Part shown: positions 1 through 64,000 of the stretch, piece after piece
Layout of the letters: each line of letters opens with the position of its first letter
Position numbering within the stretch: the first letter of the stretch is position 1
Source of the DNA: Candidatus Latescibacterota bacterium
GTDB lineage: Bacteria; Latescibacterota; UBA2968; GCA-2709665
Assembly (NCBI GenBank): GCA_965198095.1
Contig: OZ240239.1
Span: 118,641 to 182,640, forward strand
Reading direction: 5' to 3'
Length of the DNA stretch: 64,000 nt
The notes under the pieces: generated by a model
The model's input: only the letters and a program-made list of their open reading frames with translations
What the model was told of the DNA's origin: nothing
Databases searched by the model: none
Position numbers and translations under genes: made by a program

Positions 1-1040
1 AGCTGACCGAGGAGCTCGGCGCCGTCCACGTTGCAGGTCGGGTTGTGGTTGAAATTGAAGATGTAGATGCCGTCCACGCCCTGGTGCCAGGCGTTGCAAG
101 CGGCACCGCGCAGGGCCTCCTTCGACGCGGGCACATACTGCGGACCGGGGCCGATTTGTTCAGACGGACAGGCGTAGACGTGACAGTCCTTGCCTCGGGC
201 CATCTCCACGAACCGGTCGAAGGGCGCGTCCGTGGCCGTATCCCAGTAGACGGAGGGCGAGATGCAGGTCACGGACCGCTGTTCGAGGACCGCCTCCAGG
301 TCCAAACCCATTTCGTGCGTGGCCTCCGGCGTCGCGGCCGTGCGGATCCCGAAACCGAGCGGCCGGCCCCTTTTTTCACCGATTCGGTCGAGCGCCGCGC
401 GGCAGTCGGCCAGGAATTCGGTCAGGATGGGACGGCCTGCTTCGATGTCGGTGAAGCTGACCATCGGCTCCCGCATCAGGTCCAGCTCGAATCCATCCAC
501 GTCATACCGGGTGCAGACCTCTTCCATCAGCCTGATCTTCCAGGCGCGGACCTCGGGCAACGCGTAATTCAGGCCCCGTGGCCCACCGGCCACGCCGTAT
601 CTGCCCTCGGTGCAGTCTTTCGGGATGTTGTATTCCGGGTGGCGCGTTCGCCATTCGGTCAGCCAGGCGAACCGCTCGCCGTGCCGGTCGTTGAAGCGGG
701 TCCCCGGCCAGAACTCCATCCCGGCGTCGTGCGCTGCCTGGACGGCCATCTCCCAGACATCCACGTCCAGGGACCAGAGGTGATGCAGGTTCTCCTGGAC
801 CCGATATTCCTGAAGATTGGTGTAGGTCGTGTTCCTGGGCGGCCTCGCCTCCGGGATCTCCGTCTTGTACCACGGCAGCGCGTCGCCAAGTCCGAACAGG
901 TTGCAGATCACCCGACCCACCTGCGTGCCGATCACCCGCCCGACGGCCTCGTAGACAAACTCATCCGGGCTCATCGGCGGCGCTGTTTGGAGCAGGAAGC
1001 TCCCGTCGTTGTTGTAGATCAGTCGCGGCGCTTCAGACAT
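1..1040 (-). CDS. GHL-family TIM-barrel glycoside-hydrolase-like protein, subfamily A paralog (3' end truncated by window edge)
   Basis: Minus-strand translation from ATG (complement of 1038-1040) gives MSEAPRLIYNNDGSFLLQTAPPMSPDEFVYEAVGR.. and continues through ..YDVDGFELDLMREP.. This is clearly paralogous to the 17702-19255 and 19949-21517 proteins. The track ORF 45..1121(+) is the antisense shadow. Confidence 0.6.
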   Translation of the reverse strand, partial: MSEAPRLIYNNDGSFLLQTAPPMSPDEFVYEAVGRVIGTQVGRVICNLFGLGDALPWYKTEIPEARPPRNTTYTNLQEYRVQENLHHLWSLDVDVWEMAVQAAHDAGMEFWPGTRFNDRHGERFAWLTEWRTRHPEYNIPKDCTEGRYGVAGGPRGLNYALPEVRAWKIRLMEEVCTRYDVDGFELDLMREPMVSFTDIEAGRPILTEFLADCRAALDRIGEKRGRPLGFGIRTAATPEATHEMGLDLEAVLEQRSVTCISPSVYWDTATDAPFDRFVEMARGKDCHVYACPSEQIGPGPQYVPASKEALRGAACNAWHQGVDGIYIFNFNHNPTCNVDGAELLGQ

Positions 1041-1090
1041 CGAGGTTGCAGGCATCTTTCCTCCCGGGCTCTGTTCAGAACGCTGTCGGT

Positions 1091-1912
1091 CTATGCGCCT
1101 CCTGGACCGACCATGGTGTAAGGTGCAGCTTCGTGGATATAGGTGAATTCGATATCGAGAAAGGATCTGTCGAGGTGGTTGTAGAGCGATTCGATCGAGG
1201 CGCACTCACTCACCCCGTGGTTGACGTGGACGAGCCCCATACCCGTGTCGAGGGCATAGCCAGCCATCTCCCACCAGCAGAACTCTGTTGCTACGAAGGC
1301 GTCCGCGCCGTAGCGATCTCTGGCCTCCACCAGACACTCCGGATTGCTGCCCCAGGCGCCGACGTTCGTCGCCAGGCGTTGCACAGGCATATCCGTGCTG
1401 CCCACGACGGCCACGTACTGCTGGCCTAAATCAGCGGTCTTCTCAGCGATCAGAATGCCGATCTCCCCAAGCGTCGTTCCTGCTGCCATCCGGCAGAGGG
1501 CAAAAATCGTTCCCGCCTCGTAGCGTTCGACCGTGTAGTCCGTCAGCCCAAGCGACTTCGGCCACCACTCGCATACGCCCAGCTCTGGATACCGGTCCCA
1601 GAGGTCGTGACACCTGATCGCCGTGATGCCGAGTTCATCCAGGAGCTCACGCTTGGCGTCAGAGCGTGTCCGGTCGAACGATTCCTCGTCGCGATCCTTC
1701 CTCTGCCAGATGATCGGCTCGTGAACGATCACGAGCTGACACTCTTGTTCAGCGGCTTTTCGGATCGCGCGCGTCGTGCCCATCCAGGTCACCGCCGCTT
1801 TCATCACCTCCCGATCGGCAGGCCCGTGTGTGATCCGATCGACCGTGGACTCCGGATCGACCCATCCCTTGCCCATCGCGTGGAGCTGTTGCAGAATCTC
1901 TTTCGCTGTCAA
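1091..1912 (-). CDS. Nif3-like dinuclear metal centre protein (DUF34/YqfO family)
   Basis: 273 aa. N-terminal LVIVHEPIIW resembles the Nif3 HHP/HEP metal motif. C-terminal VNHGVSECASIE resembles the Nif3 GHYxSE motif. Confidence 0.5.
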   Translation of the reverse strand: MTAKEILQQLHAMGKGWVDPESTVDRITHGPADREVMKAAVTWMGTTRAIRKAAEQECQLVIVHEPIIWQRKDRDEESFDRTRSDAKRELLDELGITAIRCHDLWDRYPELGVCEWWPKSLGLTDYTVERYEAGTIFALCRMAAGTTLGEIGILIAEKTADLGQQYVAVVGSTDMPVQRLATNVGAWGSNPECLVEARDRYGADAFVATEFCWWEMAGYALDTGMGLVHVNHGVSECASIESLYNHLDRSFLDIEFTYIHEAAPYTMVGPGGA

Positions 1913-1954
1913 GGCAGAATCCTCGCCAAATGTTGTTGGACCAGCGTGGGACGC

Positions 1955-2947
1955 TCAAACCCAGACCGTTTCAAACAGTCGCATCAGATTCCCTCCCATG
2001 ATCTTCTTCGCGTCGGATTCCGAGTAACCCCTCTTCAGAATGGCACGCGTGACATTGGGAAATTCCGCCGATGACCGAATGCCCTCGGGATTGACGATCG
2101 GAAAATCTACCTTTGCGATCGGACCTTTCCGGCTTTTGCCGATCAGGAGCCAGTCGAAGAACGATTCGGGCCGGCCTTCCGTGAAATCGGTCCCGATCGA
2201 CACGTGATCGATCCCCACGACCTTCACCAGGTAACCGATCACATCCACGAAATCCTCGAGGGTAGACTTGGACCCCGCCGCCAGGAACGGGGGAAAGATG
2301 TTGGCCCCGACGAGTCCCCCCTTCTTGACCAGGGCGAGGAGCTGTTCATCCGTCTTGTTGCGGGGATGATCACACAGAGCGCGCGGATTGGCGTGGGTGA
2401 ACGCGACCGGTTGGGACGATGCCTCAATCGCCTCCATCGTCGTCTGATAACCGACGTGAGAGAGATCGATCAGCAGACCGAGCCGGTTCATCTCTTCGAT
2501 CACCTCCAGACCGAATCGGCTCAGTCCCACATCGGTCCGCTCCAGACACCCGTCCCCCACGTAGTTTCGCTCCATATACGTAAGCTGAATCACGCGCACG
2601 CCGAGCGTCTTGAACGTGGAGAGCAGACGCGAGTCGTGTTCGATCGGCGCGGTATCCTGAAAGCCGAAGATGATACCGACCTTTCCCGCCGACTTGGCCG
2701 CTCTGATGTCGTCCGTGGTCCTCACCGGCATGATCAGGGAGCCGTGGGCCTCGAACATCTCGTTCCATCTCTCGATCTTCTCCACGGTCTCCTGGAAATT
2801 TTCGTGCACCGCGACCGTCGCGTTGATCGCCGTCAGCCCTCCCTGGACGAGAGAACGGAATACCGGTTCACCCCATCGGCTGACCTGCAATCCGTCGATG
2901 ATAATCGAGGCCTCGTGCAAACCCGATGCCCGATCTTCCGCCATCAC
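1955..2947 (-). CDS. membrane dipeptidase (peptidase family M19, renal dipeptidase-like)
   Basis: 330 aa with typical M19 regions (IIDGLQ.., ..LIDLSHVG.., HVSIGTDF). No signal peptide. Confidence 0.8.
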   Translation of the reverse strand: MMAEDRASGLHEASIIIDGLQVSRWGEPVFRSLVQGGLTAINATVAVHENFQETVEKIERWNEMFEAHGSLIMPVRTTDDIRAAKSAGKVGIIFGFQDTAPIEHDSRLLSTFKTLGVRVIQLTYMERNYVGDGCLERTDVGLSRFGLEVIEEMNRLGLLIDLSHVGYQTTMEAIEASSQPVAFTHANPRALCDHPRNKTDEQLLALVKKGGLVGANIFPPFLAAGSKSTLEDFVDVIGYLVKVVGIDHVSIGTDFTEGRPESFFDWLLIGKSRKGPIAKVDFPIVNPEGIRSSAEFPNVTRAILKRGYSESDAKKIMGGNLMRLFETVWV

Positions 2948-2969
2948 GCCCCACCTTCGGTGACGTCAG

Positions 2970-4091
2970 CTACTTTCGGACGGACACGCTTTCAAGCTTT
3001 GCTTTGTCCAGCTCGACCCCGATGCCTGGCCCTTCGGCCGGCACACTCGCAAATCCATCCCTGACACGCAGAGGCTCACGGGTGATGTCTGCGGCGAGCC
3101 ATCCGTCCGAGCCAAGCGGAAAATCGCCGCCAATCACATTCCAGGTTGCGGCGTAGAAGTGAGCGGCCGTCGCGGCACCCACGCTCGTGGAAGGCTGTCC
3201 TCCAGCATACAGAGGAATGCCTGCCGCATCCGCGATGGCGGCGATCTTTCGAGCCGTGTAGATACCGCCAATCTTCGCCAACTTGATGTCGATGATGGAT
3301 GCCGACTTCTGCTTTACCAGGTCCGTCACCGCGTGGATCGAATTCGCACTCTCGTCTGCCATAATCGGCACCGAGAGCGCCTCTGAGAGACGGGCCATAC
3401 CGTCCAGATCCCAGATGGCCAAGGGTTGCTCCACGAACTCCAGGCCGTAAGGCTCGACCATACGCTTCAGCCTCGAAAGGGCCTCGCTGTATCGCATTCC
3501 TGCGTTTCCATCCACGCGAAACGCGACATCGGGACCCAGGGCCTCTCTCACGGCTGCCGTGTTTCGGACATCGGTCTCCGCATCGGGCGCCCCGATCTTG
3601 CACTTCAGAAGGAAATAGCCTCGATCGGCCTGTCGTTTGGCTTCATCCGCCATCTCGCTTGCCGGTTTCATCCCGATCGACCAGACACAGGAAATCTTGT
3701 CCCGGAAGCACCCCCCAAGCAGGTTGTAGAGCGGCACGTCGAGTGCTCGGGCAGCCAGGTCGTAGACGGCGTCGCTCACCGAGGTCCGGGCGTAGCTGCC
3801 CCCGTTCACCGCTCGCTCCATGTCCTGGTTCAGCTTTTCGATGTCGAAAGGGCTGCGCCCCAGGATCAGCGGCGTGTAAACGTTGCGGATCAGCGACAGG
3901 ATCGTGTCCTGCGTCTCACCGCAGCCCTGAAAGCACGGGATCGGCTGTGTCTCTCCAAGCCCGATCGTTCCGTCATCCGCCGTGACGCGCACGAGGACGT
4001 TCTCCTGCACCTCCAGCGTCCCCGTGGCGATCACCACAGGGATCTTGTAGGGGATGTCGATCGCAATCGCTTCGATCTTCGCGATCTTCAT
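2970..4091 (-). CDS. enolase-superfamily enzyme, mandelate racemase/muconate lactonizing enzyme (MR/MLE) family (dipeptide-epimerase-like)
   Basis: 373 aa. Has the LKCKIG (KxK) motif and MR/MLE-type metal-ligand spacing. Sits next to a dipeptidase gene. Confidence 0.75.
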   Translation of the reverse strand: MKIAKIEAIAIDIPYKIPVVIATGTLEVQENVLVRVTADDGTIGLGETQPIPCFQGCGETQDTILSLIRNVYTPLILGRSPFDIEKLNQDMERAVNGGSYARTSVSDAVYDLAARALDVPLYNLLGGCFRDKISCVWSIGMKPASEMADEAKRQADRGYFLLKCKIGAPDAETDVRNTAAVREALGPDVAFRVDGNAGMRYSEALSRLKRMVEPYGLEFVEQPLAIWDLDGMARLSEALSVPIMADESANSIHAVTDLVKQKSASIIDIKLAKIGGIYTARKIAAIADAAGIPLYAGGQPSTSVGAATAAHFYAATWNVIGGDFPLGSDGWLAADITREPLRVRDGFASVPAEGPGIGVELDKAKLESVSVRK

Positions 4092-4157
4092 CTCGCCATC
4101 ACCATAGGACTCAAGCAGTTGATTGCGCGAAACTCCGTCGCGAGAATGACCGTTTTA

Positions 4158-4187
4158 CGGTACCCGTGTTTTGGTTGCCCGGTACCC
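4158..4187 (-). promoter_or_regulatory. GGTACC-N16-GGTACC box (copy 1; variant ..TTTTGGTTGCCC..) upstream of the MR/MLE-dipeptidase-Nif3-GHL operon
   Basis: CGGTACCCGTGTTTTGGTTGCCCGGTACCC lies ~70 bp upstream (gene sense) of the 4091 start. See the first finding. Confidence 0.5.
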
Positions 4188-4192
4188 ATCGT

Positions 4193-5146
4193 TCAAAATC
4201 CGGCGCCCTTGTCACAGACGTAGAGAAACGGCTCTCCGGCCAGATACCTTCTCAGATTCTCTTTCAACCCATCGGCCCGTCCTCTCCACAGCCGGTCTGA
4301 CACCGAAGAGACGTGCGCCGTGAGGAGCACGTTCTCCATGTCCCAGAGCGGGTTGTCCGGAGGAAGGGGTTCTTGCGCCGTCACATCCAGCCCCGCGCCT
4401 CGAATCCGACCTGAACGCAGCCCGTCGATCAGCGCGGGCTCGTCCACAATGCCTCCACGGGAAATCACGATGACGTATCCGCCCGCCTTCAGCTTCCCCA
4501 GCTTCTCCCGATCGATCAAACCGCGCGTCTCCGGCGTCAACGGGGCCGTGACGACAAACCAGTCGGAAATCTGAAGCAGATCGTCCAGCCGATCCAGGCC
4601 CCACACCGCCTTGACCTCGGCCGGAGGATCGAACGGCCGGACGTCGACGGCAACCACCTCCATCCCGAATCCGTGTGCGCGGCGAGCCACGGCCCTCCCG
4701 ATGTCTCCCAGGGCCAGGATGCCCATGGTCGCCTCGTTCAACTCCACGAACCGGTTGTCGTAGTGCCGCCAGTCCCAGCGGTGCGCCGCCTGATCGGCCC
4801 AGAGGTCGCGTCCGCGGTGGGCAAGCGTCAGCATGAACAGGAAGACGTGATCGGCCATCGGGTTGGCGTGCGGACCCCGGACGTTCGTGAGCACGACGTC
4901 GCTCTCGACCAGTTCCGGGATGGCGGTCACCCGATCCACCCCGGTCCCCAGGATCTGAACCCACTTCAGTTTTTCGGCCGCCAGGAAAGATTCCCGTGAA
5001 AGCTCTCCAAACAAGGCGTCCGCATCCCGAACCTGCTCGATCTCCTCTTCAGGTGTGGCCGCAGGCACAAAATCGATCTCCGGAAACTCCTCGCGAAGCT
5101 CGCCCAGAAACTTGTCCCGCACGTGGCCGGTGACGACAATCTTCAT
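4193..5146 (-). CDS. D-isomer-specific 2-hydroxyacid dehydrogenase (NAD-binding, phosphoglycerate-dehydrogenase-like)
   Basis: Start refined to internal ATG (MKIVVTGH..) with a GGGAGGAG Shine-Dalgarno. Carries GxGxxG (LGDIGRAV) and a catalytic R/E/H arrangement. ORF track 4193..5212. Confidence 0.8.
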   Translation of the reverse strand: MKIVVTGHVRDKFLGELREEFPEIDFVPAATPEEEIEQVRDADALFGELSRESFLAAEKLKWVQILGTGVDRVTAIPELVESDVVLTNVRGPHANPMADHVFLFMLTLAHRGRDLWADQAAHRWDWRHYDNRFVELNEATMGILALGDIGRAVARRAHGFGMEVVAVDVRPFDPPAEVKAVWGLDRLDDLLQISDWFVVTAPLTPETRGLIDREKLGKLKAGGYVIVISRGGIVDEPALIDGLRSGRIRGAGLDVTAQEPLPPDNPLWDMENVLLTAHVSSVSDRLWRGRADGLKENLRRYLAGEPFLYVCDKGAGF

Positions 5147-5147
5147 C

Positions 5148-6458
5148 TCACGCTCCTCCCTGTTCGTTGTCCGACGTGAACCTGACCTGCCTGAATCGAT
5201 TCGCCAGGTCACGCACCCTTCTTCTGACCTGCTCAGGATCCTCCTCTTTTAGAGCATCCACGATACAGTCCGCGACCTCGGGCACGTCCGCCGCCGTCAT
5301 CCCGGTCCGCGTGAGCTCCTGGACACCCATGCGTATGCCATGGCTTCCGACCTCCCGAGGAATCGCCATCGCCCCCGCGATGATGTTGCACGCCTCAAGC
5401 CTGTCCGCGACCGCCTTGCCCTCGCCGAACGCATCCACGACCAGAAGCAACGTGTGCGTCTCCGTGTAACCCAACGCTTCTCCGATGAGGGGAACCCCGC
5501 GTTCGTGCAGCGCGGCACCCAGCGCCTTCGCATTGCCGATGACCGCGCTCGCGTGCGCTTCGCCGAACTCGATCCACTCCAGGAAGGTGGCTGCGAGGGC
5601 CGGGATGCGTCCGAGATGGTGATTGCTCTCCAGGAGCGGCGCAATCGCAGGGCCGATCTGCTCCGCCAGCGACTCGTCATTCGTCAGGACCAGACCCCCC
5701 TGAGGGCCGGCCAGCGTCTTGTGGGTACTGGAGATCACCACGTCGGCCCCCTCCTCCAGCGGGGATGGGAACCGCTTTCCGGCAATCAGGCCGATGACGT
5801 GGGCCGCGTCGAAGATCAGGCAGGCATCCGGAACATACCGGTCCATGGCCTCTCTGATCGCCCTCACCGGCTGCCGAAACAGGAAGACCCCCGACCCGAT
5901 CGTCACCAGCCTGGGTCTCTCCCTTTCGATGAGCGAGACCGTCTTTTCGAGATCGATGTTGTATCGCGGCCCGTCCCACGGAATCGAGATCGACTTGAGG
6001 TCGATCTCGAGCGGCGTCTCGGACAGCTTCTTGGCGTATTCGTGTCCGTTGAACACCTCCAGGGCCGTGTCCCCGGGTCTGGCGAGTGCGAAGGTCGTTG
6101 CAATACCGGCCAGGTTTCCCGACAGGGGACGCAGGTCGACGTAGGCCGCTCCGAAAAGCTCCTTCGCCAGCTCGTGCGCCAGCGCCTCGATCTCCGCGAT
6201 GTACCGATTTCCCTGGTAATGCCGGTGAAACAGGTCGATGCCGATGTAGTTGCCATACCGGTGATTCAGCTCGTGAGCGAACAGCCGATCCACGAGCGCG
6301 CTCGGGTGATTCTCGGAGGCGATGAGATTCAGGCTGTTCTCCCTGAATTCGCTGTGTCGATCGATCAGGGCATCAATCTGTTGGACTCTCGATTCGAAGT
6401 TCACGTCTCTCCTCGCTGGTAAAAATGTCCTGGTTGTCTTCTGGCCTGAATCATTCAT
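5148..6458 (-). CDS. glyA: serine hydroxymethyltransferase family protein (PLP-dependent)
   Basis: 436 aa. Has the SHMT signatures LIASEN and SSTHKTLAGPQGG (PLP lysine). Divergent N-terminus, so it could be a paralogous aldolase rather than the housekeeping enzyme. Confidence 0.65.
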   Translation of the reverse strand: MNDSGQKTTRTFLPARRDVNFESRVQQIDALIDRHSEFRENSLNLIASENHPSALVDRLFAHELNHRYGNYIGIDLFHRHYQGNRYIAEIEALAHELAKELFGAAYVDLRPLSGNLAGIATTFALARPGDTALEVFNGHEYAKKLSETPLEIDLKSISIPWDGPRYNIDLEKTVSLIERERPRLVTIGSGVFLFRQPVRAIREAMDRYVPDACLIFDAAHVIGLIAGKRFPSPLEEGADVVISSTHKTLAGPQGGLVLTNDESLAEQIGPAIAPLLESNHHLGRIPALAATFLEWIEFGEAHASAVIGNAKALGAALHERGVPLIGEALGYTETHTLLLVVDAFGEGKAVADRLEACNIIAGAMAIPREVGSHGIRMGVQELTRTGMTAADVPEVADCIVDALKEEDPEQVRRRVRDLANRFRQVRFTSDNEQGGA

Positions 6459-6543
6459 GAATTGTCACGGATAGCTGCTTTATTCGCGAATCAATCAACT
6501 CCACCTCGGCACAATGGCTTGTCGAGCGGTTGAGGAAGCGTGT

Positions 6544-6579
6544 GTGAAGGTGGGGCAGACATTCCTGTCTGCCCTTCAC
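6544..6579 (-). terminator. stem-loop downstream of the aldo/keto reductase gene
   Basis: GTGAAGG-TGG-GGCAGACA ttcc TGTCTGCC-CTTCAC, about 120 nt after the aldo/keto reductase stop. No clear U-tract. Confidence 0.35.
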
Positions 6580-6696
6580 ATTGTCCTTCTGCCGGAATGC
6601 ACACAGAAGAAAGGCTTGCGCCGCCCTTATAGAGCCAATACTCGTCGTCGGACGAGAGTTGTATCGAGGGGTCGGTTTTCGCAATGTGCCTCGGAT

Positions 6697-7680
6697 CTAT
6701 CCAATCCAGCCCGGTGTCGTGATCGTATCTGCGATCTCGAAGACACGCTTCAGTTCCTCATCGGAGAGTGACGCCACATCACATACCGCCACGTTCTCCT
6801 CGATCTGTCCGCGGGTCTTCGCACCCGCGATCACGCACGACACCCCCGGGTGGTCCAGAACGAACCGGAGCGCCGCCTGCGCCATCGTCCGACCCGGACG
6901 GGCGATAAAGTCGAGTTGAGGAAGCTTCTTCAGCGCGTCGACCGATTCCGGCCGGTTGAATCGCTCGAACCGCACGTCTTCTTTCGTGAGGGTCTTGGCG
7001 TCCGGGCCGTGGTAGTTTCCGCTCAGCCACCCCTTGGCAAGGGGGACTCGAATCAGCGTCCCGATCTCCTGCGCCTTTGCCCAGTGGAGCAGCGCATCGG
7101 CATCCCGCTCGATCAGGTTATAGCCAATCTGCAGGACGTCGATCGGCCCCAAAGCCCGCAGCTTGTCAATGGCCTCCCGATCGTTGATCGAAATCCCGTA
7201 CCATCTCACCTTCCCCTCCCGCTTGAGCGCCTCCAGCGTCTCCATCACCGCCGGCATGGCCCATTCGTGAGGCACGGCGTGGAGCTGATACAGGTCGATC
7301 CAATCTGTTTTCAACCGCTCCAGGCTGCCTTCACACGCCTCACGGATCCGCCTTCGGACCGACGCTTCGTCCACCTGCCCCTCTTCGATCCCCTGATTGG
7401 GCGCAACCTTCGTGGCGATGATCCATTTCTCCCTTCGGCCCTTCAGGGCCCTTCCGGCCAGGACCTCGCTGTGTCCGCCTCCGTAGCCTTCCGCCGAATC
7501 GATCAGGTTCACGCCCAGCTCCTCGGCCCGGTGAAGAAGCGCGATCGACTCCTCGTCATTCGTTCCCGTCCACCCGTAGAACGATCCATCCTCCCGCTTG
7601 CGCAGTCCCGCGATCGGGAAGGCCCCGAGGCCGATCTCCGACACCTGCAGTCCGGTCTTTCCGAATGTCCGATATTTCAT
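6697..7680 (-). CDS. aldo/keto reductase
   Basis: Start refined to MKYRTFGKTGLQVSEIGLG (canonical aldo/keto reductase N-terminus). ORF track 6697..7701. Confidence 0.85.
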   Translation of the reverse strand: MKYRTFGKTGLQVSEIGLGAFPIAGLRKREDGSFYGWTGTNDEESIALLHRAEELGVNLIDSAEGYGGGHSEVLAGRALKGRREKWIIATKVAPNQGIEEGQVDEASVRRRIREACEGSLERLKTDWIDLYQLHAVPHEWAMPAVMETLEALKREGKVRWYGISINDREAIDKLRALGPIDVLQIGYNLIERDADALLHWAKAQEIGTLIRVPLAKGWLSGNYHGPDAKTLTKEDVRFERFNRPESVDALKKLPQLDFIARPGRTMAQAALRFVLDHPGVSCVIAGAKTRGQIEENVAVCDVASLSDEELKRVFEIADTITTPGWIG

Positions 7681-7704
7681 ACGCCAGCACTTCGATGACA
7701 TCGG

Positions 7705-9288
7705 TTATCCGCGATTGTCCTCACCTGAACAAGAGATACGCACGTGCACGTTCTTCACGACGATACCCCTGTTGGAAGGGTCCCGGTTGATCATCCTGAT
7801 CCTGTTCGACCCCTTCAGAATCTGCTCCGGCTCGACGCTGAAGCTGACCCATTCGCCATTCAGCGAGCCGCCCGAAACATCGCGGTCGTTCAGCCTCACC
7901 TCCACGCCCTCCGCAACGCTCAGTCCGTCGGCCTGAATGCTGAGCGTCACATCAGGTCTTTGACCCCGCCGATCGCCCGACGGATCCTCGCCGATCGTCA
8001 TGGTCACCGTGAAAGGCCGTGTGGGCTCGAGCTTCGCGGGACATTCCGGGTCCAGCACGGTGGGCAGCTCACAAAAACGAAGGAGATCTCGAATCTCTCG
8101 CCCCAGGAGAAACCGAAAATGCCCGTCCGAGAAATAGTCCTTGTCGAGCCGTGACAGGAAATCGGGGTCCCCCATCTCTCGCCACCCCGAGCTTTCGGGA
8201 TCGTCCGGCTGGCGTCTCTGTCCTCTCATTCCCGGTCGATTGGGGACGAGGTCGAAGTAGTTGAAGGTATAGACCCCGTCGGCGCCCGAGTGCCAGACAT
8301 TCATAGCGCGAGCGCGGAAATTTCTCATCGGAAGGCCGTCCTGAACGTCGGCCGGTCCCTCACGCCGTTTGGACCCGGACCAGCTCAGGCAGGGATAAAC
8401 CGTCACGCCGTGGCTGCGGCCCAGCGCCACCCACGCATCCCAGGGCGCCAACTCCCACTCGCCCGGAATCAGCAGGTCCACGAGCCCCTGTTCCAGCCAC
8501 GCCCTCACGTCCAGGCCGATCGCCTCGCAGCACGAAACCGAAGCGGGAATCCGCACCGCGACGAGGATCGGGCGCCTCCGCTCCAGGCCGATCCGTTCCG
8601 TCATGTCCCGAACCCGGCGAAGCAGGTCGGTCATCACATCCCGCTCCGCCTGCGTGCAGTCCTTCCCGTTCGCGTTGCACCTGAAGTGAGGCGGGTGGCG
8701 CATCCAGTCCATCTCGATCCCGTCCACGTCGTACCGCTTGCAGACATCCTCCTGCATCCCGAACGCTTTCTCCCGGACCTCCGCCTCGTCGTAGGCCGCC
8801 CCGGACCAGAATCCGAAGGCAGGAGGATCCTCGAGAGACCCGAACAGGAGCTGAGGGTTGTCCCCCTTGAACTGAGACCCCAGCATGTGCCACAGCGGGT
8901 AGGCGTCGTGGATGTCGTTCATCCGCATCGACCAGAAGACCTCGATCCCGTTCGCCCTGCAGAAGTCGACCATGATCTCCAGCGGGTCCAGACCGGCCTC
9001 GTGAAACGCCTTCGTCCGGTTCGCCTCGAACACGCCCTCTCTGGAAACGAACGGCTCGGAGACGTCGCTCATATGGGTCGCCATCCCCAGGCCGGCGCTC
9101 GTGCAGTAGAAGATCGAATCCACGTGCGTGCCGAGGAGGGGCGTCGTTCGGTCGGCCAGGAGCGCCTCGCGACTGATATCCTTGTCGCCAAGCCTATACA
9201 TAATAGTATTGCCGTCGTTATTGAAGATCACGCGCCGCCTGCGATGGGTGGCCTGCTCACGTCTCCTTCTGAGTTCGTCGAGTTGCAC
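7705..9288 (-). CDS. GHL-family TIM-barrel glycoside-hydrolase-like protein, subfamily B (N-terminal RRREQ-rich extension)
   Basis: 527 aa. Motifs ..RRVIFNNDGNTIMY.., DSIFYC, ..YDVDGIEMDWMRHP.. Likely GTG start. No signal peptide. Tandem paralog of the 9310 gene. Confidence 0.6.
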   Translation of the reverse strand: MQLDELRRRREQATHRRRRVIFNNDGNTIMYRLGDKDISREALLADRTTPLLGTHVDSIFYCTSAGLGMATHMSDVSEPFVSREGVFEANRTKAFHEAGLDPLEIMVDFCRANGIEVFWSMRMNDIHDAYPLWHMLGSQFKGDNPQLLFGSLEDPPAFGFWSGAAYDEAEVREKAFGMQEDVCKRYDVDGIEMDWMRHPPHFRCNANGKDCTQAERDVMTDLLRRVRDMTERIGLERRRPILVAVRIPASVSCCEAIGLDVRAWLEQGLVDLLIPGEWELAPWDAWVALGRSHGVTVYPCLSWSGSKRREGPADVQDGLPMRNFRARAMNVWHSGADGVYTFNYFDLVPNRPGMRGQRRQPDDPESSGWREMGDPDFLSRLDKDYFSDGHFRFLLGREIRDLLRFCELPTVLDPECPAKLEPTRPFTVTMTIGEDPSGDRRGQRPDVTLSIQADGLSVAEGVEVRLNDRDVSGGSLNGEWVSFSVEPEQILKGSNRIRMINRDPSNRGIVVKNVHVRISCSGEDNRG

Positions 9289-9309
9289 GTCCCGAATCTC
9301 CGTGAAGGA

Positions 9310-10821
9310 TCAACCCGAATGGGCAATTCGCACGTGAACGTCCTTCAGAAGGACTTTGTTCGACGGATCCCGGTTGATCACCTTGATGGTGTTCGCCCCT
9401 TTTCGGATCCGCTCCGGCTCGACGCCGTAGCTGACCCATTCCTCCTGGAGATCGCCGTTCGAAAGAGCGCGGTCGTTCAGCCTGACTTCCAGACGGTCCG
9501 CTTCGGTCAGACCGTCGACGCGGACGCTCAGCGTCACGCTGGGATTGGATCCCGAGTCCTTTCCGGGCAGGTCTTCGCCAATCGTCACAATCGCCGTGTG
9601 AGGCCGGGTCGGTAAGAGCATCACGGGACTTCCCGGGTCCAGCGCAGTCGGATACTCGTAAAACCGAAGCAGGCCTTTGATCTCCCGCCCCAGCAGAAAC
9701 CGAAAATGACCGTCCGGGAAGTAGTCCTTGTCCAGTCCGGCCAGGAGCTCGGGGTCGCCCACCTCCCGCCAGGCCGCGCTCGATGGGTCGAACAGATTGT
9801 AGGTGTGGATCCCGTCCGCACCCGCGTGCCAGACGTACATCGCCCTGGCGCGGAAGTTCCTGAGCGCGATCCCGTCCTGCACGTCGGGCGGCCCCTGACG
9901 CCGCCTGGATCCTGACCAGGTCAGATCCGGATAGACCGGCACGCCGTGCTCCCGGCCCAGCTTTACCCAGGTCTCCCACGGCGCCAGCTCCATCTCCCCG
10001 GGGACCAGCAGATCCACGAGATCCTCCTTCAGCCACGCCCTCACGTCCAGGCCCATCACTTCGCAGCACCCGACAGAGGCGGGAAGGCGCTCCGCCACGA
10101 GCATCGGGCGGCCGCGCTCCAACCCGACCTGCTCCGTCATCTCGCGAATACGGCGGTGCAGGCCCGTCATGATCTCCCGCTCCACCTGCGTGCAGTCCTC
10201 CCCATTCGTGCCGCATTTGAAATGAGGCGGGTGGCGAAGCCAGTCCAGCTCGATGCCGTCCACGTCGTACCGCTTGCAGACATCCGCAAGCAGCTCGAAC
10301 GCCCGTTCCTGAACCTCCGGTTCGTCGTAATTCAGTCCTGACCACATTCCGTACTCGGATGGGTCTTCCAGCGATCCGTGCAGAACCTCGGGGTGGTCCT
10401 TCTTGAACTGAGGAATCATCTCAGACCACCGCGGCTGGCCGTCGTGGGTATCGTTCATCCGCATAGACATGAAAATCTCGATCCCGTTCTCCCTGCAGAA
10501 GTCGATCATAATCTGAAGAGGGTCCAGACCCGCCTCGTGGAACGCCTCGATCATGTTCGGCGCGAACACACGCGTCTTCGCGAGGAACGGTTCCGCGACA
10601 TCGCTGATGTAGGACACGTGACCCAGCCCTGCGCTCCAGGGGCAGTAGAAGATCGAGTCGACGTGCGATCCGATCAGCCCTGTCGTGCGGTCCGCAAGGA
10701 GAGCTTCGCGGCTCACCTCCTTGAGGTTGTAGACAATATCGCAGCCGTCGTTGTTGAAAATGATCCGACGTTTTCGGTGTTTGGCCTGCTCTCGCTGTTC
10801 CCTCAGTCGTTTCAATTCCAT
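9310..10821 (-). CDS. GHL-family TIM-barrel glycoside-hydrolase-like protein, subfamily B
   Basis: Start refined to MELKRLREQREQ.. (M23 of ORF 9310..10887), supported by a GAGGAG Shine-Dalgarno and by the N-terminus of the 7705 paralog. Motifs IIFNNDGCDI, DSIFYC, YDVDGIELDWLRHP. Confidence 0.6.
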   Translation of the reverse strand: MELKRLREQREQAKHRKRRIIFNNDGCDIVYNLKEVSREALLADRTTGLIGSHVDSIFYCPWSAGLGHVSYISDVAEPFLAKTRVFAPNMIEAFHEAGLDPLQIMIDFCRENGIEIFMSMRMNDTHDGQPRWSEMIPQFKKDHPEVLHGSLEDPSEYGMWSGLNYDEPEVQERAFELLADVCKRYDVDGIELDWLRHPPHFKCGTNGEDCTQVEREIMTGLHRRIREMTEQVGLERGRPMLVAERLPASVGCCEVMGLDVRAWLKEDLVDLLVPGEMELAPWETWVKLGREHGVPVYPDLTWSGSRRRQGPPDVQDGIALRNFRARAMYVWHAGADGIHTYNLFDPSSAAWREVGDPELLAGLDKDYFPDGHFRFLLGREIKGLLRFYEYPTALDPGSPVMLLPTRPHTAIVTIGEDLPGKDSGSNPSVTLSVRVDGLTEADRLEVRLNDRALSNGDLQEEWVSYGVEPERIRKGANTIKVINRDPSNKVLLKDVHVRIAHSG

Positions 10822-11038
10822 ATCGCGAAACTCCTCATCTAACGCGTGCGCGAAACAAATCCCCCCTGCCCCTCCCTCGACTCGCAAGCTCGCTCGGGAC
10901 AGGCCTTTGCTAAAGGGGGGAGACTACTCGTACCGACATACTACCCATCAAGAAACGGAATCCTCCCCCTTTGGAAAAGGGGGACTGAGGGGGATTTCGT
11001 TCGGAATAAAGCATTCTGGTCAGGAACTCATACCGCAA

Positions 11039-13063
11039 TCACACCGCCGTATAAGAAAAATACCGCGCGTCGTTCGCGTCCAGCTCCACCGGAAGACCCT
11101 TCGCCATCAAATCCTTTCCAGAGTACTCGTCCGCCTCGCCCGACTTCTCGTTGGTCACACGATAGGTGCTCCCCGAATCGAGCGACCTCATCCGAATCTC
11201 CAGCCGATCCGTTGTGCCGTAATACCGGAAGACAAGCACGATCCCCTCTTTCGTCCCGTCACGGAACTGTCCGGCGTCCCAATCCGCCTCGTCCTGCGGC
11301 TGCGGCGTCAGGTGATGGTAGTCCTTCATCAGCAGATGCCGAAACCGCTTGTAGACCCCGATCCAGTGCTTCAGGTTCGCCAGCGGCACCGCCTCGATCT
11401 CGTCCATCCTGGCGCTGATGAAGAGCATCCCCGCCATACGGCTGATGCAGGACAGGTCCGAGATCTCCTCGTCCATCCCGATGTGACCCTTCAGCGGCTT
11501 GGGCGCCAGGATCGTCCCGAGGTGACTCGCGGGCAGGAAGGTGTTCCCGCTCAGCTGCATCCGCCGGCAGCGATGAGGATCGCCGCTGAACTCGTTGGCC
11601 CAGCATCCGTGGGACCGCCTCACCACGCCCAGATCGAGTCGGTGCGCCCCGACGGAATTGTTTTGAATGAAGACGTCAGGGTGCCGCTCGAGCAGCCGCT
11701 CCCACACCGAATACAGCCCCTCGTAATACGCGAACTGGATCTTCCCCGTCGGGTCCACGGCCTGCCACGTCGGCAAAGGTCCCTGGTCGCACTCCCAGTG
11801 GATGTATCTCAGCTTCAGTCGCTCGATCACGCCACTGACCAGTTCGAACACATAGTCGCACGCCTCGCGAAGCGCATAGTTCATCAGGCGATATCTGATT
11901 ACCACGAATTTCCAATCGCTCGCACCCTTCGGTGCGTCCGGGAAGAGCAGGTGGGGTTTCTCGTTCCAGATCTTCGTCCCCTCGGAGATCACTTCCAGGT
12001 CGAGGAACAACCCCATACCGATCTCCCTGGAGCGGAGATGTTCCGCCAACGCCTCCATGCCGCGAGGCCACTTCTGCGGGTCTTCAGGCCAGTTCCCAAA
12101 ACCCGTCGCGTGGAGACCCTTGAACCACATGACCACCAAGTCCGCCATCTCTACACCCAGTTCGGCGTTCACATCCGCGTGCAGAAAGAGCTCGTCCTCT
12201 TCAAAGGGCTCCCGGTTTCCCGGCCAGTAGGAATAGGTCACAGGAGGGAGCGCGGCGCCATGGAGCGGAGGGATCAGATGACCCGCGATATACCTTCGCA
12301 GGGCGTTGCTGCCCGCGTCGATGTCGCCCTCGAAGAAGCCGACGTGAACACGCGGAAGCTTCAGGCGCTCGCCCGGCTCCAGGACCAGTCCGTCCACTCC
12401 CGGACCGAGCTTCAGACTCAGGCCAGGTTCAAAGCCCGTGTAAGGCCGTTTCTCATCCGTCCGTTCCTCCGCCTGGACCCGATTCAAGACCTTGAAGTGA
12501 CCGTGCCACAGCCCCGACCACTCGAGGCCGAGAAAGAGTCCGGGTGCGTCCGACCGGGCGCCCGCCGTGGCCAGAAAGATCGGCAGATCCTGGTCCGAGG
12601 AAACGCCGTCTGCCGGCCCGTGGCTGAACTCCGGACCGAACCCCGCCATCGGCATATCCGTGCGCACCCAGTAGACCTCCCTACCCGGATAGCCCAGAAG
12701 CTTCCCGTAGGCACCACCAGAGCTGCTCACGATCTTCGGTATGCCTTCGAACCCGAACAGCGTCATGCTCAGCGCCCACAGGTCTGAAATCGGCTTGGAG
12801 CGCTCCGACGAGGTGTTCGTCAGCGAGAGCTGGTACTCCACCGCACCATAGTCAGGAACAACCTCCACGTGGCAGATCGCATCCAGGCCGGCGTCGCTGC
12901 CGAACCCGAGCTCCCAGCTGTCTTCCGACACCTGCTCGACCCCGTCCTCTGCCCACGTAACAGCGGCATCTTCCATCACGACCGAGAACAGCTCGGTTCG
13001 TTCGATGAACCGGGCCAGTGAAGGCGGGGCCGGCTTCAAGAATGCGTCGAATGTGGCTTGCAT
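11039..13063 (-). CDS. GH36-like alpha-galactosidase family protein (tandem copy 1)
   Basis: Start refined to MQATFDAF.. (GGGAG Shine-Dalgarno; matches the paralog start). YIHWECDQG region resembles the GH27/36 nucleophile region. ~84% aa identity to the 13313-15337 product over the N-terminal 50 residues. Confidence 0.65.
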   Translation of the reverse strand: MQATFDAFLKPAPPSLARFIERTELFSVVMEDAAVTWAEDGVEQVSEDSWELGFGSDAGLDAICHVEVVPDYGAVEYQLSLTNTSSERSKPISDLWALSMTLFGFEGIPKIVSSSGGAYGKLLGYPGREVYWVRTDMPMAGFGPEFSHGPADGVSSDQDLPIFLATAGARSDAPGLFLGLEWSGLWHGHFKVLNRVQAEERTDEKRPYTGFEPGLSLKLGPGVDGLVLEPGERLKLPRVHVGFFEGDIDAGSNALRRYIAGHLIPPLHGAALPPVTYSYWPGNREPFEEDELFLHADVNAELGVEMADLVVMWFKGLHATGFGNWPEDPQKWPRGMEALAEHLRSREIGMGLFLDLEVISEGTKIWNEKPHLLFPDAPKGASDWKFVVIRYRLMNYALREACDYVFELVSGVIERLKLRYIHWECDQGPLPTWQAVDPTGKIQFAYYEGLYSVWERLLERHPDVFIQNNSVGAHRLDLGVVRRSHGCWANEFSGDPHRCRRMQLSGNTFLPASHLGTILAPKPLKGHIGMDEEISDLSCISRMAGMLFISARMDEIEAVPLANLKHWIGVYKRFRHLLMKDYHHLTPQPQDEADWDAGQFRDGTKEGIVLVFRYYGTTDRLEIRMRSLDSGSTYRVTNEKSGEADEYSGKDLMAKGLPVELDANDARYFSYTAV

Positions 13064-13115
13064 TTCAGCTCCCGCTTCCTGCAGCAACTACGTCACCATA
13101 CACTTCAGATGCGCA

Positions 13116-13278
13116 TGTCATTCCGAGGAGCCTCTGCAGAGTCAGATCACGCTTTGCCAAAAACTTGGCGTATTTGCGGCGACGAGGAATCTCAAAAGGG
13201 CATTACTCATTGACTATCTCTTGAAGTATCAGCTGCTGCGTAGACTGTTGCGATTCCTGGCTCACGCTCGGAATGACA
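13116..13278. repeat. ~163-bp element bounded by perfect 12-bp terminal inverted repeats (TGTCATTCCGAG ... CTCGGAATGACA), copy 1
   Basis: Inverted termini read directly. Lies between the GH36 paralogs, 3' of GH36 copy 2. Confidence 0.5.
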
Positions 13279-13312
13279 GATTAGGTTGCGAGGTTCCTGT
13301 CGAAAAAGGTGA

Positions 13313-15337
13313 TCACAACTTTTTGTAGGAGAAAAACCTGGCATCATTGGCCTCCAGCTCCGCCGCAAGGCCCTGCGCCATCAAGTCCTTACCCGAACAC
13401 TCCTCCGCTTCGCCCGATTTCTCGTTCGTCACACGATACTGGCTCTTCGGATCGAGCGATCTCATCCTTATCTCCTGCCGTCCTGTCCTGCCGTAAAACC
13501 GGAAGACCAGCACGATTCCCTCCTTCGTCCCGTCACAGAACTGCCCGGCGTCCCAGTCCGCCTCGTCCTGCGGCTGCGGCGTCAGGTGATAGTAGTCCTT
13601 CATCAGCAGATGCCGGGACCGCTTGAAGACCCCGATCCAGTGCTTCAGGTTTGCCAGGGGCGCCGCCTCGATCTCGTCCATCCTGGCGCTTACAAAAAGC
13701 ATCCCCGCCATTCGGCTGATGCAGGACAGATCCGAGATCTCCTCGTCCATCCCGATATGGCCCTTCATCGGCTTGGGCGCCAGGATCGTCCCGAGGTGAC
13801 TCGCGGGCAGGAAGGTGTTCCCGCTCAGCTGCAACCTGCGGCACCGGTGTGGATCGCTCATGAACTCGGTGGCCCATCCGCCGTGGGAACGCTTGATCAC
13901 TCCCAGGTCGAGCCGGTGCGCCCCGACCAGGTTGTTCTGAATGAAGACGTCGGGGTGCCGCTCCAGCAGCCGCTCCCACACCGAGTACAGCCCCTCATAG
14001 AACGCGAACTGGATCTTCCCGGTCGGATCGACGGCCTGCCACGTCGGCAGGGGTGCCTGGTCACACTCCCAGTGGATATACCTCAGCTTCAGGCGCTCGA
14101 TCAGTCCGCTGACCATCTCCAAGACCGTATCGCACGTTTCCGGAAGCGCATAGTTCATCAGGCGGTATCTGAATCCCGCGAACTTGAAGTCGTGCGCCCC
14201 CTTCTTTGGATCCGGGAAGAGCAGGTGCGGTTTTTCGTTCCAGAAATCCGTCCCCTCGGCAACCACCTCCATTTCGATGAACAGCCCCAAACCGATCCCC
14301 TTCGCGCGGGCGTGTTCCGCGAAGGCCTCGATCCCGCTCGGCCACTTCTCCGGATCTTCCGGCCAGTTTCCGTGACTCCTGGGATGGTGACCCCTGACCC
14401 AGGCGACGTCCACGTTTGCCGTCTCGATACCGAGTTCCGCGCTCACGTCCATGTGTTGGCACAACTCATCCTCTGTAAATGGATCCCGGTTCCCCGGCCA
14501 GTAGGAATAGGTCACCTGAGGGAGCGCCATCCCCTCGAGTGGAGGGATCAGATAACCTGAAATGTAGCGGCGAAGGGCGTTGCTGCCGGCGTCGATGTCC
14601 CCCTCGAAGAAGCCGACGTGAACGCGCGGAAGCTTCAGGCGCTCGCCCGGTTCCAGGACCAGTCCATCCACTCCGGGGCCGAGCTTCAGACTGAGGCCGG
14701 GTTCAAAGCGCGTATAACGCCGTTTTTCGTCCGTCCGTTCCTCCGCCTGGCCCAGGTTTAGCGTCTTGAAGTGCGCGTGCCACAGCCCGGACCACTCCAG
14801 GCCCAGAAAGAGTCCCGGTGCGTCCGACTGGGCGCCGGCCGTGGCCAGAAAGATCGGCAGGTCCTGGTCTGAAGACACGCCGTCCGCCGGCCCGTGGCTG
14901 AACTCCGGTCCGAACCCCGACATCGGCATATCCGTCCGCACCCAGTACACCTCCCTACCCGGATAGCCCAGAACCTTCCCGTAGGCACCGCCGGAGCTGC
15001 TCACGATCTTTGGAAGACCTTCGAACCCGGACAGCGTCAGGCTCAGCGCCCACAGGTCCGAAATCGGCTTGCAGCGCTCCGACGAGGTGTTCGTCAGAGT
15101 GACCTGATACTCTACGGCACCATACTCTGCAACAACCTCCACGTGGCAGATCGCATCCAGCCCGGCGTCGCTGCTGAACCCGAGCTCCCAGGTATGCTCC
15201 GATACCTGCTCGACCTGGTCCTCCGTCCACGAAACGGCCGATGCTTCCATCATCACCGAAAACAGCTCCGTTCGCTCGATGAACTCGGCCAGTGAAGGTG
15301 GAGCCGGCTTCAGGAATGCATCGAATGTGGCCTTCAT
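13313..15337 (-). CDS. GH36-like alpha-galactosidase family protein (tandem copy 2)
   Basis: 674 aa. Collinear and highly similar to 11039-13063. Confidence 0.65.
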   Translation of the reverse strand: MKATFDAFLKPAPPSLAEFIERTELFSVMMEASAVSWTEDQVEQVSEHTWELGFSSDAGLDAICHVEVVAEYGAVEYQVTLTNTSSERCKPISDLWALSLTLSGFEGLPKIVSSSGGAYGKVLGYPGREVYWVRTDMPMSGFGPEFSHGPADGVSSDQDLPIFLATAGAQSDAPGLFLGLEWSGLWHAHFKTLNLGQAEERTDEKRRYTRFEPGLSLKLGPGVDGLVLEPGERLKLPRVHVGFFEGDIDAGSNALRRYISGYLIPPLEGMALPQVTYSYWPGNRDPFTEDELCQHMDVSAELGIETANVDVAWVRGHHPRSHGNWPEDPEKWPSGIEAFAEHARAKGIGLGLFIEMEVVAEGTDFWNEKPHLLFPDPKKGAHDFKFAGFRYRLMNYALPETCDTVLEMVSGLIERLKLRYIHWECDQAPLPTWQAVDPTGKIQFAFYEGLYSVWERLLERHPDVFIQNNLVGAHRLDLGVIKRSHGGWATEFMSDPHRCRRLQLSGNTFLPASHLGTILAPKPMKGHIGMDEEISDLSCISRMAGMLFVSARMDEIEAAPLANLKHWIGVFKRSRHLLMKDYYHLTPQPQDEADWDAGQFCDGTKEGIVLVFRFYGRTGRQEIRMRSLDPKSQYRVTNEKSGEAEECSGKDLMAQGLAAELEANDARFFSYKKL

Positions 15338-15377
15338 CTCAGCCCCGTTCTACATCACGATACACTTTGCAGGAACC

Positions 15378-15542
15378 TGTCATCCCGAGGAGCCTTTACG
15401 GAGTCAAATCATGCCTTTCTTAAAAACCCTGGCGAATTACGGCGACGAGGAATCTCAGGAAGAAAGTATTCACTTAACAATATCTTGAAGACGTAGCTGC
15501 TCCGTCATGTGTTGAGATTCCTCGCTCGCGCTCGGAATGACA
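15378..15542. repeat. ~165-bp element with terminal inverted repeats TGTCATCCCGAG / CTCGGAATGACA, copy 2 (diverged)
   Basis: Same architecture and ~70% internal identity to 13116-13278. Lies upstream of GH36 copy 2. Confidence 0.5.
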
Positions 15543-15595
15543 AATCGGGTTGTGGACCTTGGTGATACACGCCCATCCGAAAGCCAAATACGTCA

Positions 15596-16783
15596 TCACC
15601 AGCTGGCGATGAATTCCTCCACGTCGAAATCTTCCGGCAAGTCCTGGCAGACGTACTCCATCGGCCCGGACTGGAAGCCCGGAACAAACTGCTCTTCATC
15701 AGATCTGAGCCTCGCGTCCAGCGCAGAGAAACGCTGCCACAGGGTATCGATCTCTTTCTGCGAAAATCGAGGGCCGACAACCTCGTGCTGAGTCCAATCA
15801 CGGAGATAGTTTCTTTGCTTCGGGTGAGAATCGAACCGGAGCTTGTAGACCAGTTTCGAGATGAGGATCAGACAGACGATCCGCGCAGGTTCGGCTGGGT
15901 GAAGCCTTGCAAGTGCATCCTGAAAAGGCTCAACATCCTTGTCCAAAACGGCGCGGAGCAGCGACGTGATCGTATCGCACTCCTCCGCATAAAACGCCGC
16001 GAGTCGATCGTAGACCCGGCGGCCGGATTCCGACAGATATCGGGTGAATCCGAGATCTCGAACAAACCCGGGGACGTACGGAAAGACCGGGCCTCCGAAT
16101 GAACGGTAGCCCAGATGGACTGTCCTGCGCAGCTTGGTCCCGTAGTTGCTGCCCCAGTGGAGAATCGTATTCGTATACACCACCCCGTCGCCCGCTTTCA
16201 ACTCCACCTGAAGGCCATTGGGGAGGGGGACACAGGGGTCCTCGTCCAGCAGGCAGTTCTCCTCGTCGGTATTCGATCGACGGTGACTTCCGGGAATGAC
16301 CCACAGCACGTCGTCGTCGTAGAGCGGGATGTTCCACTGCAGATAGCCCGGAGCGTTTTCCAGCAGGTCGATCTGCAGGCCGCGAAGCGGCCCTTCGTCC
16401 ATCGGATGGATGTCGCGATGCCACTTCGCCGGCCCGTGGTCGCGCACCGGGTTGCACATCATGAAGATGCCTGTGTTCGACGCTTCCTCAGCTTGCATCA
16501 ATTGGCGGTTGACGCCCCTCGTGTTTTCGTGAAGGCAGAACTCCATCGTGTCGGCAGTCGTTTCGTCGATCAGGTTCTGCCATCCCCTCAGCCGGGGCTG
16601 GGGATCGGCCTCCCACACCCCGCCCGGCGGGTCTCCCGGTTCGCGGTCACGGGCCCAGATCTCCCGCTGCCGATCGACAAGCGTCTCGAAATTTTTCCTC
16701 AGCCCCTCGAGTTGATCCGGCGGAATCACCTCACGCAGGATGATGAACCCATCTTTTTTCAGTTGCCCGAGGTCTACATTCAT
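15596..16783 (-). CDS. phytanoyl-CoA dioxygenase (PhyH) family Fe(II)/2-oxoglutarate-dependent oxygenase
   Basis: 395 aa. PhyH-like N-terminus (KDGFIILREVIPPDQL), WHRDIH..D and later H consistent with the HxD...H facial triad. Confidence 0.65.
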   Translation of the reverse strand: MNVDLGQLKKDGFIILREVIPPDQLEGLRKNFETLVDRQREIWARDREPGDPPGGVWEADPQPRLRGWQNLIDETTADTMEFCLHENTRGVNRQLMQAEEASNTGIFMMCNPVRDHGPAKWHRDIHPMDEGPLRGLQIDLLENAPGYLQWNIPLYDDDVLWVIPGSHRRSNTDEENCLLDEDPCVPLPNGLQVELKAGDGVVYTNTILHWGSNYGTKLRRTVHLGYRSFGGPVFPYVPGFVRDLGFTRYLSESGRRVYDRLAAFYAEECDTITSLLRAVLDKDVEPFQDALARLHPAEPARIVCLILISKLVYKLRFDSHPKQRNYLRDWTQHEVVGPRFSQKEIDTLWQRFSALDARLRSDEEQFVPGFQSGPMEYVCQDLPEDFDVEEFIASW

Positions 16784-16845
16784 CTACAGCAGTCCTGTTC
16801 TCCCCCTTCCCTTTAGCGAAGGGGGCTGGGGGGTTAGGTCCGTTT

Positions 16846-17517
16846 TCACGCCTTCAGTATGGCCGAAAGCTGCTCCGTCCTCACCAGATCCGCCCAACGC
16901 GATCCGATCAGACAGGGCATGATGTCCTTCGTCCCCTGCGTCTGGAAGAGCACCGCGTCTTCCACCCAGCTGTTTTTGTAACCGTATTCCCGGCTCTGGA
17001 TCAGCGTATAGAACACGCAGGCGTCCCCGAACTGGCCGCAGAGCACGTTGTGCTCGATCCCCGCGTTGCGCAGCATGAAGTCCAGCCCGGTCCCCGTAAA
17101 CGAGGAGCTCGTCGGCTTCTGAATCACGATCTCGCCCTCGATCGGCGCCAGCTCATCGATCACCGACATCGGTTTGCTGCCCACGAGGTCGTAATCCCGG
17201 CCTTTCATGTAGGGCACCATGTCCCGCCCGTCTTTCGTTCGCCTCGCCATTTCCATAAACACCACCGTCCCGCCCGCTTTGCGAAAGACATCCAGCACCA
17301 GCCTGATCCTCGGGATGATCTCCGCCAGCTCCTTCTCGAAGAACGCCCGCCGCTCCTCCAGCGCTTCGGCTTTCAGCCCGGTCTGTCCCGTGACCCACCA
17401 GTCCGGGTCACAGAATCGATTCATCATGTCCACGATAATCAGCGCCGTCCGATCTGGCGGAAGTTGGTCCGCCTCACTCAACCGCGACACCGTGAACTGG
17501 TCCAAATCCACGAGCAT
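16846..17517 (-). CDS. isochorismatase-family cysteine hydrolase
   Basis: 223 aa. Canonical ALIIVDMMNRF and catalytic-Cys region (VLCGQFGDACV). Confidence 0.8.
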   Translation of the reverse strand: MLVDLDQFTVSRLSEADQLPPDRTALIIVDMMNRFCDPDWWVTGQTGLKAEALEERRAFFEKELAEIIPRIRLVLDVFRKAGGTVVFMEMARRTKDGRDMVPYMKGRDYDLVGSKPMSVIDELAPIEGEIVIQKPTSSSFTGTGLDFMLRNAGIEHNVLCGQFGDACVFYTLIQSREYGYKNSWVEDAVLFQTQGTKDIMPCLIGSRWADLVRTEQLSAILKA

Positions 17518-17629
17518 CGGTCTCTCCTTTGCTTTTCGTTTTTCTCAATCTTCTCTGCGACCTCTGCGCCTCGGATCACAATCCTTTGGGGGCAGGCGGT
17601 GATTCTTGGTTCTTGATTTTCCCGATCCC

Positions 17630-17660
17630 CGGTACCCGTGTTTTGCTTTCCCGGTACCCG
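17630..17660 (-). promoter_or_regulatory. GGTACC-N16-GGTACC box (copy 2)
   Basis: CCGGTACCCGTGTTTTGCTTTCCCGGTACCCG, ~115 bp upstream of the isochorismatase start. Confidence 0.5.
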
Positions 17661-17701
17661 GATTTCCATTCCGCAATCCCAAATTCGCAATCCGCAATTG
17701 G

Positions 17702-19255
17702 CTAGCCTCTCATCGGCAGAATCCGGTAATTGATCTCCAGGTTCACGTCGTGGAGCACGAATTCCGTCTCCACCCGCGGATTCCGTTTCCTCAGCACCGC
17801 TTCCACCTCATTCCATCCCTGCTTGATCCAGCCCCCCGCCCTTACATCATATCGAAGCGCATAGTTCCCCTGAAAGGCATTGGGGCCGGGACCTACGGTG
17901 TATTTCTGCGGAACGTCCAGCGGGACGGTCTGCGGCAGGGCTTTTCCATTCAGCTTGAACTCGTATTCGTCCTCCGAGGTCACGCCCACGAGGATCAGCT
18001 CGAGGGTCACTGCATCCACGATCCCCCGCTCACCGGCCTTCTCCAGATCGTCGCTCACCAGAAAACGGATCGTCTCTCCGGAATTCTCCTCCAGCGCAAA
18101 CGGAAGCGGATAGTCACAGCCCTCATAAGCTTCTGGCGAAGGCCACGAGCGGACAGAGCCGAAGGCGGGTGTGACCACATAAAGCTTGTCCCTGAACTCA
18201 AGCGTGGCCGGATCCCCGAGCTGCGACAGGATCTCGCGGTCATCCATCTTCGCCATCGTCTGGTGATGGAAGTTGAACAGGTAGATGCCGTCCACGCCCT
18301 GCCGCCAGGCGTTGAGCGCCCCGGCCCGCAGGGCCGCTTTCGGCGGGCGGCTGTGGCCCCCGGGCCCCACTTGCTCGGAGGTACTGCCCAGGATGCGGCA
18401 GTCCGTGCCCTCGGCCATTTCCAGGAACGACTCGAACGGAAGGTAGGTCACGGTATCCCAGTAGCATGAGGGTGAGACGAAGTCGACGAGCCCCTCCTTG
18501 ATCCATGTCCCTACCTCCAGACCGAGCTCGTGACATTTCTCCGGTGTACCGGCAACGCGAACGCCGAACCCTACAGGACGGCCCCGCGCCTCGCCGATAC
18601 GATTCAGCAGCGCCCGCGCCTCTCGCATGTATTCGGTAAGCATCGGCCGGGCTTCGTCCATGTCGGGATAGTGGTAGCCGGGGTGACGGATGAAGTCCCA
18701 CTCGAACCCGTCCGTGTCGTAGCGCGTGCATGCCTCCTCCACCAGCGCCAGACGATGGGCGCGTACCTCCGGAATCGCAAAGTTCAGACCGGTACTCTGT
18801 TTGTCTGAACGGGGCATCGGGGCGGCGGCCTTGTCGCCCAGCTCGTACTCCGGATGGCTGACCCGCCATTCACTCTTCCACTGGTAACGGGAGCCGTGCA
18901 GGTCGTTGAACCGGTTCGCGATCCAGTACTCCATCCCGGCCTCGTGGGCCGCCTCCAGCGCCACCTTCCAGGGGTCTACCCCTTCCGCCCAGAGCCTCAG
19001 CATAATCTCCTGCTGCCGCCACTCGCTCACATAGCCGACCGTCTCCATGTCGATGCCCTTGGCGCCGGGTACCTCGGTCGGCCACAGCGGAACCGCGTCG
19101 CCGAACCCGAACTGGTGGCAGACCACCGCGTCCACCTGTGTGCCGATAAACCTGCCTACCGACTCGTAGACGAACTCCTCCGGCGTCATCGGCGGTGCGC
19201 AGTAGAGCAGAAAGCTTCCGTCATTGTGGTAGAAAAATTTCGGTGGCTTGGCCAT
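17702..19255 (-). CDS. GHL-family TIM-barrel glycoside-hydrolase-like protein, subfamily A
   Basis: 517 aa. MAKPPKFFYHNDGSFLLYCAPPMTPEEFVYE.., VDAVVCH, YDTDGFEWDFIRHP. AGGAGGGAG Shine-Dalgarno. No signal peptide. Confidence 0.6.
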   Translation of the reverse strand: MAKPPKFFYHNDGSFLLYCAPPMTPEEFVYESVGRFIGTQVDAVVCHQFGFGDAVPLWPTEVPGAKGIDMETVGYVSEWRQQEIMLRLWAEGVDPWKVALEAAHEAGMEYWIANRFNDLHGSRYQWKSEWRVSHPEYELGDKAAAPMPRSDKQSTGLNFAIPEVRAHRLALVEEACTRYDTDGFEWDFIRHPGYHYPDMDEARPMLTEYMREARALLNRIGEARGRPVGFGVRVAGTPEKCHELGLEVGTWIKEGLVDFVSPSCYWDTVTYLPFESFLEMAEGTDCRILGSTSEQVGPGGHSRPPKAALRAGALNAWRQGVDGIYLFNFHHQTMAKMDDREILSQLGDPATLEFRDKLYVVTPAFGSVRSWPSPEAYEGCDYPLPFALEENSGETIRFLVSDDLEKAGERGIVDAVTLELILVGVTSEDEYEFKLNGKALPQTVPLDVPQKYTVGPGPNAFQGNYALRYDVRAGGWIKQGWNEVEAVLRKRNPRVETEFVLHDVNLEINYRILPMRG

Positions 19256-19530
19256 GCTCCCTCCTGTATTTGGCTTGGTTTCGATTTCCAGACTACCCTT
19301 TGACGGCTAAAGCGCCGCGTAGTCTGGATACAGCTTTCTCAGTTTGATCCGAGCATCGTTTGTCGTGAACCGCCAATGGACAGCCTTGCTTTTGTTGTTG
19401 CGATCGTTCGACCAGGCGGAAGTCTGCTCTTTGAGTCGTACGGCCGCTGATAGACGTCCAAGACATCCTCTATAGCGGCGACAAACGCGGCGTTCTGCTT
19501 GGGCGGAATCACCCAGCACGTTCTCAGGTG

Positions 19531-19660
19531 AGCTTACGTTCGCCAGCAGGAGCTGGCTCCTACCTTATGAACGGCTTGTGAATATTACCTGATTCCAAAC
19601 GCCGGTAAATCCGGTAGGAGCCGCCTCCCGGCGGCGAACACTTCACCCCGATACTCTCAA
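19531..19660. repeat. REP-like hairpin repeat (GGCTCCTACC ... CCGGTAGGAGCC family), single copy
   Basis: ..GCCAGCAGGAGCTGGCTCCTACCTTATGAACGGCTTGTGAATATTACCTGATT..CCGGTAAATCCGGTAGGAGCCGCCTCCCGGCGGCGAACACTTCACC. Same family as the units around the RAYT gene. Confidence 0.6.
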
Positions 19661-19912
19661 CCGACGGCCTAGAGCACCCGGATACTTGAGGCTTGGTGCT
19701 GTGAAATCCCCTCAATCCCTCCCTCGACGCGCAGGCTCGCTCACCTCGGTACGGCCGGGAGCCTACGCGGTGCAGGCGGGAAGGGCCTTTTTCAAAGGGG
19801 AAGGTTGCCTATTTGCTTTACGAACGACGAACAACGATCCACGATTTACTCCGCGCCTCTGCGGCGGACTATGCCTTTTCGAATCCGCAATTGAGTGGCG
19901 TTACCGGCTCTG

Positions 19913-19941
19913 CGGTACCCGTGTTTTGCTTTCCCGGTACC
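19913..19941 (-). promoter_or_regulatory. GGTACC-N16-GGTACC box (copy 3)
   Basis: CGGTACCCGTGTTTTGCTTTCCCGGTACC, just downstream of the 19949 gene stop. Preceded by ACGAACGACGAACAACGATCCACGA. Confidence 0.45.
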
Positions 19942-19948
19942 AGGCCCT

Positions 19949-21517
19949 TCATCCTCGCATGGGTAGAATCCGGTAGTTGATCTCGAGGCTCAGGTCGTGG
20001 AACACGAAGTCGGTCTCGATCCCGGAATTCCGCTTCTTGAGCATCGCCTCCACCTGGTTCCAGCCCTGACGGACCCAGTCGCCTACCCTGACATCGTACC
20101 GGAGGGCATAGTTCCCGTGATAGGCATTCGGGCCGGGGCCCACCCGGTAGTGTCGGTTCAGAGCGACGAGGGCCGTCTCGGGCAGCGCCCTGCCGTTCAG
20201 CTTGAACTCGAACTCATCCTCCGAGGTCAGAGAGACCACGATCAGCTCCAGCGTTACGGCATCCAGAATGCCTCTTCTGGCAGCGGTCTCCAGGTCATCG
20301 GCCACCCGGAAACGGACCGTGGTTCCCGATCCCTCCTGCAGCGTCACCGGCAGCTGATGCTCCCATCCCGCGAAAATCGACGTCTCGTGAGGGACCCGCT
20401 TCAAGGCATCAAAAGTACCGGCGATCACATAAAGTTTGTCCTTGAACGCCAGCGTCTCCAGATCTCCGAGTTGTGACAGCACATCCGAATCATCCACGTT
20501 GTAGGTGGTCTGGTGATGGAAGTTGAACACGTAGACGCCGTCCACCCCCTGCTGCCAGGCGTTCATCGCTCCGGCGCGCAGGGCGCCCGCGGGTGGGAGG
20601 GGATGCTGGCCGGGCCCGACCTGCTCCGACGTACAGCCCAGAACGCGGCATTCCGAGTCTTTCGCGATGTCCACAAATTCCTCGAACGGCGAATCGGTCG
20701 CGCTGTCCCAGTGGGGCGCAGGGGAGATGTAGTCCACGAGCCCCTCCGCGATCCACGTCTCCAGCTCCAGACCGATGGCGTGACACTTCTCCAGGGTGAC
20801 TGGACAACGCACACCGAAACCGAGCGGGCGGGCCCGACGGTCGCCGATACCGTTCAGCTTTGTTCTGGCCTCGCGCACGTAGGCGGTCAGGATCGAACCG
20901 TTTTCAGGGAGGTTGGGCACGCTGTGTCCTGGTTCCCGCTGAAAGTCCCACTCGAACCCGTCCACGTCATAGCGCTCGCAGGCCTCCAGCACGATCGCCA
21001 GACGATGAGCGCGCACTTCAGGGATCGCATAGTTCAGACCTGTACACCGCTCGCCGTAAACGCTTCCAGGGCCGTGCAGCCCCGAACCGCACTCATCGCC
21101 CAGCTCATACTCGGGATGCTGCGCGCGAAACTCGCTCCGCCACTCGTAGCGCGGGCCGTGCAGGTCGTTGAACCGCTTCCCAACCCAGTACTGCATCCCC
21201 GCCTCGTGGGCCGCCTCCAACGCCAGCTTCCACGGATCGATCCCCTCCGCCCACAGCCGCTTCATAATCTGCTGCTGCCGCCACTCGCTCACGAAGCCGA
21301 CCTTCTCCCGCTCGATTCCCTTGGCGCCCGGGACCTCCGAAGGCCAGAGCGGCACCGCGTCGCCGAAGCCGTACATGTGACAGACCACGGCGTCCACCTG
21401 GGTGCCGATGAAGCGCCCGACCGCTTCGTAGACGAACTCCTCGGGCGTCATCGGCGGGGCGCAGTAGAGCAGAAAGCTCCCGTCGTTGTTGTAGAAGAAC
21501 TTCGGAAAGGCCACCAT
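19949..21517 (-). CDS. GHL-family TIM-barrel glycoside-hydrolase-like protein, subfamily A
   Basis: 522 aa. MVAFPKFFYNNDGSFLLYCAPPMTPEEFVYE.., YDVDGFEWDFQREP. Tandem paralog of the 17702 gene. Confidence 0.6.
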   Translation of the reverse strand: MVAFPKFFYNNDGSFLLYCAPPMTPEEFVYEAVGRFIGTQVDAVVCHMYGFGDAVPLWPSEVPGAKGIEREKVGFVSEWRQQQIMKRLWAEGIDPWKLALEAAHEAGMQYWVGKRFNDLHGPRYEWRSEFRAQHPEYELGDECGSGLHGPGSVYGERCTGLNYAIPEVRAHRLAIVLEACERYDVDGFEWDFQREPGHSVPNLPENGSILTAYVREARTKLNGIGDRRARPLGFGVRCPVTLEKCHAIGLELETWIAEGLVDYISPAPHWDSATDSPFEEFVDIAKDSECRVLGCTSEQVGPGQHPLPPAGALRAGAMNAWQQGVDGVYVFNFHHQTTYNVDDSDVLSQLGDLETLAFKDKLYVIAGTFDALKRVPHETSIFAGWEHQLPVTLQEGSGTTVRFRVADDLETAARRGILDAVTLELIVVSLTSEDEFEFKLNGRALPETALVALNRHYRVGPGPNAYHGNYALRYDVRVGDWVRQGWNQVEAMLKKRNSGIETDFVFHDLSLEINYRILPMRG

Positions 21518-21721
21518 TTCCTCCCAAGGTAAATTTCGCCGTCCGGAGACGGCTTTCGGTTGACAGAGACGGCCGCCGTGATCGGATTCGTCGCCGTCTG
21601 GAGACGGATCCTACCATATGAATAGACGTCTGAAACGGTTCAACAACGAACCCACGGTACTCCTGTTCTGATTCCCGGGTGCTCGCCTTCACGATCCACG
21701 AACAACGGTTTTTACGATCCC

Positions 21722-21751
21722 CGGTACCCGTGTTTTGCTTTCCCGGTACCC
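21722..21751 (-). promoter_or_regulatory. GGTACC-N16-GGTACC box (copy 4)
   Basis: CGGTACCCGTGTTTTGCTTTCCCGGTACCC, ~205 bp upstream of the 21517 start. Preceded by ..CACGATCCACGAACAACGGTTTTTACGATCC. Confidence 0.5.
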
Positions 21752-21768
21752 GAACTAAGCCCTGCTTC

Positions 21769-24243
21769 TCACGATGCCACCCTGAACGCGTATAGCCTCG
21801 CCCCTTCCAGCACCACCTTCAGCCGGACCACCCGCCGGTATACTTCCTCCAGCCGCACCCGCTTCCATCGCACCTCGTGGGCCACGCGGTCTCCCGAGAA
21901 TGGAATACAGTCATCCAGACCCAGCTCCGGAAACAGATTGCCCTCCGCATCCTGCACCTCCACGCGGATGCTGCCGCCCGGGTCGGTCTGTCCGTTCAGG
22001 AGCAGGCGACTCCCTTCCACGACGAGGGGCAGCGTCGTGAACGTTCCTTTGGATCGGATCGGTTCCACGTGCGCGAGCCTGCCCGCCTTGCACTTCGCCA
22101 GGCCGGGCACGACACGGTGCCGCTTCGTCTCCTCGAAAAAGTCCTCCCAGCTCGTGAAAAAGGGCGCGAGCTCGAAGTAGGGGAGCTTGGCCTTGAACGC
22201 TTCCAGCGTGTCGGCAGTGAGATACCCGCCCAGCATATAACGCGTATTTGTCCCCCCGAAGGGGAACCACCACTCCTCTTCCCCGTCGGCGTTCGTGATC
22301 GGCGTGTATTCATTCAGACCGCTGGAGCTGGTATTCCAGCTCCCTATGGGTCCGTTTTCCAGAAGGGGCTTTCGATTCGCCCCGAACTTGCTCCAGTGGA
22401 TCAGGTCCCGGCTCCACAGCAGGTGCTGCCGGTTCTGCTGTGTCGAAAAGTCCCAGTTCAGCAGCGCACCCAGATAGAGCTGGCCGTCCGTGTCGCTCAG
22501 TTCCTTCCCCTCCGGCCTCAGAAACCCGAACCCGTAGAGGGTCGTACCGGGTGGATCGTGTTCGTCCGGTACCGTCTGGTGACGCCGTTCCCAGTTGAAC
22601 CCGTCCCGCGTCCACATCACGGCGCGCGTGCGGATGGCCGCCACGCTGTGCCAGAGGTAAAAGGGCAGCCCCGTGGGCGGATAGGCCGGCGCGTCCGGCC
22701 GGTAGTAATAGAAGAAGGTCTTGCTCTTCCGATCGTAAAACGTGGCCGTGGACCGGCCGCCGGCCTGGAAGAGCGCAAACGGTTCTCCCTCGAACGGATA
22801 GGTGGACGCTCGCTCGTTCGTAGACGTGAGCCTCATGCCGCGCGCGCCGGTCAGGACGGGCCGTCTCGTCAGGGCAAGGAAGGTGTCTCCCCGCCGCTCG
22901 AAGCCCCAGAACTCCCGGTGCTTCGGTTTGAATCCACCCAGGAACTGCTTCGCCGCCTCCATGTTGGCCTTCAGGAAGACCCGGAACACGAAGTTGTCCA
23001 TATCTATCGGTCCGTCCTTCTTGGGATCGTAGAACCGGTAGCGGTACTTCCTCGGAAACGGACGCTCCTTCACGAACGCCGGAAAGCTGTCGAACTCTCC
23101 CGACAACAGGAAATCTTCACCAGACTTGTCCCTCAGAATATTGTTGTTCTTGGATCCCTTGTAGTCCACGATGCCCAGGTCCGGCTTCTCCCACGTCACC
23201 CCATCGTTCGAAACCGTGAGACACAGATACCGGATCGAATACGCCGTGATCGTCGATCGCACACCCATCTTCCACAGCCGTTCGTCCTCGGTAAGCGGAC
23301 CGGCGTAATAGGTGGCGCGAAATTGTCTCGCTTCTTTGTCATACGAGAAAGAGTTGATCTGCAGCTGATCAGGCCCCTCCTCCCAGGGGCGGTCGAGCAC
23401 CGCGATCGGCCCGTCCGACAGGACCTCCAGCTGGTCGGGCGCGTGCTGGAGCCCGGAGGAGGATCCGCAGATCCAGCCGTCCACCATGTACTGGGGCATC
23501 TGCCCGACTCTCAGCGGATTCAACGGGCGCTTCGGCTTGTTGGGCGTCTCCAGGTTGATCTGGCGCACCATGTAGGGCCCCACCGCCTTGCCGCCCTGCT
23601 GGGCCCTCACGCGAAGCCAGAACTCCCCGCGTCCCCATCCCGCCCCGTCGAACGTACACCGCCGTACCTGGCCGTTCAGTTTCAAATCCAGAGGGCCCGC
23701 GAGGCGCTTGTGTCCCTTCGGGTCCACCACATCCACCTTCACCGAGCAGGTCTCTACGCGATCGGGCAGCGTCCGGATCGTGAAGGCCACCTCGGTCTTG
23801 TCGATAAACGCGGCCCGCTCCGGACAACACTCGATGAACTGCCGGAGCGAGTCCACCTGCCCCAGCTTCATCCCGCCGATATCCCCGAAGAAATCGTTCG
23901 CGTCCAGCCTCAGGACGCCCGATCCCACCCGCCTCCCGCCCGCCCTCAGCGTGAGGTCGAACCTGTAGCCACCCAGCGCCCACATCGCTCTCCCCTCGGA
24001 ATCGGTGGCCAGGCTCGGACCATACCGCCCTTCGTCCACGAGCGGATACGTGATCACGACCTCACCGCGGTCGCCCACCCGTTCGGCGTTACCGGTCAGC
24101 TCCTGTTCGAACCCATAGGGCTGCGTCACCTGGACGGTGGCTCGAACAGCCCCCGATTTGAGCCCTGAAGGCCAGCGAAACGTCAGCGCCTGCCTGAAGT
24201 AGCCCCTGTGCTCGAGCTTCAGCCTCAATCTTGACCCATTCAT
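21769..24243 (-). CDS. beta-propeller glycoside-hydrolase-like protein with ~300-aa N-terminal extension and C-terminal beta-sandwich (LYAFRV family)
   Basis: 824 aa. Middle region has repeated S-x-DG-x-x-W/F blade-like motifs (VSNDGVTWEKPDLG). C-terminus ..PFSGDRVAHEVRWKR..ARLYAFRVAS is homologous to the C-termini of the 51668, 61192 and 62794 proteins. Confidence 0.55.
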   Translation of the reverse strand: MNGSRLRLKLEHRGYFRQALTFRWPSGLKSGAVRATVQVTQPYGFEQELTGNAERVGDRGEVVITYPLVDEGRYGPSLATDSEGRAMWALGGYRFDLTLRAGGRRVGSGVLRLDANDFFGDIGGMKLGQVDSLRQFIECCPERAAFIDKTEVAFTIRTLPDRVETCSVKVDVVDPKGHKRLAGPLDLKLNGQVRRCTFDGAGWGRGEFWLRVRAQQGGKAVGPYMVRQINLETPNKPKRPLNPLRVGQMPQYMVDGWICGSSSGLQHAPDQLEVLSDGPIAVLDRPWEEGPDQLQINSFSYDKEARQFRATYYAGPLTEDERLWKMGVRSTITAYSIRYLCLTVSNDGVTWEKPDLGIVDYKGSKNNNILRDKSGEDFLLSGEFDSFPAFVKERPFPRKYRYRFYDPKKDGPIDMDNFVFRVFLKANMEAAKQFLGGFKPKHREFWGFERRGDTFLALTRRPVLTGARGMRLTSTNERASTYPFEGEPFALFQAGGRSTATFYDRKSKTFFYYYRPDAPAYPPTGLPFYLWHSVAAIRTRAVMWTRDGFNWERRHQTVPDEHDPPGTTLYGFGFLRPEGKELSDTDGQLYLGALLNWDFSTQQNRQHLLWSRDLIHWSKFGANRKPLLENGPIGSWNTSSSGLNEYTPITNADGEEEWWFPFGGTNTRYMLGGYLTADTLEAFKAKLPYFELAPFFTSWEDFFEETKRHRVVPGLAKCKAGRLAHVEPIRSKGTFTTLPLVVEGSRLLLNGQTDPGGSIRVEVQDAEGNLFPELGLDDCIPFSGDRVAHEVRWKRVRLEEVYRRVVRLKVVLEGARLYAFRVAS

Positions 24244-24754
24244 GACGCTTTCTTCCTCCTCCTTGCGCCGTCGCGATGACGCCGTGGGCGTACAAACAGG
24301 TGATGAGATTCGGTCCTTACGATCCGAGATTCACCGGGGTGAACGACGCCCGCCGTGACTCCTGCAGGAGTTTCAGGACTTGCCTCTCCCTCCACAGCAC
24401 CTGTACATATTGAGAGCCGCGCTGCTTATGCAGGCGGCTCGCCATAGACCGCTCCTCCGCCGTTGGATCGCGCCGTTTGCGGCTGCCGGCGAGGGCCAAG
24501 ATACGGTCTGAAAATCAGGCCGTCAACCGAAAAAATTGCGCCGGATGACCCCTCCCCCGGCCACGCCCGGCCCTCAGCGCGAGAATGAAATGTCCGTGCC
24601 GAGAGAATCGGGACGTCCCGCTCTGTCGGACTCGTCTACAGACTCATCCGATGCAAGCCAACAAATCGACTCGTCTTTCGGGTGCCGCTGTCGTCGGCTA
24701 CGCTTTCCTAAAGTCACGTTACGGGACTTCGCGCAGTTTCGTAATATAAGACAA

Positions 24755-24782
24755 GCCGCCCGGAGCAATTGCTCCGGGCGGC
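24755..24782 (-). terminator. intrinsic-terminator-like hairpin after the FadL-like outer-membrane protein gene
   Basis: Perfect stem GCCGCCCGGAGC aatt GCTCCGGGCGGC. On the minus strand it is followed by UUGUCUUAUAUU. Confidence 0.55.
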
Positions 24783-24841
24783 CGCCTTATCCTTCGACTT
24801 CGACGCACCCGATCTCTCACCGGGTGCCTGCTCTGTCCGCT

Positions 24842-25888
24842 TTAGAAGGACCCGCTCACCGTAAACCGGATCGGCTTGTGGTCGAGCAGTTCATCCAGCT
24901 CAGAATACGACACGTCGGCCATGATGCTCCGACTACCGCCGAACGTGCCCTTGACACCCGCGCCCACGCTCCAGCTCTGAGCATCATACTTGAACCGGTT
25001 CCCGGCGCGCAGGGCGAGCATGTTGTTGAACCACAGCTCCGCGCCCACGTGATACCGCTGCCAGGAGTCTGTGTGATAGGCGCCCTCGAAGGCCACCGTC
25101 ACATACGTCGGGTCGCCTATGTTGCCCATCACCTCCCCGGCCAGGCCGAGGTTGAAGATCACGGGCTGAGACGACTCGAAGATGTCGATCGCGCTGACGT
25201 CGTTCCCCAGGTTCTTGATGCCCATGCCGATCCTCAGACTCTCGAACCCCGTGTGCATCAGCGTGCCCGCGCTCAGCAGCACCGCGGTGACCTCTTCGTC
25301 CAGACCCAGCTCGGACTTCACGTAACGCAGCTGGACGCCCGCCCCCAACTTGTCGGTCATCTGATAGGCATAGTGAAAACCGATGCCCGTGTCGCCCAGA
25401 TCCAGCATCTGACCCGTGCCTTCCGGGGCCAGGGACGTGGTCTGCTCGACGTCCGGAAAGCTCAGCGTGATCACCGAAAGCCCGACCACGCCGATCGGGG
25501 TGTTGACCGCAACGGCGCCCGTGCGGTAATCCATCTCGCCGAACCACCGCATCCCGCCGAACGACCACCCGAAGTTCTCGATGCCGGCGATCCCGGCCGG
25601 GTTGTAGTAGATCGCGTCCATCCCGTCCGCCACCGCCGTGAAGGCCTCACCCATCGACTCCAGTCGGGCCGTGGGCGCGATCTTCAGGAAGTGGAACGTG
25701 GACGGATTCTGCTTCGTAAAGCGATCGAAGTCCGACAACGTCTCGTCCGAGAGCGACGCCTTCGGATCGAAGGGGATGTCCTGGAAGTCTGTCGTTACGA
25801 TTTCGGCCTGGGCCCATGCCGGGGCAGATGCAAACGGGAGAGCCGCAGCCAGCGCCAGGACGGTTAGCGTGCATACAATCCATTTCAT
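24842..25888 (-). CDS. outer-membrane beta-barrel protein, FadL/PorV-like
   Basis: 348 aa. N-terminal signal peptide (MKWIVCTLTVLALAAALPFASAPAWAQA). YYNPAGIA (NPA-type hatch motif). Alternating amphipathic strands. C-terminal Phe (..FTVSGSF). Confidence 0.5.
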   Translation of the reverse strand: MKWIVCTLTVLALAAALPFASAPAWAQAEIVTTDFQDIPFDPKASLSDETLSDFDRFTKQNPSTFHFLKIAPTARLESMGEAFTAVADGMDAIYYNPAGIAGIENFGWSFGGMRWFGEMDYRTGAVAVNTPIGVVGLSVITLSFPDVEQTTSLAPEGTGQMLDLGDTGIGFHYAYQMTDKLGAGVQLRYVKSELGLDEEVTAVLLSAGTLMHTGFESLRIGMGIKNLGNDVSAIDIFESSQPVIFNLGLAGEVMGNIGDPTYVTVAFEGAYHTDSWQRYHVGAELWFNNMLALRAGNRFKYDAQSWSVGAGVKGTFGGSRSIMADVSYSELDELLDHKPIRFTVSGSF

Positions 25889-25928
25889 AGCGTGTTTCCC
25901 TTTATGAATGAGGTTGTTCTCGTCCGTC

Positions 25929-28280
25929 CTACCTGTGGATGACCAGGTAACCGCTCTGCGTCTTCCCGCGGTTTGAGGGAAGCAGGCTCTCCACCACCCA
26001 GTAGTAGACCCCCGTCATCAGCTCGCTGGTGAGTGTAGCGTTCTTCAGCGTGAATTTGGCCTCGCCGGAGGTGCTATTTCTGTGGTAGAGCGTCGAGACC
26101 AGGTCGCCGCCCACGCTGAAGATCGAGATCTTGGCCTGGGTGGGAACGCCCACGAACCGCATCTTGAGCGCCCCGGCGTAGCTCTGGTCGTCCGCCCGGA
26201 TGTTCAGCGGGTTGGGGACCACGCGGATCTGAGTCTCCAGCGCGTCGGCGGCCGCCGTCGGAGGCTGGCTCGGCACAAAATCTTTCAGCGTCCTCTGCTC
26301 GGGTGCCGAATAGCCGCCCTCCATCCCGCCGGTCACGTGAGACGACATCTGCGCGGGCAGATCCGCAAGGGTCTTTGACCCCTCGCTCCAGTCCGACTTC
26401 GCAGAGGCCACGGCCCGCACGTTGTAGAAGTTGGCGAACCCGGCCAGGGACTCCGAATCCGTCCAGGCGTAGGAGGTGCCCGCCCCGGTGGCCGCGACCT
26501 CCTCCTTCAGGATCCAGGGTCCATATTCCGCATAGACCGACTGGTAGACCCGGTAGGCCGTCACGTCGGTCGTCCCGTAGTCAGGATTGATCGCGCTTTC
26601 AGGCGCGCCGGTCCATTCGACCAGGTTTTGAGCCGAATCGCTGTTCTTCACCGTGAAATCGACATCGGGCGGTGTGTTGGGGATCTGCCACTCGTTCGAG
26701 TAGGCGAACAGCGCGTGGCTGATGTTCGTCCACAGCCCTTCGTGGCCCTTGGCCAGCTCGGCATTGCGGAACGCGTCGTCCGTCCCCTTCGACCCGACCG
26801 TGTTCATCGCCCAGCCTGTCGGGTCTATAGGATATCCCGTCTGGGAGTTGATCGTGACGTGGGAGCCGGTGCCCACCACATTCGCCATCACCAGCTTCAC
26901 CTGGTCCCCCGGGTCCATCGTGTAGGGCCCATACAGCAGGTCGACGAAGCCCAGCTCCACTTGCGAAGGCGGCGCGTGGGAAGCCGCCGTCCAGGCGTCG
27001 TAGCGGTCGGCGTTTGAGACCGGGCCTAATCCATCCGCCGGGTCCACGACATCGTTCCCGGACTCTTGCTTCCAGAAGTGCCAGAGCGGCTCTCCCGCGG
27101 GCTCCACATACCCCGCGGCCGCGTCCGCCGCGTTCCAGGCCCCGGTGCCGCTGCTCCTCCAGGCCAGGGCGCCGTACCCGACGTAGTCCGGAGAAAGCGG
27201 CATGCCGTTCGGCCGTAGGCTCGCGTTCAGCCAGCTCGGGTCGACGCAGGCAGCAAGGATGCAGACCTCCGCAATGAACGGGTCGCCCGTGTCGTCGTCA
27301 GGCGTCAACGGGAGGTCCCCGTCCCACTGCACGTGCCAGTTCCGCCCGACAAGATTGGCGTTGCCTTTGAACCCGGCGGCCTCGGAGTAGTCGATCCACT
27401 CGTCCGAATCATCGTCTCTGAAATAGTGCCGGCCGCCGTGGTAGCCGAAGCGGGAGGTGTTGCCGGTCTGGTTGATGTTGAAGCCGTTGATTCCCCCGAA
27501 GTAGGCCCCCGTGATCTGCGAGTCGGAGGTGTTCGTCCAGACCAGCTCGTGGACGAGCATGTCGTCCAGGTCCTGGTTGCTCCAGGCCAGCACTCTCCGC
27601 TTGGCCGTGAGCACGTTGGACCCGCCGTGCTCGTTCGACTCCCACTCCGAGATCATGATCGTCTCGGCCGTATTCTGCAAAGGCGAGTAGATCCCGTAGT
27701 CGTAGTTGTGGATCTCATACGGGTGCTGGGTCGTCGGATCGCCGGATAGCGGCACCGCCCCCGGCCACCAGTTGGACGTGCTCTCTCCGGGTTTCTTAGC
27801 ATCGGATTTACTCGACTTCGTGTTGATGCCCCAGGTCGCCTCGGGGCTGTTCTCGATATCGTAGGTGTGGGGGAGGACCTCCGGGGTGGTCTGCCGCGGC
27901 CCCGTAAAGGAGGCATACTTTTCGCCCCCCACCTGTGTCAGCGAGATCAGGCCCTCGCTCACAGAAAACATCGTGCCCTCGTAGGCCCCGCAGTGCCCCG
28001 TTGGCTTGACACTCCAGTACCAGTCCACCTGAGGGGCCGCGCACGAGCTCGCCGGGGTGCCCGGGAAGCTCAGCATCCACATCCCCCGGTTGCCCTTCCC
28101 TGGGAAGGCCGAGCTGGTGACGCCGTTGTTCGCGAACCCGTTCCAGACGTTTGCCCGGTCCAGGTTGCGCCTCGAGGTCATCATGTTGATCTGGGCGGAG
28201 GCGCTGAACGTGTCTGCGGCAAGCAACGCAGCCGCAGCCAAGCCGAGCACCGCCCATCTCTTCAACTGATTACCGAACAT
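25929..28280 (-). CDS. secreted protein with probable C-terminal T9SS sorting domain (function unknown)
   Basis: Start refined to MFGNQLKRWAVLGLAAAALLAADTFSASAQ (signal peptide; AAGGAG Shine-Dalgarno). The last ~70 aa (AKISIFSVGGDLVSTLYHRN...TGVYYWVVESL..GYLVIHR) fit the T9SS C-terminal domain pattern. ORF track 25929..28334. Confidence 0.5.
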   Translation of the reverse strand: MFGNQLKRWAVLGLAAAALLAADTFSASAQINMMTSRRNLDRANVWNGFANNGVTSSAFPGKGNRGMWMLSFPGTPASSCAAPQVDWYWSVKPTGHCGAYEGTMFSVSEGLISLTQVGGEKYASFTGPRQTTPEVLPHTYDIENSPEATWGINTKSSKSDAKKPGESTSNWWPGAVPLSGDPTTQHPYEIHNYDYGIYSPLQNTAETIMISEWESNEHGGSNVLTAKRRVLAWSNQDLDDMLVHELVWTNTSDSQITGAYFGGINGFNINQTGNTSRFGYHGGRHYFRDDDSDEWIDYSEAAGFKGNANLVGRNWHVQWDGDLPLTPDDDTGDPFIAEVCILAACVDPSWLNASLRPNGMPLSPDYVGYGALAWRSSGTGAWNAADAAAGYVEPAGEPLWHFWKQESGNDVVDPADGLGPVSNADRYDAWTAASHAPPSQVELGFVDLLYGPYTMDPGDQVKLVMANVVGTGSHVTINSQTGYPIDPTGWAMNTVGSKGTDDAFRNAELAKGHEGLWTNISHALFAYSNEWQIPNTPPDVDFTVKNSDSAQNLVEWTGAPESAINPDYGTTDVTAYRVYQSVYAEYGPWILKEEVAATGAGTSYAWTDSESLAGFANFYNVRAVASAKSDWSEGSKTLADLPAQMSSHVTGGMEGGYSAPEQRTLKDFVPSQPPTAAADALETQIRVVPNPLNIRADDQSYAGALKMRFVGVPTQAKISIFSVGGDLVSTLYHRNSTSGEAKFTLKNATLTSELMTGVYYWVVESLLPSNRGKTQSGYLVIHR

Positions 28281-28314
28281 GGGTAAGACTCCTTCTGTGT
28301 GAATGCGCTGCCAT

Positions 28315-31300
28315 TTAGAACGACAGGCGTGCACCGAGGACGAACAGGCGCGGCTGTTCCCCTACGCCACCGCCGGTAGGCGCGCCGTAGGACTCTGCCT
28401 GCCCGAGTGAATACCGGGTCATGTCGCGGTAGTCCCCGTACTTCAGGAAGTTCGCGTCGTCGGGCTCAAACGCCGACAGCCCGTAGAGGACGTAGTTGGA
28501 CGTCGTCGGCAGCTCGTCCTTCTGGTTGAACAGGTTCCGGATCTCGACGAAGGCCGTGGCCGTCCCGGACTGGCCGAAGCTGAAGTCCTTCTCCACGTTC
28601 AGGTCGGTCACCGTGTTGATCGGCGAGTTGCGAAGCTGCGTCGGTGCGTCAGGCGGCGTGTAATTATAGGGCGTGCCGCCCTGGACCCGGTAGAGCATCG
28701 TCACACGGCTCCCGGCCAGGGCCTTCATTTTGTAATCGGCCGGGGCCGAGAACAGGAACTGAAGCGCCGCGTAGTTGCGCCGGTCGATCCCGTTCGTCGG
28801 CTTCGGGAGCCGGTAGACATTCCGGTGGCTCGCAAACGTCTGGTCATACCCCTCGACCCGCAACGGCTGCAGCACGTAGCCCTGGGGCCCGTTGTCCGCG
28901 CCCACACCGGCGAGGTGTGCGTCGTAATTCGCCTGTGCGCGAGCCTTGTAGTCGGCCCGTTCCGCGGCCGTCGGGACCCTGGGCGTCTCCGTTCCGTCGG
29001 AATTCGAGTCTACGCCCAGGAAAAAGTCCGGGCCATCCACGAAGGACGGGTCGTGGAAGAAGACCACCGTCCACGTCCCCTGACCCGCCTTCAGCCACTG
29101 CGTGTTCCAGGACAGGTTGAACGAGGTCATCTGGCTGAACATCTTCTTGAATGAGAGCTCGAACCCGCGGGAGGTCTTCACCGTCGAGATGTTGCCCGAC
29201 CGGAAGGAGTTGTCCTTCGTCACGCCGTCCGGCCACAAGTCGGTGTTGGCCACCCAGTAATACCGCCGCTGCATGATCTGCCCCTCCAGGTCCTTGAAGT
29301 AGGCCGTGGAGCTGAGCACGTAGTCGCCGGCGAAGTTCCAGTCTATCCCGGCTTCGAACGTGACCGTGCGCTGGGGGTCGAGGTCCGTCGTGGCATACCG
29401 CTGGTTGTGCGGCTGCTCGAGCGAGTTGCCGAGTTCCGTCTGGTCGATCTGCCCGTTGTCGTTCACATCGGTGTCCACGGTGCGCGACCTGAACCCGCGG
29501 TCGTAGAGGAACTGCTTGGAGGGCATCTCGTGAAGCACGCCGCTGTAGAACCGGATCGTGGAGCGCTCCGTAATCGGGTGCGAGATGCCGAGCCGCGGGC
29601 TCACGTTCGTGATCCAGTCGGTCGACCGGAACGGCACGTTCTCGAAGCGCCGCATCCGCCACCAGTGCCACCACTGCTGGCCGTCCTGCACCCAGATGTC
29701 GCCCGCGTGCAGGGCGTCCGCCCGGAGGCCCGCGTTGATCACCAGGCCCTCGAACTCCATCTTGGTCTGGACGTAGCCCCCGACCTGCTTCGGGTTGAAG
29801 GACTCCCAGCCATCGTATATGTTGCCCTTGCCGGCCATGCGGATCCGCCGCTCATTCCCACCCGGCCTCAGGTCGTGATATTCAAACGCCAGCAGGTCAT
29901 AACGGTAGGCCTCCAGCCCGGCCTTAGCCAGGATCTGCTTGGCCACCTGGCTCGTCACGTCCGCCTTTAACGAGATGCGTTTGCGATCGTGATCCATAAG
30001 CGCATAGACACTGTATTGCTGGGTAAACCCGTAGTCATCCCTCGATTTGGACTCCGACGAGCCCTCCGCAGCGGCAACGTCGGTAGTGGTCCTCGAATTC
30101 TGCCAGGAGACCCGGATGTCGTAGAAGGTCGTCGGCGAGATCGTATGCGTGGCGGTCAAATAGGCGGCACTCTCCTTGAAGGTATGCACGCCGTGGGAAG
30201 CAAACCCCTCCGGCAGGAACATGGCGGAGGCATCCGTGGCGTTTGTCCCCCCCCCAAAATAAAAACGTTTACCAATGAAGGGACCCCGACGGAAATAGCC
30301 CAACTGGTCCCCATCATACTGGTCGCGGGTGGAATGAATACCGCCCACCTTGAACTTCATTGTGCCGCCCGAGCGGAAGGTGAAGCTCCCCATCCCCGAG
30401 AAGTTGCCCGGCGGACCCATGTTGGCGTTGGGGGTGACGGGCGCCGTCCGGTCGGTCTTGGCATTCACGAAGAACCCGGCGTTGTCAGACAGCGGGCCGT
30501 GAACCGAACCTTCGATCCAGTGACCTGTCTTTTCGTCGTAGTCGGTCCGGCTGTGGGACGATGTAAAGTCCGAATCGGACCAGGGGTTGGCCAGCCCGAT
30601 GTAACGCTTGAGCCAGCCGCTGTCGTAGATGTTGGGCCCGAAGTGCTTCACCCCCGGCGGCTCAAACCGGTACTCCAGCTGGCCACCGAATCGGGATCCG
30701 GACTCCCTGGTGACCATGCTGATCACGCCGCCAGAGGCGCCGCCATACTCGGCGTCCATCCCGCCTACGGTCACCACCACCTCCTGCAGTGCGCCCTTGT
30801 TCAGCGGGATCCACTGCTCGTAGTCGAGGTAGGTGTCGTCGTTGAGCATCTTGACGCCGTCCACCTCGTAATACTGCTGAGGCGCGGAGTTGGTCTCTGC
30901 GGTGTCGCTGCCCCGGAGGCGCACGTTGCCGTCCACCGACACCCCGGGCTGCAGCTCGAGCAGGTCATCGGTGTCCCGCGCCAGCGGCACGCTCTGAATG
31001 TCGAAGATGTCGACGACGTAACGGCTCGTCGTCTTGTCGGGTTCCACCGGAGGACGCCGTGCCGTCACCACCATCTCGGCGGCCTCCAGCGTAGCTTCCG
31101 TCATCGTGAAATTCAGTCTGGTCGTGAAGTCCGACTGCACCGACACTTCCTCCTGAGTCGAGGTGACATACCCCACCATCGACGCCGTTACCCGAACGAG
31201 GCCGGGGTCTACCGCAAGGATCAGGTAGTAACCCTCGGCATCGGTCGTGGCGCCGCGCCGGGTGCCCTCGATCACGACGTTGGCCCCCGGAAGCGGATTG

Positions 31301-31422
31301 CCGTCCGCGTCGGCGACCACGCCCTGGACCTTCCCGTACGTGCTGGCCATCACGCTGTCCGGACTGAACACCACCAGCAGCCCGGTCAACAGAAAGCAGA
31401 CGAAACTGAGTAGATATCTCAT
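28315..31422 (-). CDS. TonB-dependent outer-membrane receptor with N-terminal carboxypeptidase-regulatory-like domain (SusC-like)
   Basis: 1035 aa. Signal peptide. GKVQGVVADADGNPLPGANVVIEGT (CarbopepD_reg-like). Plug region. C-terminal ..LGARLSF. Confidence 0.75.
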   Translation of the reverse strand: MRYLLSFVCFLLTGLLVVFSPDSVMASTYGKVQGVVADADGNPLPGANVVIEGTRRGATTDAEGYYLILAVDPGLVRVTASMVGYVTSTQEEVSVQSDFTTRLNFTMTEATLEAAEMVVTARRPPVEPDKTTSRYVVDIFDIQSVPLARDTDDLLELQPGVSVDGNVRLRGSDTAETNSAPQQYYEVDGVKMLNDDTYLDYEQWIPLNKGALQEVVVTVGGMDAEYGGASGGVISMVTRESGSRFGGQLEYRFEPPGVKHFGPNIYDSGWLKRYIGLANPWSDSDFTSSHSRTDYDEKTGHWIEGSVHGPLSDNAGFFVNAKTDRTAPVTPNANMGPPGNFSGMGSFTFRSGGTMKFKVGGIHSTRDQYDGDQLGYFRRGPFIGKRFYFGGGTNATDASAMFLPEGFASHGVHTFKESAAYLTATHTISPTTFYDIRVSWQNSRTTTDVAAAEGSSESKSRDDYGFTQQYSVYALMDHDRKRISLKADVTSQVAKQILAKAGLEAYRYDLLAFEYHDLRPGGNERRIRMAGKGNIYDGWESFNPKQVGGYVQTKMEFEGLVINAGLRADALHAGDIWVQDGQQWWHWWRMRRFENVPFRSTDWITNVSPRLGISHPITERSTIRFYSGVLHEMPSKQFLYDRGFRSRTVDTDVNDNGQIDQTELGNSLEQPHNQRYATTDLDPQRTVTFEAGIDWNFAGDYVLSSTAYFKDLEGQIMQRRYYWVANTDLWPDGVTKDNSFRSGNISTVKTSRGFELSFKKMFSQMTSFNLSWNTQWLKAGQGTWTVVFFHDPSFVDGPDFFLGVDSNSDGTETPRVPTAAERADYKARAQANYDAHLAGVGADNGPQGYVLQPLRVEGYDQTFASHRNVYRLPKPTNGIDRRNYAALQFLFSAPADYKMKALAGSRVTMLYRVQGGTPYNYTPPDAPTQLRNSPINTVTDLNVEKDFSFGQSGTATAFVEIRNLFNQKDELPTTSNYVLYGLSAFEPDDANFLKYGDYRDMTRYSLGQAESYGAPTGGGVGEQPRLFVLGARLSF

Positions 31423-31980
31423 CTATTCTCCTCCTAATGCTATCTCGCGAGAAAACTGCGCGGCAGTTGCGACATGGCCTCGTCGATTTGATGATGGCCT
31501 AACGCCGAAGCAATTTGCAACAACGGTGTTGCCGTGCTTACCGTAGAAACGTTAAACGCCATTCAGACAAGGCACCACCTCCTTGAACCTGAAGCGATAA
31601 CAAAAACTGTGAAATACACCCGCGGATTTAGAACTAGATAAACTACGCAGTATACGCTCGGCGTGTCAAGAAAATTCTCAGCTTCAAAAACAGACAGGTT
31701 GGGTAGCCTATTTTTCACGAACGACGCGTTGACTCTTCTCCGGCCCCGACGCGCGGGATGATTGAATTCCCGCGCTCAGAGAAACGGACCGTCTTCCTGC
31801 GTCGGACGCGCGTCTATGAACCTATCCGATGCAACATCAAAGGCCAACACATCGACTCTGTCTTTCCGGTTGTCGTTGTCACAGGCGAGGCTTTTCTGAA
31901 GGCGCGCCAACTCACGTTGCAAACTTCGTGACATGAAACAAGCCGCCCGGAGCAGGATGCGCGGCGTGACATCCGATCTC

Positions 31981-33258
31981 TCACCAGGTGCCGGCTCTGC
32001 CCGCTTCAGAAGGGCCCCTATAGACGGGCTCGAACGTGTCGTCGTCGTCCGCGCCGAACCCCGTGGGCGGATGCACGACGCGCGACGCGCGTTGCAGGAC
32101 ATAGACCACCTTGAGGCTTGAATTCCGAATCACAACCCAGGCAAGCTGGGCGTCATCCCGGGGTCTCAAGGCCACGCCGCGATTGGGGATGGCTCCGGTC
32201 GTCCATCCGTTCACGAGGGCACGATCCAGGGGGAGGCCCACAGTGCCGGTTTGGTCGATGGACGTAAACCGGCTGCTGTCGTAGGTCGTGTAGTGCAACC
32301 GCCCGGATTCTGCACTTGCATCTACGCGGTCGATCTGAAAGGGAAAGACATCGAAAAAGGAAAGGTCCGGATCGACCTCGACCTCCAGCTCAGCGGAATA
32401 GACGGTCCGCCGGGTCAGGTTCGGGACGTCGAATCGGAGGAGCGACCCATACCGGATGCCGGAGGCCACCATCAGCTGATCGGTCTCCGGACGGTCGTCC
32501 GTGCGCGCTCCCCAGTAGGTGTCGTCAACCGCACCGGTCTCAAATCGGTGTGCCTCTCCGCCAAGGGTAAACAGGAACTCGAGCTTGGGGCGCCGCCCCT
32601 CTGTTCCCGGCCTCGAGGCATCCCCCGACGTGAGCACGGTGAGAAACTCCGATCCGGCCGCCGGATGCAGCATCACCTCCAGAAACGGCGCGGCGGCGTC
32701 GGCATCCAGCGCGTCGTCCAGAATCAGTCCGGGAAGGTCGACCGTCAGGCGGCCGGCGCCATCGTCCGTGACAGTGGCGCCGGGTAACGCCGAAGCCGGA
32801 AGGTCGACGTGTGCGGCAGGATCCCGTCTGCTCACGAACGTGCTCGTTTCATCCCAAACCCCCTCCGGGCGGCTGATTTGCAGGTCCGGGATGCCGCGAC
32901 CGCCACCATCCGCGTGCGTCCGGAGATGCATCCGGAGCGATATCATGACAAGGTCGCGAGCGCTGTTGCCGCCCGCCGCGCGAGCCATGGAATCGGCAGG
33001 CATCCGGAAGCGAAGCAAAGACCTCAACACGATCCCGTTCATCCGCCCAACCCGCAACTCGTCAGACTTCCCGTGGACGAGTGGCACGATGCCCTCGAAC
33101 GTCGACTTACCCTCCGAAAGGGCGAGTGGATCCAGTTCTGTCAGGAGCGGCTCGGACGAGACCTCCGACAGCCTTACGACGTCGCCGGACTTCCCGCAAG
33201 AGACGATGGATGCGAACGCCAGAAGAGGCAGTGCGAGGAGGGATTTTGAGAAGGTCAT
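31981..33258 (-). CDS. hypothetical lipoprotein
   Basis: Start refined to MTFSKSLLALPLLAFASIVSCGKSG (lipobox IVSC). No recognisable domain. ORF track 31981..33414. Confidence 0.45.
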   Translation of the reverse strand: MTFSKSLLALPLLAFASIVSCGKSGDVVRLSEVSSEPLLTELDPLALSEGKSTFEGIVPLVHGKSDELRVGRMNGIVLRSLLRFRMPADSMARAAGGNSARDLVMISLRMHLRTHADGGGRGIPDLQISRPEGVWDETSTFVSRRDPAAHVDLPASALPGATVTDDGAGRLTVDLPGLILDDALDADAAAPFLEVMLHPAAGSEFLTVLTSGDASRPGTEGRRPKLEFLFTLGGEAHRFETGAVDDTYWGARTDDRPETDQLMVASGIRYGSLLRFDVPNLTRRTVYSAELEVEVDPDLSFFDVFPFQIDRVDASAESGRLHYTTYDSSRFTSIDQTGTVGLPLDRALVNGWTTGAIPNRGVALRPRDDAQLAWVVIRNSSLKVVYVLQRASRVVHPPTGFGADDDDTFEPVYRGPSEAGRAGTW

Positions 33259-33399
33259 GGGTCTTCCGGTGCTGCCGCGTCTTCCGTGAACCTTGAATTC
33301 CCTTCGTAAAGCTACGGAAAAGTGGGAAAAAGTAAAGCCTTCCAGGGGTGGTTCTCCAAACGGAATCGGCATTGGGATGGCATACACACACGTCGTCAT

Positions 33400-34250
33400 C
33401 CGCGGCTTCGCCAACAGAGTTGGCGATTGGATTGGCGCACCCTAAGTCGCCGTCTGTGGCTTCGCCAACAGAGTTGGCCATAGGATTGGCACATCTTAAA
33501 TCGCAATCTGTGGCTTCGCCAACAGAGTTGGCGATTGGATTCGTGCACCCTAAATCGCAATCTGTGGCTTCGCCAACAGAGTTGGCTCCTACCGGATTTG
33601 GGACGTTATGACATCGGTGAATCCAATAGGCCCAATAATCCGGTAGGAGCCGTCTCCCGACGGCGAACCATCTGATCGCAGTGTGGTGCCTCTGCTGAAC
33701 CTATGGGTGGCGATTGGATTCGTGCACCCTACGTCGCCGTCTGTGGCTTCGCCAACAGAGTTGGCTCCTACCGGATTCGGGACGTTTTGATATCGGTGAA
33801 TTCAATTCACCGGAAAATACGGTAGGAGCCGTCTCCCGACGGCGAACCATCTGATCGCGGTGTGGTGCCTCTGCTGAACCTATGGGTGGCGATTGGATTG
33901 GCGCACCCTAAGTCGCCGTCCATGGCTTCGCCAACAGAGTTGGCAATTGGATTGGCGCACCCTAAGTCGCCGTCCATGGCTTCGCCAACAGAGTTGGCTC
34001 CTACCGGATTCGGGACGTTTTGATATCGGTGAATTCAATTCACCGGAAAATACGGTAGGAGCCGTCTCCCGACGGCGAACCATCTGATCGCGGTGTGCGC
34101 CTCTGCTGAACCTATGGGTGGCCATAGGATTGGCGCACCCTAAATCGCAATCTGTGGCTTCGCCAACAGAGTTGGCCATGGGATTGGCGCACCCTAAATC
34201 GCAATCTGTGGCTTCGCCAACAGAGTTGGCTCCTACCGGATTTGTGGCGT
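33400..34250. repeat. mosaic BIME-like repeat array combining two repeat families
   Basis: Family 1 is a ~54-bp tandem unit: GTGGCTTCGCCAACAGAGTTGG followed by (C)GATTGGATTGGCGCACCCTAAGTCGCCGTCT-like sequence. Family 2 is the ~125-160-bp hairpin unit GGCTCCTACCGGATT..CGGTAGGAGCCGTCTCCCGACGGCGAAC, the same family as the RAYT-associated REPs. Confidence 0.7.
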
Positions 34251-34349
34251 TATGACATTGGCGCTACGGAGCGCAAAATACGTGCCGCCAGCAGCTCGGC
34301 TGCCCGCGGCGTTGCGCGCTTCTTCGTGTCACTCCGCGATACGAAAAAC

Positions 34350-34379
34350 AAGCCGCCCGGAGCGCCTGCTCCGGGCGGC
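34350..34379 (-). terminator. Rho-independent terminator of the 41604-to-34419 catabolic operon
   Basis: AGCCGCCCGGAGC gcct GCTCCGGGCGGCT hairpin followed on the minus strand by UUGUUUUUCG. Confidence 0.6.
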
Positions 34380-34418
34380 TGCTCATTGCCGCGATATGAT
34401 TTCGCCATTTGGAACCGA

Positions 34419-35192
34419 TCAAACCTGGGTCGTGCCGGCCATGGATCCGCCATCAACCGCGATGGTCTGACCGCTGACGTATCGGGATTCGTCAGAGGCC
34501 AGGTAGACCGCCAACTCGGCGATATCTTCGGGCCGACCGAGCCGCCCCAGGGGGACGGCCGCCGCGTTCACGCTCCGTTTCGCCTCGCCGTCTTCGGTCG
34601 ACGCGTAGTAGCGCGCGAGCATGGGCGTATCGGTCGCGATCGGGCAGATCGCGTTGGCGCGAATGGCCTCCTTCGCGAAGTCGATTGCGAGGGACCGGGT
34701 GAGGGCGGTCACGGCCCCCTTCGAGGCGGCGTACAAGGGCATATCGGGCCGGACCCGCAGCGCGGTGAGCGAGGCGATATTGATGATCGAGCCGCCTCCG
34801 CTCTCGATCATCAGCGGAATAGCCTGTTTGCACACGAGCAGGACCGCCAGGACGTTCAGATTCATCGTGCGATGGAAATCGGCCTCGGCCGTCTCCAGCA
34901 GGGGCTTGAGCTCGCAGATCCCGGCGTTGTTGTCCAGGACGTCCAGTCTTCCATACTCGGACCGAATGGCCGCCACTGACTGCCGCACATCGGCCTCGGA
35001 GGTCACGTCCGCCTCCAAGGCCAAGGCGGTTCCGCCCTGGCTCCGGATCCGGTCCGCGACCTTCGACCCGTTCTGCGCATCGATGTCCACGACCACCACC
35101 TTGGCCCCTTCTCTGGCGAAGGCCAGCGCAGTGGCCTGTCCGATGCCGGCTCCGCCGCCGGTGATCAGCGCAACCTTATTCCGTAAACGCAT
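34419..35192 (-). CDS. SDR-family oxidoreductase
   Basis: Start at [20 protein letters not shown] (TGxxxGxG). YxxxK in LYAASKGAV. Confidence 0.85.
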
Positions 35193-35322
35193 AGCCTTGT
35201 CTCGCGGATGATGCATTTGTAGGGGCGAACACGAGGTCCACCCCTACCGATCTGTCTTCCGAATACCATCATTCGATCCGGTCCCCGATAAGACGAACGA
35301 CGATCCAAGGTTTTAAAGTCCG

Positions 35323-35352
35323 CGGTACCCGTGTTTTGATTTCCCGGTACCC
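35323..35352 (-). promoter_or_regulatory. GGTACC-N16-GGTACC box (copy 5; TTTTGATTT variant)
   Basis: CGGTACCCGTGTTTTGATTTCCCGGTACCC, ~130 bp upstream of the SDR start. Preceded by AGACGAACGACGATCCAAGGTTTT. Confidence 0.5.
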
Positions 35353-35357
35353 GATGC

Positions 35358-36296
35358 TCACGTTTCTCTATAGATCGGCACGTTGGCGACGGCCGCTTCG
35401 ATCTGATCGGGACCGTAGGTCGCCTGATCCGAGCTCGGTACCAGCCGGCTGTCCATACCGGTCATCTCCGCCCGCAGGCCCGTTCTCGCCGCCTTGATCT
35501 CCCGCATTCGAGCCAGCCATCGCGCCCGCGTGAGATGCCCGTCGGGGTTCGAATGCCAGCTGCCAGGGAAGACATCGGGATCGTCCCACGGCGCCGTCTC
35601 TTTCGGTTCGTTGATGATCAACTGCCAGCGGGTGGCCTCCATCTCCGCTTCGGTTTCCGGATACTTGTAGAACCCGACGCGACACATTCTGCGGTCCACG
35701 AAGCCGCCCCAACTGGCGTGCCACAGCCGAACGTCGAAGGCCACGACGTCGCCCGGATCCGCCTCGCAGGCGTAGGCGGGGACGTGCTCCACGCCCCCGA
35801 GCGCCCGCTTGATCGGGTGCGATCCGCCCAGCTTCTGTTTGGCCCTCACGTCGCGCAGCACATCGTGAAACGGATTCTGGTGTGAGCCCGAAATCACCCG
35901 AAGCGCGCCCCTGTCCGCCCGGACCGGCTGGAGATAGAAGAGAAAGCTCACGCCGGACTGGTTGATGTTCACCGTGTCGGGGTGCCATTTGGTGCCTGGG
36001 TTCACGAAGCGCATTACGCTGCACGGCCCGATCGCGAAGACGTCTTCGCCGAACATCCGCTCCGCCGTCCCGACGAACCTCGGGTCTTCGGTCAGCCCGG
36101 AAAGAAACGGCCCGTCCTGGACCCTGAAATAGAAGCCCTGCCGCTTGCTGCCGTCGAACGCGTCATACCGAGAAACGCGCTCGGCCGCGCGCTCGAACTC
36201 GGCGTTGATTGCCTCCACCTCGTCCCGCGTGAACAGGCTTTTCAGGATTACGAATCCGAACGTCCTGAAGTGCGAAAGCTGCTCCTGGGTCAACAT
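35358..36296 (-). CDS. phytanoyl-CoA dioxygenase (PhyH) family oxygenase
   Basis: Start refined to MLTQEQLSHFRTFGFVIL (AAGGAGG Shine-Dalgarno). WHPDT..D and HASWGG consistent with a 2-His-1-carboxylate site. ORF track 35358..36335. Confidence 0.65.
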   Translation of the reverse strand: MLTQEQLSHFRTFGFVILKSLFTRDEVEAINAEFERAAERVSRYDAFDGSKRQGFYFRVQDGPFLSGLTEDPRFVGTAERMFGEDVFAIGPCSVMRFVNPGTKWHPDTVNINQSGVSFLFYLQPVRADRGALRVISGSHQNPFHDVLRDVRAKQKLGGSHPIKRALGGVEHVPAYACEADPGDVVAFDVRLWHASWGGFVDRRMCRVGFYKYPETEAEMEATRWQLIINEPKETAPWDDPDVFPGSWHSNPDGHLTRARWLARMREIKAARTGLRAEMTGMDSRLVPSSDQATYGPDQIEAAVANVPIYRET

Positions 36297-36516
36297 GAGC
36301 CTTCCCTCCTTTTGCAGCGTCCCCCGTCCCCGCAAAAGACATGCCGTGTGGCACCGGCAGCAAGCTGCCGGTGGATCATGATGAGCCTGTTGTGTTTCTT
36401 AGCGTGAGGAATCTTGCACGGGCAGACAAGCTGCCCGTGGCACACGTGACTGGATTCGCGATCTCACGCGCAGAACCACCGGCGATCCGATTCAGTCTTT
36501 CGAACGACGGTTTTTT

Positions 36517-36545
36517 CGGGACACCTGTTTTGATTTCCGCTACTC
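36517..36545 (-). promoter_or_regulatory. degenerate GGTACC-box-like element (CGGGACACCTGTTTTGATTTCCGCTACTC)
   Basis: Preceded by the CGAACGACGGTTTTTT flank shared with other copies. Lies between the TPP-enzyme stop and the PhyH start. Confidence 0.3.
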
Positions 36546-36547
36546 TC

Positions 36548-38164
36548 TCATGCGGTAATTTTCTGCAGCCCCAGCTTTACCGGCACCTCGATCAGCGTCG
36601 GCTTTTCACTCTCAAGCGCCGCCTCGATCGCCGGGCCTATCCCATCAAGCCGCTCCACCCGGACCGCGTCCGCACCAAACGCCTTTCCCAGGGCTACGAA
36701 GTCGGGGTTCACGAGATCCACCTCGCTCCTTTGGCCGAAACGATCGTCCTGTTGAATCCGAAGGATGCCGTAACCCCGGTCGTCAAAGACCAGAATCACG
36801 ACCGGGAGGCCGTACTGTACCGCAGTCGCCAGTTCCTGACAGGTCAGCATGAAGCCCCCGTCTCCGCAGATGGCGACCACCGGCCGGTCCGGATGGGCAA
36901 CCTTGGCCCCCAGGGCAGCGGGAAGGCCGTAGCCCAGCGTGCATCCGCCCATCGGGTAAAGATAGGTGCGCGGCGCATAGATATCCAGCATCTGCCAGCC
37001 CAGGTTGGTGCACACCGTCACATCCATGGCAAAGATCGTTTCCCTCGGGAGCGCGGAACGGACGTCCTGGATCATCCGGGTTTCAACGGGAAGCGCCTCC
37101 TGCCAGAGGCTCCGGACCTCCGCCTTCAGGTCGGCCACCTCGGCTTGACGGCCTTGCCGCGGCAATGAATCTGTCGAAAGCTGACCCAGGATCGCTTCGA
37201 GCGTCGCCGCCGCATCCCCCGCGAGAGGCAGGGCTGCCGGATAGTTTTTTCCGATCATCTCCGGATCGATATCGATATGGATGACCGTCTCCGGAAGCTG
37301 CAGCGTCCACTTATCGGTGGCCAGGTAAGAAAATCGCGTCCCGACGGCCAGCAGCAGGTCGCAGCCCTTGAGATAGTCGCGCACGGGTCGCTGCCCGAGG
37401 AGGTAACCCAGGTGCAGGGGATGATCGGCCGGCAGTGCGCCCTTGCCCAGATTCGTCGTCAGCACAGGGGCCTGGAGCGTTTCGGCGAGCTGTGCAAGCT
37501 CGGCACAGGCCCCGCCGCTCACGACGCCGCCGCCCGCCCAGAGGATCGGGCGCTTCGACTGTTCGATCAGGTCAACCGCTTTCTCGATTCCATCCCGGCT
37601 CGGTGCCGGTCGCGACGGTTGCGAGGCTGCCGGGATCGCCACTTCGTCCGCGGCGTCCAGGACATCTACGGGCAGTTCCAGTGCAACAGGCCTTGGACGA
37701 CCCGACAAAGCGCTGCGAATCGCCGCCCGTAGTTCGGGAACGATCTCCGCGACGCCCGACGCCCTCGCGCTGAAGCCAGTCACTCGCTCCAGCATCCCCA
37801 GCTGGTCGGGCACTTCGTGATAGACGCCTTTGCCGGCGTCGATGTACGCCGAGGGGATCTGCGTGCACAATAGCAGGACGGGGCACGAGTCGCCGTAAGA
37901 TGTAGCAAGCGCCCCGAGCGTATTCAGCGCGGCCGGTCCCGTCGTGGTCAGACAGACGCCGAGCCTGCCCGTCGACCGGGCGTAGCCGTCGGCCATGAAT
38001 GCGGCGCCCTGCTCGTGGCGAACCAGGACGTGACGAATCTCCGGCACGTCCAGCAGCGCGTCATAGATCGACAGGGAGTGGCTGCCCGGGATGCCGAAGA
38101 CGGTATCCACCCCTTCCGCCAGGAGCGTTTGGACAACCGCCTGCCCCCCGGTTAGACGCGGCAT
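36548..38164 (-). CDS. thiamine-pyrophosphate-dependent enzyme (acetolactate synthase large subunit / benzoylformate decarboxylase-like)
   Basis: 538 aa. N-terminal TPP-PYR domain (GIPGSHSL). C-terminal TPP-binding GDGGF..N motif (ICGDGGFMLTCQEL). Confidence 0.8.
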   Translation of the reverse strand: MPRLTGGQAVVQTLLAEGVDTVFGIPGSHSLSIYDALLDVPEIRHVLVRHEQGAAFMADGYARSTGRLGVCLTTTGPAALNTLGALATSYGDSCPVLLLCTQIPSAYIDAGKGVYHEVPDQLGMLERVTGFSARASGVAEIVPELRAAIRSALSGRPRPVALELPVDVLDAADEVAIPAASQPSRPAPSRDGIEKAVDLIEQSKRPILWAGGGVVSGGACAELAQLAETLQAPVLTTNLGKGALPADHPLHLGYLLGQRPVRDYLKGCDLLLAVGTRFSYLATDKWTLQLPETVIHIDIDPEMIGKNYPAALPLAGDAAATLEAILGQLSTDSLPRQGRQAEVADLKAEVRSLWQEALPVETRMIQDVRSALPRETIFAMDVTVCTNLGWQMLDIYAPRTYLYPMGGCTLGYGLPAALGAKVAHPDRPVVAICGDGGFMLTCQELATAVQYGLPVVILVFDDRGYGILRIQQDDRFGQRSEVDLVNPDFVALGKAFGADAVRVERLDGIGPAIEAALESEKPTLIEVPVKLGLQKITA

Positions 38165-38167
38165 GTG

Positions 38168-38956
38168 TCATTCCGCCGTGGGCGGCGTGGGAAAGGGACG
38201 GCCGATCGGGTTGCCCGCAATCAACCCGCCGTCGACGCACAAGACGTGTCCGGTGATGTAGCTGGATTCGTCGGAGGCCAGGAACAGGACCGCATTCGCC
38301 ACTTCGCGGGGCAATCCCCATCGCCCCATCGGGACCAGGTAATTCCCCAGGGCATACTGGTCGCCCCCGACGCGCCAGGAGGTCATCTCGGTCTCGGTCA
38401 TTCCCGGCGCCACGGCGTTCACGCGTATGTTCCGGTCCGCCAGATCGATCGCCAGCGTACGGGTGAGCGCGACGGCGCCGCCCTTGCTCGCCATATACGG
38501 CTCGCGAAGGTGGGATGACTGGATGGCGCCGATCGAGGCGATGTTCACGATGTTGCCCTGCCCGCGCTCCAGGAAATGATCCAGCACGTAGCGGCAGGTG
38601 AACCAGACGCCGTTCAGGTTGACGCCGATCACCTTGTGCCAGTCTTCGTCCGTGAATTCGTTCGGAAATTTGTAGAGGTTGATCCCGGCGTTGTTGACCA
38701 CGATGTCGATCTGACCGAACGTCTCCAGCGTCTTCGCGATGGCAGCCTGCACCGCCTCCGACCGTGAGACATCCGTCTGGGTAACGAGCGCCCGACGTTT
38801 CAGCTCCCGGATCGACTCAGCCGTCTTGTGGGCCCCTTCCTGATCGATCTCGAAGATGGCGACGTCCGCCCCCTCTTCGGCGAATCGGATCGCAGTCGCC
38901 CGGCCGATCCCGCTCCCCGCGCCGGTCACGATGGCCACCTTCTCTTGCAGTCTCAC
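38168..38956 (-). CDS. SDR-family oxidoreductase
   Basis: 262 aa. VAIVTGAGSGIGRA, NNAG, YMASKGGA. 4-bp overlap with the upstream fumarylacetoacetate hydrolase gene. Confidence 0.85.
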   Translation of the reverse strand: MRLQEKVAIVTGAGSGIGRATAIRFAEEGADVAIFEIDQEGAHKTAESIRELKRRALVTQTDVSRSEAVQAAIAKTLETFGQIDIVVNNAGINLYKFPNEFTDEDWHKVIGVNLNGVWFTCRYVLDHFLERGQGNIVNIASIGAIQSSHLREPYMASKGGAVALTRTLAIDLADRNIRVNAVAPGMTETEMTSWRVGGDQYALGNYLVPMGRWGLPREVANAVLFLASDESSYITGHVLCVDGGLIAGNPIGRPFPTPPTAE

Positions 38957-39885
38957 GGGGACCGATGCCCCTTCCGCACGACGCGATTCCGAAGCACGCC
39001 GATCCGTTCGATCTCCAGCTCCACGACGTCCCCCGGCTGCAGCCAGCGATCCAGCTCCAGACCGCAGCCGCCCCCCACGGTGCCGCTCCCGAAAAGCTCC
39101 CCGGGATGGATCGTCTCCCCCATCGAAACGTGGGCGACGAGCTGCCCGAATGTCCAGTAGGATGTACCGGAGCGGTTGTCCGACCAGGTCTCGCCGTTGA
39201 TCCTGGCCGTCATGCGCAGGTCGTAGGGATCCACCTCGTCAGCCGTCACGATGCACGGTCCGATCGACGTCGCGAAGTCCTTCCCTTTGGCCGGCCCGAG
39301 CTTGCACGCCATCTCCCTGCGCTGAATGTCCCGCGCGCTCCAGTCGTTCAACACGGTGTAGCCGAAGATGTGATCCTCGCCCCGCTCCGCCGGGATATCC
39401 CGACCTCCCTTTCCGATGATGATCCCCATCTCCAGCTCGTAGTCCAGCTTCTCGGTGTAGGAGGGCCAAACCAGGTCTTCCTCCGGGCCGATCATCGCCA
39501 GTGCATTCCCCTTGTAATAGGTCGGCATCTCGCGCCAGATCTCGGGCAGCGGTTCCCCGCGAAGCTTCCAGGCGGTCCGCACGTGCTGTTCGAAGATCCA
39601 GAAGTCACGGAACGATCTCGGCCGAGGAAGGGGCGGCAGTAGTTTCACTTCATCCGGTTCGTGCCAGTAGCACGGGTCGTTGTTCGCCAGGGCAGAGTCG
39701 AAGGCCGATCTGGCCGCATCGAGGCCGGCCTCTCCGGCGTCGATCAACGCCAGCATATCCTGGGCGAAGTCTCCCCGGCCCGCATCAGACGCCGCCGCGG
39801 CTGCCAGGTCGAGCACCCGCCCGGCATCGTCCAGCGCCCCCAGGCAAGTCCGGGACGCGCCATCTGTGAAGGTCACGAGCTTCAC
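38953..39885 (-). CDS. fumarylacetoacetate hydrolase (FAH) family protein
   Basis: 310 aa. FAH-fold metal/catalytic region (DYELEMGIIIG, ..VLNDWSARDIQ..). Confidence 0.75.
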   Translation of the reverse strand: MKLVTFTDGASRTCLGALDDAGRVLDLAAAAASDAGRGDFAQDMLALIDAGEAGLDAARSAFDSALANNDPCYWHEPDEVKLLPPLPRPRSFRDFWIFEQHVRTAWKLRGEPLPEIWREMPTYYKGNALAMIGPEEDLVWPSYTEKLDYELEMGIIIGKGGRDIPAERGEDHIFGYTVLNDWSARDIQRREMACKLGPAKGKDFATSIGPCIVTADEVDPYDLRMTARINGETWSDNRSGTSYWTFGQLVAHVSMGETIHPGELFGSGTVGGGCGLELDRWLQPGDVVELEIERIGVLRNRVVRKGHRSP

Positions 39886-40886
39886 GTCCGATCCAACCCT
39901 CCGCCGGCCGTCTGCTTGAAGATCTTCAGAAGGGCCAGATCCCGCGCTTTGAGGATCTGCCGCGGTGTCTTGCCGTCGTAATCGTAAAAGCCTTTCCCGG
40001 TCTTGACCCCCATATGTCCCGCATCCACCAACCTCTGCATCGTGCTGTAGGCGGGCATAGCCGAAAGCCGTTTGGCCATCTCCTTCTGGATCGCCAGACT
40101 CACGTCCAGGCCGGTAAAGTCGTAACGTTGCGCCACCCCCACAACGACCATTCGTGGGGCCAGCGAGGCCTTCACCGCCTCATCCAGCTGTTCGGGCGTG
40201 GCCAATCCCCTGTCCAGAAGGTCGTTGACCTCCCGGCCGATCGCCACCTGAAGCCGGTTCACCAGGTAGCCCTGAATAAACCGATCGAGCACCACCGGCT
40301 TCTTGCCCAGGCGCGTCAGAAGTCGGGCGACACGGTCCGCCGTGTCGTCGGACGTCTCGGGGCCTTTGACCACGTCGACGAGCGGAATGATGTAGGGCGG
40401 CGCATACCAGTGCGCGATGCAGAACCGTTCGGGGTTGCGGATGCGTACGATCTCGAACAGGTTCAGGCTGGACGTGTTGGAAAGCAGAATCGTATCCGCC
40501 GGGCAGGCCTCGGCCAGGCGGACGAACAGATCCCGCTTGACTTCCGGGTCTTCAGGAACGGCCTCGAGCGCGAGGTCAACGTCACGGGCCGAAGCCTCCA
40601 GGTCTGTGCTCGTCCCGATGCGTTCGAGGATCGGATCGATCTCCGTGCGGTCCAGCGCCTCCGCTTCGGCCATCATCTCCAGATTGGACCGGATCTGCCT
40701 GAGCGCGCGCCCCAGGATCGACGCGCTCACGTCGACCAGCTGGACGTCGTACCCCCCCGAAGCAAACACCTGGGCCAGACCGTGGCCCATCGTTCCAGCC
40801 CCGACCACGAGCACCCTGTCGCGTTCGGAAGAGGCCACGCTACGCCTCGTCCACGATGGCCACGACTCTCGCGAGCGAACCGTCAC
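39882..40886 (-). CDS. 3-hydroxyacyl-CoA dehydrogenase family protein (NAD-binding)
   Basis: VLVVGAGTMGHGLAQV Rossmann motif. The annotated 5' end overlaps the cyclase gene by ~45 nt, so the true start is probably downstream (possibly GTG). Confidence 0.7.
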   Translation of the reverse strand: MTVRSRESWPSWTRRSVASSERDRVLVVGAGTMGHGLAQVFASGGYDVQLVDVSASILGRALRQIRSNLEMMAEAEALDRTEIDPILERIGTSTDLEASARDVDLALEAVPEDPEVKRDLFVRLAEACPADTILLSNTSSLNLFEIVRIRNPERFCIAHWYAPPYIIPLVDVVKGPETSDDTADRVARLLTRLGKKPVVLDRFIQGYLVNRLQVAIGREVNDLLDRGLATPEQLDEAVKASLAPRMVVVGVAQRYDFTGLDVSLAIQKEMAKRLSAMPAYSTMQRLVDAGHMGVKTGKGFYDYDGKTPRQILKARDLALLKIFKQTAGGGLDRT

Positions 40887-41604
40887 CCATCCAGTAACGG
40901 ATCGGAAAGGCGGCGATCGTGACCCGCATCCCGGTCACCTCGTCGATATCTCCGCCCACGTTCTCGATCAGGCCGATGCCGTTCATCAGCATCTTGTTGT
41001 GGGCATACTCCTGAGAAGGGTGCTCCGGCGGGTCGAACTGTTTCGGAAAATCGTCCAACAGCTCCCGTCCCGTCACTTTCTTGTACTTGTCATACACCCA
41101 CGGCGTGCGGTCCGGACCCTTCGTGCACAAGAAGATATCGTTCGCCTGCGTGTCGTGGCCGACACATTTGACACCCTTCTCGACGAACCAGTCCGCGGCC
41201 TCTTTCCACATCCCCGGAGAGAACTGAAAGTATTTCGTGTTGTTTCCCCAGTACTGGTGCCAGCCCGTGTTGATGATGACGATGTCGTCCTTCTGGATCT
41301 CCGGCCTGGCGTGCTCGAGATCCTCGGCCGTGATCAGTTCCCAATCGTTCTTTGGAATGCTCACCACGACGCCTGTCCCATAGTATGTATCCAGCGGAAC
41401 CTCGTCCATGTCGCACCCGTTCTCGTTCACGTGAATCGGAGCGTCCACGTGGGTGCCCACGTGCATGGAGTGTTTGATCATCGTCGTCGTCTGGCCGTTA
41501 TGCTGGGGCATGGAGATCCGCTCGATGATGAGGTCGGGGCTGCCCGGCCAGACCGGCATGCCAAAACCGAACGGGTGCGACAGGTCAACCAGTCGTCTCG
41601 GCAT
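40840..41604 (-). CDS. cyclase-family metal-dependent hydrolase (kynurenine formamidase-like, PF04199)
   Basis: 254 aa. Signature HVGTHVDAPIH plus DLSHPFGFGMPVWPG. Confidence 0.75.
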   Translation of the reverse strand: MPRRLVDLSHPFGFGMPVWPGSPDLIIERISMPQHNGQTTTMIKHSMHVGTHVDAPIHVNENGCDMDEVPLDTYYGTGVVVSIPKNDWELITAEDLEHARPEIQKDDIVIINTGWHQYWGNNTKYFQFSPGMWKEAADWFVEKGVKCVGHDTQANDIFLCTKGPDRTPWVYDKYKKVTGRELLDDFPKQFDPPEHPSQEYAHNKMLMNGIGLIENVGGDIDEVTGMRVTIAAFPIRYWMGDGSLARVVAIVDEA

Positions 41605-41654
41605 CTTGATACGCCCTCCTTGTCCTGAAAGTCCGTCCGCCCATCGCGCTGAGA

Positions 41655-41805
41655 CAAGCCCGGCAAATCCGGTAGGAGCCTTACCTTCGCCAGCAGGAGC
41701 TGGCTCCTACCTTATGAACGGCTTGTGAGTATTACCTGATTGCAAGCCCGGTGAATCCGGTAGGAGCCGCCTCCCGGCGGCGATCCATTCACGCCGATAC
41801 TCGCC
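41655..41805. repeat. REP-like hairpin repeats (1.3 units) on the 3' side of the RAYT pseudogene
   Basis: CCGGCAAATCCGGTAGGAGCC then a full unit CTTACCTTCGCCAGCAGGAGCTGGCTCCTACCTTATGAACGGC..CCGGTGAATCCGGTAGGAGCCGCCTCCCGGCGGCG. Confidence 0.65.
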
Positions 41806-41815
41806 TTGCTTGATC

Positions 41816-42323
41816 TTACCAATCCGGGAAAAGACACGAGAACGGCCAATCTTCTGGGGTTGCAACATATCTTTTTCTCACCGGATTTTCATGGATGTAT
41901 CCGATTTTCATGGATGTATCCGAGATGTCGAGCAAACGCCTCTTTGTTACGAAGCTTATGATCATAGAACCCGCGCTGCCAGAACCTTCCCGTCCTGCAT
42001 TGTAGTCTGTTGATTCCTCTAGCTGTATGGCTTCCGAATGAAGCCATCACGCTGGAAAGATCCTGATCCTCTCCCAAGGCCACGATCAAATGCAAGTGAT
42101 CAGGCATCAGGACGTATCCTTCACATCTGAGACGCTCATTTTCATGAAGCCAGCGCAAACACCGAACGATGAGCTCCGGCACTTCAGATTCCTCTTTCGG
42201 ATTCATTGGGTCGCGAACCAGTGGACCTGTAGTATCGTCCACGCACTTTGTTATGGAGTAGATGGATCCGGGCAAGGAATTACGCCATTTCCTCAGAGCC
42301 GATTGATGGAACCCTCTTTCCAT
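41816..42323 (-). pseudogene. REP-associated tyrosine transposase (RAYT; IS200-like Y1 HuH transposase) disrupted by a 19-bp tandem duplication
   Basis: The current ORF 41889..42323 encodes ..GYVLMPDHLHLIV.. (HuH) and ..RFWQRGFYDHKLRN..HLGYIHENRIHP, then stops. Removing one copy of the duplicated 19-mer (41881-41919, CCGGATTTTCATGGATGTAT / CCGATTTTCATGGATGTAT) restores ..YIHENPVRKRYVATPEDWPFSCLFPDW* and a 162-aa product ending at 41816. Confidence 0.7.
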
Positions 42324-42350
42324 TTTTTTACACGTATCAACCGACGGCCG

Positions 42351-42975
42351 AGCTTACCTTCGCCAGCAGGAGCTGGCTCCTACCTGATGAACGGCCTGTG
42401 AGTATTGCCTGATTGCAAGCCCGGTGAATCCGGTAGGAGCCGCCTCCCGGCGGCGAACACTTCACCTCGATCCTCGCCTTACCTTCGCCAGCAGGAGCTG
42501 GCTCCTACCTTTTGAACGGCTTGTGAGTATTGCCTGATTGCAAGCCCGGTAAATCCGGTAAGAGCCGCCTCCCGGCGGCGAACACTTCACCTCGATCCTC
42601 GCCTTACCTTCGCCAGCAGGAGCTGGCTCCTACCTCATGAACGGCTTGTGAGTATTACCTGATTTTTCAAACCCGGTAAATCCGGTAGGAGCCGCCTCCC
42701 GGCGGCGAACACTTCACCTTGATCCTCGCCTTACCTTCGCCAGCAGGAGCTGGCTCCTACCTCATGAACAGCTTGTGAGTATTACCTGATTTCAAACCCG
42801 GTAAATCCGGTAAGAGCCGCCTCCCGGCGGCGAACACTTCACCTCGATCCTCGCCTTACCTTCGCCAGCAGGAGCTGGCTCCTACCTCATGAACAGCTTG
42901 TGAGTATTACCTGATTGCAAGCCCGGTAAATCCGGTAGGAGCCGCCTCCCGGCGGCGAACACTTCACTTCGCAGA
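42351..42975. repeat. tandem array of five ~126-bp REP-like hairpin units on the 5' side of the RAYT pseudogene
   Basis: Five near-identical tandem units CTTACCTTCGCCAGCAGGAGCTGGCTCCTACCT[CT]ATGAAC[AG]GCTTGTGAGTATT[AG]CCTGATT..CCCGGTAAATCCGGTA[GA]GAGCCGCCTCCCGGCGGCGAACACTTCACCTCGATCCTCGC. Each contains the GGCTCCTACC/GGTAGGAGCC inverted repeat. No unique spacers. Confidence 0.75.
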
Positions 42976-43186
42976 AAGCAAGTATTGGGTGTGCCGTTTT
43001 GTCGTCAAAAGCCGATCGGAGACTAAGTTGTTGAATTTCACGCACCTGAAGCGAGTCTCGTCGCGGGTGTGGATCGATCTGCAAAAACCGGTCTGGGAAG
43101 ATAGGTAGGTAGGGCTTGAACGCTAAAACGTTCTTGGAGGAAGGAGACAGGATCGGTCGGCTGGCGCGCCCACTCTTGCCTCAAGG

Positions 43187-44212
43187 TCAACTCGTGTCGA
43201 TCCGCTCCGCCATCTCCGACATCGTCTGCGCATCCACGGACCGACGGTGCAGGATCGTCTCGAGATTGCCCATATGATCCGAGTGTTCGGGAACCGCCTC
43301 CAGCGCTTCACGAACCTCTTCCCAGGTACATCCGATCTGCCGGGGCTTGTAGCGGGTGCCGCAGGCCTTGAGCATCTCCACGGCCTTCTCGAAGTGCGTC
43401 TCGCAGAGATGACAGGTGATCAGCGTCCCAAGGGCGACGATCTCGCCGTGCAGCGGTTGCTGACCGTGCACCCAGTAAAAGGCGGGGTCCATGGGATGAT
43501 CGATGCTGTGATTCACGTTCTGCTTCATCACCGGGAGGTCCCACCGCTCCCGGCTGATCTCCGCGCAGGTCCGAATGGCCGGGGGTCCGGGCCTTCCCTC
43601 GACGTCCAGATCGGAGGCGTAGCGTTCCACGCGCTCCGATATCCAGGTCTCTATCTCTTCCTGTGCGGCCGTATTCCAAGAATCGCCCGGCAGTCCCTGA
43701 TCCGTCCACCACTTCCAGGCGGCCGCTGCGGCCAGGAAGCAGACGCACTCGCCCATGCCGGCCGCGTTGAGGTAGGGCGGCGCGGCCCAGATCACGTCGG
43801 TGTCCAACAGCACACACTCGGGCACCAGCGTATCTATAATCGCGAGCTTGCCGTCCCGCCGAAGCGGATATGTCAGCTGAAAAATGGCACCGGTCGACAC
43901 GACGGTCGGGATCTGGATGAGCCTGGCCTTCTTCTTCAGGGCGACGTATTTGGCGGCGTCCAGGGCCCTCCCGCCTCCAATTCCGAGGACGTGGGACGTC
44001 TTCGGAAGTTTCTTCACGAGGTCGTTGGAATAGCCTTCCTCCTGGCTGGTCACATATGCCAGGCCCTTGGGCTCGCCCGGCAGCTTTTCCCGAACTGCCT
44101 CCCAGGCCGAGGGCGAGGTCAAAACGACATAACCCTTGAGATCCCGGCATCCGTCCTCGATCACGCGCGTTCCGTAATGGGTAACCCAATCTTTCAATGG
44201 TTTCGTGGCCAT
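43187..44212 (-). CDS. iron-containing alcohol dehydrogenase / dehydroquinate-synthase-like superfamily protein
   Basis: 341 aa. Glycine-rich NAD motif GIGGGRALDAAKYVA. His-rich C-terminal metal region. Confidence 0.55.
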   Translation of the reverse strand: MATKPLKDWVTHYGTRVIEDGCRDLKGYVVLTSPSAWEAVREKLPGEPKGLAYVTSQEEGYSNDLVKKLPKTSHVLGIGGGRALDAAKYVALKKKARLIQIPTVVSTGAIFQLTYPLRRDGKLAIIDTLVPECVLLDTDVIWAAPPYLNAAGMGECVCFLAAAAAWKWWTDQGLPGDSWNTAAQEEIETWISERVERYASDLDVEGRPGPPAIRTCAEISRERWDLPVMKQNVNHSIDHPMDPAFYWVHGQQPLHGEIVALGTLITCHLCETHFEKAVEMLKACGTRYKPRQIGCTWEEVREALEAVPEHSDHMGNLETILHRRSVDAQTMSEMAERIDTS

Positions 44213-44408
44213 TTATGGCTCCAGTATCGAACGAAATGCGTGATTCCAGACCGGCAGGACAGCCGTAACGGAATGTTAATGCTATAGGATAGCGAATTCG
44301 CACAAAATCTCCAAGCCTTTTCGAGCCTTTGCCGGGGTCCAAACGAGCCGACTTCCGGAATGCCACCGGGAGGATCTGCGACCTTGGGTCCGCACGTTTT
44401 GGCTGACC

Positions 44409-46340
44409 CTACGAAGCACTCACCCACGTCAGAAAGGGTGAGGCGCCGCGATTTCCCCACGCATAGAAAGGGATCGCCGTCACCGGCGCGGCGGTCCCAC
44501 CCTCCCCGCGAAGGACAACGGTCTGGCCCAGGAGGCCTTCCTCCAGGTCGGTTTCGAACCCGGGCAGTTCCCCCACAGGCGCGTAGAGCCCCTCCCCTTG
44601 TCTTGAACGCGCCCCTGTCCCAACACAGATCTCCCACAGGTCGAGACCGGGATTGTCCGCCCCTTCGAAGCAGTAGACGAGGGGCCCCCGCATCAAGGCC
44701 AGTCTGCGTCGCAGGACCTTCACTCGGGGATCCGCCTGTACGCCGACGACCGGCATCGGCAGGTCCAGAATCACGCGGTCTCCCGGGCTCCACTCTCTGT
44801 GGATTCGGCAGTAGGATCCAGGTTCGACCCCACTGACAGCTGTACCGTTGACTTCAACCTTTGGGTTCGAACACCAACCGGGGATGCGCAGGTTCAGATC
44901 GAAGCTCGCGGGTTTCTGGGAAGAAACCTCGAGCTCTACGAGGCCCTCCCACGGATACTGCGTCTTTTGCGAAAGGGCGATCTCCGTACCATCCGGCAGG
45001 TGCCAATCTACGCGGCTGTTGTCGTAGAGGTGGACCCAGAAGCCACTTTCGGACGTGCTATAGATATAGCCGGGAACCGACGCGATCGTACAAAGCACGT
45101 TCGGGGGACAACAGCTGGGCGACAGAGACGCCCAGGTCGTTCTCGGAGGATGATCCCCGAGTGAAGCCAGGGGCACGAGGTAGGAGAAAGTGGTGTGGTC
45201 CAGCGAGACACCCGCCAGGATCCCGTTGTAGAGAATCCGCTCGAAAAGATCGGCATACACCGCCTCACCCGTCACGGCGAGCATCCGCCAGTTCCAGTAG
45301 GCGTTGCCGATCGTCGCGCAGGTCTCCATCCCGGTCGACCCGGTCCAGCCCCATACCCCCTGGGACAGGTCGAAGGCCTCTTCAACTGCCACTTCGGCTT
45401 CCCCGCGTTTGACCGCGATCGATCCAACAATATGCATCTTCCTCTTGGTGACGTCGTTCCAGATCGCGTCCAGCTTGTCCAGGTAGGCCTTATTTCCGGT
45501 TTCCGCGAAGGAGTCCGCGCCGCCGCACATCAGATAGGTCTGGCGAACGAGGTGTGCGGAACGACGGACGCCTACATTCGACCCGATCGCGACGCTCGGA
45601 CCGATTACGGGCGGCTGTCTGAGCAGAGGCGTCAGGAAATGCTCGGCGCCGCGCAGGTAGCGTTCATCGCCGGTCGAACGATACAACTCTACGAGCGCCA
45701 TCTCTATGGCGGGGTGCCCCGCGAACTCCTCGCCTCCGAATTTCGCGCAGACCCGGTCCGCAACGCCCATCGCGCATTCCAGGAATTTATCTTCACCGGT
45801 CGCGCGATGGTGGGCGATGGCCGTCTGGATCAGGTGGCCCGGAGTTGCGAGCCCATACGAGAGCTCGAAATTCTCGCCATAATAGATGTTGAAAAAATCT
45901 TCATTCTGATGTGCCGCGACGAAACCGGCCGCAAGGTCGTTGACCAGACCGCGGATCTCATCATCCTCACCCGACTGAAGCACGAACGCGCACGCTTCCA
46001 GCCACTTCGTCGCGTTCGCGCGCCATGTGTAGGACAGTCCGAGTTTGTTCTGGCCTCTATAGTTCTTGTCCAGAATCTCGAGGGCGGCCCCAATTTCCGG
46101 ACCGTCCGTAGACTGGGAGAATGTCCGGAACGGGCTGATCTGATCGTCCCTGTCGAGCCAGGAGAGGAAGGCCGGAATGCCCGCCCTGCGGCTGGCCTCC
46201 ATTCGCGGCCGCCAGAATCCCGCCTCCATCGTAACGGCCTGAATCGGGACCGGTCTTAGAATGGCGTGGGGGCTCTGAACGGTGGAAACGACGCCCGCCT
46301 CGTTCCAAGCCGGGAGGGTCTTACCTTCCTTGGTACTCAC
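44409..46340 (-). CDS. glycoside hydrolase family 127 (beta-L-arabinofuranosidase, DUF1680) protein
   Basis: 643 aa. N-terminal ..PIQAVTMEAGFWRPR.. typical of GH127. Conserved Cys cluster including SCCPPN (Cys-Cys of the HypBA1 Zn site). Confidence 0.75.
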   Translation of the reverse strand: MSTKEGKTLPAWNEAGVVSTVQSPHAILRPVPIQAVTMEAGFWRPRMEASRRAGIPAFLSWLDRDDQISPFRTFSQSTDGPEIGAALEILDKNYRGQNKLGLSYTWRANATKWLEACAFVLQSGEDDEIRGLVNDLAAGFVAAHQNEDFFNIYYGENFELSYGLATPGHLIQTAIAHHRATGEDKFLECAMGVADRVCAKFGGEEFAGHPAIEMALVELYRSTGDERYLRGAEHFLTPLLRQPPVIGPSVAIGSNVGVRRSAHLVRQTYLMCGGADSFAETGNKAYLDKLDAIWNDVTKRKMHIVGSIAVKRGEAEVAVEEAFDLSQGVWGWTGSTGMETCATIGNAYWNWRMLAVTGEAVYADLFERILYNGILAGVSLDHTTFSYLVPLASLGDHPPRTTWASLSPSCCPPNVLCTIASVPGYIYSTSESGFWVHLYDNSRVDWHLPDGTEIALSQKTQYPWEGLVELEVSSQKPASFDLNLRIPGWCSNPKVEVNGTAVSGVEPGSYCRIHREWSPGDRVILDLPMPVVGVQADPRVKVLRRRLALMRGPLVYCFEGADNPGLDLWEICVGTGARSRQGEGLYAPVGELPGFETDLEEGLLGQTVVLRGEGGTAAPVTAIPFYAWGNRGASPFLTWVSAS

Positions 46341-46358
46341 TGGGTGACCTCCCCGACG

Positions 46359-47240
46359 TTATACCGGCATTGTGCGTTTGGTGTGGGCCCGCCCGATCTT
46401 GGCAGGCACTTCTCCCGCAGGCCCACAGGAGCCGATCATCAGGCCCTCGTCGATCATTTCAACCACGGTGTCCGGGAATACAAGATCGAGGAAAAAGACG
46501 TGCGCCTCCTGAAGGGCCGCCTTCACACGCTGGCGGGCCTGCGAGACCGCTTCGGGATAAGGAGGGTCGTGAGCGTCGGGATAACCGAACGACATCGCCA
46601 TGTCGCCGGCGCCCCACTCCCCACAGATGATGCCAGGCACCTTCGCAATCGACTCTGCGTTTTCCAGGGCACGTCTGTTTTCGATCTTGATTCCGAGCAT
46701 GATCTCGCCCACGGGATTCAGCGGCCAGACATCGGCCCGCTTCAAGTATTCCTGGACAGGAAGGCCCCACACTTCCGACGCGGATGCCTGCCCCTTATGA
46801 CCCCTGCGACCGGGATCCAGACCCTGTCCTACACCGAGCTGCTGGAAGGAGTAACGGCAGGATTCGACGAAGGCCTTGACGGCCTCCGGCGTTTCGGCAT
46901 GGGGCAGCGCGACGCCGTGGACCCCCTGCGCGAGGACCTGTTTGATCATCCAGGCGTTCGCCCGGACCACGGCTTCGCTCGTGCCGTCCGTCGGAATGGT
47001 CACGGACACGGCCGGCGTCCGGTGCCCGCTCCGGGTCGGACCGCCATCCACCAGGCCACGCATGAACTCGCCGATGGCGTGGACATCGAACGGATCGTGT
47101 TCCGTCTCGATCCTGATGTAGTCGGCCCACGTACCGGCCATCTCCCGGCCGGCTTCGTAAGAAACCTCCTGTGGATCGATATAGTAAATCGGCTGCCCCT
47201 GCTCGAGCAGTTCGATCGCCCTGTTGATCCGTTTCGGCAT
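46359..47240 (-). CDS. HpcH/HpaI-family aldolase (2-keto-3-deoxy acid aldolase-like)
   Basis: 293 aa. ..WADYIRIETEHDPFD.. matches the HpcH/HpaI DxxxxDxEH substrate/metal motif. Confidence 0.55.
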   Translation of the reverse strand: MPKRINRAIELLEQGQPIYYIDPQEVSYEAGREMAGTWADYIRIETEHDPFDVHAIGEFMRGLVDGGPTRSGHRTPAVSVTIPTDGTSEAVVRANAWMIKQVLAQGVHGVALPHAETPEAVKAFVESCRYSFQQLGVGQGLDPGRRGHKGQASASEVWGLPVQEYLKRADVWPLNPVGEIMLGIKIENRRALENAESIAKVPGIICGEWGAGDMAMSFGYPDAHDPPYPEAVSQARQRVKAALQEAHVFFLDLVFPDTVVEMIDEGLMIGSCGPAGEVPAKIGRAHTKRTMPV

Positions 47241-47265
47241 CTCTCACCTCCAAAAGATTCACGCT

Positions 47266-48330
47266 TTACACAATGCGCCACCGCGTGCCCATCAGGCAGG
47301 TCTTCTCGTCCAGTTGGTCCTTCTGGTAGTAGACTGTCCAGATCGATTCATCAGCCAACTGAACCGAGGCCGGGTAGCCCAGGTCTGCGTCGTGCGATGC
47401 GCAGACGAGCCCTTCGTTTCCGGCCTCCCAGCTCCTCCCCTCGTCCTTGCTGATACAGGCATACTCTCCGTACGGTGGCCTCCGCTTCCCGTAAACGACA
47501 AGCAGCCATCCGTTGTGCAATCGAATCAAGTGGGGAGGATAACCCCAGATCGAAGTCGGCGCCGCCACTGTCCAGGTCGCCCCGCCGTCCTCACTCAGCG
47601 ACTGCCGCAGAAAGTGCTGCGCTCGGTCTTGGGGTACGTAGCGAAACATCGCGACGAGGCGCCCGTCTTCCGTCTCGACGGCGTGGGGTTCGTGGTAGTG
47701 ATCGATCGATTCATCGGGAGGGATCTCGATCCGACCCAGAAGCACCCAGGAACGGCCGTCGTCCTCCGACTGCTCTACCAGGAGCGCCTCCTCGTCGTGA
47801 AAGATCGTCCTGCCCACGTAGAGGAGCCGTCCGTCACTCAATTCAATTGGACCGTGAGGCGCGCTCTCCTGCGTTCGAACCGGCGCCTCCCAGGTCTTTC
47901 CTCCGTCCCCCGACCGCCGCACCCAGTGCCCCAGCCAGTCACGCCTGTCTTCCTGTGTAAGCGAATCAATAGTCGCCTGCCACCGGTCTGCCGTCTCGTC
48001 GCCGTACTGCTCCCGGTATCTCAGCATCCGCGCTTCCGAAGCGACGCCGGTAAACCAGCTCACCACGATCGCGCCAGATCGAGTCACAATGATCCCCGCA
48101 TCCCGATCATCCACGGGCGTGTCGTTGATCGTCTCCGGGGTACTCCAGTTCGCGCCGCTGTCGGAGGACCGCACGAGCTGCGTCTTGCCGTAGGGACAGA
48201 CGTGTGAATCGCGGTCTCCTGAAAAGGCGACAAGCAATTCTTCTTGTGCCGTCTTCGCGATCGTCGGCCAACCGATGTAGCGACCGGGTTGTTTGCAGAT
48301 CACCTGCGTTGACAATACTTCGATTTCCAC
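47266..48330 (-). CDS. BNR/Asp-box repeat protein, exo-alpha-sialidase-like (GH33-like), no signal peptide
   Basis: 354 aa with five Asp-boxes (SSDSGANWS, SGDGGKTWE, SEDDGRSWV, SEDGGATWT, SKDEGRSWE). Confidence 0.7.
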   Translation of the reverse strand: MEIEVLSTQVICKQPGRYIGWPTIAKTAQEELLVAFSGDRDSHVCPYGKTQLVRSSDSGANWSTPETINDTPVDDRDAGIIVTRSGAIVVSWFTGVASEARMLRYREQYGDETADRWQATIDSLTQEDRRDWLGHWVRRSGDGGKTWEAPVRTQESAPHGPIELSDGRLLYVGRTIFHDEEALLVEQSEDDGRSWVLLGRIEIPPDESIDHYHEPHAVETEDGRLVAMFRYVPQDRAQHFLRQSLSEDGGATWTVAAPTSIWGYPPHLIRLHNGWLLVVYGKRRPPYGEYACISKDEGRSWEAGNEGLVCASHDADLGYPASVQLADESIWTVYYQKDQLDEKTCLMGTRWRIV

Positions 48331-48342
48331 GAATTTCCTCCC

Positions 48343-48371
48343 GTAGAGACGCCCCTGCGGGGCGTCTCTAC
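48343..48371 (-). terminator. perfect 13-bp-stem hairpin overlapping the stop codon of the 48368 gene, immediately 5' of the Shine-Dalgarno and ATG of the 47266 gene
   Basis: GTAGAGACGCCCC tgc GGGGCGTCTCTAC, then (minus sense) GGGAGGAAATTCGTGGAAATCGAAG ATG. Confidence 0.4.
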
Positions 48372-49474
48372 CCGACGCGATGTTCTTCCAGCAATTCGTA
48401 GTTCGGTTCCATCCCCAGGCCGGGCCGATCCGGCACGGTCACATACCCATCCTTGTCCAGGACGAGCGGATCCTTGAAGATGCGGCCGCGCAACGGGTCT
48501 ACCGTTTCGCGATAGAACTCCAGAATCAGACCGTTCGAAATCGCCGCAACGAGGTGGATGTGGACCTCCTGCGCACCGTGCGGGGCGATGCGCAGATCGT
48601 GGGCGGCCGCCAGGGCGGCGACCTGCATGAACTCGGTCACGCCTCCGAGGATCTGGGCATCCGCGTTGAAGATCGCGGCGCTGTCGTGGTCGATCAGGTC
48701 GCGGAATCCATAGCGCGTGTACTCATTCTCGCCCGTGGCAATCGGAATCACCGTCGCCTGCGCAACCTGCGCGTGTCCGCGGTAGTCATCCGGCGCCACA
48801 GGCTCCTCGAACCAGAACGGATCGTAGGGCTCCATCTTGCGGGCCATGTCGATCGCCTCGTAGGCCGCGTAGGCGTTGTTGGCATCCACGAGCAGCTTGA
48901 TGTTGGGCCCGATCGTCTCCCTCACGACACGTACCCGCTCCACGTCCTCGGGGATCGACACGCCGCCCACCTTCATCTTCACCGCTTTCGCCCCCAGGTC
49001 CAGATTTTCCTCCATTTCCCGGGCCAGTTCCTTCAACCCTTTGCCCCCTTCGTAGTAGCCGCCCGCGATATAGGTCGGGATGCGGTCCGTGTAGCCGCCG
49101 AGCAGCTTGTGCACGGATTTGCCCAGAATCTTGCCCATCAGGTCCCACAACGCGATGTCGATCCCACTGATCACCTGCGTCGACATTCCGCGGCGGCCCA
49201 CGATCTTGGGTGTCCACATCCGCTCCCAGATGCGCCGATAGGCGAACGGATCCTCGCCGATCAGGGCCTGCTTGAAATGGTCGACCAGGGCGCTTGTCAC
49301 CTCGCCCGGACGACCCGCCGCGGTGCCCCCGCCCCATCCGATCCCGGTAATGCCCTCGTCCGTCGCGATTCGGATCAGGTTCAGACCGACCGTCGTGTAC
49401 GTATACTTCCCGTTCCGAATCGGTCGGGGGCGCGGCCAGGCGTAGCGCTGCACGGTCACATCGGTAATCTTCAT
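48368..49474 (-). CDS. enolase-superfamily acid-sugar dehydratase (MR/MLE family)
   Basis: 368 aa. KMKVG (KxK), DANNAY, and metal-ligand D/E/D spacing. Confidence 0.75.
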   Translation of the reverse strand: MKITDVTVQRYAWPRPRPIRNGKYTYTTVGLNLIRIATDEGITGIGWGGGTAAGRPGEVTSALVDHFKQALIGEDPFAYRRIWERMWTPKIVGRRGMSTQVISGIDIALWDLMGKILGKSVHKLLGGYTDRIPTYIAGGYYEGGKGLKELAREMEENLDLGAKAVKMKVGGVSIPEDVERVRVVRETIGPNIKLLVDANNAYAAYEAIDMARKMEPYDPFWFEEPVAPDDYRGHAQVAQATVIPIATGENEYTRYGFRDLIDHDSAAIFNADAQILGGVTEFMQVAALAAAHDLRIAPHGAQEVHIHLVAAISNGLILEFYRETVDPLRGRIFKDPLVLDKDGYVTVPDRPGLGMEPNYELLEEHRVG

Positions 49475-49575
49475 CCAAGAATCTCCTTACCGATTCTCTT
49501 CGTCAATGACGCAATCTATTGACTATCGTTTCCTTTCTCCGGGCGTTCCCGCCTCCGCCGTCATCTTTTGACTTC

Positions 49576-49616
49576 CCGGTACCCCGTGTCTTGTTCTCCC
49601 GGAACCCGGTACCCGG
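49576..49616 (-). promoter_or_regulatory. GGTACC-box variant (CCCGGTACCCCGTGTCTTGTTCTCCCGGAACCCGGTACCCGG)
   Basis: ~100 bp upstream of the enolase-superfamily dehydratase start. Has an extra GGAACC half-site. Confidence 0.45.
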
Positions 49617-49626
49617 TAGCTCGCTG

Positions 49627-50547
49627 TTACGCCACGTCACCCAAGATCTGCGCGACGACATCCAGACCCACGAGCTCGCTCCACGCCTGCTGCAGCCTGC
49701 CGCACGCCGGTCCCGGCTTTCCGTTACCGATCGCCATGTTGTTGATCCGCGTCACCGGCCTGAGGCAGAATGGGGTCGAGCTCTCAAAGGCCTCGTCCGC
49801 GTTGCAGACGTCGAACACCTGGAAGTCTCTTTCCACGAACGGAATCTCGAGTCTGTCTGCCAACTCGATCACGGTCTGCCGGCTGATCCCCGGAAGGGCG
49901 TTGCGCAGCGTCGGGGAAACGATCGTTCCCTCCTGAACGATCAGCAGGTTCCCGCCGCTGAACTCGGCCACGTTCCCATCCAGGTCCAGCATCAGCACTG
50001 CTGCCTTCGGGTCGACCATCCTCGCCTCTTTCTCCGCCAGCCAGTAATGCATTCGGCTTCGATATTTCATCTTGGGGTCGATACACTGCGGTGGCACGTG
50101 ACGGGTGGACGGCGTTACCGCGTGCACGCCGTCCCGCACCCCCTCGGTCCAGAAGTGCAGGGGCAGAGCGAAGGTGTGAACACAGACCGTCGGTGCCATC
50201 TCCTGCGTCCCGGCGGAGGTGCCGGCGTAGACCGAAAACGATCCGGCCGTGACGAAGTGGATCACGCCCAGCTCCTTTTCCTTCGGAAGCAGCGCGGCGT
50301 TGTGGTCGATCACCTTCATGGTGATGTCGATCATCTCCTTCGGGCTGATCTCTGTCTGGAAACGGGCGTAGTTCATCGACCGGTAGAGCCGGTCCACGTG
50401 CTCGCCGAGCTTGAACGGCTTCTGGTTGAACGTCCGGGTCATCTCGGTGACCGTTGCGCCCAGCACGACACCGGCGTCGTAGACCGGCAACGCAGCCTCC
50501 GCGTAGGGTATGAATTTTCCCTTCAGGTAGGCGATGGGCTCTTTCAC
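49627..50547 (-). CDS. class IV PLP-dependent aminotransferase (branched-chain / D-amino-acid aminotransferase family)
   Basis: 306 aa. Fold-type IV signatures (..EAALPVYDAGVVLGATVTE.., ..VERDFQVFDVCNADEAF..). Confidence 0.7.
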   Translation of the reverse strand: MKEPIAYLKGKFIPYAEAALPVYDAGVVLGATVTEMTRTFNQKPFKLGEHVDRLYRSMNYARFQTEISPKEMIDITMKVIDHNAALLPKEKELGVIHFVTAGSFSVYAGTSAGTQEMAPTVCVHTFALPLHFWTEGVRDGVHAVTPSTRHVPPQCIDPKMKYRSRMHYWLAEKEARMVDPKAAVLMLDLDGNVAEFSGGNLLIVQEGTIVSPTLRNALPGISRQTVIELADRLEIPFVERDFQVFDVCNADEAFESSTPFCLRPVTRINNMAIGNGKPGPACGRLQQAWSELVGLDVVAQILGDVA

Positions 50548-50782
50548 GTCCGATACCCTCCCGCGACGATCTACAAAATACAGCCGCTCATAGCCACATT
50601 ACGCGCGATTGTCCCATCTCAACATACGGAATGTTACACTCCGGCGCGACGCAAATCGGCCCTAGTGACGAATCCTCAGCCGATCGCGCTCTACGGATTC
50701 GAACCACGCCTCCCAGTCATCCTCCGAATGGCGATCCACGATCCGGTCGTCTCTTTTGGGACACGATCGACGAGCGACAGAT

Positions 50783-51553
50783 TTATCTTACGCAGCCCGG
50801 AAAGCACCGCCCCTTGACCCGAAAGTATTCAGGCCCGGGGCCTTCTCGCGTGTAGCGAGATTGGGCGCTCATGTAGGACAGGGCGCTGGCGCGGCGCCAC
50901 CGGTCGGAGCGGTTGGGCGACGTATAGTGGGGCAGCAACGAGTGAAAGAAGAGGCCCGCACCCGCAGGAATGGGGACAACCCTCAACTCGCCGAGTTCGG
51001 CCTGGATTTCATCGTCGATGACGAAATCGTCCGTCACCTGATGATGCGGGAGCGGACCCCGCTTGTGCCCTCCAGGAAGGACCTGCATACACCCGTTTTC
51101 TTCGTCGGTATCGTCAAAGGCGAACCAGCAAGAAACCAGGGCCATCGGTTCGATCGGCCAGTAGGGAGAATCCTGGTGAAACCCTTTGGCCGATCCCACG
51201 CCCGGCGGCTTGGCCAGCAGCGAATTTCGAAACATCTTGATATCAGGTCCCAAGATGCCCTCGACCTTGGAGACGATGGCGGGGTGGGTGCCAAGGCTGC
51301 GAAAGCGGTCATCCCCTTCCACGAGCCCGTCGACCTTCCGAATCCCGTCCCCCGGATGGTCGACGCCGATCTCGCCGCGGGCCACCCTGGGCTCTGTTTG
51401 GAAACGCACGTCGCCCCGGTCCCGGCCTCCGTGCGTGTACGCGCGGAACCGCTCCAGCAAACCTTCGATTTGTTCTCGAGGGAGCAGATGCTCGACAACG
51501 AAGAACCCGTCACGGTCATACGCCACGCGCTCTTTCTGTGTGAGACCCTGCAT
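50783..51553 (-). CDS. phytanoyl-CoA dioxygenase (PhyH) family oxygenase
   Basis: Start refined to MQGLTQKERVAYDRDGFFVVEHLL (AAGGAG Shine-Dalgarno). GFHQDSPYW and HSLLPH form the facial triad. ORF track 50783..51622. Confidence 0.7.
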   Translation of the reverse strand: MQGLTQKERVAYDRDGFFVVEHLLPREQIEGLLERFRAYTHGGRDRGDVRFQTEPRVARGEIGVDHPGDGIRKVDGLVEGDDRFRSLGTHPAIVSKVEGILGPDIKMFRNSLLAKPPGVGSAKGFHQDSPYWPIEPMALVSCWFAFDDTDEENGCMQVLPGGHKRGPLPHHQVTDDFVIDDEIQAELGELRVVPIPAGAGLFFHSLLPHYTSPNRSDRWRRASALSYMSAQSRYTREGPGPEYFRVKGRCFPGCVR

Positions 51554-51667
51554 TTTCACTCCTTGTATATCGCCAGTCAGAATCCACCGGCAGCAAGCTG
51601 CCGGTGCCACACCACACAACATCGATTACGAGACTATATCACCCGCGCCACGGGCACGCTCGAGGCT

Positions 51668-53275
51668 TCAAGATCCGACTCTGAAAGAATAGAGCTCAGC
51701 GTCCTTCATCACAAACCGAAGACGAATCGGCGCTCCTTCCAGTCCCTGTATCGCCCGACGCTCCTTCCACTGCACCTCGTGGTCGATCGCATCGCCTGCG
51801 AACGGAACGGCATCCTCGCGAGAGAAACCCGTGAGCGGCTCCGCGTATTCGTCCAGTACCTCCACCGCCACGCTTCCTCTCGCGGCGCGCGCATTCACGA
51901 ATACTTTCTTTCCTCTCCCCGGATCGAACGGCCGCGTCAACAGTTCTCCCCCGGCGTCCCCGGCGTTCACCGAAACAAACCCGTCCAGGCGAAGCGTGGC
52001 CAGGCCCACCGCCCCCGTGACCTCGCGGCCTTCCACGATCGTATCCCTCACGCGAGAGAGACGCTGTCCGTGGCCCCTGACCTTTCCGGAGTAATAGATC
52101 TTCAGCTCATCGCCGCGTTCGACCATGCCTGTCGGATAGATCTCCATTTCATCCCAGTCTCCGGCCTTCCCGCAGGCCATCAACAGCTGTCGGTCGCATA
52201 CCCGCGTCCAGGCGTGACCGTCCCGACTGAAGGCCAGCTGCGCGTCCATCAGCTTGTCGAGCCCCTCGGCGTCCGAAGGCCTGCCTCCGGTCTCCGGGTC
52301 GGTATTTCCGGTGTGCGTATAGTTGTAGTAGATCCACAGGAACCCGATGTAACAGTCCTCGTACTCGAAAAACGGCATGTTGTAGAACTCAATCCCCGTA
52401 TCATCCTGATCATCCGGCACGAGCACGACGTCATCCTGGGGCAGCGTCCAATGGATGAAGTCCGGACTCGTGCATCGGCCCAGGACCCGAATCCCGCGCG
52501 GCCCCCGCTCGGGGTAGACCAGCCAGGGCATCGGTCTGAAGTAGCCGACATAGGCGTTCAGCCGCGCATCCCAGATCACCCTTCCCGCGCCCAGACCCCG
52601 GTCGAGTACCGGATTTTCCGGGTGGTCGGTCCAGTGGAGCCCGTCTGGCGAGAAGGCAACCCCCACGCGCTGCGATCGGTCCCCCGTGCCGATCACCGCT
52701 TTGAACCGCTTCTGCGGATCCGCGTCGTGTGGATCATACATGGCCGGCTTGCGCGGACACAGATTCGTCTTCTCATCCGAACCGGGAAAGGGCGCCAGGC
52801 CCAAGGGCGGTTTCTCGAAGTGGACGCCGTCCGTCGATACGGCGTAACAGTGGGAATAGACGTTCAAGGGGCCACCCTTTCGCTGCCGAATGTCCAGCCC
52901 GGGCACCTCGACCGAATCGTTTCCGTGAACCCCGTCAACCTTTTCCAGATCCTCGAACCCGGGCAGAGAGTCGTGCACCTTGAAGCAGGTGTACCACAGC
53001 TTGTACAGCCCGTCGTTCTCGTCGTAGATCACCATGTGAGGCGAGGCACCCGTGCCTTCCCACGGATCTTCCGGAACCAGAATGGGATTCTCCGGGTGTT
53101 TTTCGGGCTGATGAAGCACCCGGTAGACATTATCCATCCGGCCGATCAGGTGGTCATCCAGGAAAAGCTGTCGCTTCAACCCGATCTCGATCACACGTCG
53201 CTCCTTTCGCCCCTTGACTCGAAACCCGAAACTGATGCTATCCGAACTGTTGCGGAATAATCCCCCCCGTGGCAT
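51668..53275 (-). CDS. beta-propeller glycoside-hydrolase-like protein (LF[VL]DD / LY[AS]FRV family)
   Basis: KRQLFLDDHLIGRMDNVYRV.., STDGVHFEKPPLG, SPDGLHWTDHPENP, C-terminal ..ELYSFRVGS. The start is uncertain; the longest ORF reaches 53323 and overlaps the sulfatase 3' end. Confidence 0.55.
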   Translation of the reverse strand: MPRGGLFRNSSDSISFGFRVKGRKERRVIEIGLKRQLFLDDHLIGRMDNVYRVLHQPEKHPENPILVPEDPWEGTGASPHMVIYDENDGLYKLWYTCFKVHDSLPGFEDLEKVDGVHGNDSVEVPGLDIRQRKGGPLNVYSHCYAVSTDGVHFEKPPLGLAPFPGSDEKTNLCPRKPAMYDPHDADPQKRFKAVIGTGDRSQRVGVAFSPDGLHWTDHPENPVLDRGLGAGRVIWDARLNAYVGYFRPMPWLVYPERGPRGIRVLGRCTSPDFIHWTLPQDDVVLVPDDQDDTGIEFYNMPFFEYEDCYIGFLWIYYNYTHTGNTDPETGGRPSDAEGLDKLMDAQLAFSRDGHAWTRVCDRQLLMACGKAGDWDEMEIYPTGMVERGDELKIYYSGKVRGHGQRLSRVRDTIVEGREVTGAVGLATLRLDGFVSVNAGDAGGELLTRPFDPGRGKKVFVNARAARGSVAVEVLDEYAEPLTGFSREDAVPFAGDAIDHEVQWKERRAIQGLEGAPIRLRFVMKDAELYSFRVGS

Positions 53276-54773
53276 CGGGCACGACGGAGAGCCAGCGTGC
53301 ATCGTAAAGGGCGCCCTCGGCATCGAAGACCCGTCCGTCGGGAAGCATGTACTGGTTCGGCGTCGTCGGCTTCTGTCCGGATTGGAATTCCGACGACCGG
53401 GCCCTGTCCGCGGCCATCTGCTGGTGGACCCGCTCCCAGCTGAATCCCTCGAAAAGGGCCTCGCGCATCTTCCGACATCGGGTGGCTTGATGGGGGCTTT
53501 CGGCCAGGTTCGTCTCCTCGTCCGGGTCGTTCACCATATCGAACAGCAGCCGGTCTCCCTTCTCGATATCCACGTACTTCCAGTCCCGGCTCCTCACGAC
53601 ACGCATGGCAGCCGCCGCTTCCTGCTTCGCCGTCTGTTTGTAGTTGATCCTCACGCCATAGTGACAATAGCCCGCGGTCACGTACTCCCGGGGCGCTTCC
53701 GCATCCTCAGGGTCCGCCAGCAGGCCGCTGAAGTCCTTTCCGTCCAGCCCTTCCGGAATCGGAAGACCGGCCAGACCGCAGGTCGTCGGATACAGGTCGA
53801 TGAGCGAAATCGGGTGCGGAACCGGGTGATGTCCTTCCCGTATTCCGGGGCCGCGGATCAGAAGCGGGACCCCGATCGAAGGATCGTAGTAGTTGCCCTT
53901 ACCCCAGAGACCGTGCAGGCCGGCCATCTCTCCGTGATCACTCGTGTAGATGACGACCGTATTCTCCAGCAGGCCGGCATCGCCCACACCCTTCAGGAGT
54001 TCGCCGATGCAGTCATCCGCGAAATCCACGCAGGCGTAGTAGCCTTCCCGTCCGCGCCGGGTTTCCTCAGGCGTAAACTCACGCCAGAGACGTCGCGCGA
54101 AAGGCTCCAGCTTCTCCGCAAAGCCGGAGGGCGGATCGATCGGCGGCAGTCGGTCTCGGTAATACCGGATGTAGCGACCCGGGGCCGTAAAGGGACTGTG
54201 AGGCCGGGAATAGGAGGCACACACGAACCAGGGCGTCTCCGGCTCGCGGCTCTGGTGCTCGAGCAAGAGGGCGATTGTCTCCCTCGTGACGACCACGTCC
54301 TGCAGAAGACTCTCGGGGATCTCGGTGATCCCCCCGCTTGTGGCCGAATGATACGAGGGAAACAGGTCGATCGGCTCGGGCTGATGGCTCAAGCCGTGCC
54401 GAAGATCGCCGTAGGGCCGGACCTGGAATCCCTGCATCTGGTCTCGACCGCCGAAGTGCATCTTGCCGACCAGGCCGGTGCGATACCCGTGCGCCGCGAA
54501 GTGGGCCGGCCAGGTTACGTGCTCGGGAAAAATGATCCAATGGTTGCTCCACGCCGCGCATCGGAAATCATCTTTGCCCGTGAGCAGGCACATCCTCGAG
54601 GGGGTGCAGACCGGCGACGCGCAGAAGGCGTTGTCGAACTGGACCGACCGGCCGGCCAGGTCGTCCAGATGCTGCGTGCGGACGTGCTCATCTCCCGAAA
54701 ACCCGGCTACCTTGGGCGCGTGTTCGTCGGTGAGGATAAGGAGAATGTTCGGTTTGTTTGAGTTTCCGCTCAT
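53238..54773 (-). CDS. sulfatase (S1 formylglycine-dependent family), no signal peptide
   Basis: 511 aa. ILLILTDEH and the C-x-P-x-R formylglycine motif in CASPVCTPSRMCLLTG. GKMHFGG. Confidence 0.85.
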   Translation of the reverse strand: MSGNSNKPNILLILTDEHAPKVAGFSGDEHVRTQHLDDLAGRSVQFDNAFCASPVCTPSRMCLLTGKDDFRCAAWSNHWIIFPEHVTWPAHFAAHGYRTGLVGKMHFGGRDQMQGFQVRPYGDLRHGLSHQPEPIDLFPSYHSATSGGITEIPESLLQDVVVTRETIALLLEHQSREPETPWFVCASYSRPHSPFTAPGRYIRYYRDRLPPIDPPSGFAEKLEPFARRLWREFTPEETRRGREGYYACVDFADDCIGELLKGVGDAGLLENTVVIYTSDHGEMAGLHGLWGKGNYYDPSIGVPLLIRGPGIREGHHPVPHPISLIDLYPTTCGLAGLPIPEGLDGKDFSGLLADPEDAEAPREYVTAGYCHYGVRINYKQTAKQEAAAAMRVVRSRDWKYVDIEKGDRLLFDMVNDPDEETNLAESPHQATRCRKMREALFEGFSWERVHQQMAADRARSSEFQSGQKPTTPNQYMLPDGRVFDAEGALYDARWLSVVPDATGGIIPQQFG

Positions 54774-54902
54774 ATGACGACCTCGCCTTCAAAGACTGGA
54801 TACGAACAACCCGAGAAGCGCGATCCCGGTCGCGGCCAGCACACCCAGAATCAGCGGCCGACAATGTCAGTAACGCGACTGGCGATGCGGCCCTGCATAA
54901 GC

Positions 54903-55111
54903 TCACTCCTTCTCGCTCAGTTTCCGAACAACGCCTCGTCCGTTCTCAAATAGCGCCCTGCTGCATCCTCGTTGAGATCGATTTCCAATCCCGGTGTCTC
55001 CGGCACCTCCCTCCCTGGCCTGAGTGTTCGTGGGCCGCGAAAGGTAGAGCATGAAGCTTCCGTCGTTGTTGTAGAAAAACCGGGGCGGCTTCGCCATGCC
55101 TCCCTTTCCAT
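54903..55111 (-). pseudogene. remnant of the 5' end of a GHL-family gene (N-terminal ~20 codons only)
   Basis: Minus-strand ATG at 55111 encodes MAKPPRFFYNNDGSFMLYLS, then diverges into unrelated sequence. The nucleotide stretch ~55040-55111 is homologous to the 5' ends of the 17702 and 19949 genes. Confidence 0.55.
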
Positions 55112-55152
55112 TCGGTGATGAGAACGCCGTGATACGTAGCTCTTTCATCAGC

Positions 55153-55193
55153 AGAAAGACGCCGGCGGACAGGGTCGTTACCGGCGTCTTTCT
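55153..55193 (-). terminator. 13-bp-stem hairpin immediately after the stop of the 55215 gene
   Basis: AGAAAGACGCCGG cggacagggtcgtta CCGGCGTCTTTCT. Confidence 0.45.
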
Positions 55194-55214
55194 GAACAGC
55201 TGGCTTCCGCTGCG

Positions 55215-55952
55215 CTATTTCTTCACTGAAAGGTCGATCATCCTGAACGCATAATCGGCCGGATATCGTGTAATATGGGTTCCCGGATCTTCGTAGTCCA
55301 GGCCTCCGCCGCGAATGACCACCTTGTAAGCGGTGTGCTCCGGACGTGTCGTGTCGCCGATTCTGAAGGTGGTCGTGTTTTCGTAGAGCCCGCTTATGAA
55401 ACTGCCTGGCACGTTGCACCCAGCCGTCATGTTGTAGAAGATGTTCTGAATTCGTTGGATGTGGTTTCGCGCCTCTTCAACCGTCTCGAAATCCGGGATC
55501 GCCTGAGTCAGCGCACTCTGGACAAAGGCATTGTGCTGCCCTTGCAGGTTGCCCACCCGCTGGCGCTTGATCAACTGCCCGGCGTGGGTCCGTCTCACCG
55601 TTTTGAGGCTTTCGCCCGGCCCCCACCAGTCCACCGTGTTGTAGTTGCTTCCAGAGCAGCCCGATCCGACGATCATAACCGAAACGATCGGTTTTTCTTC
55701 CTCAATCGTGATAGACCCGACCTCTCCCTCGATTTCCATCCCTTTGTGGTTGTATTCCAGCCAGTTTTCCACCTTCACATTCCTGTAATGAAACGGAAAC
55801 GTGTAGACGTGATGTTCCGTCTCGAACACTTCCACCTCCTGCAAGTCACCCATCTTGTCCGCGTCAGCTTCCGAGGAATAGCGGGCCAGGTTCTCTGAGA
55901 CCAGCGTGTAGTTGGGACTCCCATCTTCTCTTTCGTTCACCCAGTTCATGCT
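55215..55952 (-). CDS. hypothetical protein, lower GC than surroundings
   Basis: Likely start MNWVNEREDGSPNYTL.. within ORF 55215..56048. No recognisable motifs. Local GC is ~53% against ~63% for the window. Has its own terminator hairpin. Confidence 0.4.
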   Translation of the reverse strand, partial: SMNWVNEREDGSPNYTLVSENLARYSSEADADKMGDLQEVEVFETEHHVYTFPFHYRNVKVENWLEYNHKGMEIEGEVGSITIEEEKPIVSVMIVGSGCSGSNYNTVDWWGPGESLKTVRRTHAGQLIKRQRVGNLQGQHNAFVQSALTQAIPDFETVEEARNHIQRIQNIFYNMTAGCNVPGSFISGLYENTTTFRIGDTTRPEHTAYKVVIRGGGLDYEDPGTHITRYPADYAFRMIDLSVKK

Positions 55953-56094
55953 GTCGCTCCTCTGTCTTCGGGTTGGAACAACGACCGAGTCTTTCTCGAA
56001 TGGTTCTCGTAAGATAGTATTGATGCTTCGAGGCGGGCCAAAAGTCAATCAGAATCCGAATTGATGGCACACTTTGGGTGACGATTCCACCGAT

Positions 56095-56985
56095 TCAACT
56101 CAGACACGCCTCGAGATATTCACGAGCCCGGTTGACCTCCACCGCCACCTCTGCTATGGGTTCCCGAATCGGAATCCCACGCGGCGCAGGATGCATGAAC
56201 ACCTCGGTCCAGCCCGCATATTCGATCTCCTTCAAGGCCGAAACAATCGGAGCGAAATCGAGCGGCCCACGGCCCGGCATCTGCAGCAAGATCTCCTCCG
56301 GCTTCAGCGCCCCGTGACTCCCTTTCCCGTGCTGCCAGGCATAGAAGAGAAACAGCTTGTCGTCGAGGTCGCGGATGAGCTGAGCGACCCGCTCAGGATC
56401 GTCCGGCAGATGATAGGGTGCGAGGGCAATGCCCAGGGGTCTCGACCCGGCGAACTCGGCCAGCCACCGCATCGAGTCGAGCGAGTCGACGATCCAGCTG
56501 GCGTGGTTCTCGATCCCGATCCGGACGCCGAGCGCCTCTGCCAGGTCCAACTGAGGCTGCTGGCGCGCCACAAACTGCTTTACGGCGCGCCTTAAGTCTT
56601 CGCCCTCCAGGTCGGCCGGTCCCCCGCTTCCGCAGACGACAAGCTCGGCATCGAATGCCCTCAAGAAACGGATCTCGTCGTCAAGACCGAAAGGGCCCAG
56701 GTCAAACCGGGTAGAGACGCCCAGCTTGACGCCGTGCGTTTCCAGCATCTCCAAAAATGCATCGTGGCCCATGGCTTCGGCCTGCTCCCGCTGGTTCCCG
56801 TGTACGCGAGGCCAAATGTCCAGATGTTTCGCCCCGACCTTTGGAACCTCGGGAAGGACCCGCGCGAGAGGGGTCGTGCCGTACAGCGAGGACGCGAGCA
56901 GATACCGGAATTGGAAGGGCGGGTCACAACCCATCTTTTTTCCCGTCGAATCGCCGGCGGTGAGGGTCAAACAGAAGGGCGGCAC
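56095..56985 (-). CDS. sugar phosphate isomerase/epimerase (xylose-isomerase-like TIM barrel)
   Basis: ..LGVRIGIENHASW.. and HLDIWP... The start may instead be the internal MGCDPPFQF (56934). Confidence 0.65.
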   Translation of the reverse strand: MPPFCLTLTAGDSTGKKMGCDPPFQFRYLLASSLYGTTPLARVLPEVPKVGAKHLDIWPRVHGNQREQAEAMGHDAFLEMLETHGVKLGVSTRFDLGPFGLDDEIRFLRAFDAELVVCGSGGPADLEGEDLRRAVKQFVARQQPQLDLAEALGVRIGIENHASWIVDSLDSMRWLAEFAGSRPLGIALAPYHLPDDPERVAQLIRDLDDKLFLFYAWQHGKGSHGALKPEEILLQMPGRGPLDFAPIVSALKEIEYAGWTEVFMHPAPRGIPIREPIAEVAVEVNRAREYLEACLS

Positions 56986-57036
56986 GCGCGCCGCCCTTGA
57001 ACGGATCTTTGAACGAAATCGTGTTCGAGTCCCGCG

Positions 57037-57747
57037 TCAACCGGGCGCCGCCGGATATTCGCCGCACAGATAGCGGGTTCTTGCGACGTCCTCGTCCAGC
57101 TCGGGAAACCGGGTCATCGGTTCAAGAAAAAAATTGTCTGCCAGGTCATCGCAGACGCTGCTGACTTCCCCGCTCACGGTGTATTGCACGCCATCGACTT
57201 CGAGGCCGGTGCCCTCTTCGCCCCAGAACTGGTGAATGGTCCGCGCAGGAAGGCAGACGCTTCGGCCGGGCTCCAGGCAGACCCGGTCTCCCGGATTCAA
57301 CGCAACCGTCTGACCGTCTACCTGCAACGTAAAGGGTTCGTCCGATCGCTTCCCGTCGTCCGTCGCCTTGCAGACCTCCACGAGGATATTGCCGCCGCTC
57401 CGGTTGATGATATCCTCCCGCTTCGAAAGGTGGAAATGTGCCGGGGCGCGCTGGTTTTCAGGGTCCAGAATGAGTTTTTCCGCATAGGTCTTCGGATAGT
57501 TCGCGTTCTTGGCCGACCCGTTCCGGAGCGTCAGCAGCGTCCGACCGATTTCCTTGAACCGCCCGCTTCCGAAATCGGTCACGTCCCAGCCCAACATGCA
57601 GTCGCGAATCTCGTCGGCTTCGGGACCCTTCTTCTGCCAGTCCTCCACGTTCCAGAACGCGAACGGCGGCAGATGAAACCCGAAGTGTTGGAAGACCTGT
57701 ATCGCGGTCTCGACAGATCGCTCTATTTCAGACCGCTTTAATAGCAT
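57037..57747 (-). CDS. D-lyxose/D-mannose ketol-isomerase family (cupin)
   Basis: 236 aa. MLLKRSEIERSVETAIQVFQHFGFHLPPFAFW.., HFHLSKREDIINRSGGNIL. These match the D-lyxose isomerase family. Confidence 0.7.
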   Translation of the reverse strand: MLLKRSEIERSVETAIQVFQHFGFHLPPFAFWNVEDWQKKGPEADEIRDCMLGWDVTDFGSGRFKEIGRTLLTLRNGSAKNANYPKTYAEKLILDPENQRAPAHFHLSKREDIINRSGGNILVEVCKATDDGKRSDEPFTLQVDGQTVALNPGDRVCLEPGRSVCLPARTIHQFWGEEGTGLEVDGVQYTVSGEVSSVCDDLADNFFLEPMTRFPELDEDVARTRYLCGEYPAAPG

Positions 57748-57764
57748 TCTCTACCTCCATCGCT

Positions 57765-59270
57765 CTAGCTTTCTTTCGTCTCTCGCCTTTTAACGATCTC
57801 CGACCACGGAACGCCCTTTTCGATGTCCCTGATTTCCCGGGAGAAGGCCTCGTGGTGATAACCCGGCACGGAGGCGAACCTCACCCCTTCGGGCAGCGCT
57901 CCGTGCAGCAGCGGCGGACAAGACCGGTAGCGCAAGAGGTCCATCAGCAGGGCCTCCCGAATCTCCCGGTAGTCGGGGTCGTGCCACCTGTTGTAAATCT
58001 CTCCCGGATCCGTCCGGTGGTCGTAGATCTCGCTCTCGTCCCCTGTCAAATCGAAGGTGATGCGGAAGTCTTCTGTCCGCATCGACATGTGGTGATAGTC
58101 CTTCACGTGTTCGCATAGGACCGCCCGTTTGTTCCACTCCTCCTTGCCCAGAATCGCTGGGACGAGGCTCCGTCCCTGAACCGTGTTCGGCGTCTCAAGG
58201 CCGAGCAGTTCAGTTAGCGTCGGATAGAGATCCACAGACTCCACGAACTTGCCGAACTCCTCTCCCGAAGGCAGCCCACTCGGGTAGCGAATAATCAGGG
58301 GAACCTTGTGAACGCATTCGTAAAACCCGAGGTTCTTCCAGATCAGTCCGTGCTCACCCGCGAAGTCTCCGTGGTCGGAGGCGTAGATGACGATCGTATC
58401 TTCCAGGATGCCCTGGGCCTCCAGCTCCGCAAGCATCCTTCCGATCTGCTCATCGATCAGGGTGACGAGCGCGTAGTAGTAAGCGATACACTGTCTCAGG
58501 TGCGCGTCGTCCCTCGGCCGGTAGGGGTACCAGAGTTCGCCACGCATCGACTGCTGTTGCCGCTCTGACTTGCCCTCAAACGGGTCTTCGGCATTCGCAG
58601 GGACCGTTACCTCATCCGGATCGTAGAGGCGGTCATACGGCTCGGGCACGGTGAGCGGATCGTGAGGCCGTTCGAAACAGACGTAGGCGAAGAACGGCTT
58701 GCCTTTGTCTCGCTCGCGGAGGTATTTCACTGCCTCGTCTCCGCACCAGACCTCCATCGAGTGTTCCAGTGGCAAGGGCGACGTGACCGCGCAGTCGGGG
58801 TGCTGCTTCCATTTGCTCGTATTGTCGTAATCGTCCGCCACCCCTGCGTCAACCAGGCTTCGGAAGTAGTCGCACGTGAGCGGGTCGTCCGGCAGCGCAT
58901 CGGTGTTCGTGCTGAAACAGGTAGTGTCGAACTCTCGTCGGGGCCAGTGCACCCCGATATGTCCCTTTCCGATGAGCGCCGTCTCGTATCCGGCCTGCCT
59001 CAGGGTCGCCGTGATCGGATTCAGGTGGTCTGGCGGCTCATCGATGTTGCCGTGACGCCGATGCCAGTGTTCGTAGATCCCGGTCAGGTAAGAGATGCGC
59101 GATGGGCCGCAGTGCGCGCTGTTGGCGTAGGCCCTGGCGAATCGAATGCCCTCCCGCGCGAGCCGGTCCATGTGGGGCGTCTGGAGCAGAGGCTCGCCCG
59201 CGCAGGACATACAGCGCGCATTATGCTGGTCGCTCAGTACAAAGAGGATGTTGGGCTGTCCGGAAGCCAT
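57765..59270 (-). CDS. sulfatase (S1 formylglycine-dependent family), no signal peptide
   Basis: 501 aa. ILFVLSDQH and C-x-P-x-R in SAHCGPSRISYLTG. ..IVIYASDHGD.. Confidence 0.85.
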   Translation of the reverse strand: MASGQPNILFVLSDQHNARCMSCAGEPLLQTPHMDRLAREGIRFARAYANSAHCGPSRISYLTGIYEHWHRRHGNIDEPPDHLNPITATLRQAGYETALIGKGHIGVHWPRREFDTTCFSTNTDALPDDPLTCDYFRSLVDAGVADDYDNTSKWKQHPDCAVTSPLPLEHSMEVWCGDEAVKYLRERDKGKPFFAYVCFERPHDPLTVPEPYDRLYDPDEVTVPANAEDPFEGKSERQQQSMRGELWYPYRPRDDAHLRQCIAYYYALVTLIDEQIGRMLAELEAQGILEDTIVIYASDHGDFAGEHGLIWKNLGFYECVHKVPLIIRYPSGLPSGEEFGKFVESVDLYPTLTELLGLETPNTVQGRSLVPAILGKEEWNKRAVLCEHVKDYHHMSMRTEDFRITFDLTGDESEIYDHRTDPGEIYNRWHDPDYREIREALLMDLLRYRSCPPLLHGALPEGVRFASVPGYHHEAFSREIRDIEKGVPWSEIVKRRETKES

Positions 59271-59355
59271 GTTCGATAAAATCTCGCAGATGACACGGAG
59301 AGACGACCGATTCCATTACTAAGGAATCAGGTTTCACTGTCAAGCAGTAATTCGA

Positions 59356-59805
59356 TCATCGCTCGACTTGGACCCTCCTTGACGTGCCTTTTCTCGGAGT
59401 GACACGGACGACGCCCCGGTCCGCATCCACCACCACCCGATCCCCCGTCGCGATGGTCGAAAACGGGTCACGCTCCAGGTCCGTCATCATCGGGATGCCG
59501 TTCACGATGCACCCGAGGGCGGCCAGGCTGTCGACCTCCACGTTCACGAACGCCACCGGGGCATTTCCTTCCAGCCGGGCCAGGTTCAGCGTCATCGGCG
59601 TCCCGGAAGATCCCTTGGTCGAGCGGATCACGAGCACCCGATCCCTCAGTGATTCACCCTCCAGCGGATGTCCGGAGCCGATCACTTTCCCGGTAATCGC
59701 ATCCACCTCGCCCCAGAAAGAGAGCGTGGCGTCCGCCACCAGCGCCGTCCCCTCGGCCCTTCCCATCACCACCCCTCTGCCCTTGATTTCGATCGTCTCA
59801 GCCAT
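59356..59805 (-). CDS. aconitase X swivel-domain small subunit (DUF126 / AcnX type IIa small subunit)
   Basis: Start MAETIEIKGRGVV.. Typical DUF126 length and Gly-rich pattern. 8-bp overlap with the upstream AcnX large-subunit gene. ORF track 59356..59826. Confidence 0.6.
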   Translation of the reverse strand: MAETIEIKGRGVVMGRAEGTALVADATLSFWGEVDAITGKVIGSGHPLEGESLRDRVLVIRSTKGSSGTPMTLNLARLEGNAPVAFVNVEVDSLAALGCIVNGIPMMTDLERDPFSTIATGDRVVVDADRGVVRVTPRKGTSRRVQVER

Positions 59806-61051
59806 CTCCCATCCACTTCCCGGCAACGGCCGCCCGAATGCACGGTTCGGTCTCCGCGATAATCATTTCTGCCCCCAGCATCCCCCGGGCATAATGCGCC
59901 TGTTTGAACCCGTGGGTTACGATGCGCTTGGCCGGGATCCGCATGTTCGTTGGGCAAGTGTCGCACAGGATCCGGCCGCCCGCAGCCTCGATCGCCTCCG
60001 TGTATCCCATCGCGTCCGCGTTCCCCTTGGTTCCCCGGGCCGTATCCACCCAGAGCCTCACCCCCTGGGCGATCTTTTTCCCCCTCAGTAGGCCAGCAAT
60101 CTCAGAAATTTCCTGGATAGACGCGTGAGGACAGCCAAGGATCACGGCGTCGATTTCGTCTCCGGTGTGGGTCCGAAGCGATTCATAGGTCTCCCTCAAG
60201 GCGGCATCGTCAAACACCGTCTCGGGCTCGGGCACATCGCCCTGAAACGCGGCCTCCAGTGTGGGAGCCTCGGGCGTCACGCCCGCGATGTGACACATCG
60301 TCACGCCCCCTGACGTCGCGAGCGCGGCGCACAGCTGCTTCGCCTCATCCTGTGACGGGCGTTCCACGCCGTTGAACACCGGAATACCCAAACCAGCCAA
60401 CTTTCCCGAATAGTAACCGAGCGCCCCCCAGTCCGTCGGGCTGTCCAGGTCTGCGGTCACGTCGATCCGCAGCGTCCCCTTCCGGTTCTCGTCCAGTAGG
60501 ACACCGAACTCGGGTACCAGTCCTAGAAGCGACGCCGCGATCGCGCTCTCCGTCCCGTGCCGCACGGTTCTCGCCCCCAGGATCGAGTTGGCGTAGACCA
60601 CCGCTGAAGACTCGGTCCAGGCGCAGACCTCCCCCTTCAGCGGAACGTTTCCGACGAGATACGGCGCGCACGTGAACGTCGGGATGAATCCGGCCTCAGC
60701 CGCCATGTCTGCCAGTTCCTTCTGCATCCGCACCTGCTCCGGATCGTTTTCAGGCACATCCTGATGGCCCTCCAGTGTGACGAAAGCGGCGTGGACTGTG
60801 CAGGTGCATCCCGGGTGCGTCTGGTGCGCGCAGGCCTCCTTCAGATCTTCCATATACCGGTCGAGTGTTTCCCGGGAAGCCCCTCTGGCCATCAGGTTGG
60901 GAACCGGCAGCAGCGCGTGCGTGTTCTCCACGCGCACCAGCCGCTGCGCACCCATCGCCTCGCCCCACGCGACCAGCCAGCGCATGCACTTGGCCAGGTA
61001 GTCGCCCTTGGCGCCGTCCAGAATGGCCTGCTGTTCTTCAGTAAGATCCAT
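59798..61051 (-). CDS. aconitase X catalytic large subunit (DUF521 / AcnX type IIa large subunit; hydroxyproline- or mevalonate-phosphate-dehydratase-like)
   Basis: 417 aa. The N-terminal MDLTEEQQAILDGAKG.. and Cys-rich regions are typical of DUF521. Paired with a DUF126 gene. Confidence 0.6.
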   Translation of the reverse strand: MDLTEEQQAILDGAKGDYLAKCMRWLVAWGEAMGAQRLVRVENTHALLPVPNLMARGASRETLDRYMEDLKEACAHQTHPGCTCTVHAAFVTLEGHQDVPENDPEQVRMQKELADMAAEAGFIPTFTCAPYLVGNVPLKGEVCAWTESSAVVYANSILGARTVRHGTESAIAASLLGLVPEFGVLLDENRKGTLRIDVTADLDSPTDWGALGYYSGKLAGLGIPVFNGVERPSQDEAKQLCAALATSGGVTMCHIAGVTPEAPTLEAAFQGDVPEPETVFDDAALRETYESLRTHTGDEIDAVILGCPHASIQEISEIAGLLRGKKIAQGVRLWVDTARGTKGNADAMGYTEAIEAAGGRILCDTCPTNMRIPAKRIVTHGFKQAHYARGMLGAEMIIAETEPCIRAAVAGKWMGDG

Positions 61052-61084
61052 ACGACTCTAATTTTCTTATCACCAGAGTAACAA

Positions 61085-61165
61085 TCGCCGCCGGGAGGCG
61101 GCTCCTACCGGATCAATGAGTGCGATGTATCTGGTAGGAGCCAACTCCCGTTGGCGACGAAATGA
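61085..61165. repeat. REP-like hairpin (short member of the GGCTCCTACC family)
   Basis: CGCCGCCGGGAGGCGGCTCCTACCGGATCAATGAGTGCGATGTATCTGGTAGGAGCCAACTCCCGTTGGCGACG. Confidence 0.55.
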
Positions 61166-61191
61166 CTCACGGTGATTGCATACGGTTTTCC

Positions 61192-62712
61192 TTACTGTTT
61201 AGGAATCTGCAACGCATAAAGCTTCGCGTTGTCCATGGTAAAACGAACTCTGACCGGGAGATGCGCTCCGATATCCGAGTTTCCCCTCCACGTGAACGTA
61301 TGCGCCAGGCTGTCCCCCTTGAAGGTATCACAGTCCTCTCTGGAAAAGCCATCAACAACGTATCCATCCGAGGTTAGAAGTTCGGCGTCAATATAACCTC
61401 CGGACGCAACGGCGTTGACGACAAGTCGATTGCCCGGCGATTGAAGCGGTTTCGTCAACAGTGTAGGCGGGTAATTATTCTTGGTGCTTCTGTGCGAATT
61501 GTCGATCGCGTCGATGGAGACGAATCCGTCCAGCCGCAGCTTGGCCAGCCCGAGCTTTGTGTTACCACCCGCGTCGTGGCGGTTGTCCGTCCCGGTATAG
61601 TAAACCCAGTGCTCATCCCCGACCCGCATCGGGGCCTGTAACATTGCGCACATGCCCCACTCCCAGCTTCCATCCGGACCGAGGGGCAGAAAAGGCCCGG
61701 TTCTCAGCCGTTCCCAGTGGAAACTGTCCCTGCTGTGCGAAAGGTACATATCCATCGTGTCGTGCGCCGTGTGATGTGTCCTCACGAAGCCGAGGTAGAT
61801 GCTCTCGTAGTAGAACGCCTCCATGCCGTAGAAGTCCGTATCGAACGGATCCAGCGCGTCCTTGTCGATCACGGGCGCAGACATCGACCAGTGGATCAGG
61901 TCGTTGCTCTGCATCCTCTGGATCGATCGCTCCGTCCTGTGCACCAGCATCGGACTTGGATAGGGATTTCGACAAAATCCAAGGTACTTCTTGCTCACGG
62001 GATCATACATGATACTAAGCGTCTCGTCTCCTCGCCCGGCACTGATCGGCCCCGGGTCCGGCGTCCAGTGGATCCCGTCGGGGGAATGGAAGACCGCCGG
62101 CTGTCCTCCTCCGTGACCCATCTTGTAGCGTCTGGACGGATCGGCCTCAGGATCCTTCACGACGTATTGACACTTGGTCTCGTAAACGATGTTCGTGTCG
62201 CTGCCATCGGTGTGTTTCACCACGCCCAGCGGCGGCGTTTCCCACTTGATGCCGTCCTCCGAGGTGGCATACAGGATCCTATAGTTATAGCTTCGCACGG
62301 GCACACCTTCTACCGTCAGGCCGTTGTACCACATCTTCCAGATCCCGTCTTCTTCGTCGTAGAGGATCCTTGCCGGCCACGGCGCAGACCTGCCCTCCCA
62401 GTCGTGCGACCGCTGCATGATCGGATTGCCTTCGTACCGCACGGGCTGATTCACCGTCCGCGTCACGAAGGCGGTCGCCCTGAGCAGATGCCCTGGTACG
62501 TCCGCTTCGATCTTGTCGGTTGCCTCGCTCCATCCGTCCAGGTTCGTTCGCTCCTCGGCTGACGCCGGTATCCGCGGCTGTACCCATCGGGCCGTCTCCG
62601 CGAGACGAGGAGAAATCCAGCGCGTCGTCTCGATAATGTGGTCGTCCACAAAAAGCTGCTTGCGTGTACCGACATCAACGATCAGTTCTGATCCTGGAAC
62701 CTGTAACCTCAT
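61192..62712 (-). CDS. beta-propeller glycoside-hydrolase-like protein (LF[VL]DD / LY[AS]FRV family)
   Basis: 506 aa. MRLQVPGSELIVDVGTRKQLFVDDHIIE.., SEDGIKWETPPLG, SPDGIHWTPDPGP, SRDSFHWERLRTGP, C-terminal ..AKLYALQIPKQ. No signal peptide. Confidence 0.6.
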   Translation of the reverse strand: MRLQVPGSELIVDVGTRKQLFVDDHIIETTRWISPRLAETARWVQPRIPASAEERTNLDGWSEATDKIEADVPGHLLRATAFVTRTVNQPVRYEGNPIMQRSHDWEGRSAPWPARILYDEEDGIWKMWYNGLTVEGVPVRSYNYRILYATSEDGIKWETPPLGVVKHTDGSDTNIVYETKCQYVVKDPEADPSRRYKMGHGGGQPAVFHSPDGIHWTPDPGPISAGRGDETLSIMYDPVSKKYLGFCRNPYPSPMLVHRTERSIQRMQSNDLIHWSMSAPVIDKDALDPFDTDFYGMEAFYYESIYLGFVRTHHTAHDTMDMYLSHSRDSFHWERLRTGPFLPLGPDGSWEWGMCAMLQAPMRVGDEHWVYYTGTDNRHDAGGNTKLGLAKLRLDGFVSIDAIDNSHRSTKNNYPPTLLTKPLQSPGNRLVVNAVASGGYIDAELLTSDGYVVDGFSREDCDTFKGDSLAHTFTWRGNSDIGAHLPVRVRFTMDNAKLYALQIPKQ

Positions 62713-62752
62713 TGATAAGCCTCCTTATCTCGATCCACGATTAGCGGGTTTG

Positions 62753-62790
62753 CGGTACCCGGTACCCGTATTTGACTTCCCAGTACCCGG
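62753..62790 (-). promoter_or_regulatory. GGTACC-box variant (CGGTACCCGGTACCCGTATTTGACTTCCCAGTACCCGG)
   Basis: ~40 bp upstream of the 62712 start. Preceded by CGATCCACGATTAGCGGGTTT. Confidence 0.45.
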
Positions 62791-62793
62791 TCT

Positions 62794-64000
62794 CTACTCT
62801 TGCGGAATTTGCAGGGCGAAGAGTCTCGCGTTATCCATGTAAAACCGAACTCTGATGGGAATGCAGCCACCTATATCCGCGTTTCCTTTCCAGGTGAACG
62901 TATGCGCCAGACTGTCCCCGTTGAACGTATCGCAGTCTTCCCTGGAATGCCCGTCGATCACGTTTCCATCTGTTGTCAACAACTCGGCGTCGAGATATCC
63001 CCCGGAAGCGACCGCGTTCACGACGAGCCGGTTTCCCGGCGATTGTAGCGGTTTGGTCAACAGCGTCGGCGGGTAGTTCCTTCCCGCGCGTCGGTGCGCG
63101 TTGTCGATCGCGTCGATCGACACGAACCCGTCCAGGCGAAGCTTCGCCAGCCCCAGACCCGCAGCATCACCATCCCCACCATCGTGCAGTCCCGCTACGC
63201 CCGTATAGTAGAACCAGAGCTCATCACCGACCCTCATCGGGGCCTGAAACATCTGGGCCATGCCCCATTCCCAACTCCCGTCTGATCCTCGAGGCAGAAA
63301 AGGTCCGGTCCGTATCCGCTCCCAGTGGAAACTGTCTCTGCTGTGGGACAGCCACACCTCCATGTGATCAGGGCCCGTTCGGTGAATGTTCACAAATCCC
63401 AGATACATACTCTCATAGTACATCCCCTGCAAACCGTAAAAGTCGGTGTCGAAAGGATCCAGCGGGTCCTTGTCGATGATGGGGGCCGATATCGACCAGT
63501 GGATCAGATCATTGCTCTGCAGCCTCTGGGTCGATCGCTCCGTCCGGTGGGTCAGCCACGGTTCAGGATAGACGTTTCGGCAGAACCCGAGATATTTCTT
63601 GCTCACGGGGTCATACATGATGGACAGGGTCTCGTCCCCTCGGTCGCTCTGGGTCGGACCCGGGTCGGGCGTCCAGTGGATTCCGTCGGGGGAATGGTAG
63701 ACCGAGGCATCGATCGGGGGGTCCCAGTGGAGCAACGGACCGTGACCCATCTTGTAACGCCTGGAAGGGTCTGCGTCTTTGTCCTTCACAACGTACTGAC
63801 TCTTGCATTCGTTCACGATATTCGTGTCGTTCCCATCTCTGTCTTTCGCGACCCCCAGCGTCGGTCTTTCCCACGTGATGCCGTCTTCAGACGTGGCATA
63901 CATCGTGTTGTACACGATCTTCCGTTCAGGGAACTCGTCGACGGTCACGCCGAGGTACCACATCTTCCAGATCCCGTCTTCCTCATCGTACATAATGTCC
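62794..64000 (-). CDS. beta-propeller glycoside-hydrolase-like protein, tandem paralog (5' end outside window)
   Basis: Collinear with 61192-62712 at ~75% identity (..YDEEDGIWKMWY.., C-terminal ..ARLFALQIPQE). Confidence 0.6.
   Translation of the reverse strand, partial: DIMYDEEDGIWKMWYLGVTVDEFPERKIVYNTMYATSEDGITWERPTLGVAKDRDGNDTNIVNECKSQYVVKDKDADPSRRYKMGHGPLLHWDPPIDASVYHSPDGIHWTPDPGPTQSDRGDETLSIMYDPVSKKYLGFCRNVYPEPWLTHRTERSTQRLQSNDLIHWSISAPIIDKDPLDPFDTDFYGLQGMYYESMYLGFVNIHRTGPDHMEVWLSHSRDSFHWERIRTGPFLPRGSDGSWEWGMAQMFQAPMRVGDELWFYYTGVAGLHDGGDGDAAGLGLAKLRLDGFVSIDAIDNAHRRAGRNYPPTLLTKPLQSPGNRLVVNAVASGGYLDAELLTTDGNVIDGHSREDCDTFNGDSLAHTFTWKGNADIGGCIPIRVRFYMDNARLFALQIPQE

Follow-up and report, generated by a model that had tools for sequence, protein, structure and literature searches.

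The five intact genes of a glycoside-hydrolase-like family found in the 64,000-nt stretch of Latescibacterota DNA analysed here (the window) almost certainly encode members of CAZy family GH156, the inverting exo-sialidases, judging from their sequences and predicted structures. Our best explanation overall, to which we give a probability of roughly 0.78, is that these are functional GH156 members, with a chemistry directed at carboxylate-bearing sugars, that act in the cytoplasm and have diverged as paralogs.

All five genes are on the minus strand and form two clades, with A0, A1 and A2 in clade A and B1 and B2 in clade B. The genes and associated fragments are as follows:

1-1040 (ORF 3-1040), minus strand: paralog A0, the N-terminal 346 codons with the ATG at 1038-1040, truncated by the left window edge
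7705-9288, minus strand: paralog B1, 527 aa, GTG start, basic N-terminal helix
9310-10821, minus strand: paralog B2, 503 aa with an ATG start at 10821, inside a maximal ORF that extends to 10887
17702-19255, minus strand: paralog A1, 517 aa
19306-19530, minus strand: decayed IS630-family transposase gene, a remnant within the A2-A1 spacer identified by translation and tblastn
19949-21517, minus strand: paralog A2, 522 aa
55032-55097, minus strand: surviving 5' end of a clade-A GH156 gene, a stub of 22 homologous codons with their own ribosome-binding site, within the ORF 54903-55148

A five-copy expansion in two subfamilies, with two tandem pairs, had been proposed in a first-pass annotation of this DNA, and the open reading frames and BLAST identities bear this out. 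A1 and A2 are 66% identical, A0 is 48-51% identical to A1 and A2, and B1 and B2 share 63% identity; between the clades identity falls to 24-28%, with E values of 1e-25 to 1e-37 that place the similarity far above chance. B2 lies 21 nt upstream of B1, and A2 is separated from A1 by a 693-nt spacer holding the transposase remnant, which in tblastn matches plasmid genes annotated 'IS630 family transposase' (E 5e-10 to 4e-8). The 5' fragment reported at 54903-55111 is real, but it is shorter than described, and a start at 55111 does not share its reading frame; the stub, MAKPPRFFYNNDGSFMLYLSRP, is 54-62% identical to clade-A N-termini (tblastn E 9e-7 to A1), and its homology, read down from 55097, ends at around 55032, after which the sequence diverges. 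The shared motifs are likewise all present, but had been defined a little too strictly: the five copies have [YF][HN]NDG[SNC] as their N-terminal core, with LIY ahead of it in A0 and not FFY or FY; A0 has L where the motif had W or F; and RHP occurs in three of the five copies, with REP in A0 and A2. The A1 protein has an exact copy on ENA contig ERZ25072076:ctg246047.

The same annotation could not place these proteins in a CAZy family, a view overturned by phmmer, profile and Foldseek searches, all of which give the GH156 enzyme EnvSia156 (ORF12p, PDB 6RZD/6S00), the founding member of the family and an inverting exo-alpha-sialidase from a hot-spring metagenome. In phmmer searches of the PDB with single copies, 6rzd was the sole strong match, with E values of 2e-21 to 2e-23 (A1, 2.2e-23; A2, 5.8e-23; B2, 2.1e-21), and its alignment with A2 shows the RxNDxH and DGxExDWxR blocks. 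A family profile of 31 sequences matched EnvSia156 with an E value of 1.1e-78 over residues 6-488 of the 511 in the chain; its second-best match was Cwp19 (E 2.6e-13). The strong match is to a glycosidase family, and the strong match to a well-characterised non-glycosidase family that had been named as evidence against a glycoside-hydrolase-like family is absent. Identity to EnvSia156, the only characterised structure, is 24-26%, and in a neighbour-joining tree it falls in a third clade, apart from A and B, neither of which is the clade with characterised members.

AlphaFold models of A1 (pLDDT 90, pTM 0.92) and B1 (pLDDT 87, pTM 0.90) fold as a (beta/alpha)8 barrel with an immunoglobulin-like beta-sandwich at the C-terminal end, in agreement with the earlier description of a TIM-barrel glycoside-hydrolase-like family. 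For both models the top three Foldseek matches were the GH156 structures 6s00, 6s04 and 6rzd, over the whole length and with TM scores of 0.73-0.80 (against 6s00, E 1.1e-34 and TM 0.77/0.80 for A1, and E 2e-35 and TM 0.74/0.78 for B1). Cwp19 came next, at E 1e-13 to 1e-14 and a TM of 0.46-0.48 normalised to the query. The proteins resemble EnvSia156 in their barrel and C-terminal beta-sandwich, their length of about 510-530 aa, their Asp/His pair, their Arg/Arg/Asn clamp and a buried Arg246; they differ from it in the extra basic N-terminal helix of clade B (residues 2-14 of the B1 model, helical at pLDDT 97) and in the organisation of their genes in tandem multi-copy arrays.

In EnvSia156, Asp14 on strand 1 is the general base and His134, after strand 3, the general acid, assignments supported by mutants, while Arg129, Arg202 and Asn346 coordinate the carboxylate of the sugar (PMC6811678). 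These five residues, together with R246, N131 and D132, are found unchanged in each of the five copies of the window and in three more on the same contig; in a sister Latescibacterota genome they are kept in all 11 copies except one (L004_c1), which has Glu at the D132 position. A1 and A2 conserve the catalytic and carboxylate-binding residues, and the equivalents in the other copies are:

EnvSia156: D14, R129, H134, R202, R246, N346
A0: D12, R115, H120, R190, R233, N329
B1: D25, R122, H127, R197, R246, N343
B2: D25, R121, H126, R196, R245, N342

Across alignments of 30 and 31 sequences the catalytic Asp is invariant and the His is invariant or at least 90% conserved. By homology to GH156, hydrolysis would proceed by a single, inverting displacement, in which the NNDG aspartate near the N-terminus (D12 in clade A, D25 in clade B) would be the general base that activates water and the RxNDxH histidine (H120 of A1, H127 of B1) would protonate the leaving group. 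The substrate, a 2-ulosonic (sialic-type) acid, would be bound through its C1 carboxylate by R115, R190 and N328 (A1 numbering). An acidic-sugar substrate is suggested by the same residues, and we consider it probable that the proteins are ulosonic-acid glycosidases.

The choice of sugar is less clear-cut. The glycerol-chain (O7-O9) and aglycone contacts of EnvSia156 (N15, C53, Y135, W164, F203, F278/W279 and Q351) differ here, and those other than F278/W279 are not conserved, so that Neu5Ac itself may not be the substrate; as the main natural substrate we find it rather doubtful. In every copy N15 is replaced by G or A and Y135 by G or D, and C53 and Q351 are unaligned. The hydrophobic +1 platform is retained in part: clade A has Y/H-W at 278/279, position 203 is E or H, and W164 falls within a variable insertion; clade B differs at 278/279, where two alignments place its residues differently. 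Trp164, Phe203, Phe278 and Trp279 are described in the literature as highly conserved, not as family-defining. Since the positions at which the paralogs differ among themselves (equivalent to N15, Y135, W164, F203, F278 and W279) lie along the subsites for the glycerol side chain and the aglycone, the copies have probably diverged in the ulosonic acid, linkage or aglycone that they accept, and the tandem copies have thus probably sub-functionalised.

A variant of our preferred explanation, which we hold to be a serious possibility though short of an even chance, is that these GH156-fold enzymes act on non-sialic 2-ulosonic acids or modified sialic acids in place of Neu5Ac, the candidates being Kdn, Kdo, Dha, pseudaminic and legionaminic acids and O-sulfated, O-methylated or O-acetylated sialic acids. 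The clamp and catalytic pair are kept, but no copy matches EnvSia156 in the residues surrounding C5 and the glycerol chain, and a survey of the family names these sugars as candidate substrates and this part of the pocket as variable (10.1101/2022.06.28.497753). The gene neighbourhood is consistent with this variant: the neighbouring pyruvate aldolases are HpcH or divergent DHDPS proteins and not NanA, and a D-lyxose/mannose-type isomerase is encoded in the window. However, C5 points to solvent in EnvSia156, which for this reason accepts Neu5Ac, Neu5Gc and Kdn (PMC6811678), so the pocket differences need not change the sugar, and the link to the aldolases is one of proximity only.

The same strand carries two GH36 genes, a GH127 gene, a BNR propeller gene, two sulfatase genes and a gene for an HpcH pyruvate aldolase, as well as a SusC-like outer-membrane protein 7 kb upstream and PorV; no inner-membrane transporter was identified within the 64-kb window. 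Two of these neighbours, and the isomerase mentioned above, were located as follows:

47266-48330: BNR-type protein, the only one in the window, not a clear GH33
53238-54773: sulfatase gene, following the 5' stub
57037-57747: D-lyxose/mannose-type isomerase

A second array of three GH156-like copies, on the same contig and 36 kb away, adjoins three HpcH aldolases and one DHDPS-family aldolase, enzyme classes that cleave 2-keto-3-deoxy acids. The DHDPS-family protein is not a NanA equivalog, and none of the canonical sialic acid catabolic genes nanA, nanK and nanE occurs in the window.

The window copies have no signal peptides, as judged by ORF limits and hydrophobicity and as the first-pass annotation had stated. 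The listed starts of A1, A2 and B1 are the first start codons after the upstream stop, and these maximal ORFs leave no room for a signal peptide; the maximal extension of B2 adds 22 aa, LRVEGGAGGICFAHALDEEFRD, which are not signal-like. The catalytic Asp is at residue 12 in clade A and 25 in clade B; here as in EnvSia156 it comes within the first 14-25 residues, so there is no signal peptide. In contrast, Tat, Sec or lipoprotein signals are present on homologs from other phyla: the clade-A relatives in Acidobacteriota begin with a twin-arginine signal, the conserved helix is preceded by a hydrophobic N-terminal stretch in about 77 of 112 homologs of clade B, and the 2018 JBC paper reported many homologs with signal peptides. 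The lack of a signal peptide is lineage-specific, and work in the cytoplasm on imported oligosaccharides, as previously proposed, is plausible and the most likely arrangement. Within the cytoplasm, the enzymes likely release sialic-type (2-ulosonic acid) sugars from oligosaccharides that the cell has imported. The remaining glycosidases of the window and both sulfatases also have no signal peptides.

More tentatively still, clades A and B may be cytoplasmic exo-glycosidases diversified by repeated tandem duplication for different ulosonic acids or for sialic acids that differ in linkage or modification, for instance Kdn, Kdo-like, sulfated or methylated forms in the glycans of algae or marine invertebrates; in what would be an unusual strategy, glycans would be dismantled within the cell by glycosidases and sulfatases without export signals, and the keto-deoxy acids so released would be split by the co-located HpcH/DHDPS-type aldolases and not by the Nan pathway.

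It is improbable that some copies are decaying or non-functional duplicates and the expansion a neutral redundancy tied to mobile elements. One copy is indeed cut to a 22-codon stub, the IS630 remnant lies between A2 and A1, and an IS200-like transposase is present in the window. However, the contig holds at least eight intact GH156-like copies and the sister genome at least 11, and the five window copies and 14 further ones (three on the same contig, 11 in the sister genome) all have full-length open reading frames, their key residues intact but for one position in one copy. Each window copy also has a 1:1 ortholog at 84-92% in the sister genome, which is of a different species, implying that the duplicates have been kept since before the species split, and the third-position GC of the copies (0.78-0.81) is typical of the genes of the window.

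Several copies had been described as lying directly behind GGTACC boxes. The hexamer is over-represented in the window (20 sites against 8.1 expected), but each box is one end or the other of a strand-specific 28-nt element, found 3-43 nt after stop codons, that also adjoins unrelated genes. Its occurrences near A1 and A2 are:

17631-17658, minus strand: same 28-nt element, 43 nt past the A1 stop
19914-19941, minus strand: same 28-nt element, 7 nt past the A2 stop
21723-21750, minus strand: 28-nt element GGTACCGGGAAAGCAAAACACGGGTACC, between the upstream 824-aa gene (18 nt past its stop) and A2 (206 nt ahead of its start)

In a related genome the same element stands right after the A1 ortholog (L002 7562-7589).

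The conserved D-x-DG-x-E-x-D-W-x-R block had been compared to the GH27/GH36 nucleophile region, with the suggestion of a distant clan GH-D-like barrel. On that reading the proteins would be retaining glycosidases acting on neutral sugars with the Asp of the block as nucleophile, which we regard as very unlikely. In the A1 model the block does fall on strand 4 of the barrel (E183-187), the strand that carries the nucleophile in GH13, GH27 and GH36; a few clade-B homologs have precomputed Melibiase matches; and two GH36 genes adjoin the GH156-like genes. A weak relation at the level of the fold also stands, with Foldseek matches to GH66, GH36, GH13 and GH27 at E 1e-8 to 1e-11 and TM scores of at most 0.41, but the GH156 and Cwp19/GHL10 matches are much stronger. 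TM scores to GH36 and GH27 are 0.33-0.38, against 0.74-0.80 for GH156; none of the five proteins has a Melibiase Pfam match at E <= 1; the GH156 structure puts catalysis on Asp14 and His134, while the Arg of the block is the Arg202 equivalent of the carboxylate clamp; and an Arg/Arg/Asn clamp would serve no purpose on a neutral sugar. Clan GH-D membership is not supported on these grounds.

Also very unlikely is a peptidoglycan hydrolase or lytic transglycosylase of the type of Cwp19, an extracellular cell-wall lytic enzyme of C. difficile (Clostridioides difficile) from a related TIM-barrel superfamily (Pfam GHL10, PF02638, DUF187). Cwp19 is second-best in the structure and profile searches, and weak GHL10 matches (B2, 31.8 bits; A0, 28.6; A1, 24.0; A2, 22.3; B1, 14.0; two of the five, B2 and A0, exceed the gathering threshold of 27.9 bits) explain why NCBI labels some homologs 'family 10 glycosylhydrolase'. 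However, EnvSia156 itself scores 17.0 bits, so a weak GHL10 match is expected of GH156 proteins; the GH156 profile match is some 65 orders of magnitude better and spans both domains, where Cwp19 has no match to the C-terminal one; the sialidase-specific residues are all kept; and proteins without a signal peptide would not reach the cell wall. Membership of GH33, a family of six-bladed propellers with a Tyr/Glu/Asp catalytic set and an Arg triad, is not supported either, since a TIM barrel is predicted and there is no BNR or Sialidase Pfam match.

GH33 bacterial exo-sialidases share the predicted reaction class, the removal of terminal sialic-type acids, and the setting, that of symbionts possibly living on host sialoglycans; unlike the proteins described here, they are six-bladed beta-propellers that retain configuration via a Tyr nucleophile (PMC6811678). 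GH33 has been reported as enriched in sponge symbionts, and symbiont use of host sialoglycans was proposed from GH33 counts alone (PMC8163846). For GH156, Mann et al. (bioRxiv 10.1101/2022.06.28.497753) list 556 putative sialidases from 18 phyla, with Planctomycetes the largest source and a mean pairwise identity of 28%, and include sequences with at least four of D14, H134, R129, R202 and N346; the window copies have all five. That survey focuses on gut taxa, and its GH156 genes are co-located with other glycosidases without a complete pathway, as in the window. Its text has nothing on paralogs, tandem arrays or copy number, and the sections drawn on here take up neither Latescibacterota nor sponge-type marine MAGs.

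Taken together, the locus adds modestly to a known family, and nothing in it contradicts current understanding. Its value lies in annotation and enzyme discovery: GH156 was defined in 2018, with one structure solved and activity described for two members in the papers drawn on here, and this compact set of intact, diverged paralogs offers a panel for mapping its specificity. Many of the related genomes are MAGs with names pointing to marine sponges, and skipping GH156 would undercount their sialoglycan capacity. For this Latescibacterota lineage, the genes point to a switch from an exported to a cytoplasmic enzyme.

Five long open reading frames on the minus strand, which holds nearly all of the genes in the window (G+C about 61%), clearly encode paralogous proteins on the evidence of pairwise comparison, at the positions proposed in the first-pass annotation. 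They form two clades, A and B, accompanied by a short stub:

3-1040, minus strand: A0, clade A, cut off at the window edge
17702-19255, minus strand: A1, clade A
19949-21517, minus strand: A2, clade A
7705-9288, minus strand: B1, clade B
9310-10821, minus strand: B2, clade B
from 55097, 22 codons, within the ORF 54903-55148, minus strand: 5' stub of a GH156 gene, MAKPPRFFYNNDGSFMLYLSRP

Within the clades, A1 and A2 are 66% identical, A0 is 48-51% identical to these two, and B1 and B2 share 63% identity; between the clades identity is 24-28% (E 1e-25 to 1e-37). The sequence motifs ascribed to the family are present, with small deviations from their original wording. The stub has its own ribosome-binding site, its similarity is gone beyond codon 22, and a sulfatase gene comes next. 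B2 and B1 are separated by 21 nt and A2 and A1 by 693 nt, the latter spacer containing the decayed remains of an IS630-family transposase gene (about 19306-19530, minus strand). An IS200-like Y1 transposase ORF (41889-42323, minus strand; Pfam Y1_Tnp, E 7e-8) lies elsewhere, in a low-coding stretch at 41.6-43.2 kb.

These proteins had been described as TIM-barrel enzymes that could not be placed in a named CAZy family. Scans of the five proteins against Pfam returned only weak GHL10, GH18 and GHL6 matches (GHL10/PF02638 scores of 14-32 bits, with a cutoff of 27.9), and the NCBIfam scan a single weak match, to the ChiD chitinase, for B1; the family looked unassignable because these matches are only marginal. 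Their membership of GH156 is settled by a sequence search of solved structures, in which the sole strong match of each copy searched was 6RZD (E 2e-21 to 2e-23), an entry titled 'exosialidase from uncultured bacterium pG7', which is EnvSia156, the founding inverting exo-sialidase of GH156. A 31-member family profile matched EnvSia156 with E 1.1e-78 over residues 6-488 of 511, spanning both domains, and the runner-up in this search was Cwp19, a GHL10 protein (E 2.6e-13). AlphaFold2 models of A1 (pLDDT 90, pTM 0.92) and B1 (pLDDT 87, pTM 0.90) bear out the barrel fold, with a (beta/alpha)8 barrel followed by a C-terminal beta-sandwich. When these models were compared with the PDB by Foldseek, three GH156 crystal structures ranked first (E about 1e-34, TM 0.73-0.80), followed by Cwp19 (about 1e-13 to 1e-14), while the GH66, GH36, GH13 and GH27 barrels trailed (E 1e-8 to 1e-11, TM at most 0.41). 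At 24-26% identity to EnvSia156, the window proteins fit inside GH156, for which Mann et al. (bioRxiv 10.1101/2022.06.28.497753) give a mean pairwise identity of 28%.

The structure of EnvSia156 identifies Asp14 as the general base and His134 as the general acid, with Arg129, Arg202 and Asn346 clamping the sialic acid carboxylate and Arg246 buried and invariant (PMC6811678). The EnvSia156 sequence, reconstructed for residues 6-488 from the profile-search alignment, was aligned with the paralogs and homologs. Every one of the five window copies keeps the equivalents of D14, H134, R129, R202, N346 and R246 (D12, H120, R115, R190, N328 and R233 in A1); the first five of these residues are exactly the criterion by which Mann et al. 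call GH156 sialidases. The NNDG motif noted previously holds the catalytic Asp, and an RxNDxH motif carries the Arg129 and His134 equivalents. The D-x-DG-x-E-x-D-W-x-R block, which had been likened to the nucleophile region of GH27/GH36, terminates at the Arg202 equivalent; on this alignment it is therefore an element of strand 4 that binds the substrate carboxylate and not a nucleophile motif of the GH27/GH36 type.

Other parts of the EnvSia156 pocket are not conserved. Asn15 and Tyr135, which contact O7-O9 of the glycerol chain in EnvSia156, are replaced by Gly and by Gly (clade A) or Asp (clade B), respectively, and Cys53 and Gln351 are unaligned in the paralogs. The aglycone platform is also altered: Trp164 falls in a variable insertion, Phe203 is replaced by Glu or His, and Phe278/Trp279 become Y/H-W in clade A and other residues in clade B. 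A variable pocket around the acyclic groups is described by Mann et al., who also consider that other ulosonic acids could be GH156 substrates. Because the carboxylate clamp is intact, an acidic sugar with its carboxylate beside the anomeric carbon is more plausible as substrate than a neutral one; by homology, these enzymes most probably release terminal 2-ulosonic (sialic-type) acid residues by hydrolysis with inversion.

No nanA/K/E genes were found in the window, and the Nan pathway lacks support there. The BNR_2 protein at 47266-48330 cannot clearly be placed in GH33, as among PDB structures it best matches an uncharacterised propeller, and a DHDPS-family protein beside a second GH156-like array on the same contig is not a NanA equivalog. 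Nearby HpcH and divergent DHDPS-type aldolases would suit the cleavage of keto-deoxy acids but do not prove it. In sponge symbionts, use of sialoglycans has been proposed from GH33 counts (PMC8163846), and a 2026 study of a deep-sea sponge community counts GH156 among its expressed sialidase genes (PMC13200403).

In A1, A2 and B1 no start codon lies between the preceding in-frame stop and the annotated start, the catalytic Asp is already at position 12 or 25, and the sole possible extension of B2, of 22 aa, is acidic and non-hydrophobic. These limits make an N-terminal export signal impossible barring sequencing error, and the earlier statement that the copies lack signal peptides holds with alternative starts considered. 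Elsewhere in the family, signal peptides were reported for many GH156 homologs in a 2018 JBC paper; Acidobacteriota clade-A homologs open with twin-arginine signals, such as MARKLNRREFQRNVGALTLAG, others with Sec or lipoprotein signals, and in about 77 of 112 clade-B homologs a hydrophobic N-terminus precedes a conserved basic helix. This helix is the 'RRREQ-rich extension' of clade B; it is predicted with a pLDDT of 97 and persists behind the signal peptide in exported homologs, and is therefore structural, which rules it out as a targeting signal.

Signal-like N-termini occur in only three proteins of the window, all encoded on the minus strand within 24842-31422:

PorV/PorQ-family protein
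801-aa secreted protein, with a faint match to the T9SS C-terminal domain
1035-aa SusC/RagA-like outer-membrane protein, with a SusC/RagA-type N-terminal domain

They are lacking in the five GH156 proteins, two GH36 proteins, one GH127 protein, the BNR propeller and both sulfatases. The GH36 (Melibiase-family) genes (11039-13087 and 13313-15337) lie in tandem on the minus strand, immediately upstream of the clade-B pair, and are 83% identical. In the sulfatases (53238-54773 and 57765-59270, minus strand) the catalytic domain begins at residue 6-8, leaving no export signal, an unusual condition among glycan sulfatases that suggests desulfation in the cytoplasm. Three PhyH-family (Fe/2-oxoglutarate dioxygenase) genes (15596-16783, 35358-36335 and 50783-51622, minus strand) are found amid the glycan-degradation genes. 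The simplest reading of these predicted locations is that oligosaccharides would be taken up and then dismantled in the cytoplasm; the proposal of cytoplasmic action thus stands on the lack of export signals, with no inner-membrane transporter found within the window.

The GGTACC boxes reported beside several copies belong to a more widespread element. There are 20 GGTACC sites in the window, with 8.1 expected, and most of them form one or the other end of a 28-nt element, GGTACCGGGAAAGCAAAACACGGGTACC, found on the gene strand:

4159-4186, gene strand: near-identical copy
17631-17658, gene strand: near-identical copy
19914-19941, gene strand: near-identical copy
21723-21750, gene strand: near-identical copy
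35324-35351, gene strand: near-identical copy
49578-49613, gene strand: variant
about 62754-62787, gene strand: variant

All copies are gene-sense and lie 3-43 nt past a stop codon, frequently followed by a TGGATCG-containing motif, and the sister Latescibacterota genome retains the element in the corresponding position. Three copies do flank A1 and A2; the remainder are behind unrelated genes, and the element is therefore not specific to GH156 genes. It folds into a modest hairpin of 6-9 bp with no U-tract (z -0.4 to -2.3), and we do not call it a terminator. It matched no family in an Rfam scan, and Rfam and tRNA scans of the whole window found nothing.

The exact A1 protein is present on a 4.29-Mb ENA metagenome contig (ERZ25072076:ctg246047), where the window occupies about 3,670,582-3,734,581. 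Three proteins encoded near the left edge of the window (1091-1912, 2970-4091 and 5148-6458), looked up to follow the sequence further left, had no entry with the start codons used. In a search made with the clade-A alignment, the closest relative in the species-representative collection was on the 'Candidatus Latescibacterota' MAG chromosome OZ252100.1 (91% identity), our sister genome, with further relatives in Acidobacteriota, Dehalococcoidia, Spirochaetia, Gemmatimonadota, Poribacteria, Planctomycetota and Lentisphaeria MAGs. Going by the usual naming of MAGs, we take several records (COS4, RHO1 and SB0661) to be sponge-microbiome bins and others to be marine water-column bins. In the sister genome, four tandem arrays (3+3+2+3) contain at least 11 clade-A copies between them, and the window's own contig has a second array 36 kb to the right, on a segment (L080) with the following content:

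L080 1-14840: three tandem HpcH/HpaI-type aldolases, a divergent DHDPS-family aldolase and two Gfo/Idh/MocA oxidoreductases
L080 1-14840, continued: DUF6807 and DUF6785, then three tandem GH156-like genes, with GH127-like genes also beside the array

Together with the five window copies, this brings the genome to no fewer than eight intact copies in a stretch of about 120 kb, and the expansion noted from the window is real. All 19 copies examined are full-length and keep the catalytic and clamp residues, the one exception being a Glu at the D132 position in one sister-genome copy (L004_c1). A neighbour-joining tree separates A, B and the EnvSia156 clade and pairs every window copy with a sister-genome ortholog; the duplications are therefore older than the species split and have since been maintained. 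Position 203 switches between Glu and His within arrays, in the same pattern in orthologous arrays, which suggests divergence of the +1 subsite among the array copies.

A second expanded family is interspersed with these genes:

21769-24243, minus strand: 824-aa protein, just upstream of A2
51668-53323, minus strand: 551-aa protein
61192-62712, minus strand: 506-aa protein
62794-63999, minus strand: 401-aa protein, truncated

The 506-aa and 401-aa proteins are a tandem pair (73% identical), the 551-aa protein shares about 31% identity with both, and the 824-aa protein is related to the family through its C-terminal third (23-32%); more copies occur elsewhere on the contig and in the sister genome. 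Searches of Pfam, NCBIfam and PDB sequences matched none of the four. The family has more than 450 homologs, a few of which exceed the cutoff of the Pfam GH32 N-terminal beta-propeller model, and its members are probably distant GH32-like propeller glycosidases. Less may be known of this second family than of the GH156 genes.

We found no report in the searchable literature of the two GH156 clades, the tandem expansion in Latescibacterota or the lineage-specific lack of export signals. Taken together, what is left of interest in the GH156 genes is modest: two uncharacterised clades of the family, a large tandem expansion that has been maintained in Latescibacterota, and a lineage-specific absence of export signals.

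Follow-up and report, generated by a model that had tools for sequence, protein, structure and literature searches.

Four paralogous genes in one window

The 64,000-nt stretch of DNA analysed here (the window) raises the question of what its genes A, B, C and D encode, which an earlier note had described as four copies of one beta-propeller, glycoside-hydrolase-like family. The ORF list and translations placed all four on the minus strand (Table 1), and pairwise BLASTP established them as true paralogues: C and D are 73% identical over 400 aa, B and C 31% over 510 aa (E=3e-53), A and C 23% over 338 aa (E=1e-13) with the blade-I segment also aligning, and A and B 32% over the C-terminal 113 aa (E=2e-11). 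C and D were confirmed as a tandem pair, with D 81 nt upstream of C. No fifth copy was found when the whole window was searched by tblastn with the four proteins.

C was used as the reference member for residue numbering. The blade motif reported earlier, S-x-D-G/x-x-x-W, occurs four times in C (S151, S210, S269 and S327; spacing about 59 aa), and the C-termini proved homologous as claimed, the motifs GD..H..W ... LYAFRV, LYSFRV, LYALQI or LFALQI aligning column for column among the paralogues. B (LFLDD) and C (LFVDD) carry the proposed LF[VL]DD N-motif, which is degenerate in A (QYMVDG, residues 251–256) and not visible in D because the D N-terminus lies beyond the window. Within this motif, D23 is conserved in 69 and F21 in 64 of 70 family members.

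Two gene models differ from the first description. The start of B had been placed at 53275, but GTG 53194 is most likely the true start judging from its sequence context, because it has AAGGAG 6 nt upstream, lies 44 nt past the stop codon of the upstream sulfatase gene (53238–53240) and yields the N-terminus typical of the family. A does have additional sequence at its N-terminus, but this measures about 250 aa (two Ig/FN3-like sandwiches, residues 1–231, and a linker) instead of about 300 aa; Foldseek matched these sandwiches only to generic FN3 and macroglobulin domains. In the AlphaFold model of A (pLDDT 84.1), the N-motif is followed by a propeller at about residues 279–710 with helical inserts and by the C-terminal beta-sandwich at 711–824.

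Table 1 Features of the four paralogues and of neighbouring genes in the window.
Feature	Position	Strand	Description and evidence
Gene A	21769..24243	-	824 aa; divergent, with two additional Ig/FN3-like domains at the N-terminus and a propeller interrupted by inserts
A residues 251-824	21772..23493	-	N-motif, propeller and beta-sandwich; alignments, secondary structure
A residues 1-231	23551..24243	-	Two Ig/FN3-like beta-sandwich domains (1-114, 137-231); DSSP strands, pLDDT
Three genes upstream of A	24842..31422	-	1035-aa outer-membrane receptor-like protein (CarboxypepD_reg domain), 801-aa protein, 348-aa protein
Gene B	51668..53194	-	508 aa from probable GTG start 53194; longest ORF to 53323, 551 aa
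Sulfatase directly upstream of B	53238..54773	-	Pfam Sulfatase E=1.5e-42, domain from residue 8
Second cytoplasmic sulfatase, two genes downstream of C	57765..59270	-	Pfam Sulfatase E=8e-49, domain from residue 6
Gene C	61192..62712	-	506 aa; AAGGAGG RBS 7 nt upstream of ATG; AlphaFold pLDDT 87.5
C residues 394-506	61195..61533	-	C-terminal beta-sandwich; AlphaFold strand map, conservation
C residues 84-393	61534..62463	-	Five-bladed beta-propeller; strand map, conservation, hhalign to GH130
C residues 11-30	62623..62682	-	N-terminal strands with K-Q-L-F-V-D-D motif; pLDDT 92-97
Gene D	62794..64000	-	Tandem paralogue of C; 5' end cut by window edge; 401 aa visible

Fold and kinship to GH130

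The AlphaFold model of C (pTM 0.87) answers the question of blade count with five, and shows the propeller together with a beta-sandwich. Its Foldseek matches (GH130, GH32, GH43, GH137, GH159 and a GalNAc deacetylase of F. plautii, all at 10–17% identity) agree with the glycoside-hydrolase-like character first proposed. Equally, the reluctance to place the proteins in GH43, GH32, GH130 or the sialidases was justified, as none of the four matched any Pfam or NCBIfam model. Among 70 relatives no clear match to a characterised family emerged: the Pfam GH32 N-terminal domain model (GH32N) matched 29 weakly (best E=1.4e-8) and Pfam GH130 only two at E<0.1.

When the family profile was compared with the PDB, GH130 structures ranked first (9fj8, 2.5e-11; 7fip, 7e-11), and hhalign of this profile against a 36-sequence GH130 alignment gave a probability of 98.9% (E=2.1e-17) over 278 columns, that is, the whole propeller. 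By these profile comparisons, GH130 is the nearest relative of the family propeller. The GH130 proteins Teth514_1789 (PDB 7FIP), Teth514_1788 (9FJ8/9GPH), UhgbMP and BT3780 have a homologous five-bladed propeller (Foldseek TM 0.65–0.69 on the target), and their N-P...W-E entry motif and S-x-D-G-x-x-W blade motifs recur in the family. However, identity is only 15–21%, Pfam PF04041 is not matched at threshold, and GH130 lacks both the LFVDD N-terminal strand and the C-terminal beta-sandwich, which is about 110 aa long.

The hhalign alignment also relates single columns of the two families. D187, on blade II, aligns with the invariant Asp of the GH130 E-D-P-R motif, which serves as proton donor and is numbered D104 in PMC7660257; R/K248 and H314 align with the phosphate-binding Arg of the invariant H-R-R and the phosphate-binding His of the invariant Y-H-G, and W350-D/E351 with the invariant W-E. 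In 381 family sequences, conservation was 73% for D187 (plus 5% E), 95% for R/K248, 97% for R262, 91% for D288, 91% for Y295, 92% for D/E351, 77% for H379 and 70% for H/R/K314. D187 is absent in about 20% of members, and its equivalent in A is ambiguous (D406 by MAFFT, no Asp by hmmalign). In contrast, the family does not preserve the subsite residues of GH130 (N of F-N, R59, R150/K and D304), and the family-conserved R262, D288 and Y295 are without GH130 counterparts. Together with E106 and D229, the positions D187, R248, R262, D288, Y295, H314, E351 and H379 are the candidate active-site residues of the C propeller, their placement in the pocket being predicted from sequence and profile alignment and the AlphaFold strand register, not from superposition. 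No conserved blade-I carboxylate was found between E106 and D119, where GH32 and GH43 carry theirs, and this absence excludes GH32/GH43-type chemistry.

Cellular location and gene neighbourhood

The earlier note had stated that none of the four has a signal peptide; inspection of the N-termini bears this out for A, B and C, while the N-terminus of D is outside the window. Among 42 window ORFs examined, signal-peptide-like N-termini were found only in the three proteins encoded upstream of A. Across the family, by a hydropathy heuristic and not SignalP, a clear signal peptide was recognised in 84 of 255 gene-called members, in each case immediately ahead of the mature N-terminus usual for the family. 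These 84 retain R/K248 (80/84), R262 (83/84) and H/R/K314 (72/84), like the 82 clearly cytoplasmic members.

The local neighbours, all on one strand, comprise two cytoplasmic sulfatases, a GH127 protein, a BNR_2 protein, a D-lyxose/mannose isomerase, and enolase-superfamily and aldolase genes. Since its Pfam Sulfatase domain begins so close to the N-terminus, the sulfatase next to B has no signal peptide. Of the two copies said to adjoin sulfatases, B directly abuts one, but C is parted from the other by two AcnX genes. The suggested co-occurrence is local, not family-wide: a sulfatase lies within 10 kb in only 6 of 81 family loci, which means that sulfated substrates cannot be the rule across the family. 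No neighbour family was found in more than 14% of family loci.

Proposed mechanism and alternative readings

With a probability of roughly 45%, we propose that A to D are cytoplasmic two-domain enzymes of a sister family of GH130 that cleave glycosidic bonds by exo-acting, inverting hydrolysis. The catalytic part would be the five-bladed propeller, onto which the N-terminal LFVDD strand and the C-terminal beta-sandwich pack. Imported cytoplasmic oligosaccharides or glycopeptides would be cleaved by single displacement, with Asp187, at the top of blade II, as proton donor as in GH130, and with water as the nucleophile, for whose activation a single conserved carboxylate (D288, D/E351 or E106) would be responsible. 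The basic cluster of R/K248, invariant R262, H/R314 and H379 may hold the substrate by an anionic group, which would be a sulfate ester or a carboxylate. Because pocket positions differ among the paralogues (at position 314, C has H, D has R, B has Y and A has D; at position 229, C and D both have D, B has L and A has G), the four are likely to act on different sugars or linkages within a single complex substrate, and they would work in concert with the cytoplasmic sulfatases nearby and with GH127, GH36-like and sugar-acid enzymes of the neighbourhood.

The same alignments would also suit GH130-like phosphorylases, at least for C and D, in which the proton comes from Asp187, while R248, H/R314 and R262 hold the inorganic phosphate that attacks C1 to give a sugar 1-phosphate. 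The best matches by profile and by fold are to GH130 phosphorylases, the proton-donor and both phosphate-binding columns hold D, R/K and H, and GH130 phosphorylases lack signal peptides (PMC4599007), as do A, B and C; the R/H pair at the phosphate site and the cytoplasmic window copies suit phosphorolysis equally well. We nevertheless consider this unlikely. In GH130, secretion goes with hydrolysis and with loss of the basic residues (PMC4599007, PMC7660257), whereas the secreted members of this family keep them, and phosphorolysis is not expected there. Because about one third of members thus have signal peptides yet the same basic residues, we prefer a reading as inverting hydrolases whose substrate would be an anionic glycoside, sulfated or acidic; the catalytic roles given above to individual residues are likewise inferred. 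The loss of the GH130 subsite residues R59, R150/K and D304 also speaks against phosphorolysis, the adjacent D-lyxose/mannose isomerase acts on free sugar, and no phosphomutase or other sugar-phosphate gene recurs nearby: apart from the ten neighbour families that were annotated, every family is confined to at most four loci.

It is more doubtful that the proteins are not glycosidases at all but carbohydrate esterases or deacetylases, lyases or isomerases on small sugar derivatives, or non-catalytic binders. The five-bladed F. plautii GalNAc deacetylase (PDB 6N1A) ranked first both by Foldseek E-value (4.3e-10) and among single-sequence PDB matches, and the neighbours across loci include aminotransferases, PhyH dioxygenases, Gfo/Idh/MocA oxidoreductases and TIM-barrel isomerases, not classic glycosidase partners. 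However, TM is only 0.41 (query) and 0.52 (target) at 14% identity, and the sequence matches are limited to blade motifs; the GH130 profile–profile match is much stronger and spans the catalytic columns, and the dense conserved carboxylates, Arg, His and Tyr argue for catalysis over binding alone. GH32-type beta-fructofuranosidases or fructan hydrolases with a retaining mechanism are a very improbable identity. GH32 (T. maritima 1UYP, BT1760 6R3R) and some GH43 enzymes have the same propeller and sandwich arrangement, Foldseek aligns both domains over about 500–560 columns, the family "wDP" falls on the RDP motif of the T. maritima invertase in the HMMER alignment, and the GH32N hits in relatives point the same way. 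But GH32N or GH32C matched none of the four window proteins, positions 107–115 are G or hydrophobic where WMNDPNG places the nucleophile, the position of the EC glutamate acid/base is Tyr295 (by hairpin register), superposition is poor (TM 0.37–0.40, rmsd about 17 A) and fructose-metabolism genes are absent nearby. GH43, GH117, GH137 and GH159 share the superfamily fold (Foldseek E 1e-7 to 1e-9; 8hcj, 5mui, 7zei), GH117 with family profile matches reaching E of about 7e-4 and GH43 with faint Pfam "Glyco_hydro_43_rel" matches in some relatives, but identity is below 15%, their blade-I catalytic base is missing from the family, and the domain-swapped N-terminal helix of GH117 is not seen.

That only a mobile, generic carbohydrate-binding module (CBM) unites four unrelated catalytic domains is negligibly probable. 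The best local similarity of A and B does lie in their last 113 residues, but the propellers are homologous too, and this BLASTP homology refutes the idea together with the profile, which 148 of the 150 best representatives match all the way from N-motif to final residues. The sandwich therefore always travels with the propeller; no CBM model matches it, and on this sequence evidence it is not a free-standing CBM.

Family size and spread

Relatives were sought by a genome scan with the pattern GLAKLRLDGFVS, the linker leading into the C-terminal beta-sandwich and the most conserved linker of the family. The family is very large, with 5,659 clusters at 50% identity (E<=1e-30), with Planctomycetota, Acidobacteriota and Latescibacterota as main hosts, and its members are named "hypothetical protein" in every source, with no other name found. 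It is thus a real, unnamed and uncharacterised family, a distant sister of the GH130 mannoside phosphorylases and hydrolases, and adds a new branch to a familiar enzyme fold without amounting to a novel type of system. A 96% identical orthologue of C (P0001) occurs in the Candidatus Latescibacterota MAG OZ252100.1. The subfamily of A is small, with 28 full-length homologues at >=51% identity, all without a name. The three-gene set upstream of A (1035-aa receptor-like, 801-aa and 348-aa proteins) also precedes family members twice in locus L083.

Four paralogous propeller genes in a catabolic island

Reading the DNA by itself, the earlier note had described four glycoside-hydrolase-like propeller genes, designated here A, B, C and D, and all four open reading frames were found in their places on the minus strand. 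BLASTP confirmed their relationship: C and D share 73% identity, B aligned with C at 31% identity across 510 aa (E = 3e-53), and A aligned with C at 23% identity across 338 aa (E = 1e-13); a further matching segment of A and C lies in blade I. Judged by these scores, the four proteins are homologous far beyond chance. A tblastn search of the whole window with A–D revealed no fifth copy. The blade motif S-x-D-G-x-x-W recurs four times, roughly every 59 residues; towards the C-terminus, the motifs of A–D align column by column. The N-terminal motif LF[VL]DD, which had been ascribed to all copies, is clear in B and C only; A has a degenerate form (QYMVDG), and the N-terminus of D lies outside the window. 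The additional N-terminal region of A measures about 250 aa instead of the roughly 300 aa first estimated. Translation of B most probably starts at the GTG at 53194, since AAGGAG lies 6 nt upstream and this codon, just past the stop of a sulfatase gene, gives the standard N-terminus of the family.

The 64-kb window has a G+C content of 59–64%, with nearly every gene on the minus strand. Apart from A–D, it makes up a cytoplasmic catabolic island lying on one strand. This island encodes two sulfatases, a GH127 protein (the beta-L-arabinofuranosidase family), two GH36-like and four GHL10-like proteins, a BNR_2 protein, a D-lyxose/mannose isomerase and AcnX, together with two enolase-superfamily proteins, an HpcH aldolase, three PhyH proteins, an M19 dipeptidase and various dehydrogenases. 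Published work pictures Latescibacteria as organisms that break down the glycans and glycoproteins of algal cell walls (PMC4454575), and the content of the island fits this picture. More speculatively, the GH127, two-subunit AcnX, PhyH dioxygenase, enolase-superfamily and M19 genes, taken together, would suit the catabolism of hydroxyproline-rich glycoproteins or glycopeptides (PMC4454575).

Coordinates of the features in the window and in related loci
Feature	Position	Strand	Length	Remark
A	21769-24243	minus	824 aa	
B	51668-53323	minus		longest ORF
C	61192-62712	minus	506 aa	
D	62794 to window edge	minus	401 aa visible	
GHL10-like family, four copies	7705-9288, 9310-10887, 17702-19255, 19949-21517		~520 aa	
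GH36/melibiase-like tandem pair	11039-13087, 13313-15337			83% identical to each other
GH127, two-subunit AcnX, three PhyH, two enolase-superfamily genes, M19 dipeptidase	44409-46340, 59356-61051, 50783-51622, 35358-36335, 15596-16783, 1955-2947			PhyH downstream of B at 50783-51622
Three-gene set	24842-31422			upstream of A
Three-gene set, locus L083	1-6326, 11923-18624			Latescibacterota locus
Repeat array	41615-43041			~125-nt units on both sides of the transposase gene
IS200-like Y1 transposase	41889-42323	minus	144 aa	Pfam Y1_Tnp, E = 6.6e-8
DUF6785 (and DUF6784), locus L001	3766-5496			just upstream of close C orthologue
DUF6785 (and DUF6784), locus L083	6658-9461			just upstream of close C orthologue
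DUF6785 (and DUF6784), locus L084	6231-8204			just upstream of close C orthologue
23S rRNA intervening sequence protein, locus L001	9539-9916		125 aa	between D and C orthologues
PhyH genes near P0046, locus L082	8925-9701, 15400-16245			unrelated genome

The four proteins of about 520 aa form two pairs (63–66% identity within pairs, 24–27% between them) that match the Pfam GHL10 model only marginally or below threshold; they are probably the "first expanded family" of the earlier note. In the middle of the island, the array around the transposase gene was resolved by repeat detection into five copies of a 252-nt double unit, whose units consist of the imperfect palindromes TTCGCCAGCAGGAGCTGGCTCCTACC / GGTAGGAGCCGCCTCCCGGCGGCGAA, and the whole resembles a REP/RAYT element.

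Predicted structure and relation to known families

Pfam and NCBIfam scans of A, B, C and D gave no match. The profile match to a characterised family that would have made these proteins unremarkable thus did not appear in either database, and the initial reluctance to place them in GH43, GH32, GH130 or the sialidases is supported. An AlphaFold2 model of C, computed from an alignment of 70 sequences, was confident (pLDDT 87.5, pTM 0.87) and bore out the proposed architecture of a propeller followed by a C-terminal beta-sandwich. In this model, a short N-terminal strand segment bearing LFVDD (pLDDT 92–97) is followed by a disordered insert specific to the C/D subgroup (residues 34–76), a five-bladed propeller (residues ~84–393) and the sandwich (residues 394–506). 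The model of A (pLDDT 84) has two extra Ig/FN3-like sandwiches (residues 1–231) and helical inserts in its propeller. Foldseek against the PDB returned only distant structural relatives (10–17% identity), including the F. plautii GalNAc deacetylase 6n1a, GH130 beta-1,2-mannoside phosphorylases, GH32, GH43, GH137 and GH159, and the best TM-scores on the target were those of GH130 (7fip and 9gph, 0.65–0.69).

GH130 also ranked first (2.5e-11 and 7e-11) when the family profile was compared with PDB sequences, followed by GH32 (2.5e-9), 6n1a and GH117-like proteins. Profile-profile comparison with a GH130 alignment built from relatives of 7FIP (hhalign) gave a probability of 98.9% and E = 2.1e-17 over 278 columns, across the whole propeller. 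PF04041, the GH130 model, scored above its gathering threshold in none of the four window proteins and reached E < 0.1 in only 2 of 70 relatives, while true GH130 proteins in the same database all carried it. Given the profile match, the family is a sister of GH130 in the five-bladed furanosidase/phosphorylase superfamily; it has a GH32-like added sandwich and lies outside every named family.

The other propeller families were considered in the same way. The catalytic triad of GH32 consists of an Asp nucleophile (WMNDPNG), the Asp of RDP and the Glu of EC. Neither the GH32N nor the GH32C Pfam model exceeded its threshold in the four window proteins; 29 of 70 relatives matched GH32N at E ≤ 0.1 and none matched GH32C, and the few relatives checked singly scored 26–28 bits with GH32N, slightly over the 22.1-bit cut-off. 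A conserved carboxylate is absent from family positions 107–115, and Tyr295 stands in the register of the EC glutamate; D237, or D229 by strand register, may be the counterpart of the RDP Asp. GH43 enzymes use a blade-I Asp as general base and a blade-IV Glu as general acid. A–D have no PF04616 match, the blade-I carboxylate is absent, and the blade-IV position is Tyr. PF22847 ("Glyco_hydro_43_rel") matched relatives only faintly and was absent on rescanning with another Pfam copy. GH33-type sialidase/BNR propellers have six blades, Asp-boxes (S-x-D-x-G-x-T-W) and an Arg triad, whereas the family model is five-bladed and its blade motif is one residue shorter; BNR Pfam models matched none of A–D and 1 of 70 relatives (E = 0.016). 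The earlier note had named a generic carbohydrate-binding module as a refuting alternative for the shared C-terminal domain. This domain has no CBM Pfam match, and in 148 of the best 150 representatives the family profile was covered to its end, with the domain co-linear with the propeller, which argues against a free module. No characterised member was found in the literature on the 6N1A-type deacetylase, PF22847, new five-bladed GH families or the GH130, GH117 and GH32 founders, and these families are not named in the paper on diatom sulfated mannan.

Conserved residues and proposed mechanism

Conservation was counted in 381 family sequences, numbered as in C. Position 187 is Asp in 73% and Glu in a further 5%, position 248 is Arg or Lys in 95%, and position 351 is Asp or Glu in 92%; R262 (97%), D288 (91%), Y295 (91%) and H379 (77%) are also widely kept. 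Position 314 is more variable (51% His, 19% Arg or Lys, the rest Asp, Tyr or Ser); among the window proteins, C has His there, D has Arg, B has Tyr and A has Asp. At position 229, C and D both have Asp, B has Leu and A has Gly. These differences suggest that the four paralogues have different specificities.

In GH130, the proton donor is D104 of UhgbMP, in a Y/E-D motif (PMC7660257), and the cytoplasmic phosphorylases bind phosphate through the Arg/His pair R168/H231, which secreted GH130 hydrolases have lost (PMC7660257, PMC4599007). In the hhalign alignment, D187 falls on the invariant Asp of the GH130 E-D-P-R motif, R/K248 on H-R-R (the phosphate-binding Arg), H314 on Y-H-G and W-D/E351 on the invariant W-E. 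The Asp is present in B, C and D; for A, three alignments disagree on the equivalent residue, in a region of low pLDDT. The GH130 subsite residues R59, R150/K, D304 and the Asn of F-N correspond to N/x130, G228, the variable position 376 and P/Y113, and are not conserved in the family.

The basic residues could be read as a phosphorylase marker, the cytoplasmic copies then being phosphorylases of the GH130 type. This main rival was examined by splitting 255 gene-called members with a hydropathy-based signal-peptide test, which left 84 with clear signal peptides and 82 that are clearly cytoplasmic; in the former, the usual mature N-terminus follows directly after the signal peptide, for example ...ALSPLVAARPAVVEIGSRKQLFLDD. 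R/K248, R262 and H/R/K314 are kept to an equal extent in both groups. Whereas secretion in GH130 goes with loss of the basic residues, signal-peptide-bearing members of this family retain them, contrary to the GH130 rule, which weakens the reading of these residues as a phosphorylase marker. Phosphorolysis by the cytoplasmic copies has a low probability, below that of hydrolysis. The retention points to an anionic moiety of the substrate, and not to a phosphate nucleophile, as what the basic cluster recognises, and to hydrolysis as the chemistry common to the family. Residue 248 also differs between the two groups: it is Lys in 58 and Arg in 22 of the secreted members, and Arg in 56 and Lys in 21 of the cytoplasmic ones.

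The mechanism we consider most likely, at a probability of roughly 0.45, is an inverting hydrolysis in which D187 would donate the proton for glycosidic cleavage while an anionic glycoside would be held in a basic pocket. The wider proposal is more doubtful: an unrecognised glycoside-cleaving family that combines the GH130 proton donor with an invariant set of its own (Arg262, Asp288 and Tyr295) and whose basic pocket has become specialised for sugars that are sulfated or acidic, or else a new family of glycoside phosphorylases, expanded in cytoplasmic, sulfatase-containing catabolic islands of Latescibacterota. If true, sulfated oligosaccharides would be imported and dismantled in the cytoplasm of these bacteria. 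The only pointer to beta-mannosidic activity is a hint from the adjacent D-lyxose/mannose isomerase gene. The predictions for D187, R/K248, R262 and H314 make the choice between hydrolysis and phosphorolysis directly testable, and characterisation would show whether sulfated or acidic oligosaccharides are processed in the cytoplasm, and whether by hydrolysis or by energy-saving phosphorolysis.

Family size and distribution

A HMMER scan of 1.84 billion representatives yielded 5,659 clusters (50% identity) at E ≤ 1e-30, a number that rose to 17,071 when the threshold was E ≤ 1e-10, and at least 573 loci were found in GTDB species genomes. The closest of these, 96% identical to C, comes from a MAG of Candidatus Latescibacterota (OZ252100.1), and the remainder belong mostly to Planctomycetota and Acidobacteriota, with some in Verrucomicrobiota, Chloroflexota, Poribacteria and Bacteroidota. 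Local multiplication is typical of the family: 25 of 75 loci have at least two copies within 10 kb, and 11 of 75 have directly adjacent copies on the same strand. The A subtype is rare, with 28 close homologues. In a giant metagenomic protein of 5,844 aa (P0121), the family profile matched in part at 54 separate places, the best stretch covering profile positions 43–190 only, which suggests a long array of blade-like repeats.

In size the family would rank with many CAZy families. Neither Pfam nor NCBIfam has a model for it, all recorded names of its members read "hypothetical protein", and the best-matching solved structures are at most 17% identical. The family therefore marks a blind spot in the CAZyme annotation of Planctomycetota, Acidobacteriota, Latescibacterota and related phyla, which play an important part in degrading the glycans of algae and soil; once a single member has been characterised, thousands of "hypothetical proteins" could be annotated.

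Gene neighbourhood across loci

Two of the copies had been reported as adjacent to sulfatase genes, but a direct sulfatase neighbour was found at B only. When this co-occurrence was followed across genomes, only 6 of 81 loci had a sulfatase at a distance of 10 kb or less, and two of these six are one and the same locus, so the link is not family-wide. Nor is there a conserved partner gene, since the commonest neighbours, BNR_2 sialidase-like proteins and DUF1501, reach only 11 of 81 loci each, followed by sodium:solute symporters (SSS; 10), FG-GAP proteins (9), Gfo/Idh/MocA oxidoreductases (8) and class-III aminotransferases (7). This is as expected for a family with many specificities.

The three-gene set upstream of A, which recurs ahead of family members in Latescibacterota loci and beside close orthologues of C, encodes an outer-membrane receptor with a CarboxypepD_reg domain (about 1040 aa) and two proteins of about 800 and 340 aa with no Pfam match. 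Among 42 window ORFs examined, only its products have signal-peptide-like N-termini, and together the three genes may form an uptake module of the PUL type, two of whose components are uncharacterised. The Latescibacterota MAG carries two A-like genes just ahead of its D and C orthologues. Three Latescibacterota loci have a DUF6785 (and DUF6784) gene just upstream of a close C orthologue; the window, whose edge falls within D, shows none. At L001, the 96%-identical Latescibacterota locus, the D and C orthologues are separated by the gene of a "23S rRNA intervening sequence protein"; the D–C gap in the window is just 81 nt. A PhyH gene stands directly beside a family member both downstream of B and next to the relative P0046, whose unrelated 5-Mb genome has two PhyH genes nearby.

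Follow-up and report, generated by a model that had tools for sequence, protein, structure and literature searches.

The ends of IS200/IS605 insertion sequences are subterminal hairpins (PMC3201880, PMC6006769). PATEs, MITE-like derivatives without tnpA, have also been described (PMC3119063), and class 3 TnpA-Y1 genes, which have atypical flanking hairpins and occur in high copy, have been reported to "resemble both IS and REPtrons" (PMC6006769). The repeat analyzed here, present twice in the window (the whole 64-kb stretch of DNA that was studied), appears to join an end of this kind to the tail of a host gene. We consider it a composite relic and not a dedicated regulatory element (probability about 0.8): a PorV gene tail plus an IS200/IS605 remnant, with copy B a duplicated and decayed version. 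The outcome is mostly a clean negative, in that the 41-mer and the 280-nt repeat would be a gene-tail/terminator fragment plus a dead IS end, and therefore no regulatory-RNA annotation is warranted.

The first-pass annotation had described an element of 240 nt in two diverged copies. Both copies were found, on the minus strand, where all neighboring genes are also encoded; the shared tract, however, is about 280 nt long. In a MAFFT alignment copy A (24852-24574) pairs with copy B (32016-31750) through 180 matches, 75 mismatches, and 36 gap columns (71% identity without gaps), and blastn gave 66% identity over 302 nt (E = 7e-15). As had been noted, both copies lie upstream of genes for large secreted or outer-membrane proteins; the distance to the start codon is 330-370 nt. 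They form direct repeats around a three-gene cassette. The features of the locus are:

24842..25888, minus strand: gene for a PorV/PorQ-family outer-membrane protein of 348 aa, ending ...TVSGSF-stop (NF033709, 131.2 bits, cut-off 90); copy A begins in its last codons
24842..31422, minus strand: three-gene cassette (SusC/CarboxypepD_reg-type protein of 1035 aa, protein of 801 aa, PorV-like protein of 348 aa), bracketed by direct repeats B and A
24809..24849, minus strand: copy A 41-mer (exact pattern match); it takes in the stop codon of PorV, then a conserved single-stranded tract of the GGCAGAGCAGGCAC type and, from hairpin 1, the 5′ arm with the loop
24805..24827, minus strand: copy A hairpin 1, GCACCCGGU-GAGAG-AUCGGGUGC, located in the PorV 3′ UTR with a stem of 9 bp (predicted folds)
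24744..24783, minus strand: copy A intrinsic terminator, with a GC-rich stem of 13 bp, GCCGCCCGGAGC/GCTCCGGGCGGC, and a T-rich tail behind it (terminator scan; fold z = -8.0)
24691..24743, minus strand: copy A spacer, 61% identical to B (segment identities)
24637..24690, minus strand: copy A remnant, probably the tnpA 3′ end of the IS200 family, collinear within a match to the IS-3′-end profile (24690-24574)
24574..24636, minus strand: copy A decayed right end (RE), with hairpin a (GAGTCC..GGAC) and hairpin b, the latter degenerate (RE profile E = 2.9e-5; motif profile 61 bits)
24498..24526, minus strand: sigma70-like promoter of the 824-aa gene, TTGACG-17-TATCTT (promoter scan), downstream of and outside the shared tract
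32009..32020, minus strand: what copy B keeps of the final PorV codons, GGGGCCCTTCTGA (alignments), within the 3′ end of the ORF for a 477-aa DNRLRE-domain protein and in another frame
31973..32013, minus strand: copy B 41-mer, 37/41 identical to A (pattern match)
31941..31964, minus strand: copy B broken terminator, with the 3′ arm GCTCCGGGCGGC and T-rich tail kept and the 5′ arm gone in a gap of ~23 nt (alignment)
31815..31878, minus strand: copy B remnant, probably the tnpA 3′ end, within a match to the IS-3′-end profile (31878-31751)
31750..31814, minus strand: copy B IS right end, with hairpin b still an 8-bp stem GCGCGGGA..TCCCGCGC, core 31753-31773 (RE profile E = 3.5e-8; pattern search)

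The conserved 41-mer singled out in the annotation occurs exactly twice (24809-24849 and 31973-32013), and no match was seen in 100 shuffles. It is 90% identical between the copies; the remaining segments are 61-76% identical. We attribute this higher identity to selection on copy A only, but gene conversion or a function in B may account for it instead. A pattern scan of a genome contig collection with GATCTCTCACCNGGTGCCNGCTCTG found no additional 41-mers, and the eight matches of a 19-base core in metagenomes were all attributable to chance, none of them extending; the full element is therefore lineage-restricted. A profile of the A/B pair recovered no third full copy in the 64-kb window. 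The proposal that conservation lies at the nucleotide level held up, and the element is non-coding in both copies. The copy A 41-mer spans the TAA of the 348-aa gene (24842-24844), and on the B side the 477-aa ORF enters the element for about 30-35 nt in another frame, with its stop at 31981-31983. As the annotation had maintained, the small ORFs that cross it are not conserved as protein; 1- and 2-nt indels have put them out of frame with each other.

Homologs of the 348-aa protein belong to PF19572 and are named PorV/PorQ. The 801-aa protein of the cassette carries a weak T9SS C-terminal signal. The same combination of SusC-like, 801-aa, and PorV-like genes was found again as paralogs in relatives. 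A larger gene duplication was rejected as the source of the repeat, since the proteins on either side are unrelated (E = 0.77 for the 348-aa and 477-aa pair, E = 1.7 for the 824-aa and 1035-aa pair), and a transposase assignment for the 477-aa gene was also rejected, as its product is the DNRLRE-domain protein. In one genome a 2-kb block containing copy B is 95-98% identical, whereas its adjacent cassette is just 84% identical, which could reflect recent transfer or constraint. Recombination reshuffles SusC-like/PorV-like cassettes in genomes of this group.

The 5′ part, about 100 nt, would be the native 3′ end of a PorV-family gene: last codons, hairpin 1 in the 3′ UTR, and a Rho-independent terminator. 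The order stop codon, hairpin 1, terminator recurs in the spacers between PorV and the 824-aa gene at four orthologous loci (L016, L018, L015, and L019), and the GGCAGAGCAGGCAC-type tract is kept downstream of PorV at the same loci. The structure of hairpin 1 is conserved among the PorV orthologs: 87.7% of cells pair, versus 27-47% with slid partners, and double changes are seen at two of the pairs (U-A to C-G; A-U to G-C). This covariation extends across the orthologs only; no common fold across A and B was obtained. In the copy A terminator 11 of 13 pairs are GC, the tail is TGTCTTATAT, and the structure lies on the coding strand downstream of the gene. Its stem is identical in type behind PorV orthologs and paralogs, and also behind an SDR gene (34352-34379). 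Folding is strong at the A-type loci (z = -3.5 to -8), copy A itself having z = -4.6. Behind paralogous PorV genes (L012 and L014) both hairpins are kept; the single-stranded tract is not. The arrangement resembles known Rho-independent terminators and protective 3′-UTR stem-loops, with a terminator after the stop codon and a second conserved stem-loop before it; it differs in that the tandem hairpins are specific to PorV-family genes of this lineage. It thus represents a conserved tandem-hairpin 3′ UTR behind Latescibacterota PorV-family genes. The intact hairpins of copy A presumably end and stabilize the cassette transcript, acting in termination and mRNA stability.

Copy B has lost this structure. 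A terminator-like hairpin had been ascribed to both copies; copy A has it, as a 13-bp stem with a T-tract, whereas in copy B it is broken. Unlike known terminators, copy B is without the 5′ arm, and the terminator scan found a 5-bp stem only (fold z = +1.6). The hairpin-1 relic (31969-31991) contains a C-A mismatch and is not formed in the predicted fold. B copies did not fold better than shuffled sequence (z = +1.2 to +1.6; whole B tract +1.16). Copy B nevertheless retains GGGxCCTTCTxA, and the B copy of a relative (L018), truncated so that hairpin b is missing, has a longer piece of PorV, GTTTACGGTGAGTGGGCCCTTC, matching ...FTVSGSF. In OZ252100.1, the chromosome of a related Candidatus Latescibacterota (L019), the DNRLRE gene has its own terminator at its end and no element behind it. 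Copy B, judged by these alignments, is probably a partial duplicate of a PorV 3′ flank in decay.

The 3′ part, about 125 nt, is best read from its alignments as an IS200/IS605-family remnant, consisting of a probable tnpA 3′ end and a two-hairpin right end. As in the IS200/IS605 family, it aligns with the tnpA 3′ end and right end of transposase-bearing copies, and the ends of the family found here are subterminal hairpins. A profile built from the 3′ 150 nt of two tnpA-bearing OZ252100.1 copies only matched copy B (E = 5e-11) and copy A (E = 1.7e-9), with no other match in the window below E = 0.3. The RE profile was built from 15 copies, none from the window. The assignment of tnpA fragments in A and B is probable and, taken alone, weak: coding-only tnpA profiles gave weak matches (E 0.014-0.5), and neither copy gave a significant blastx match to any of three TnpA proteins. 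With the IS1+IS2 coding-only profile the A and B sites were the two best matches in the window, B being the best (E = 0.11); a three-sequence coding-only profile recovered copy A and not B. An LE profile from six copies gave no significant IS left end in the window (best E = 2.6), and no tnpA was found within or beside either window copy. The window copies, which lack a transposase and a detectable left end and whose hairpins are degenerate, are dead fragments. The homology between A and B ends within a few nt of the IS right end; past this point similarity was not significant, 35% of shuffles scoring equally well. The spacer, 53-62 nt long, could in copy A stem from the original sequence downstream of PorV or from a degraded left part of the IS, and about 50 nt of it are retained in L016 and L018.

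Intact members of the family were detected in relatives. In OZ252100.1 a 138-aa HuH/Y1 transposase gene scored 77 bits against NF033573 (IS200/IS605; cut-off 55) and lies between inverted arms (9329-9384 and 9832-9887). The same chromosome carries tandem units with the same ends and no tnpA directly behind the PorV terminator. The 20-nt RE palindrome CGCGGGAATTCATTCCCGCG was found in 73 public genome stretches versus about 0.5 expected by our own estimate, including 11 in OZ252100.1 and 22 in another Latescibacterota MAG (SICM01), and also in a Gemmatimonas MAG, Balneolales, and Chloroflexota. At six of these loci a tnpA homolog lay inside the retrieved stretch. Solo two-hairpin units of about 58 nt, with unrelated flanks and many intergenic copies, were seen in relatives, and at least two diverged tnpA copies occur within one relative's genome. 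The tnpA-less units and scattered solo ends in related genomes resemble PATEs. Unlike autonomous IS200/IS605 elements, the window copies have no transposase, tnpA being found in relatives' copies only, and the remnant is multi-copy in relatives, with two copies within the 64-kb window. IS200/IS605 elements insert 3′ of a fixed tetra- or pentanucleotide and have neither terminal inverted repeats nor target duplication. The family also differs from classical IS200 in that its intact relatives have inverted ends, 73% complementary, and many solo right ends, which is more REP-like. A two-hairpin family of IS200-type, REP-like ends common to Latescibacterota, the Gemmatimonas MAG, Balneolales, and Chloroflexota is thus documented.

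The IS part is absent at the orthologous A locus of three relatives. In L016 and L018 about 155 nt of it are missing, and in L015 unrelated sequence stands in its place; overall the 3′ 155-190 nt of the element are absent or replaced at these loci. We infer the following order of events. An element of the IS200/IS605 family (Y1/HuH transposase) would once have sat just past the PorV terminator, leaving its 3′ ~125 nt. About 280-330 nt of a PorV 3′ flank, from within the last codons to the IS right end, would then have been duplicated to make copy B, and the duplicate fused, upstream of the cassette, with the 3′ end of the gene for the DNRLRE-domain protein, so that A and B came to bracket the cassette as direct repeats. 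The duplication may have been a tandem duplication of the cassette followed by deletion, or a rearrangement associated with the IS end. Copy B would subsequently have decayed through deletion of the terminator 5′ arm and a mismatch in hairpin 1. In essence the evidence bears out the alternative that the annotation itself had offered, the relic of an old segmental duplication; however, that alternative had been tied to an absence of further copies, and related genomes do contain additional copies of the 3′ part, since this part appears to be an insertion-sequence end.

It has been considered that the 5′ part of copy A (single-stranded tract, hairpin 1, and terminator) might be a 3′-UTR sRNA of the PorV operon and B a dead pseudo-copy of it, which is compatible with a composite relic. 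The usual layout of a 3′-UTR sRNA is directly upstream of a strong terminator, and the copy A tract has this position; GGCAGAGCAGGCAC is also nearly invariant behind PorV orthologs, and the hairpin after it varies by compensatory substitutions. The paralogs L012 and L014, however, keep the two hairpins and not the single-stranded tract, and a protective 3′ stem-loop accounts for the same data. From these patterns an sRNA seems unlikely.

Copy B could instead be a product of the IS machinery, a Y1 transposase having cut at an intact right end and at a cryptic site in the last PorV codons, so that about 300 nt of host sequence (gene tail, hairpin, and terminator) moved with the IS stump to a new site. 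Such an event, flank transduction by a transposon of the single-strand "peel-and-paste" type, is in our view quite unlikely. The sole positive hint in its favor is the end of the A/B homology a few nt from the IS right end.

An IS200-derived non-autonomous element (MITE/PATE-like) that had transposed twice, independently, to sites beside similar terminators, in place of one segmental duplication, would also give a right limit of homology at the IS right end; the family is mobile and multi-copy in relatives, and similar terminator stems recur in the genome. However, the homology extends to the left at 88-90% identity, taking in the terminator, hairpin 1, and the final codons of PorV; these three parts are absent from IS copies elsewhere, and there is no detectable left end. 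Such an origin is very improbable.

A shared cis-regulatory RNA leader, riboswitch, or attenuator for the two downstream envelope genes is more doubtful still and has very little credence. It would suit the position of both copies before large secreted or outer-membrane genes and the good folding of copy A. However, element A is separated from its gene by the conserved sigma70-like promoter, and copy B folds like shuffled sequence. The window shares the conserved promoter block TTTTTTCGGTTGACGG..TATCTT with L015, L016, and L017, and the promoter of locus A is kept at all orthologous loci, even those without most of the element, where 155-190 nt are lacking upstream of the 824-aa gene. At locus B a TTGAC-type promoter-like block beyond the element is conserved in L018. 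Rfam 15 gave no match at the gathering score in the whole window and none at E <= 1 at either locus. Of the terminator plus promoter/leader module suggested by the first-pass annotation, the terminator was borne out in copy A; a shared promoter or leader was not, the promoter of locus A and the promoter-like block of locus B lying outside the element. Its other suggestion, a small RNA common to both copies, failed on the loss of both 5′ hairpins in B, on shuffle-like folding, and on the empty Rfam search. A sigma54 promoter in TTGGC..TTGCAT was discarded on a reading of the sequence, as the two copies differ by 8 nt in spacing and neither fits the consensus. Chance resemblance or a hidden protein-coding gene, to which the small ORFs spanning both copies might point, can be set aside given the blastn E value, the 0/100 shuffles with a 41-mer, and six-frame translations without a shared ORF (different stops, ORFs out of frame).

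A further comparison is with REP/REPIN-RAYT systems, in which, as in the relatives only, short palindromic units in high copy flank a Y1 transposase gene in inverted orientation. The family differs in that the OZ252100.1 transposase scored 39 bits against the RAYT model NF047646, below the cut-off of 80, versus 77 against the IS200 model, in the presence of at least two diverged tnpA copies in one genome, and in having no evident GT[AG]G foot. A tblastn search of the window with the relative's TnpA gave just one weak match (42128-41895), which is a RAYT. This true RAYT of the window (41889-42323, 87 bits) belongs with a different, GTAG-type REP family.

The repeat is genuine and of ordinary origin: it consists of a gene-tail terminator and a remnant of an IS200/IS605-family insertion sequence (IS), both of known kinds. 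The genes around it all lie on the minus strand:

24243-21769, minus strand: 824-aa gene
25888-24842, minus strand: 348-aa gene, PorV/PorQ-family outer-membrane protein (NF033709, 131 bits, cut-off 90)
28334-25929, minus strand: 801-aa gene, weak T9SS C-terminal signal
31422-28315, minus strand: 1035-aa gene, CarboxypepD_reg/SusC-type N-terminus
33414-31981, minus strand: 477-aa gene, DNRLRE domain

Alignment of copy A (24852-24574) with copy B (32016-31750), both read on the minus strand, confirmed the first-pass annotation of two collinear, diverged copies (71% identity from 180 matched and 75 mismatched positions, with 36 gap columns; blastn E = 7e-15). They are direct repeats bracketing the three-gene cassette 31422-24842, and the proteins flanking A are unrelated to those flanking B. 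The best conserved block, a 41-mer, occurs exactly twice in the window and 0 times in shuffles; it is 90% identical between the copies, the remainder 61-76%. This higher identity fits purifying selection on A only; gene conversion may be an alternative source. As had also been noted, small ORFs across the element are not conserved as protein, the frames not being co-linear between the copies. A profile of the A/B pair matched no further complete copy in the window, where its sole other match was the shared terminator stem at 34345-34382; it gave several unexpected matches in L019 (a stretch retrieved, like the other L-numbered stretches, from a relative; L019 and L045 belong to chromosome OZ252100.1).

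The 5′ third of the repeat is the tail of the PorV gene. Spacers between the PorV and 824-aa genes were compared at the orthologous loci of L017 (PorV 99% identical to that of the window), L016, L018 and L015 (87-88%) and L019 (90%, the OZ252100.1 orthologue). All have the same layout: stop codon, the conserved tract GGCAGAGCAGGCAC, a hairpin (hairpin 1) whose 9-bp stem carries a 5-nt loop, then a terminator, GCCGCCCGGAGC-N4-GCTCCGGGCGGC followed by T's. In nine sequences hairpin 1 pairing holds in 87.7% of cells, versus 27-47% with slid partners, and double-sided changes were found at two pairs (U-A to C-G and A-U to G-C). Folds at these PorV loci are far better than those of shuffles (z = -3.5 to -8.0), and behind the paralogous PorV genes of L012 and L014 the arrangement of two hairpins is retained and differs in sequence. 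The conserved layout and pairing therefore identify the 41-mer as the PorV stop codon plus a 3′-UTR stem-loop. In copy A a bona fide intrinsic terminator lies 3′ of hairpin 1; judging from anatomy and conservation, the two most likely terminate and protect the mRNA of the cassette. The terminator stem (GCCGCCCGGAGC-N3-8-GCTCCGGGCGGC) occurs at 34352-34379 and 24755-24782 of the window and in L012, L014, L015, L016, L018 and L019, after unrelated genes (an SDR gene; PorV orthologues and paralogues), and is unusually stereotyped for independent terminators.

The 3′ ~125 nt of the repeat is an insertion-sequence stump. L019 carries a 138-aa gene (9406-9822) whose product has a HuH motif and scores 77 bits with an IS200/IS605 transposase model (cut-off 55) and 39 with a RAYT model (cut-off 80). 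Inverted arms lie on either side of this gene (9329-9384 and 9832-9887); the right one, GAGTCCGAC..GGAGGACTT..GCGCGGGAATTCATTCCCGCGCTG, forms two hairpins. Directly 3′ of the L019 PorV terminator lie some three units of ~285 nt in tandem, which share these left and right arms and lack the transposase; one keeps ~30 codons of the 3′ end of the transposase gene, tnpA (blastx E = 2e-6). A profile based solely on the 3′-most 150 nt of the two tnpA-bearing OZ252100.1 copies had exactly two matches in the window, 31878-31751 (E = 5e-11) and 24690-24574 (E = 1.7e-9), and a right-end profile from 15 non-window copies gave E = 3.5e-8 and 2.9e-5 at these sites. These independent profiles are the decisive test of the stump's identity. 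Taken by itself, the stretch that aligns with the tnpA coding end gives a weak signal (E 0.014-0.5). The two best window matches of a coding-only profile (IS1+IS2) were the A and B sites, collinear with the right end, and a three-sequence profile of that coding end recovered only copy A. Homology between A and B breaks off no more than a few nucleotides from the IS right end, with none significant beyond it. Because the window holds no cognate transposase and no detectable IS left end, the stump is inert passenger DNA.

The 20-nt palindrome of hairpin b, the second right-end hairpin, was found in 73 stretches of species-representative genomes, including 11 in OZ252100.1, 22 in Latescibacterota Baikal-deep-G205 and 13 in a Gemmatimonas MAG, with further ones in Balneolales, Chloroflexota and other groups. 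At six palindrome loci a tnpA homologue (31-100% identical) lies within the retrieved stretch, and many copies stand alone as two-hairpin units of ~58 nt whose flanks are unrelated. The family agrees with descriptions of IS200/IS605 ends and REP-like derivatives (PMC3201880, PMC6006769, PMC3119063). A clean example of an internal-deletion derivative is seen in L045 (5260-5067, minus strand; OZ252100.1): a tnpA-less unit in which the IS left end and the first ~22 nt of tnpA (ATGTCAAAGGCTCACACAGAAG) are joined to the right end. Immediately downstream of this unit is a second tnpA-bearing copy, which shares 71% identity with the first.

Copy B duplicates part of a PorV 3′ flank and is decaying. 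It keeps GGGGCCCTTCTGA, corresponding to PorV ...SF*, and copy B of L018 keeps 21 nt more (GTTTACGGTGAGTGGGCCCTTC), matching PorV ...FTVSGSF. Its terminator lacks the 5′ arm (a ~23-nt gap), its hairpin 1 has a C-A mismatch, and its fold is no better than shuffles (z = +1.6 in the window, +1.2 in L018). In L019 the DNRLRE gene has a GGTACC-type terminator of its own, and the element is absent behind it; B is therefore an acquisition of the window's lineage. It may have arisen by a tandem cassette duplication that had one of its breakpoints at the IS end, after which the upstream copy would have been deleted, or by an IS-end-associated event.

The SusC-like/~790 aa/PorV-like cassette recurs in paralogous form in relatives, which are Candidatus Latescibacterota (e.g., chromosome OZ252100.1). 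The block at 33699-31672 of the window, comprising repeats, the DNRLRE gene and copy B, shares 95-98% identity with L010 1-1975 and L013 59-1923. In a genome sharing this 2-kb block, identity is only 84% in the adjacent cassette, and in one assembly the block adjoins the paralogous cassette (L013 versus L012). These data suggest that the block was recently recombined or transferred, or that an assembly is chimeric. At the 5′ end of the SusC-like gene (window 31423-30890), the first ~500 nt are likewise 95-98% identical, whether paralogous cassettes or different genomes are compared (window, L010, L012, L013 and L017), as is the upstream GFO_IDH region in relatives; the remaining cassette is 70-84% identical. 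The homogenised 5′ end points to gene conversion, and together with the DNRLRE/B block it points to frequent regional recombination rather than constraint on B.

The element is not a leader. The shared promoter/leader module suggested earlier is not supported: the promoter of locus A (preceding the 824-aa gene) and the TTTTCTTGAC block of locus B both lie beyond the element, and much or all of the IS part is missing at some orthologous loci. The former, sigma70-like (TTGACG-17-TATCTT, 24526-24498), is downstream of the shared tract, with a T-run before it, and is conserved in every orthologue; the latter is conserved with L018, whose copy B has lost hairpin b. At locus A, ~155 nt of the IS part are missing in L016 and L018, and unrelated sequence replaces it in L015. 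Rfam returned nothing for the element. The 16-mer GGCCCTCGCCGGCAGC, just 3′ of the 824-aa gene promoter (window 24497-24482, minus strand), recurs at L045 ~5018, beside an IS copy in OZ252100.1.

Other repeats were also observed in the window. A 144-aa RAYT gene (41889-42323, minus strand; NF047646 87 bits, cut-off 80; HuH motif PDHLHLIV) is flanked by ~125-nt tandem repeat arrays (41615-41866 and 42288-43041) whose units contain the GTAG-type REP hairpins CCGGTAGGAGCCGCCTCCCGGCGGCGAAC and GCCAGCAGGAGCTGGCTCCTACC; this locus is REPtron-like and unrelated to the A/B element. Upstream of the DNRLRE gene (33338-34330; also 19533-19656) the same GTAG-type hairpins are found in nested tandem repeats of 54 nt and ~179/233 nt, the number of which differs among the window, L010 and L017. 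The motif GGTACCCGTGTTTTGCTTTCCCGGTACC (44-nt family D13) is found at gene ends at 4145, 17617, 19900, 21709, 35310, 49565 and 62725, as well as 3′ of the L019 DNRLRE gene, and resembles a second family of stereotyped terminators or REP-like elements.
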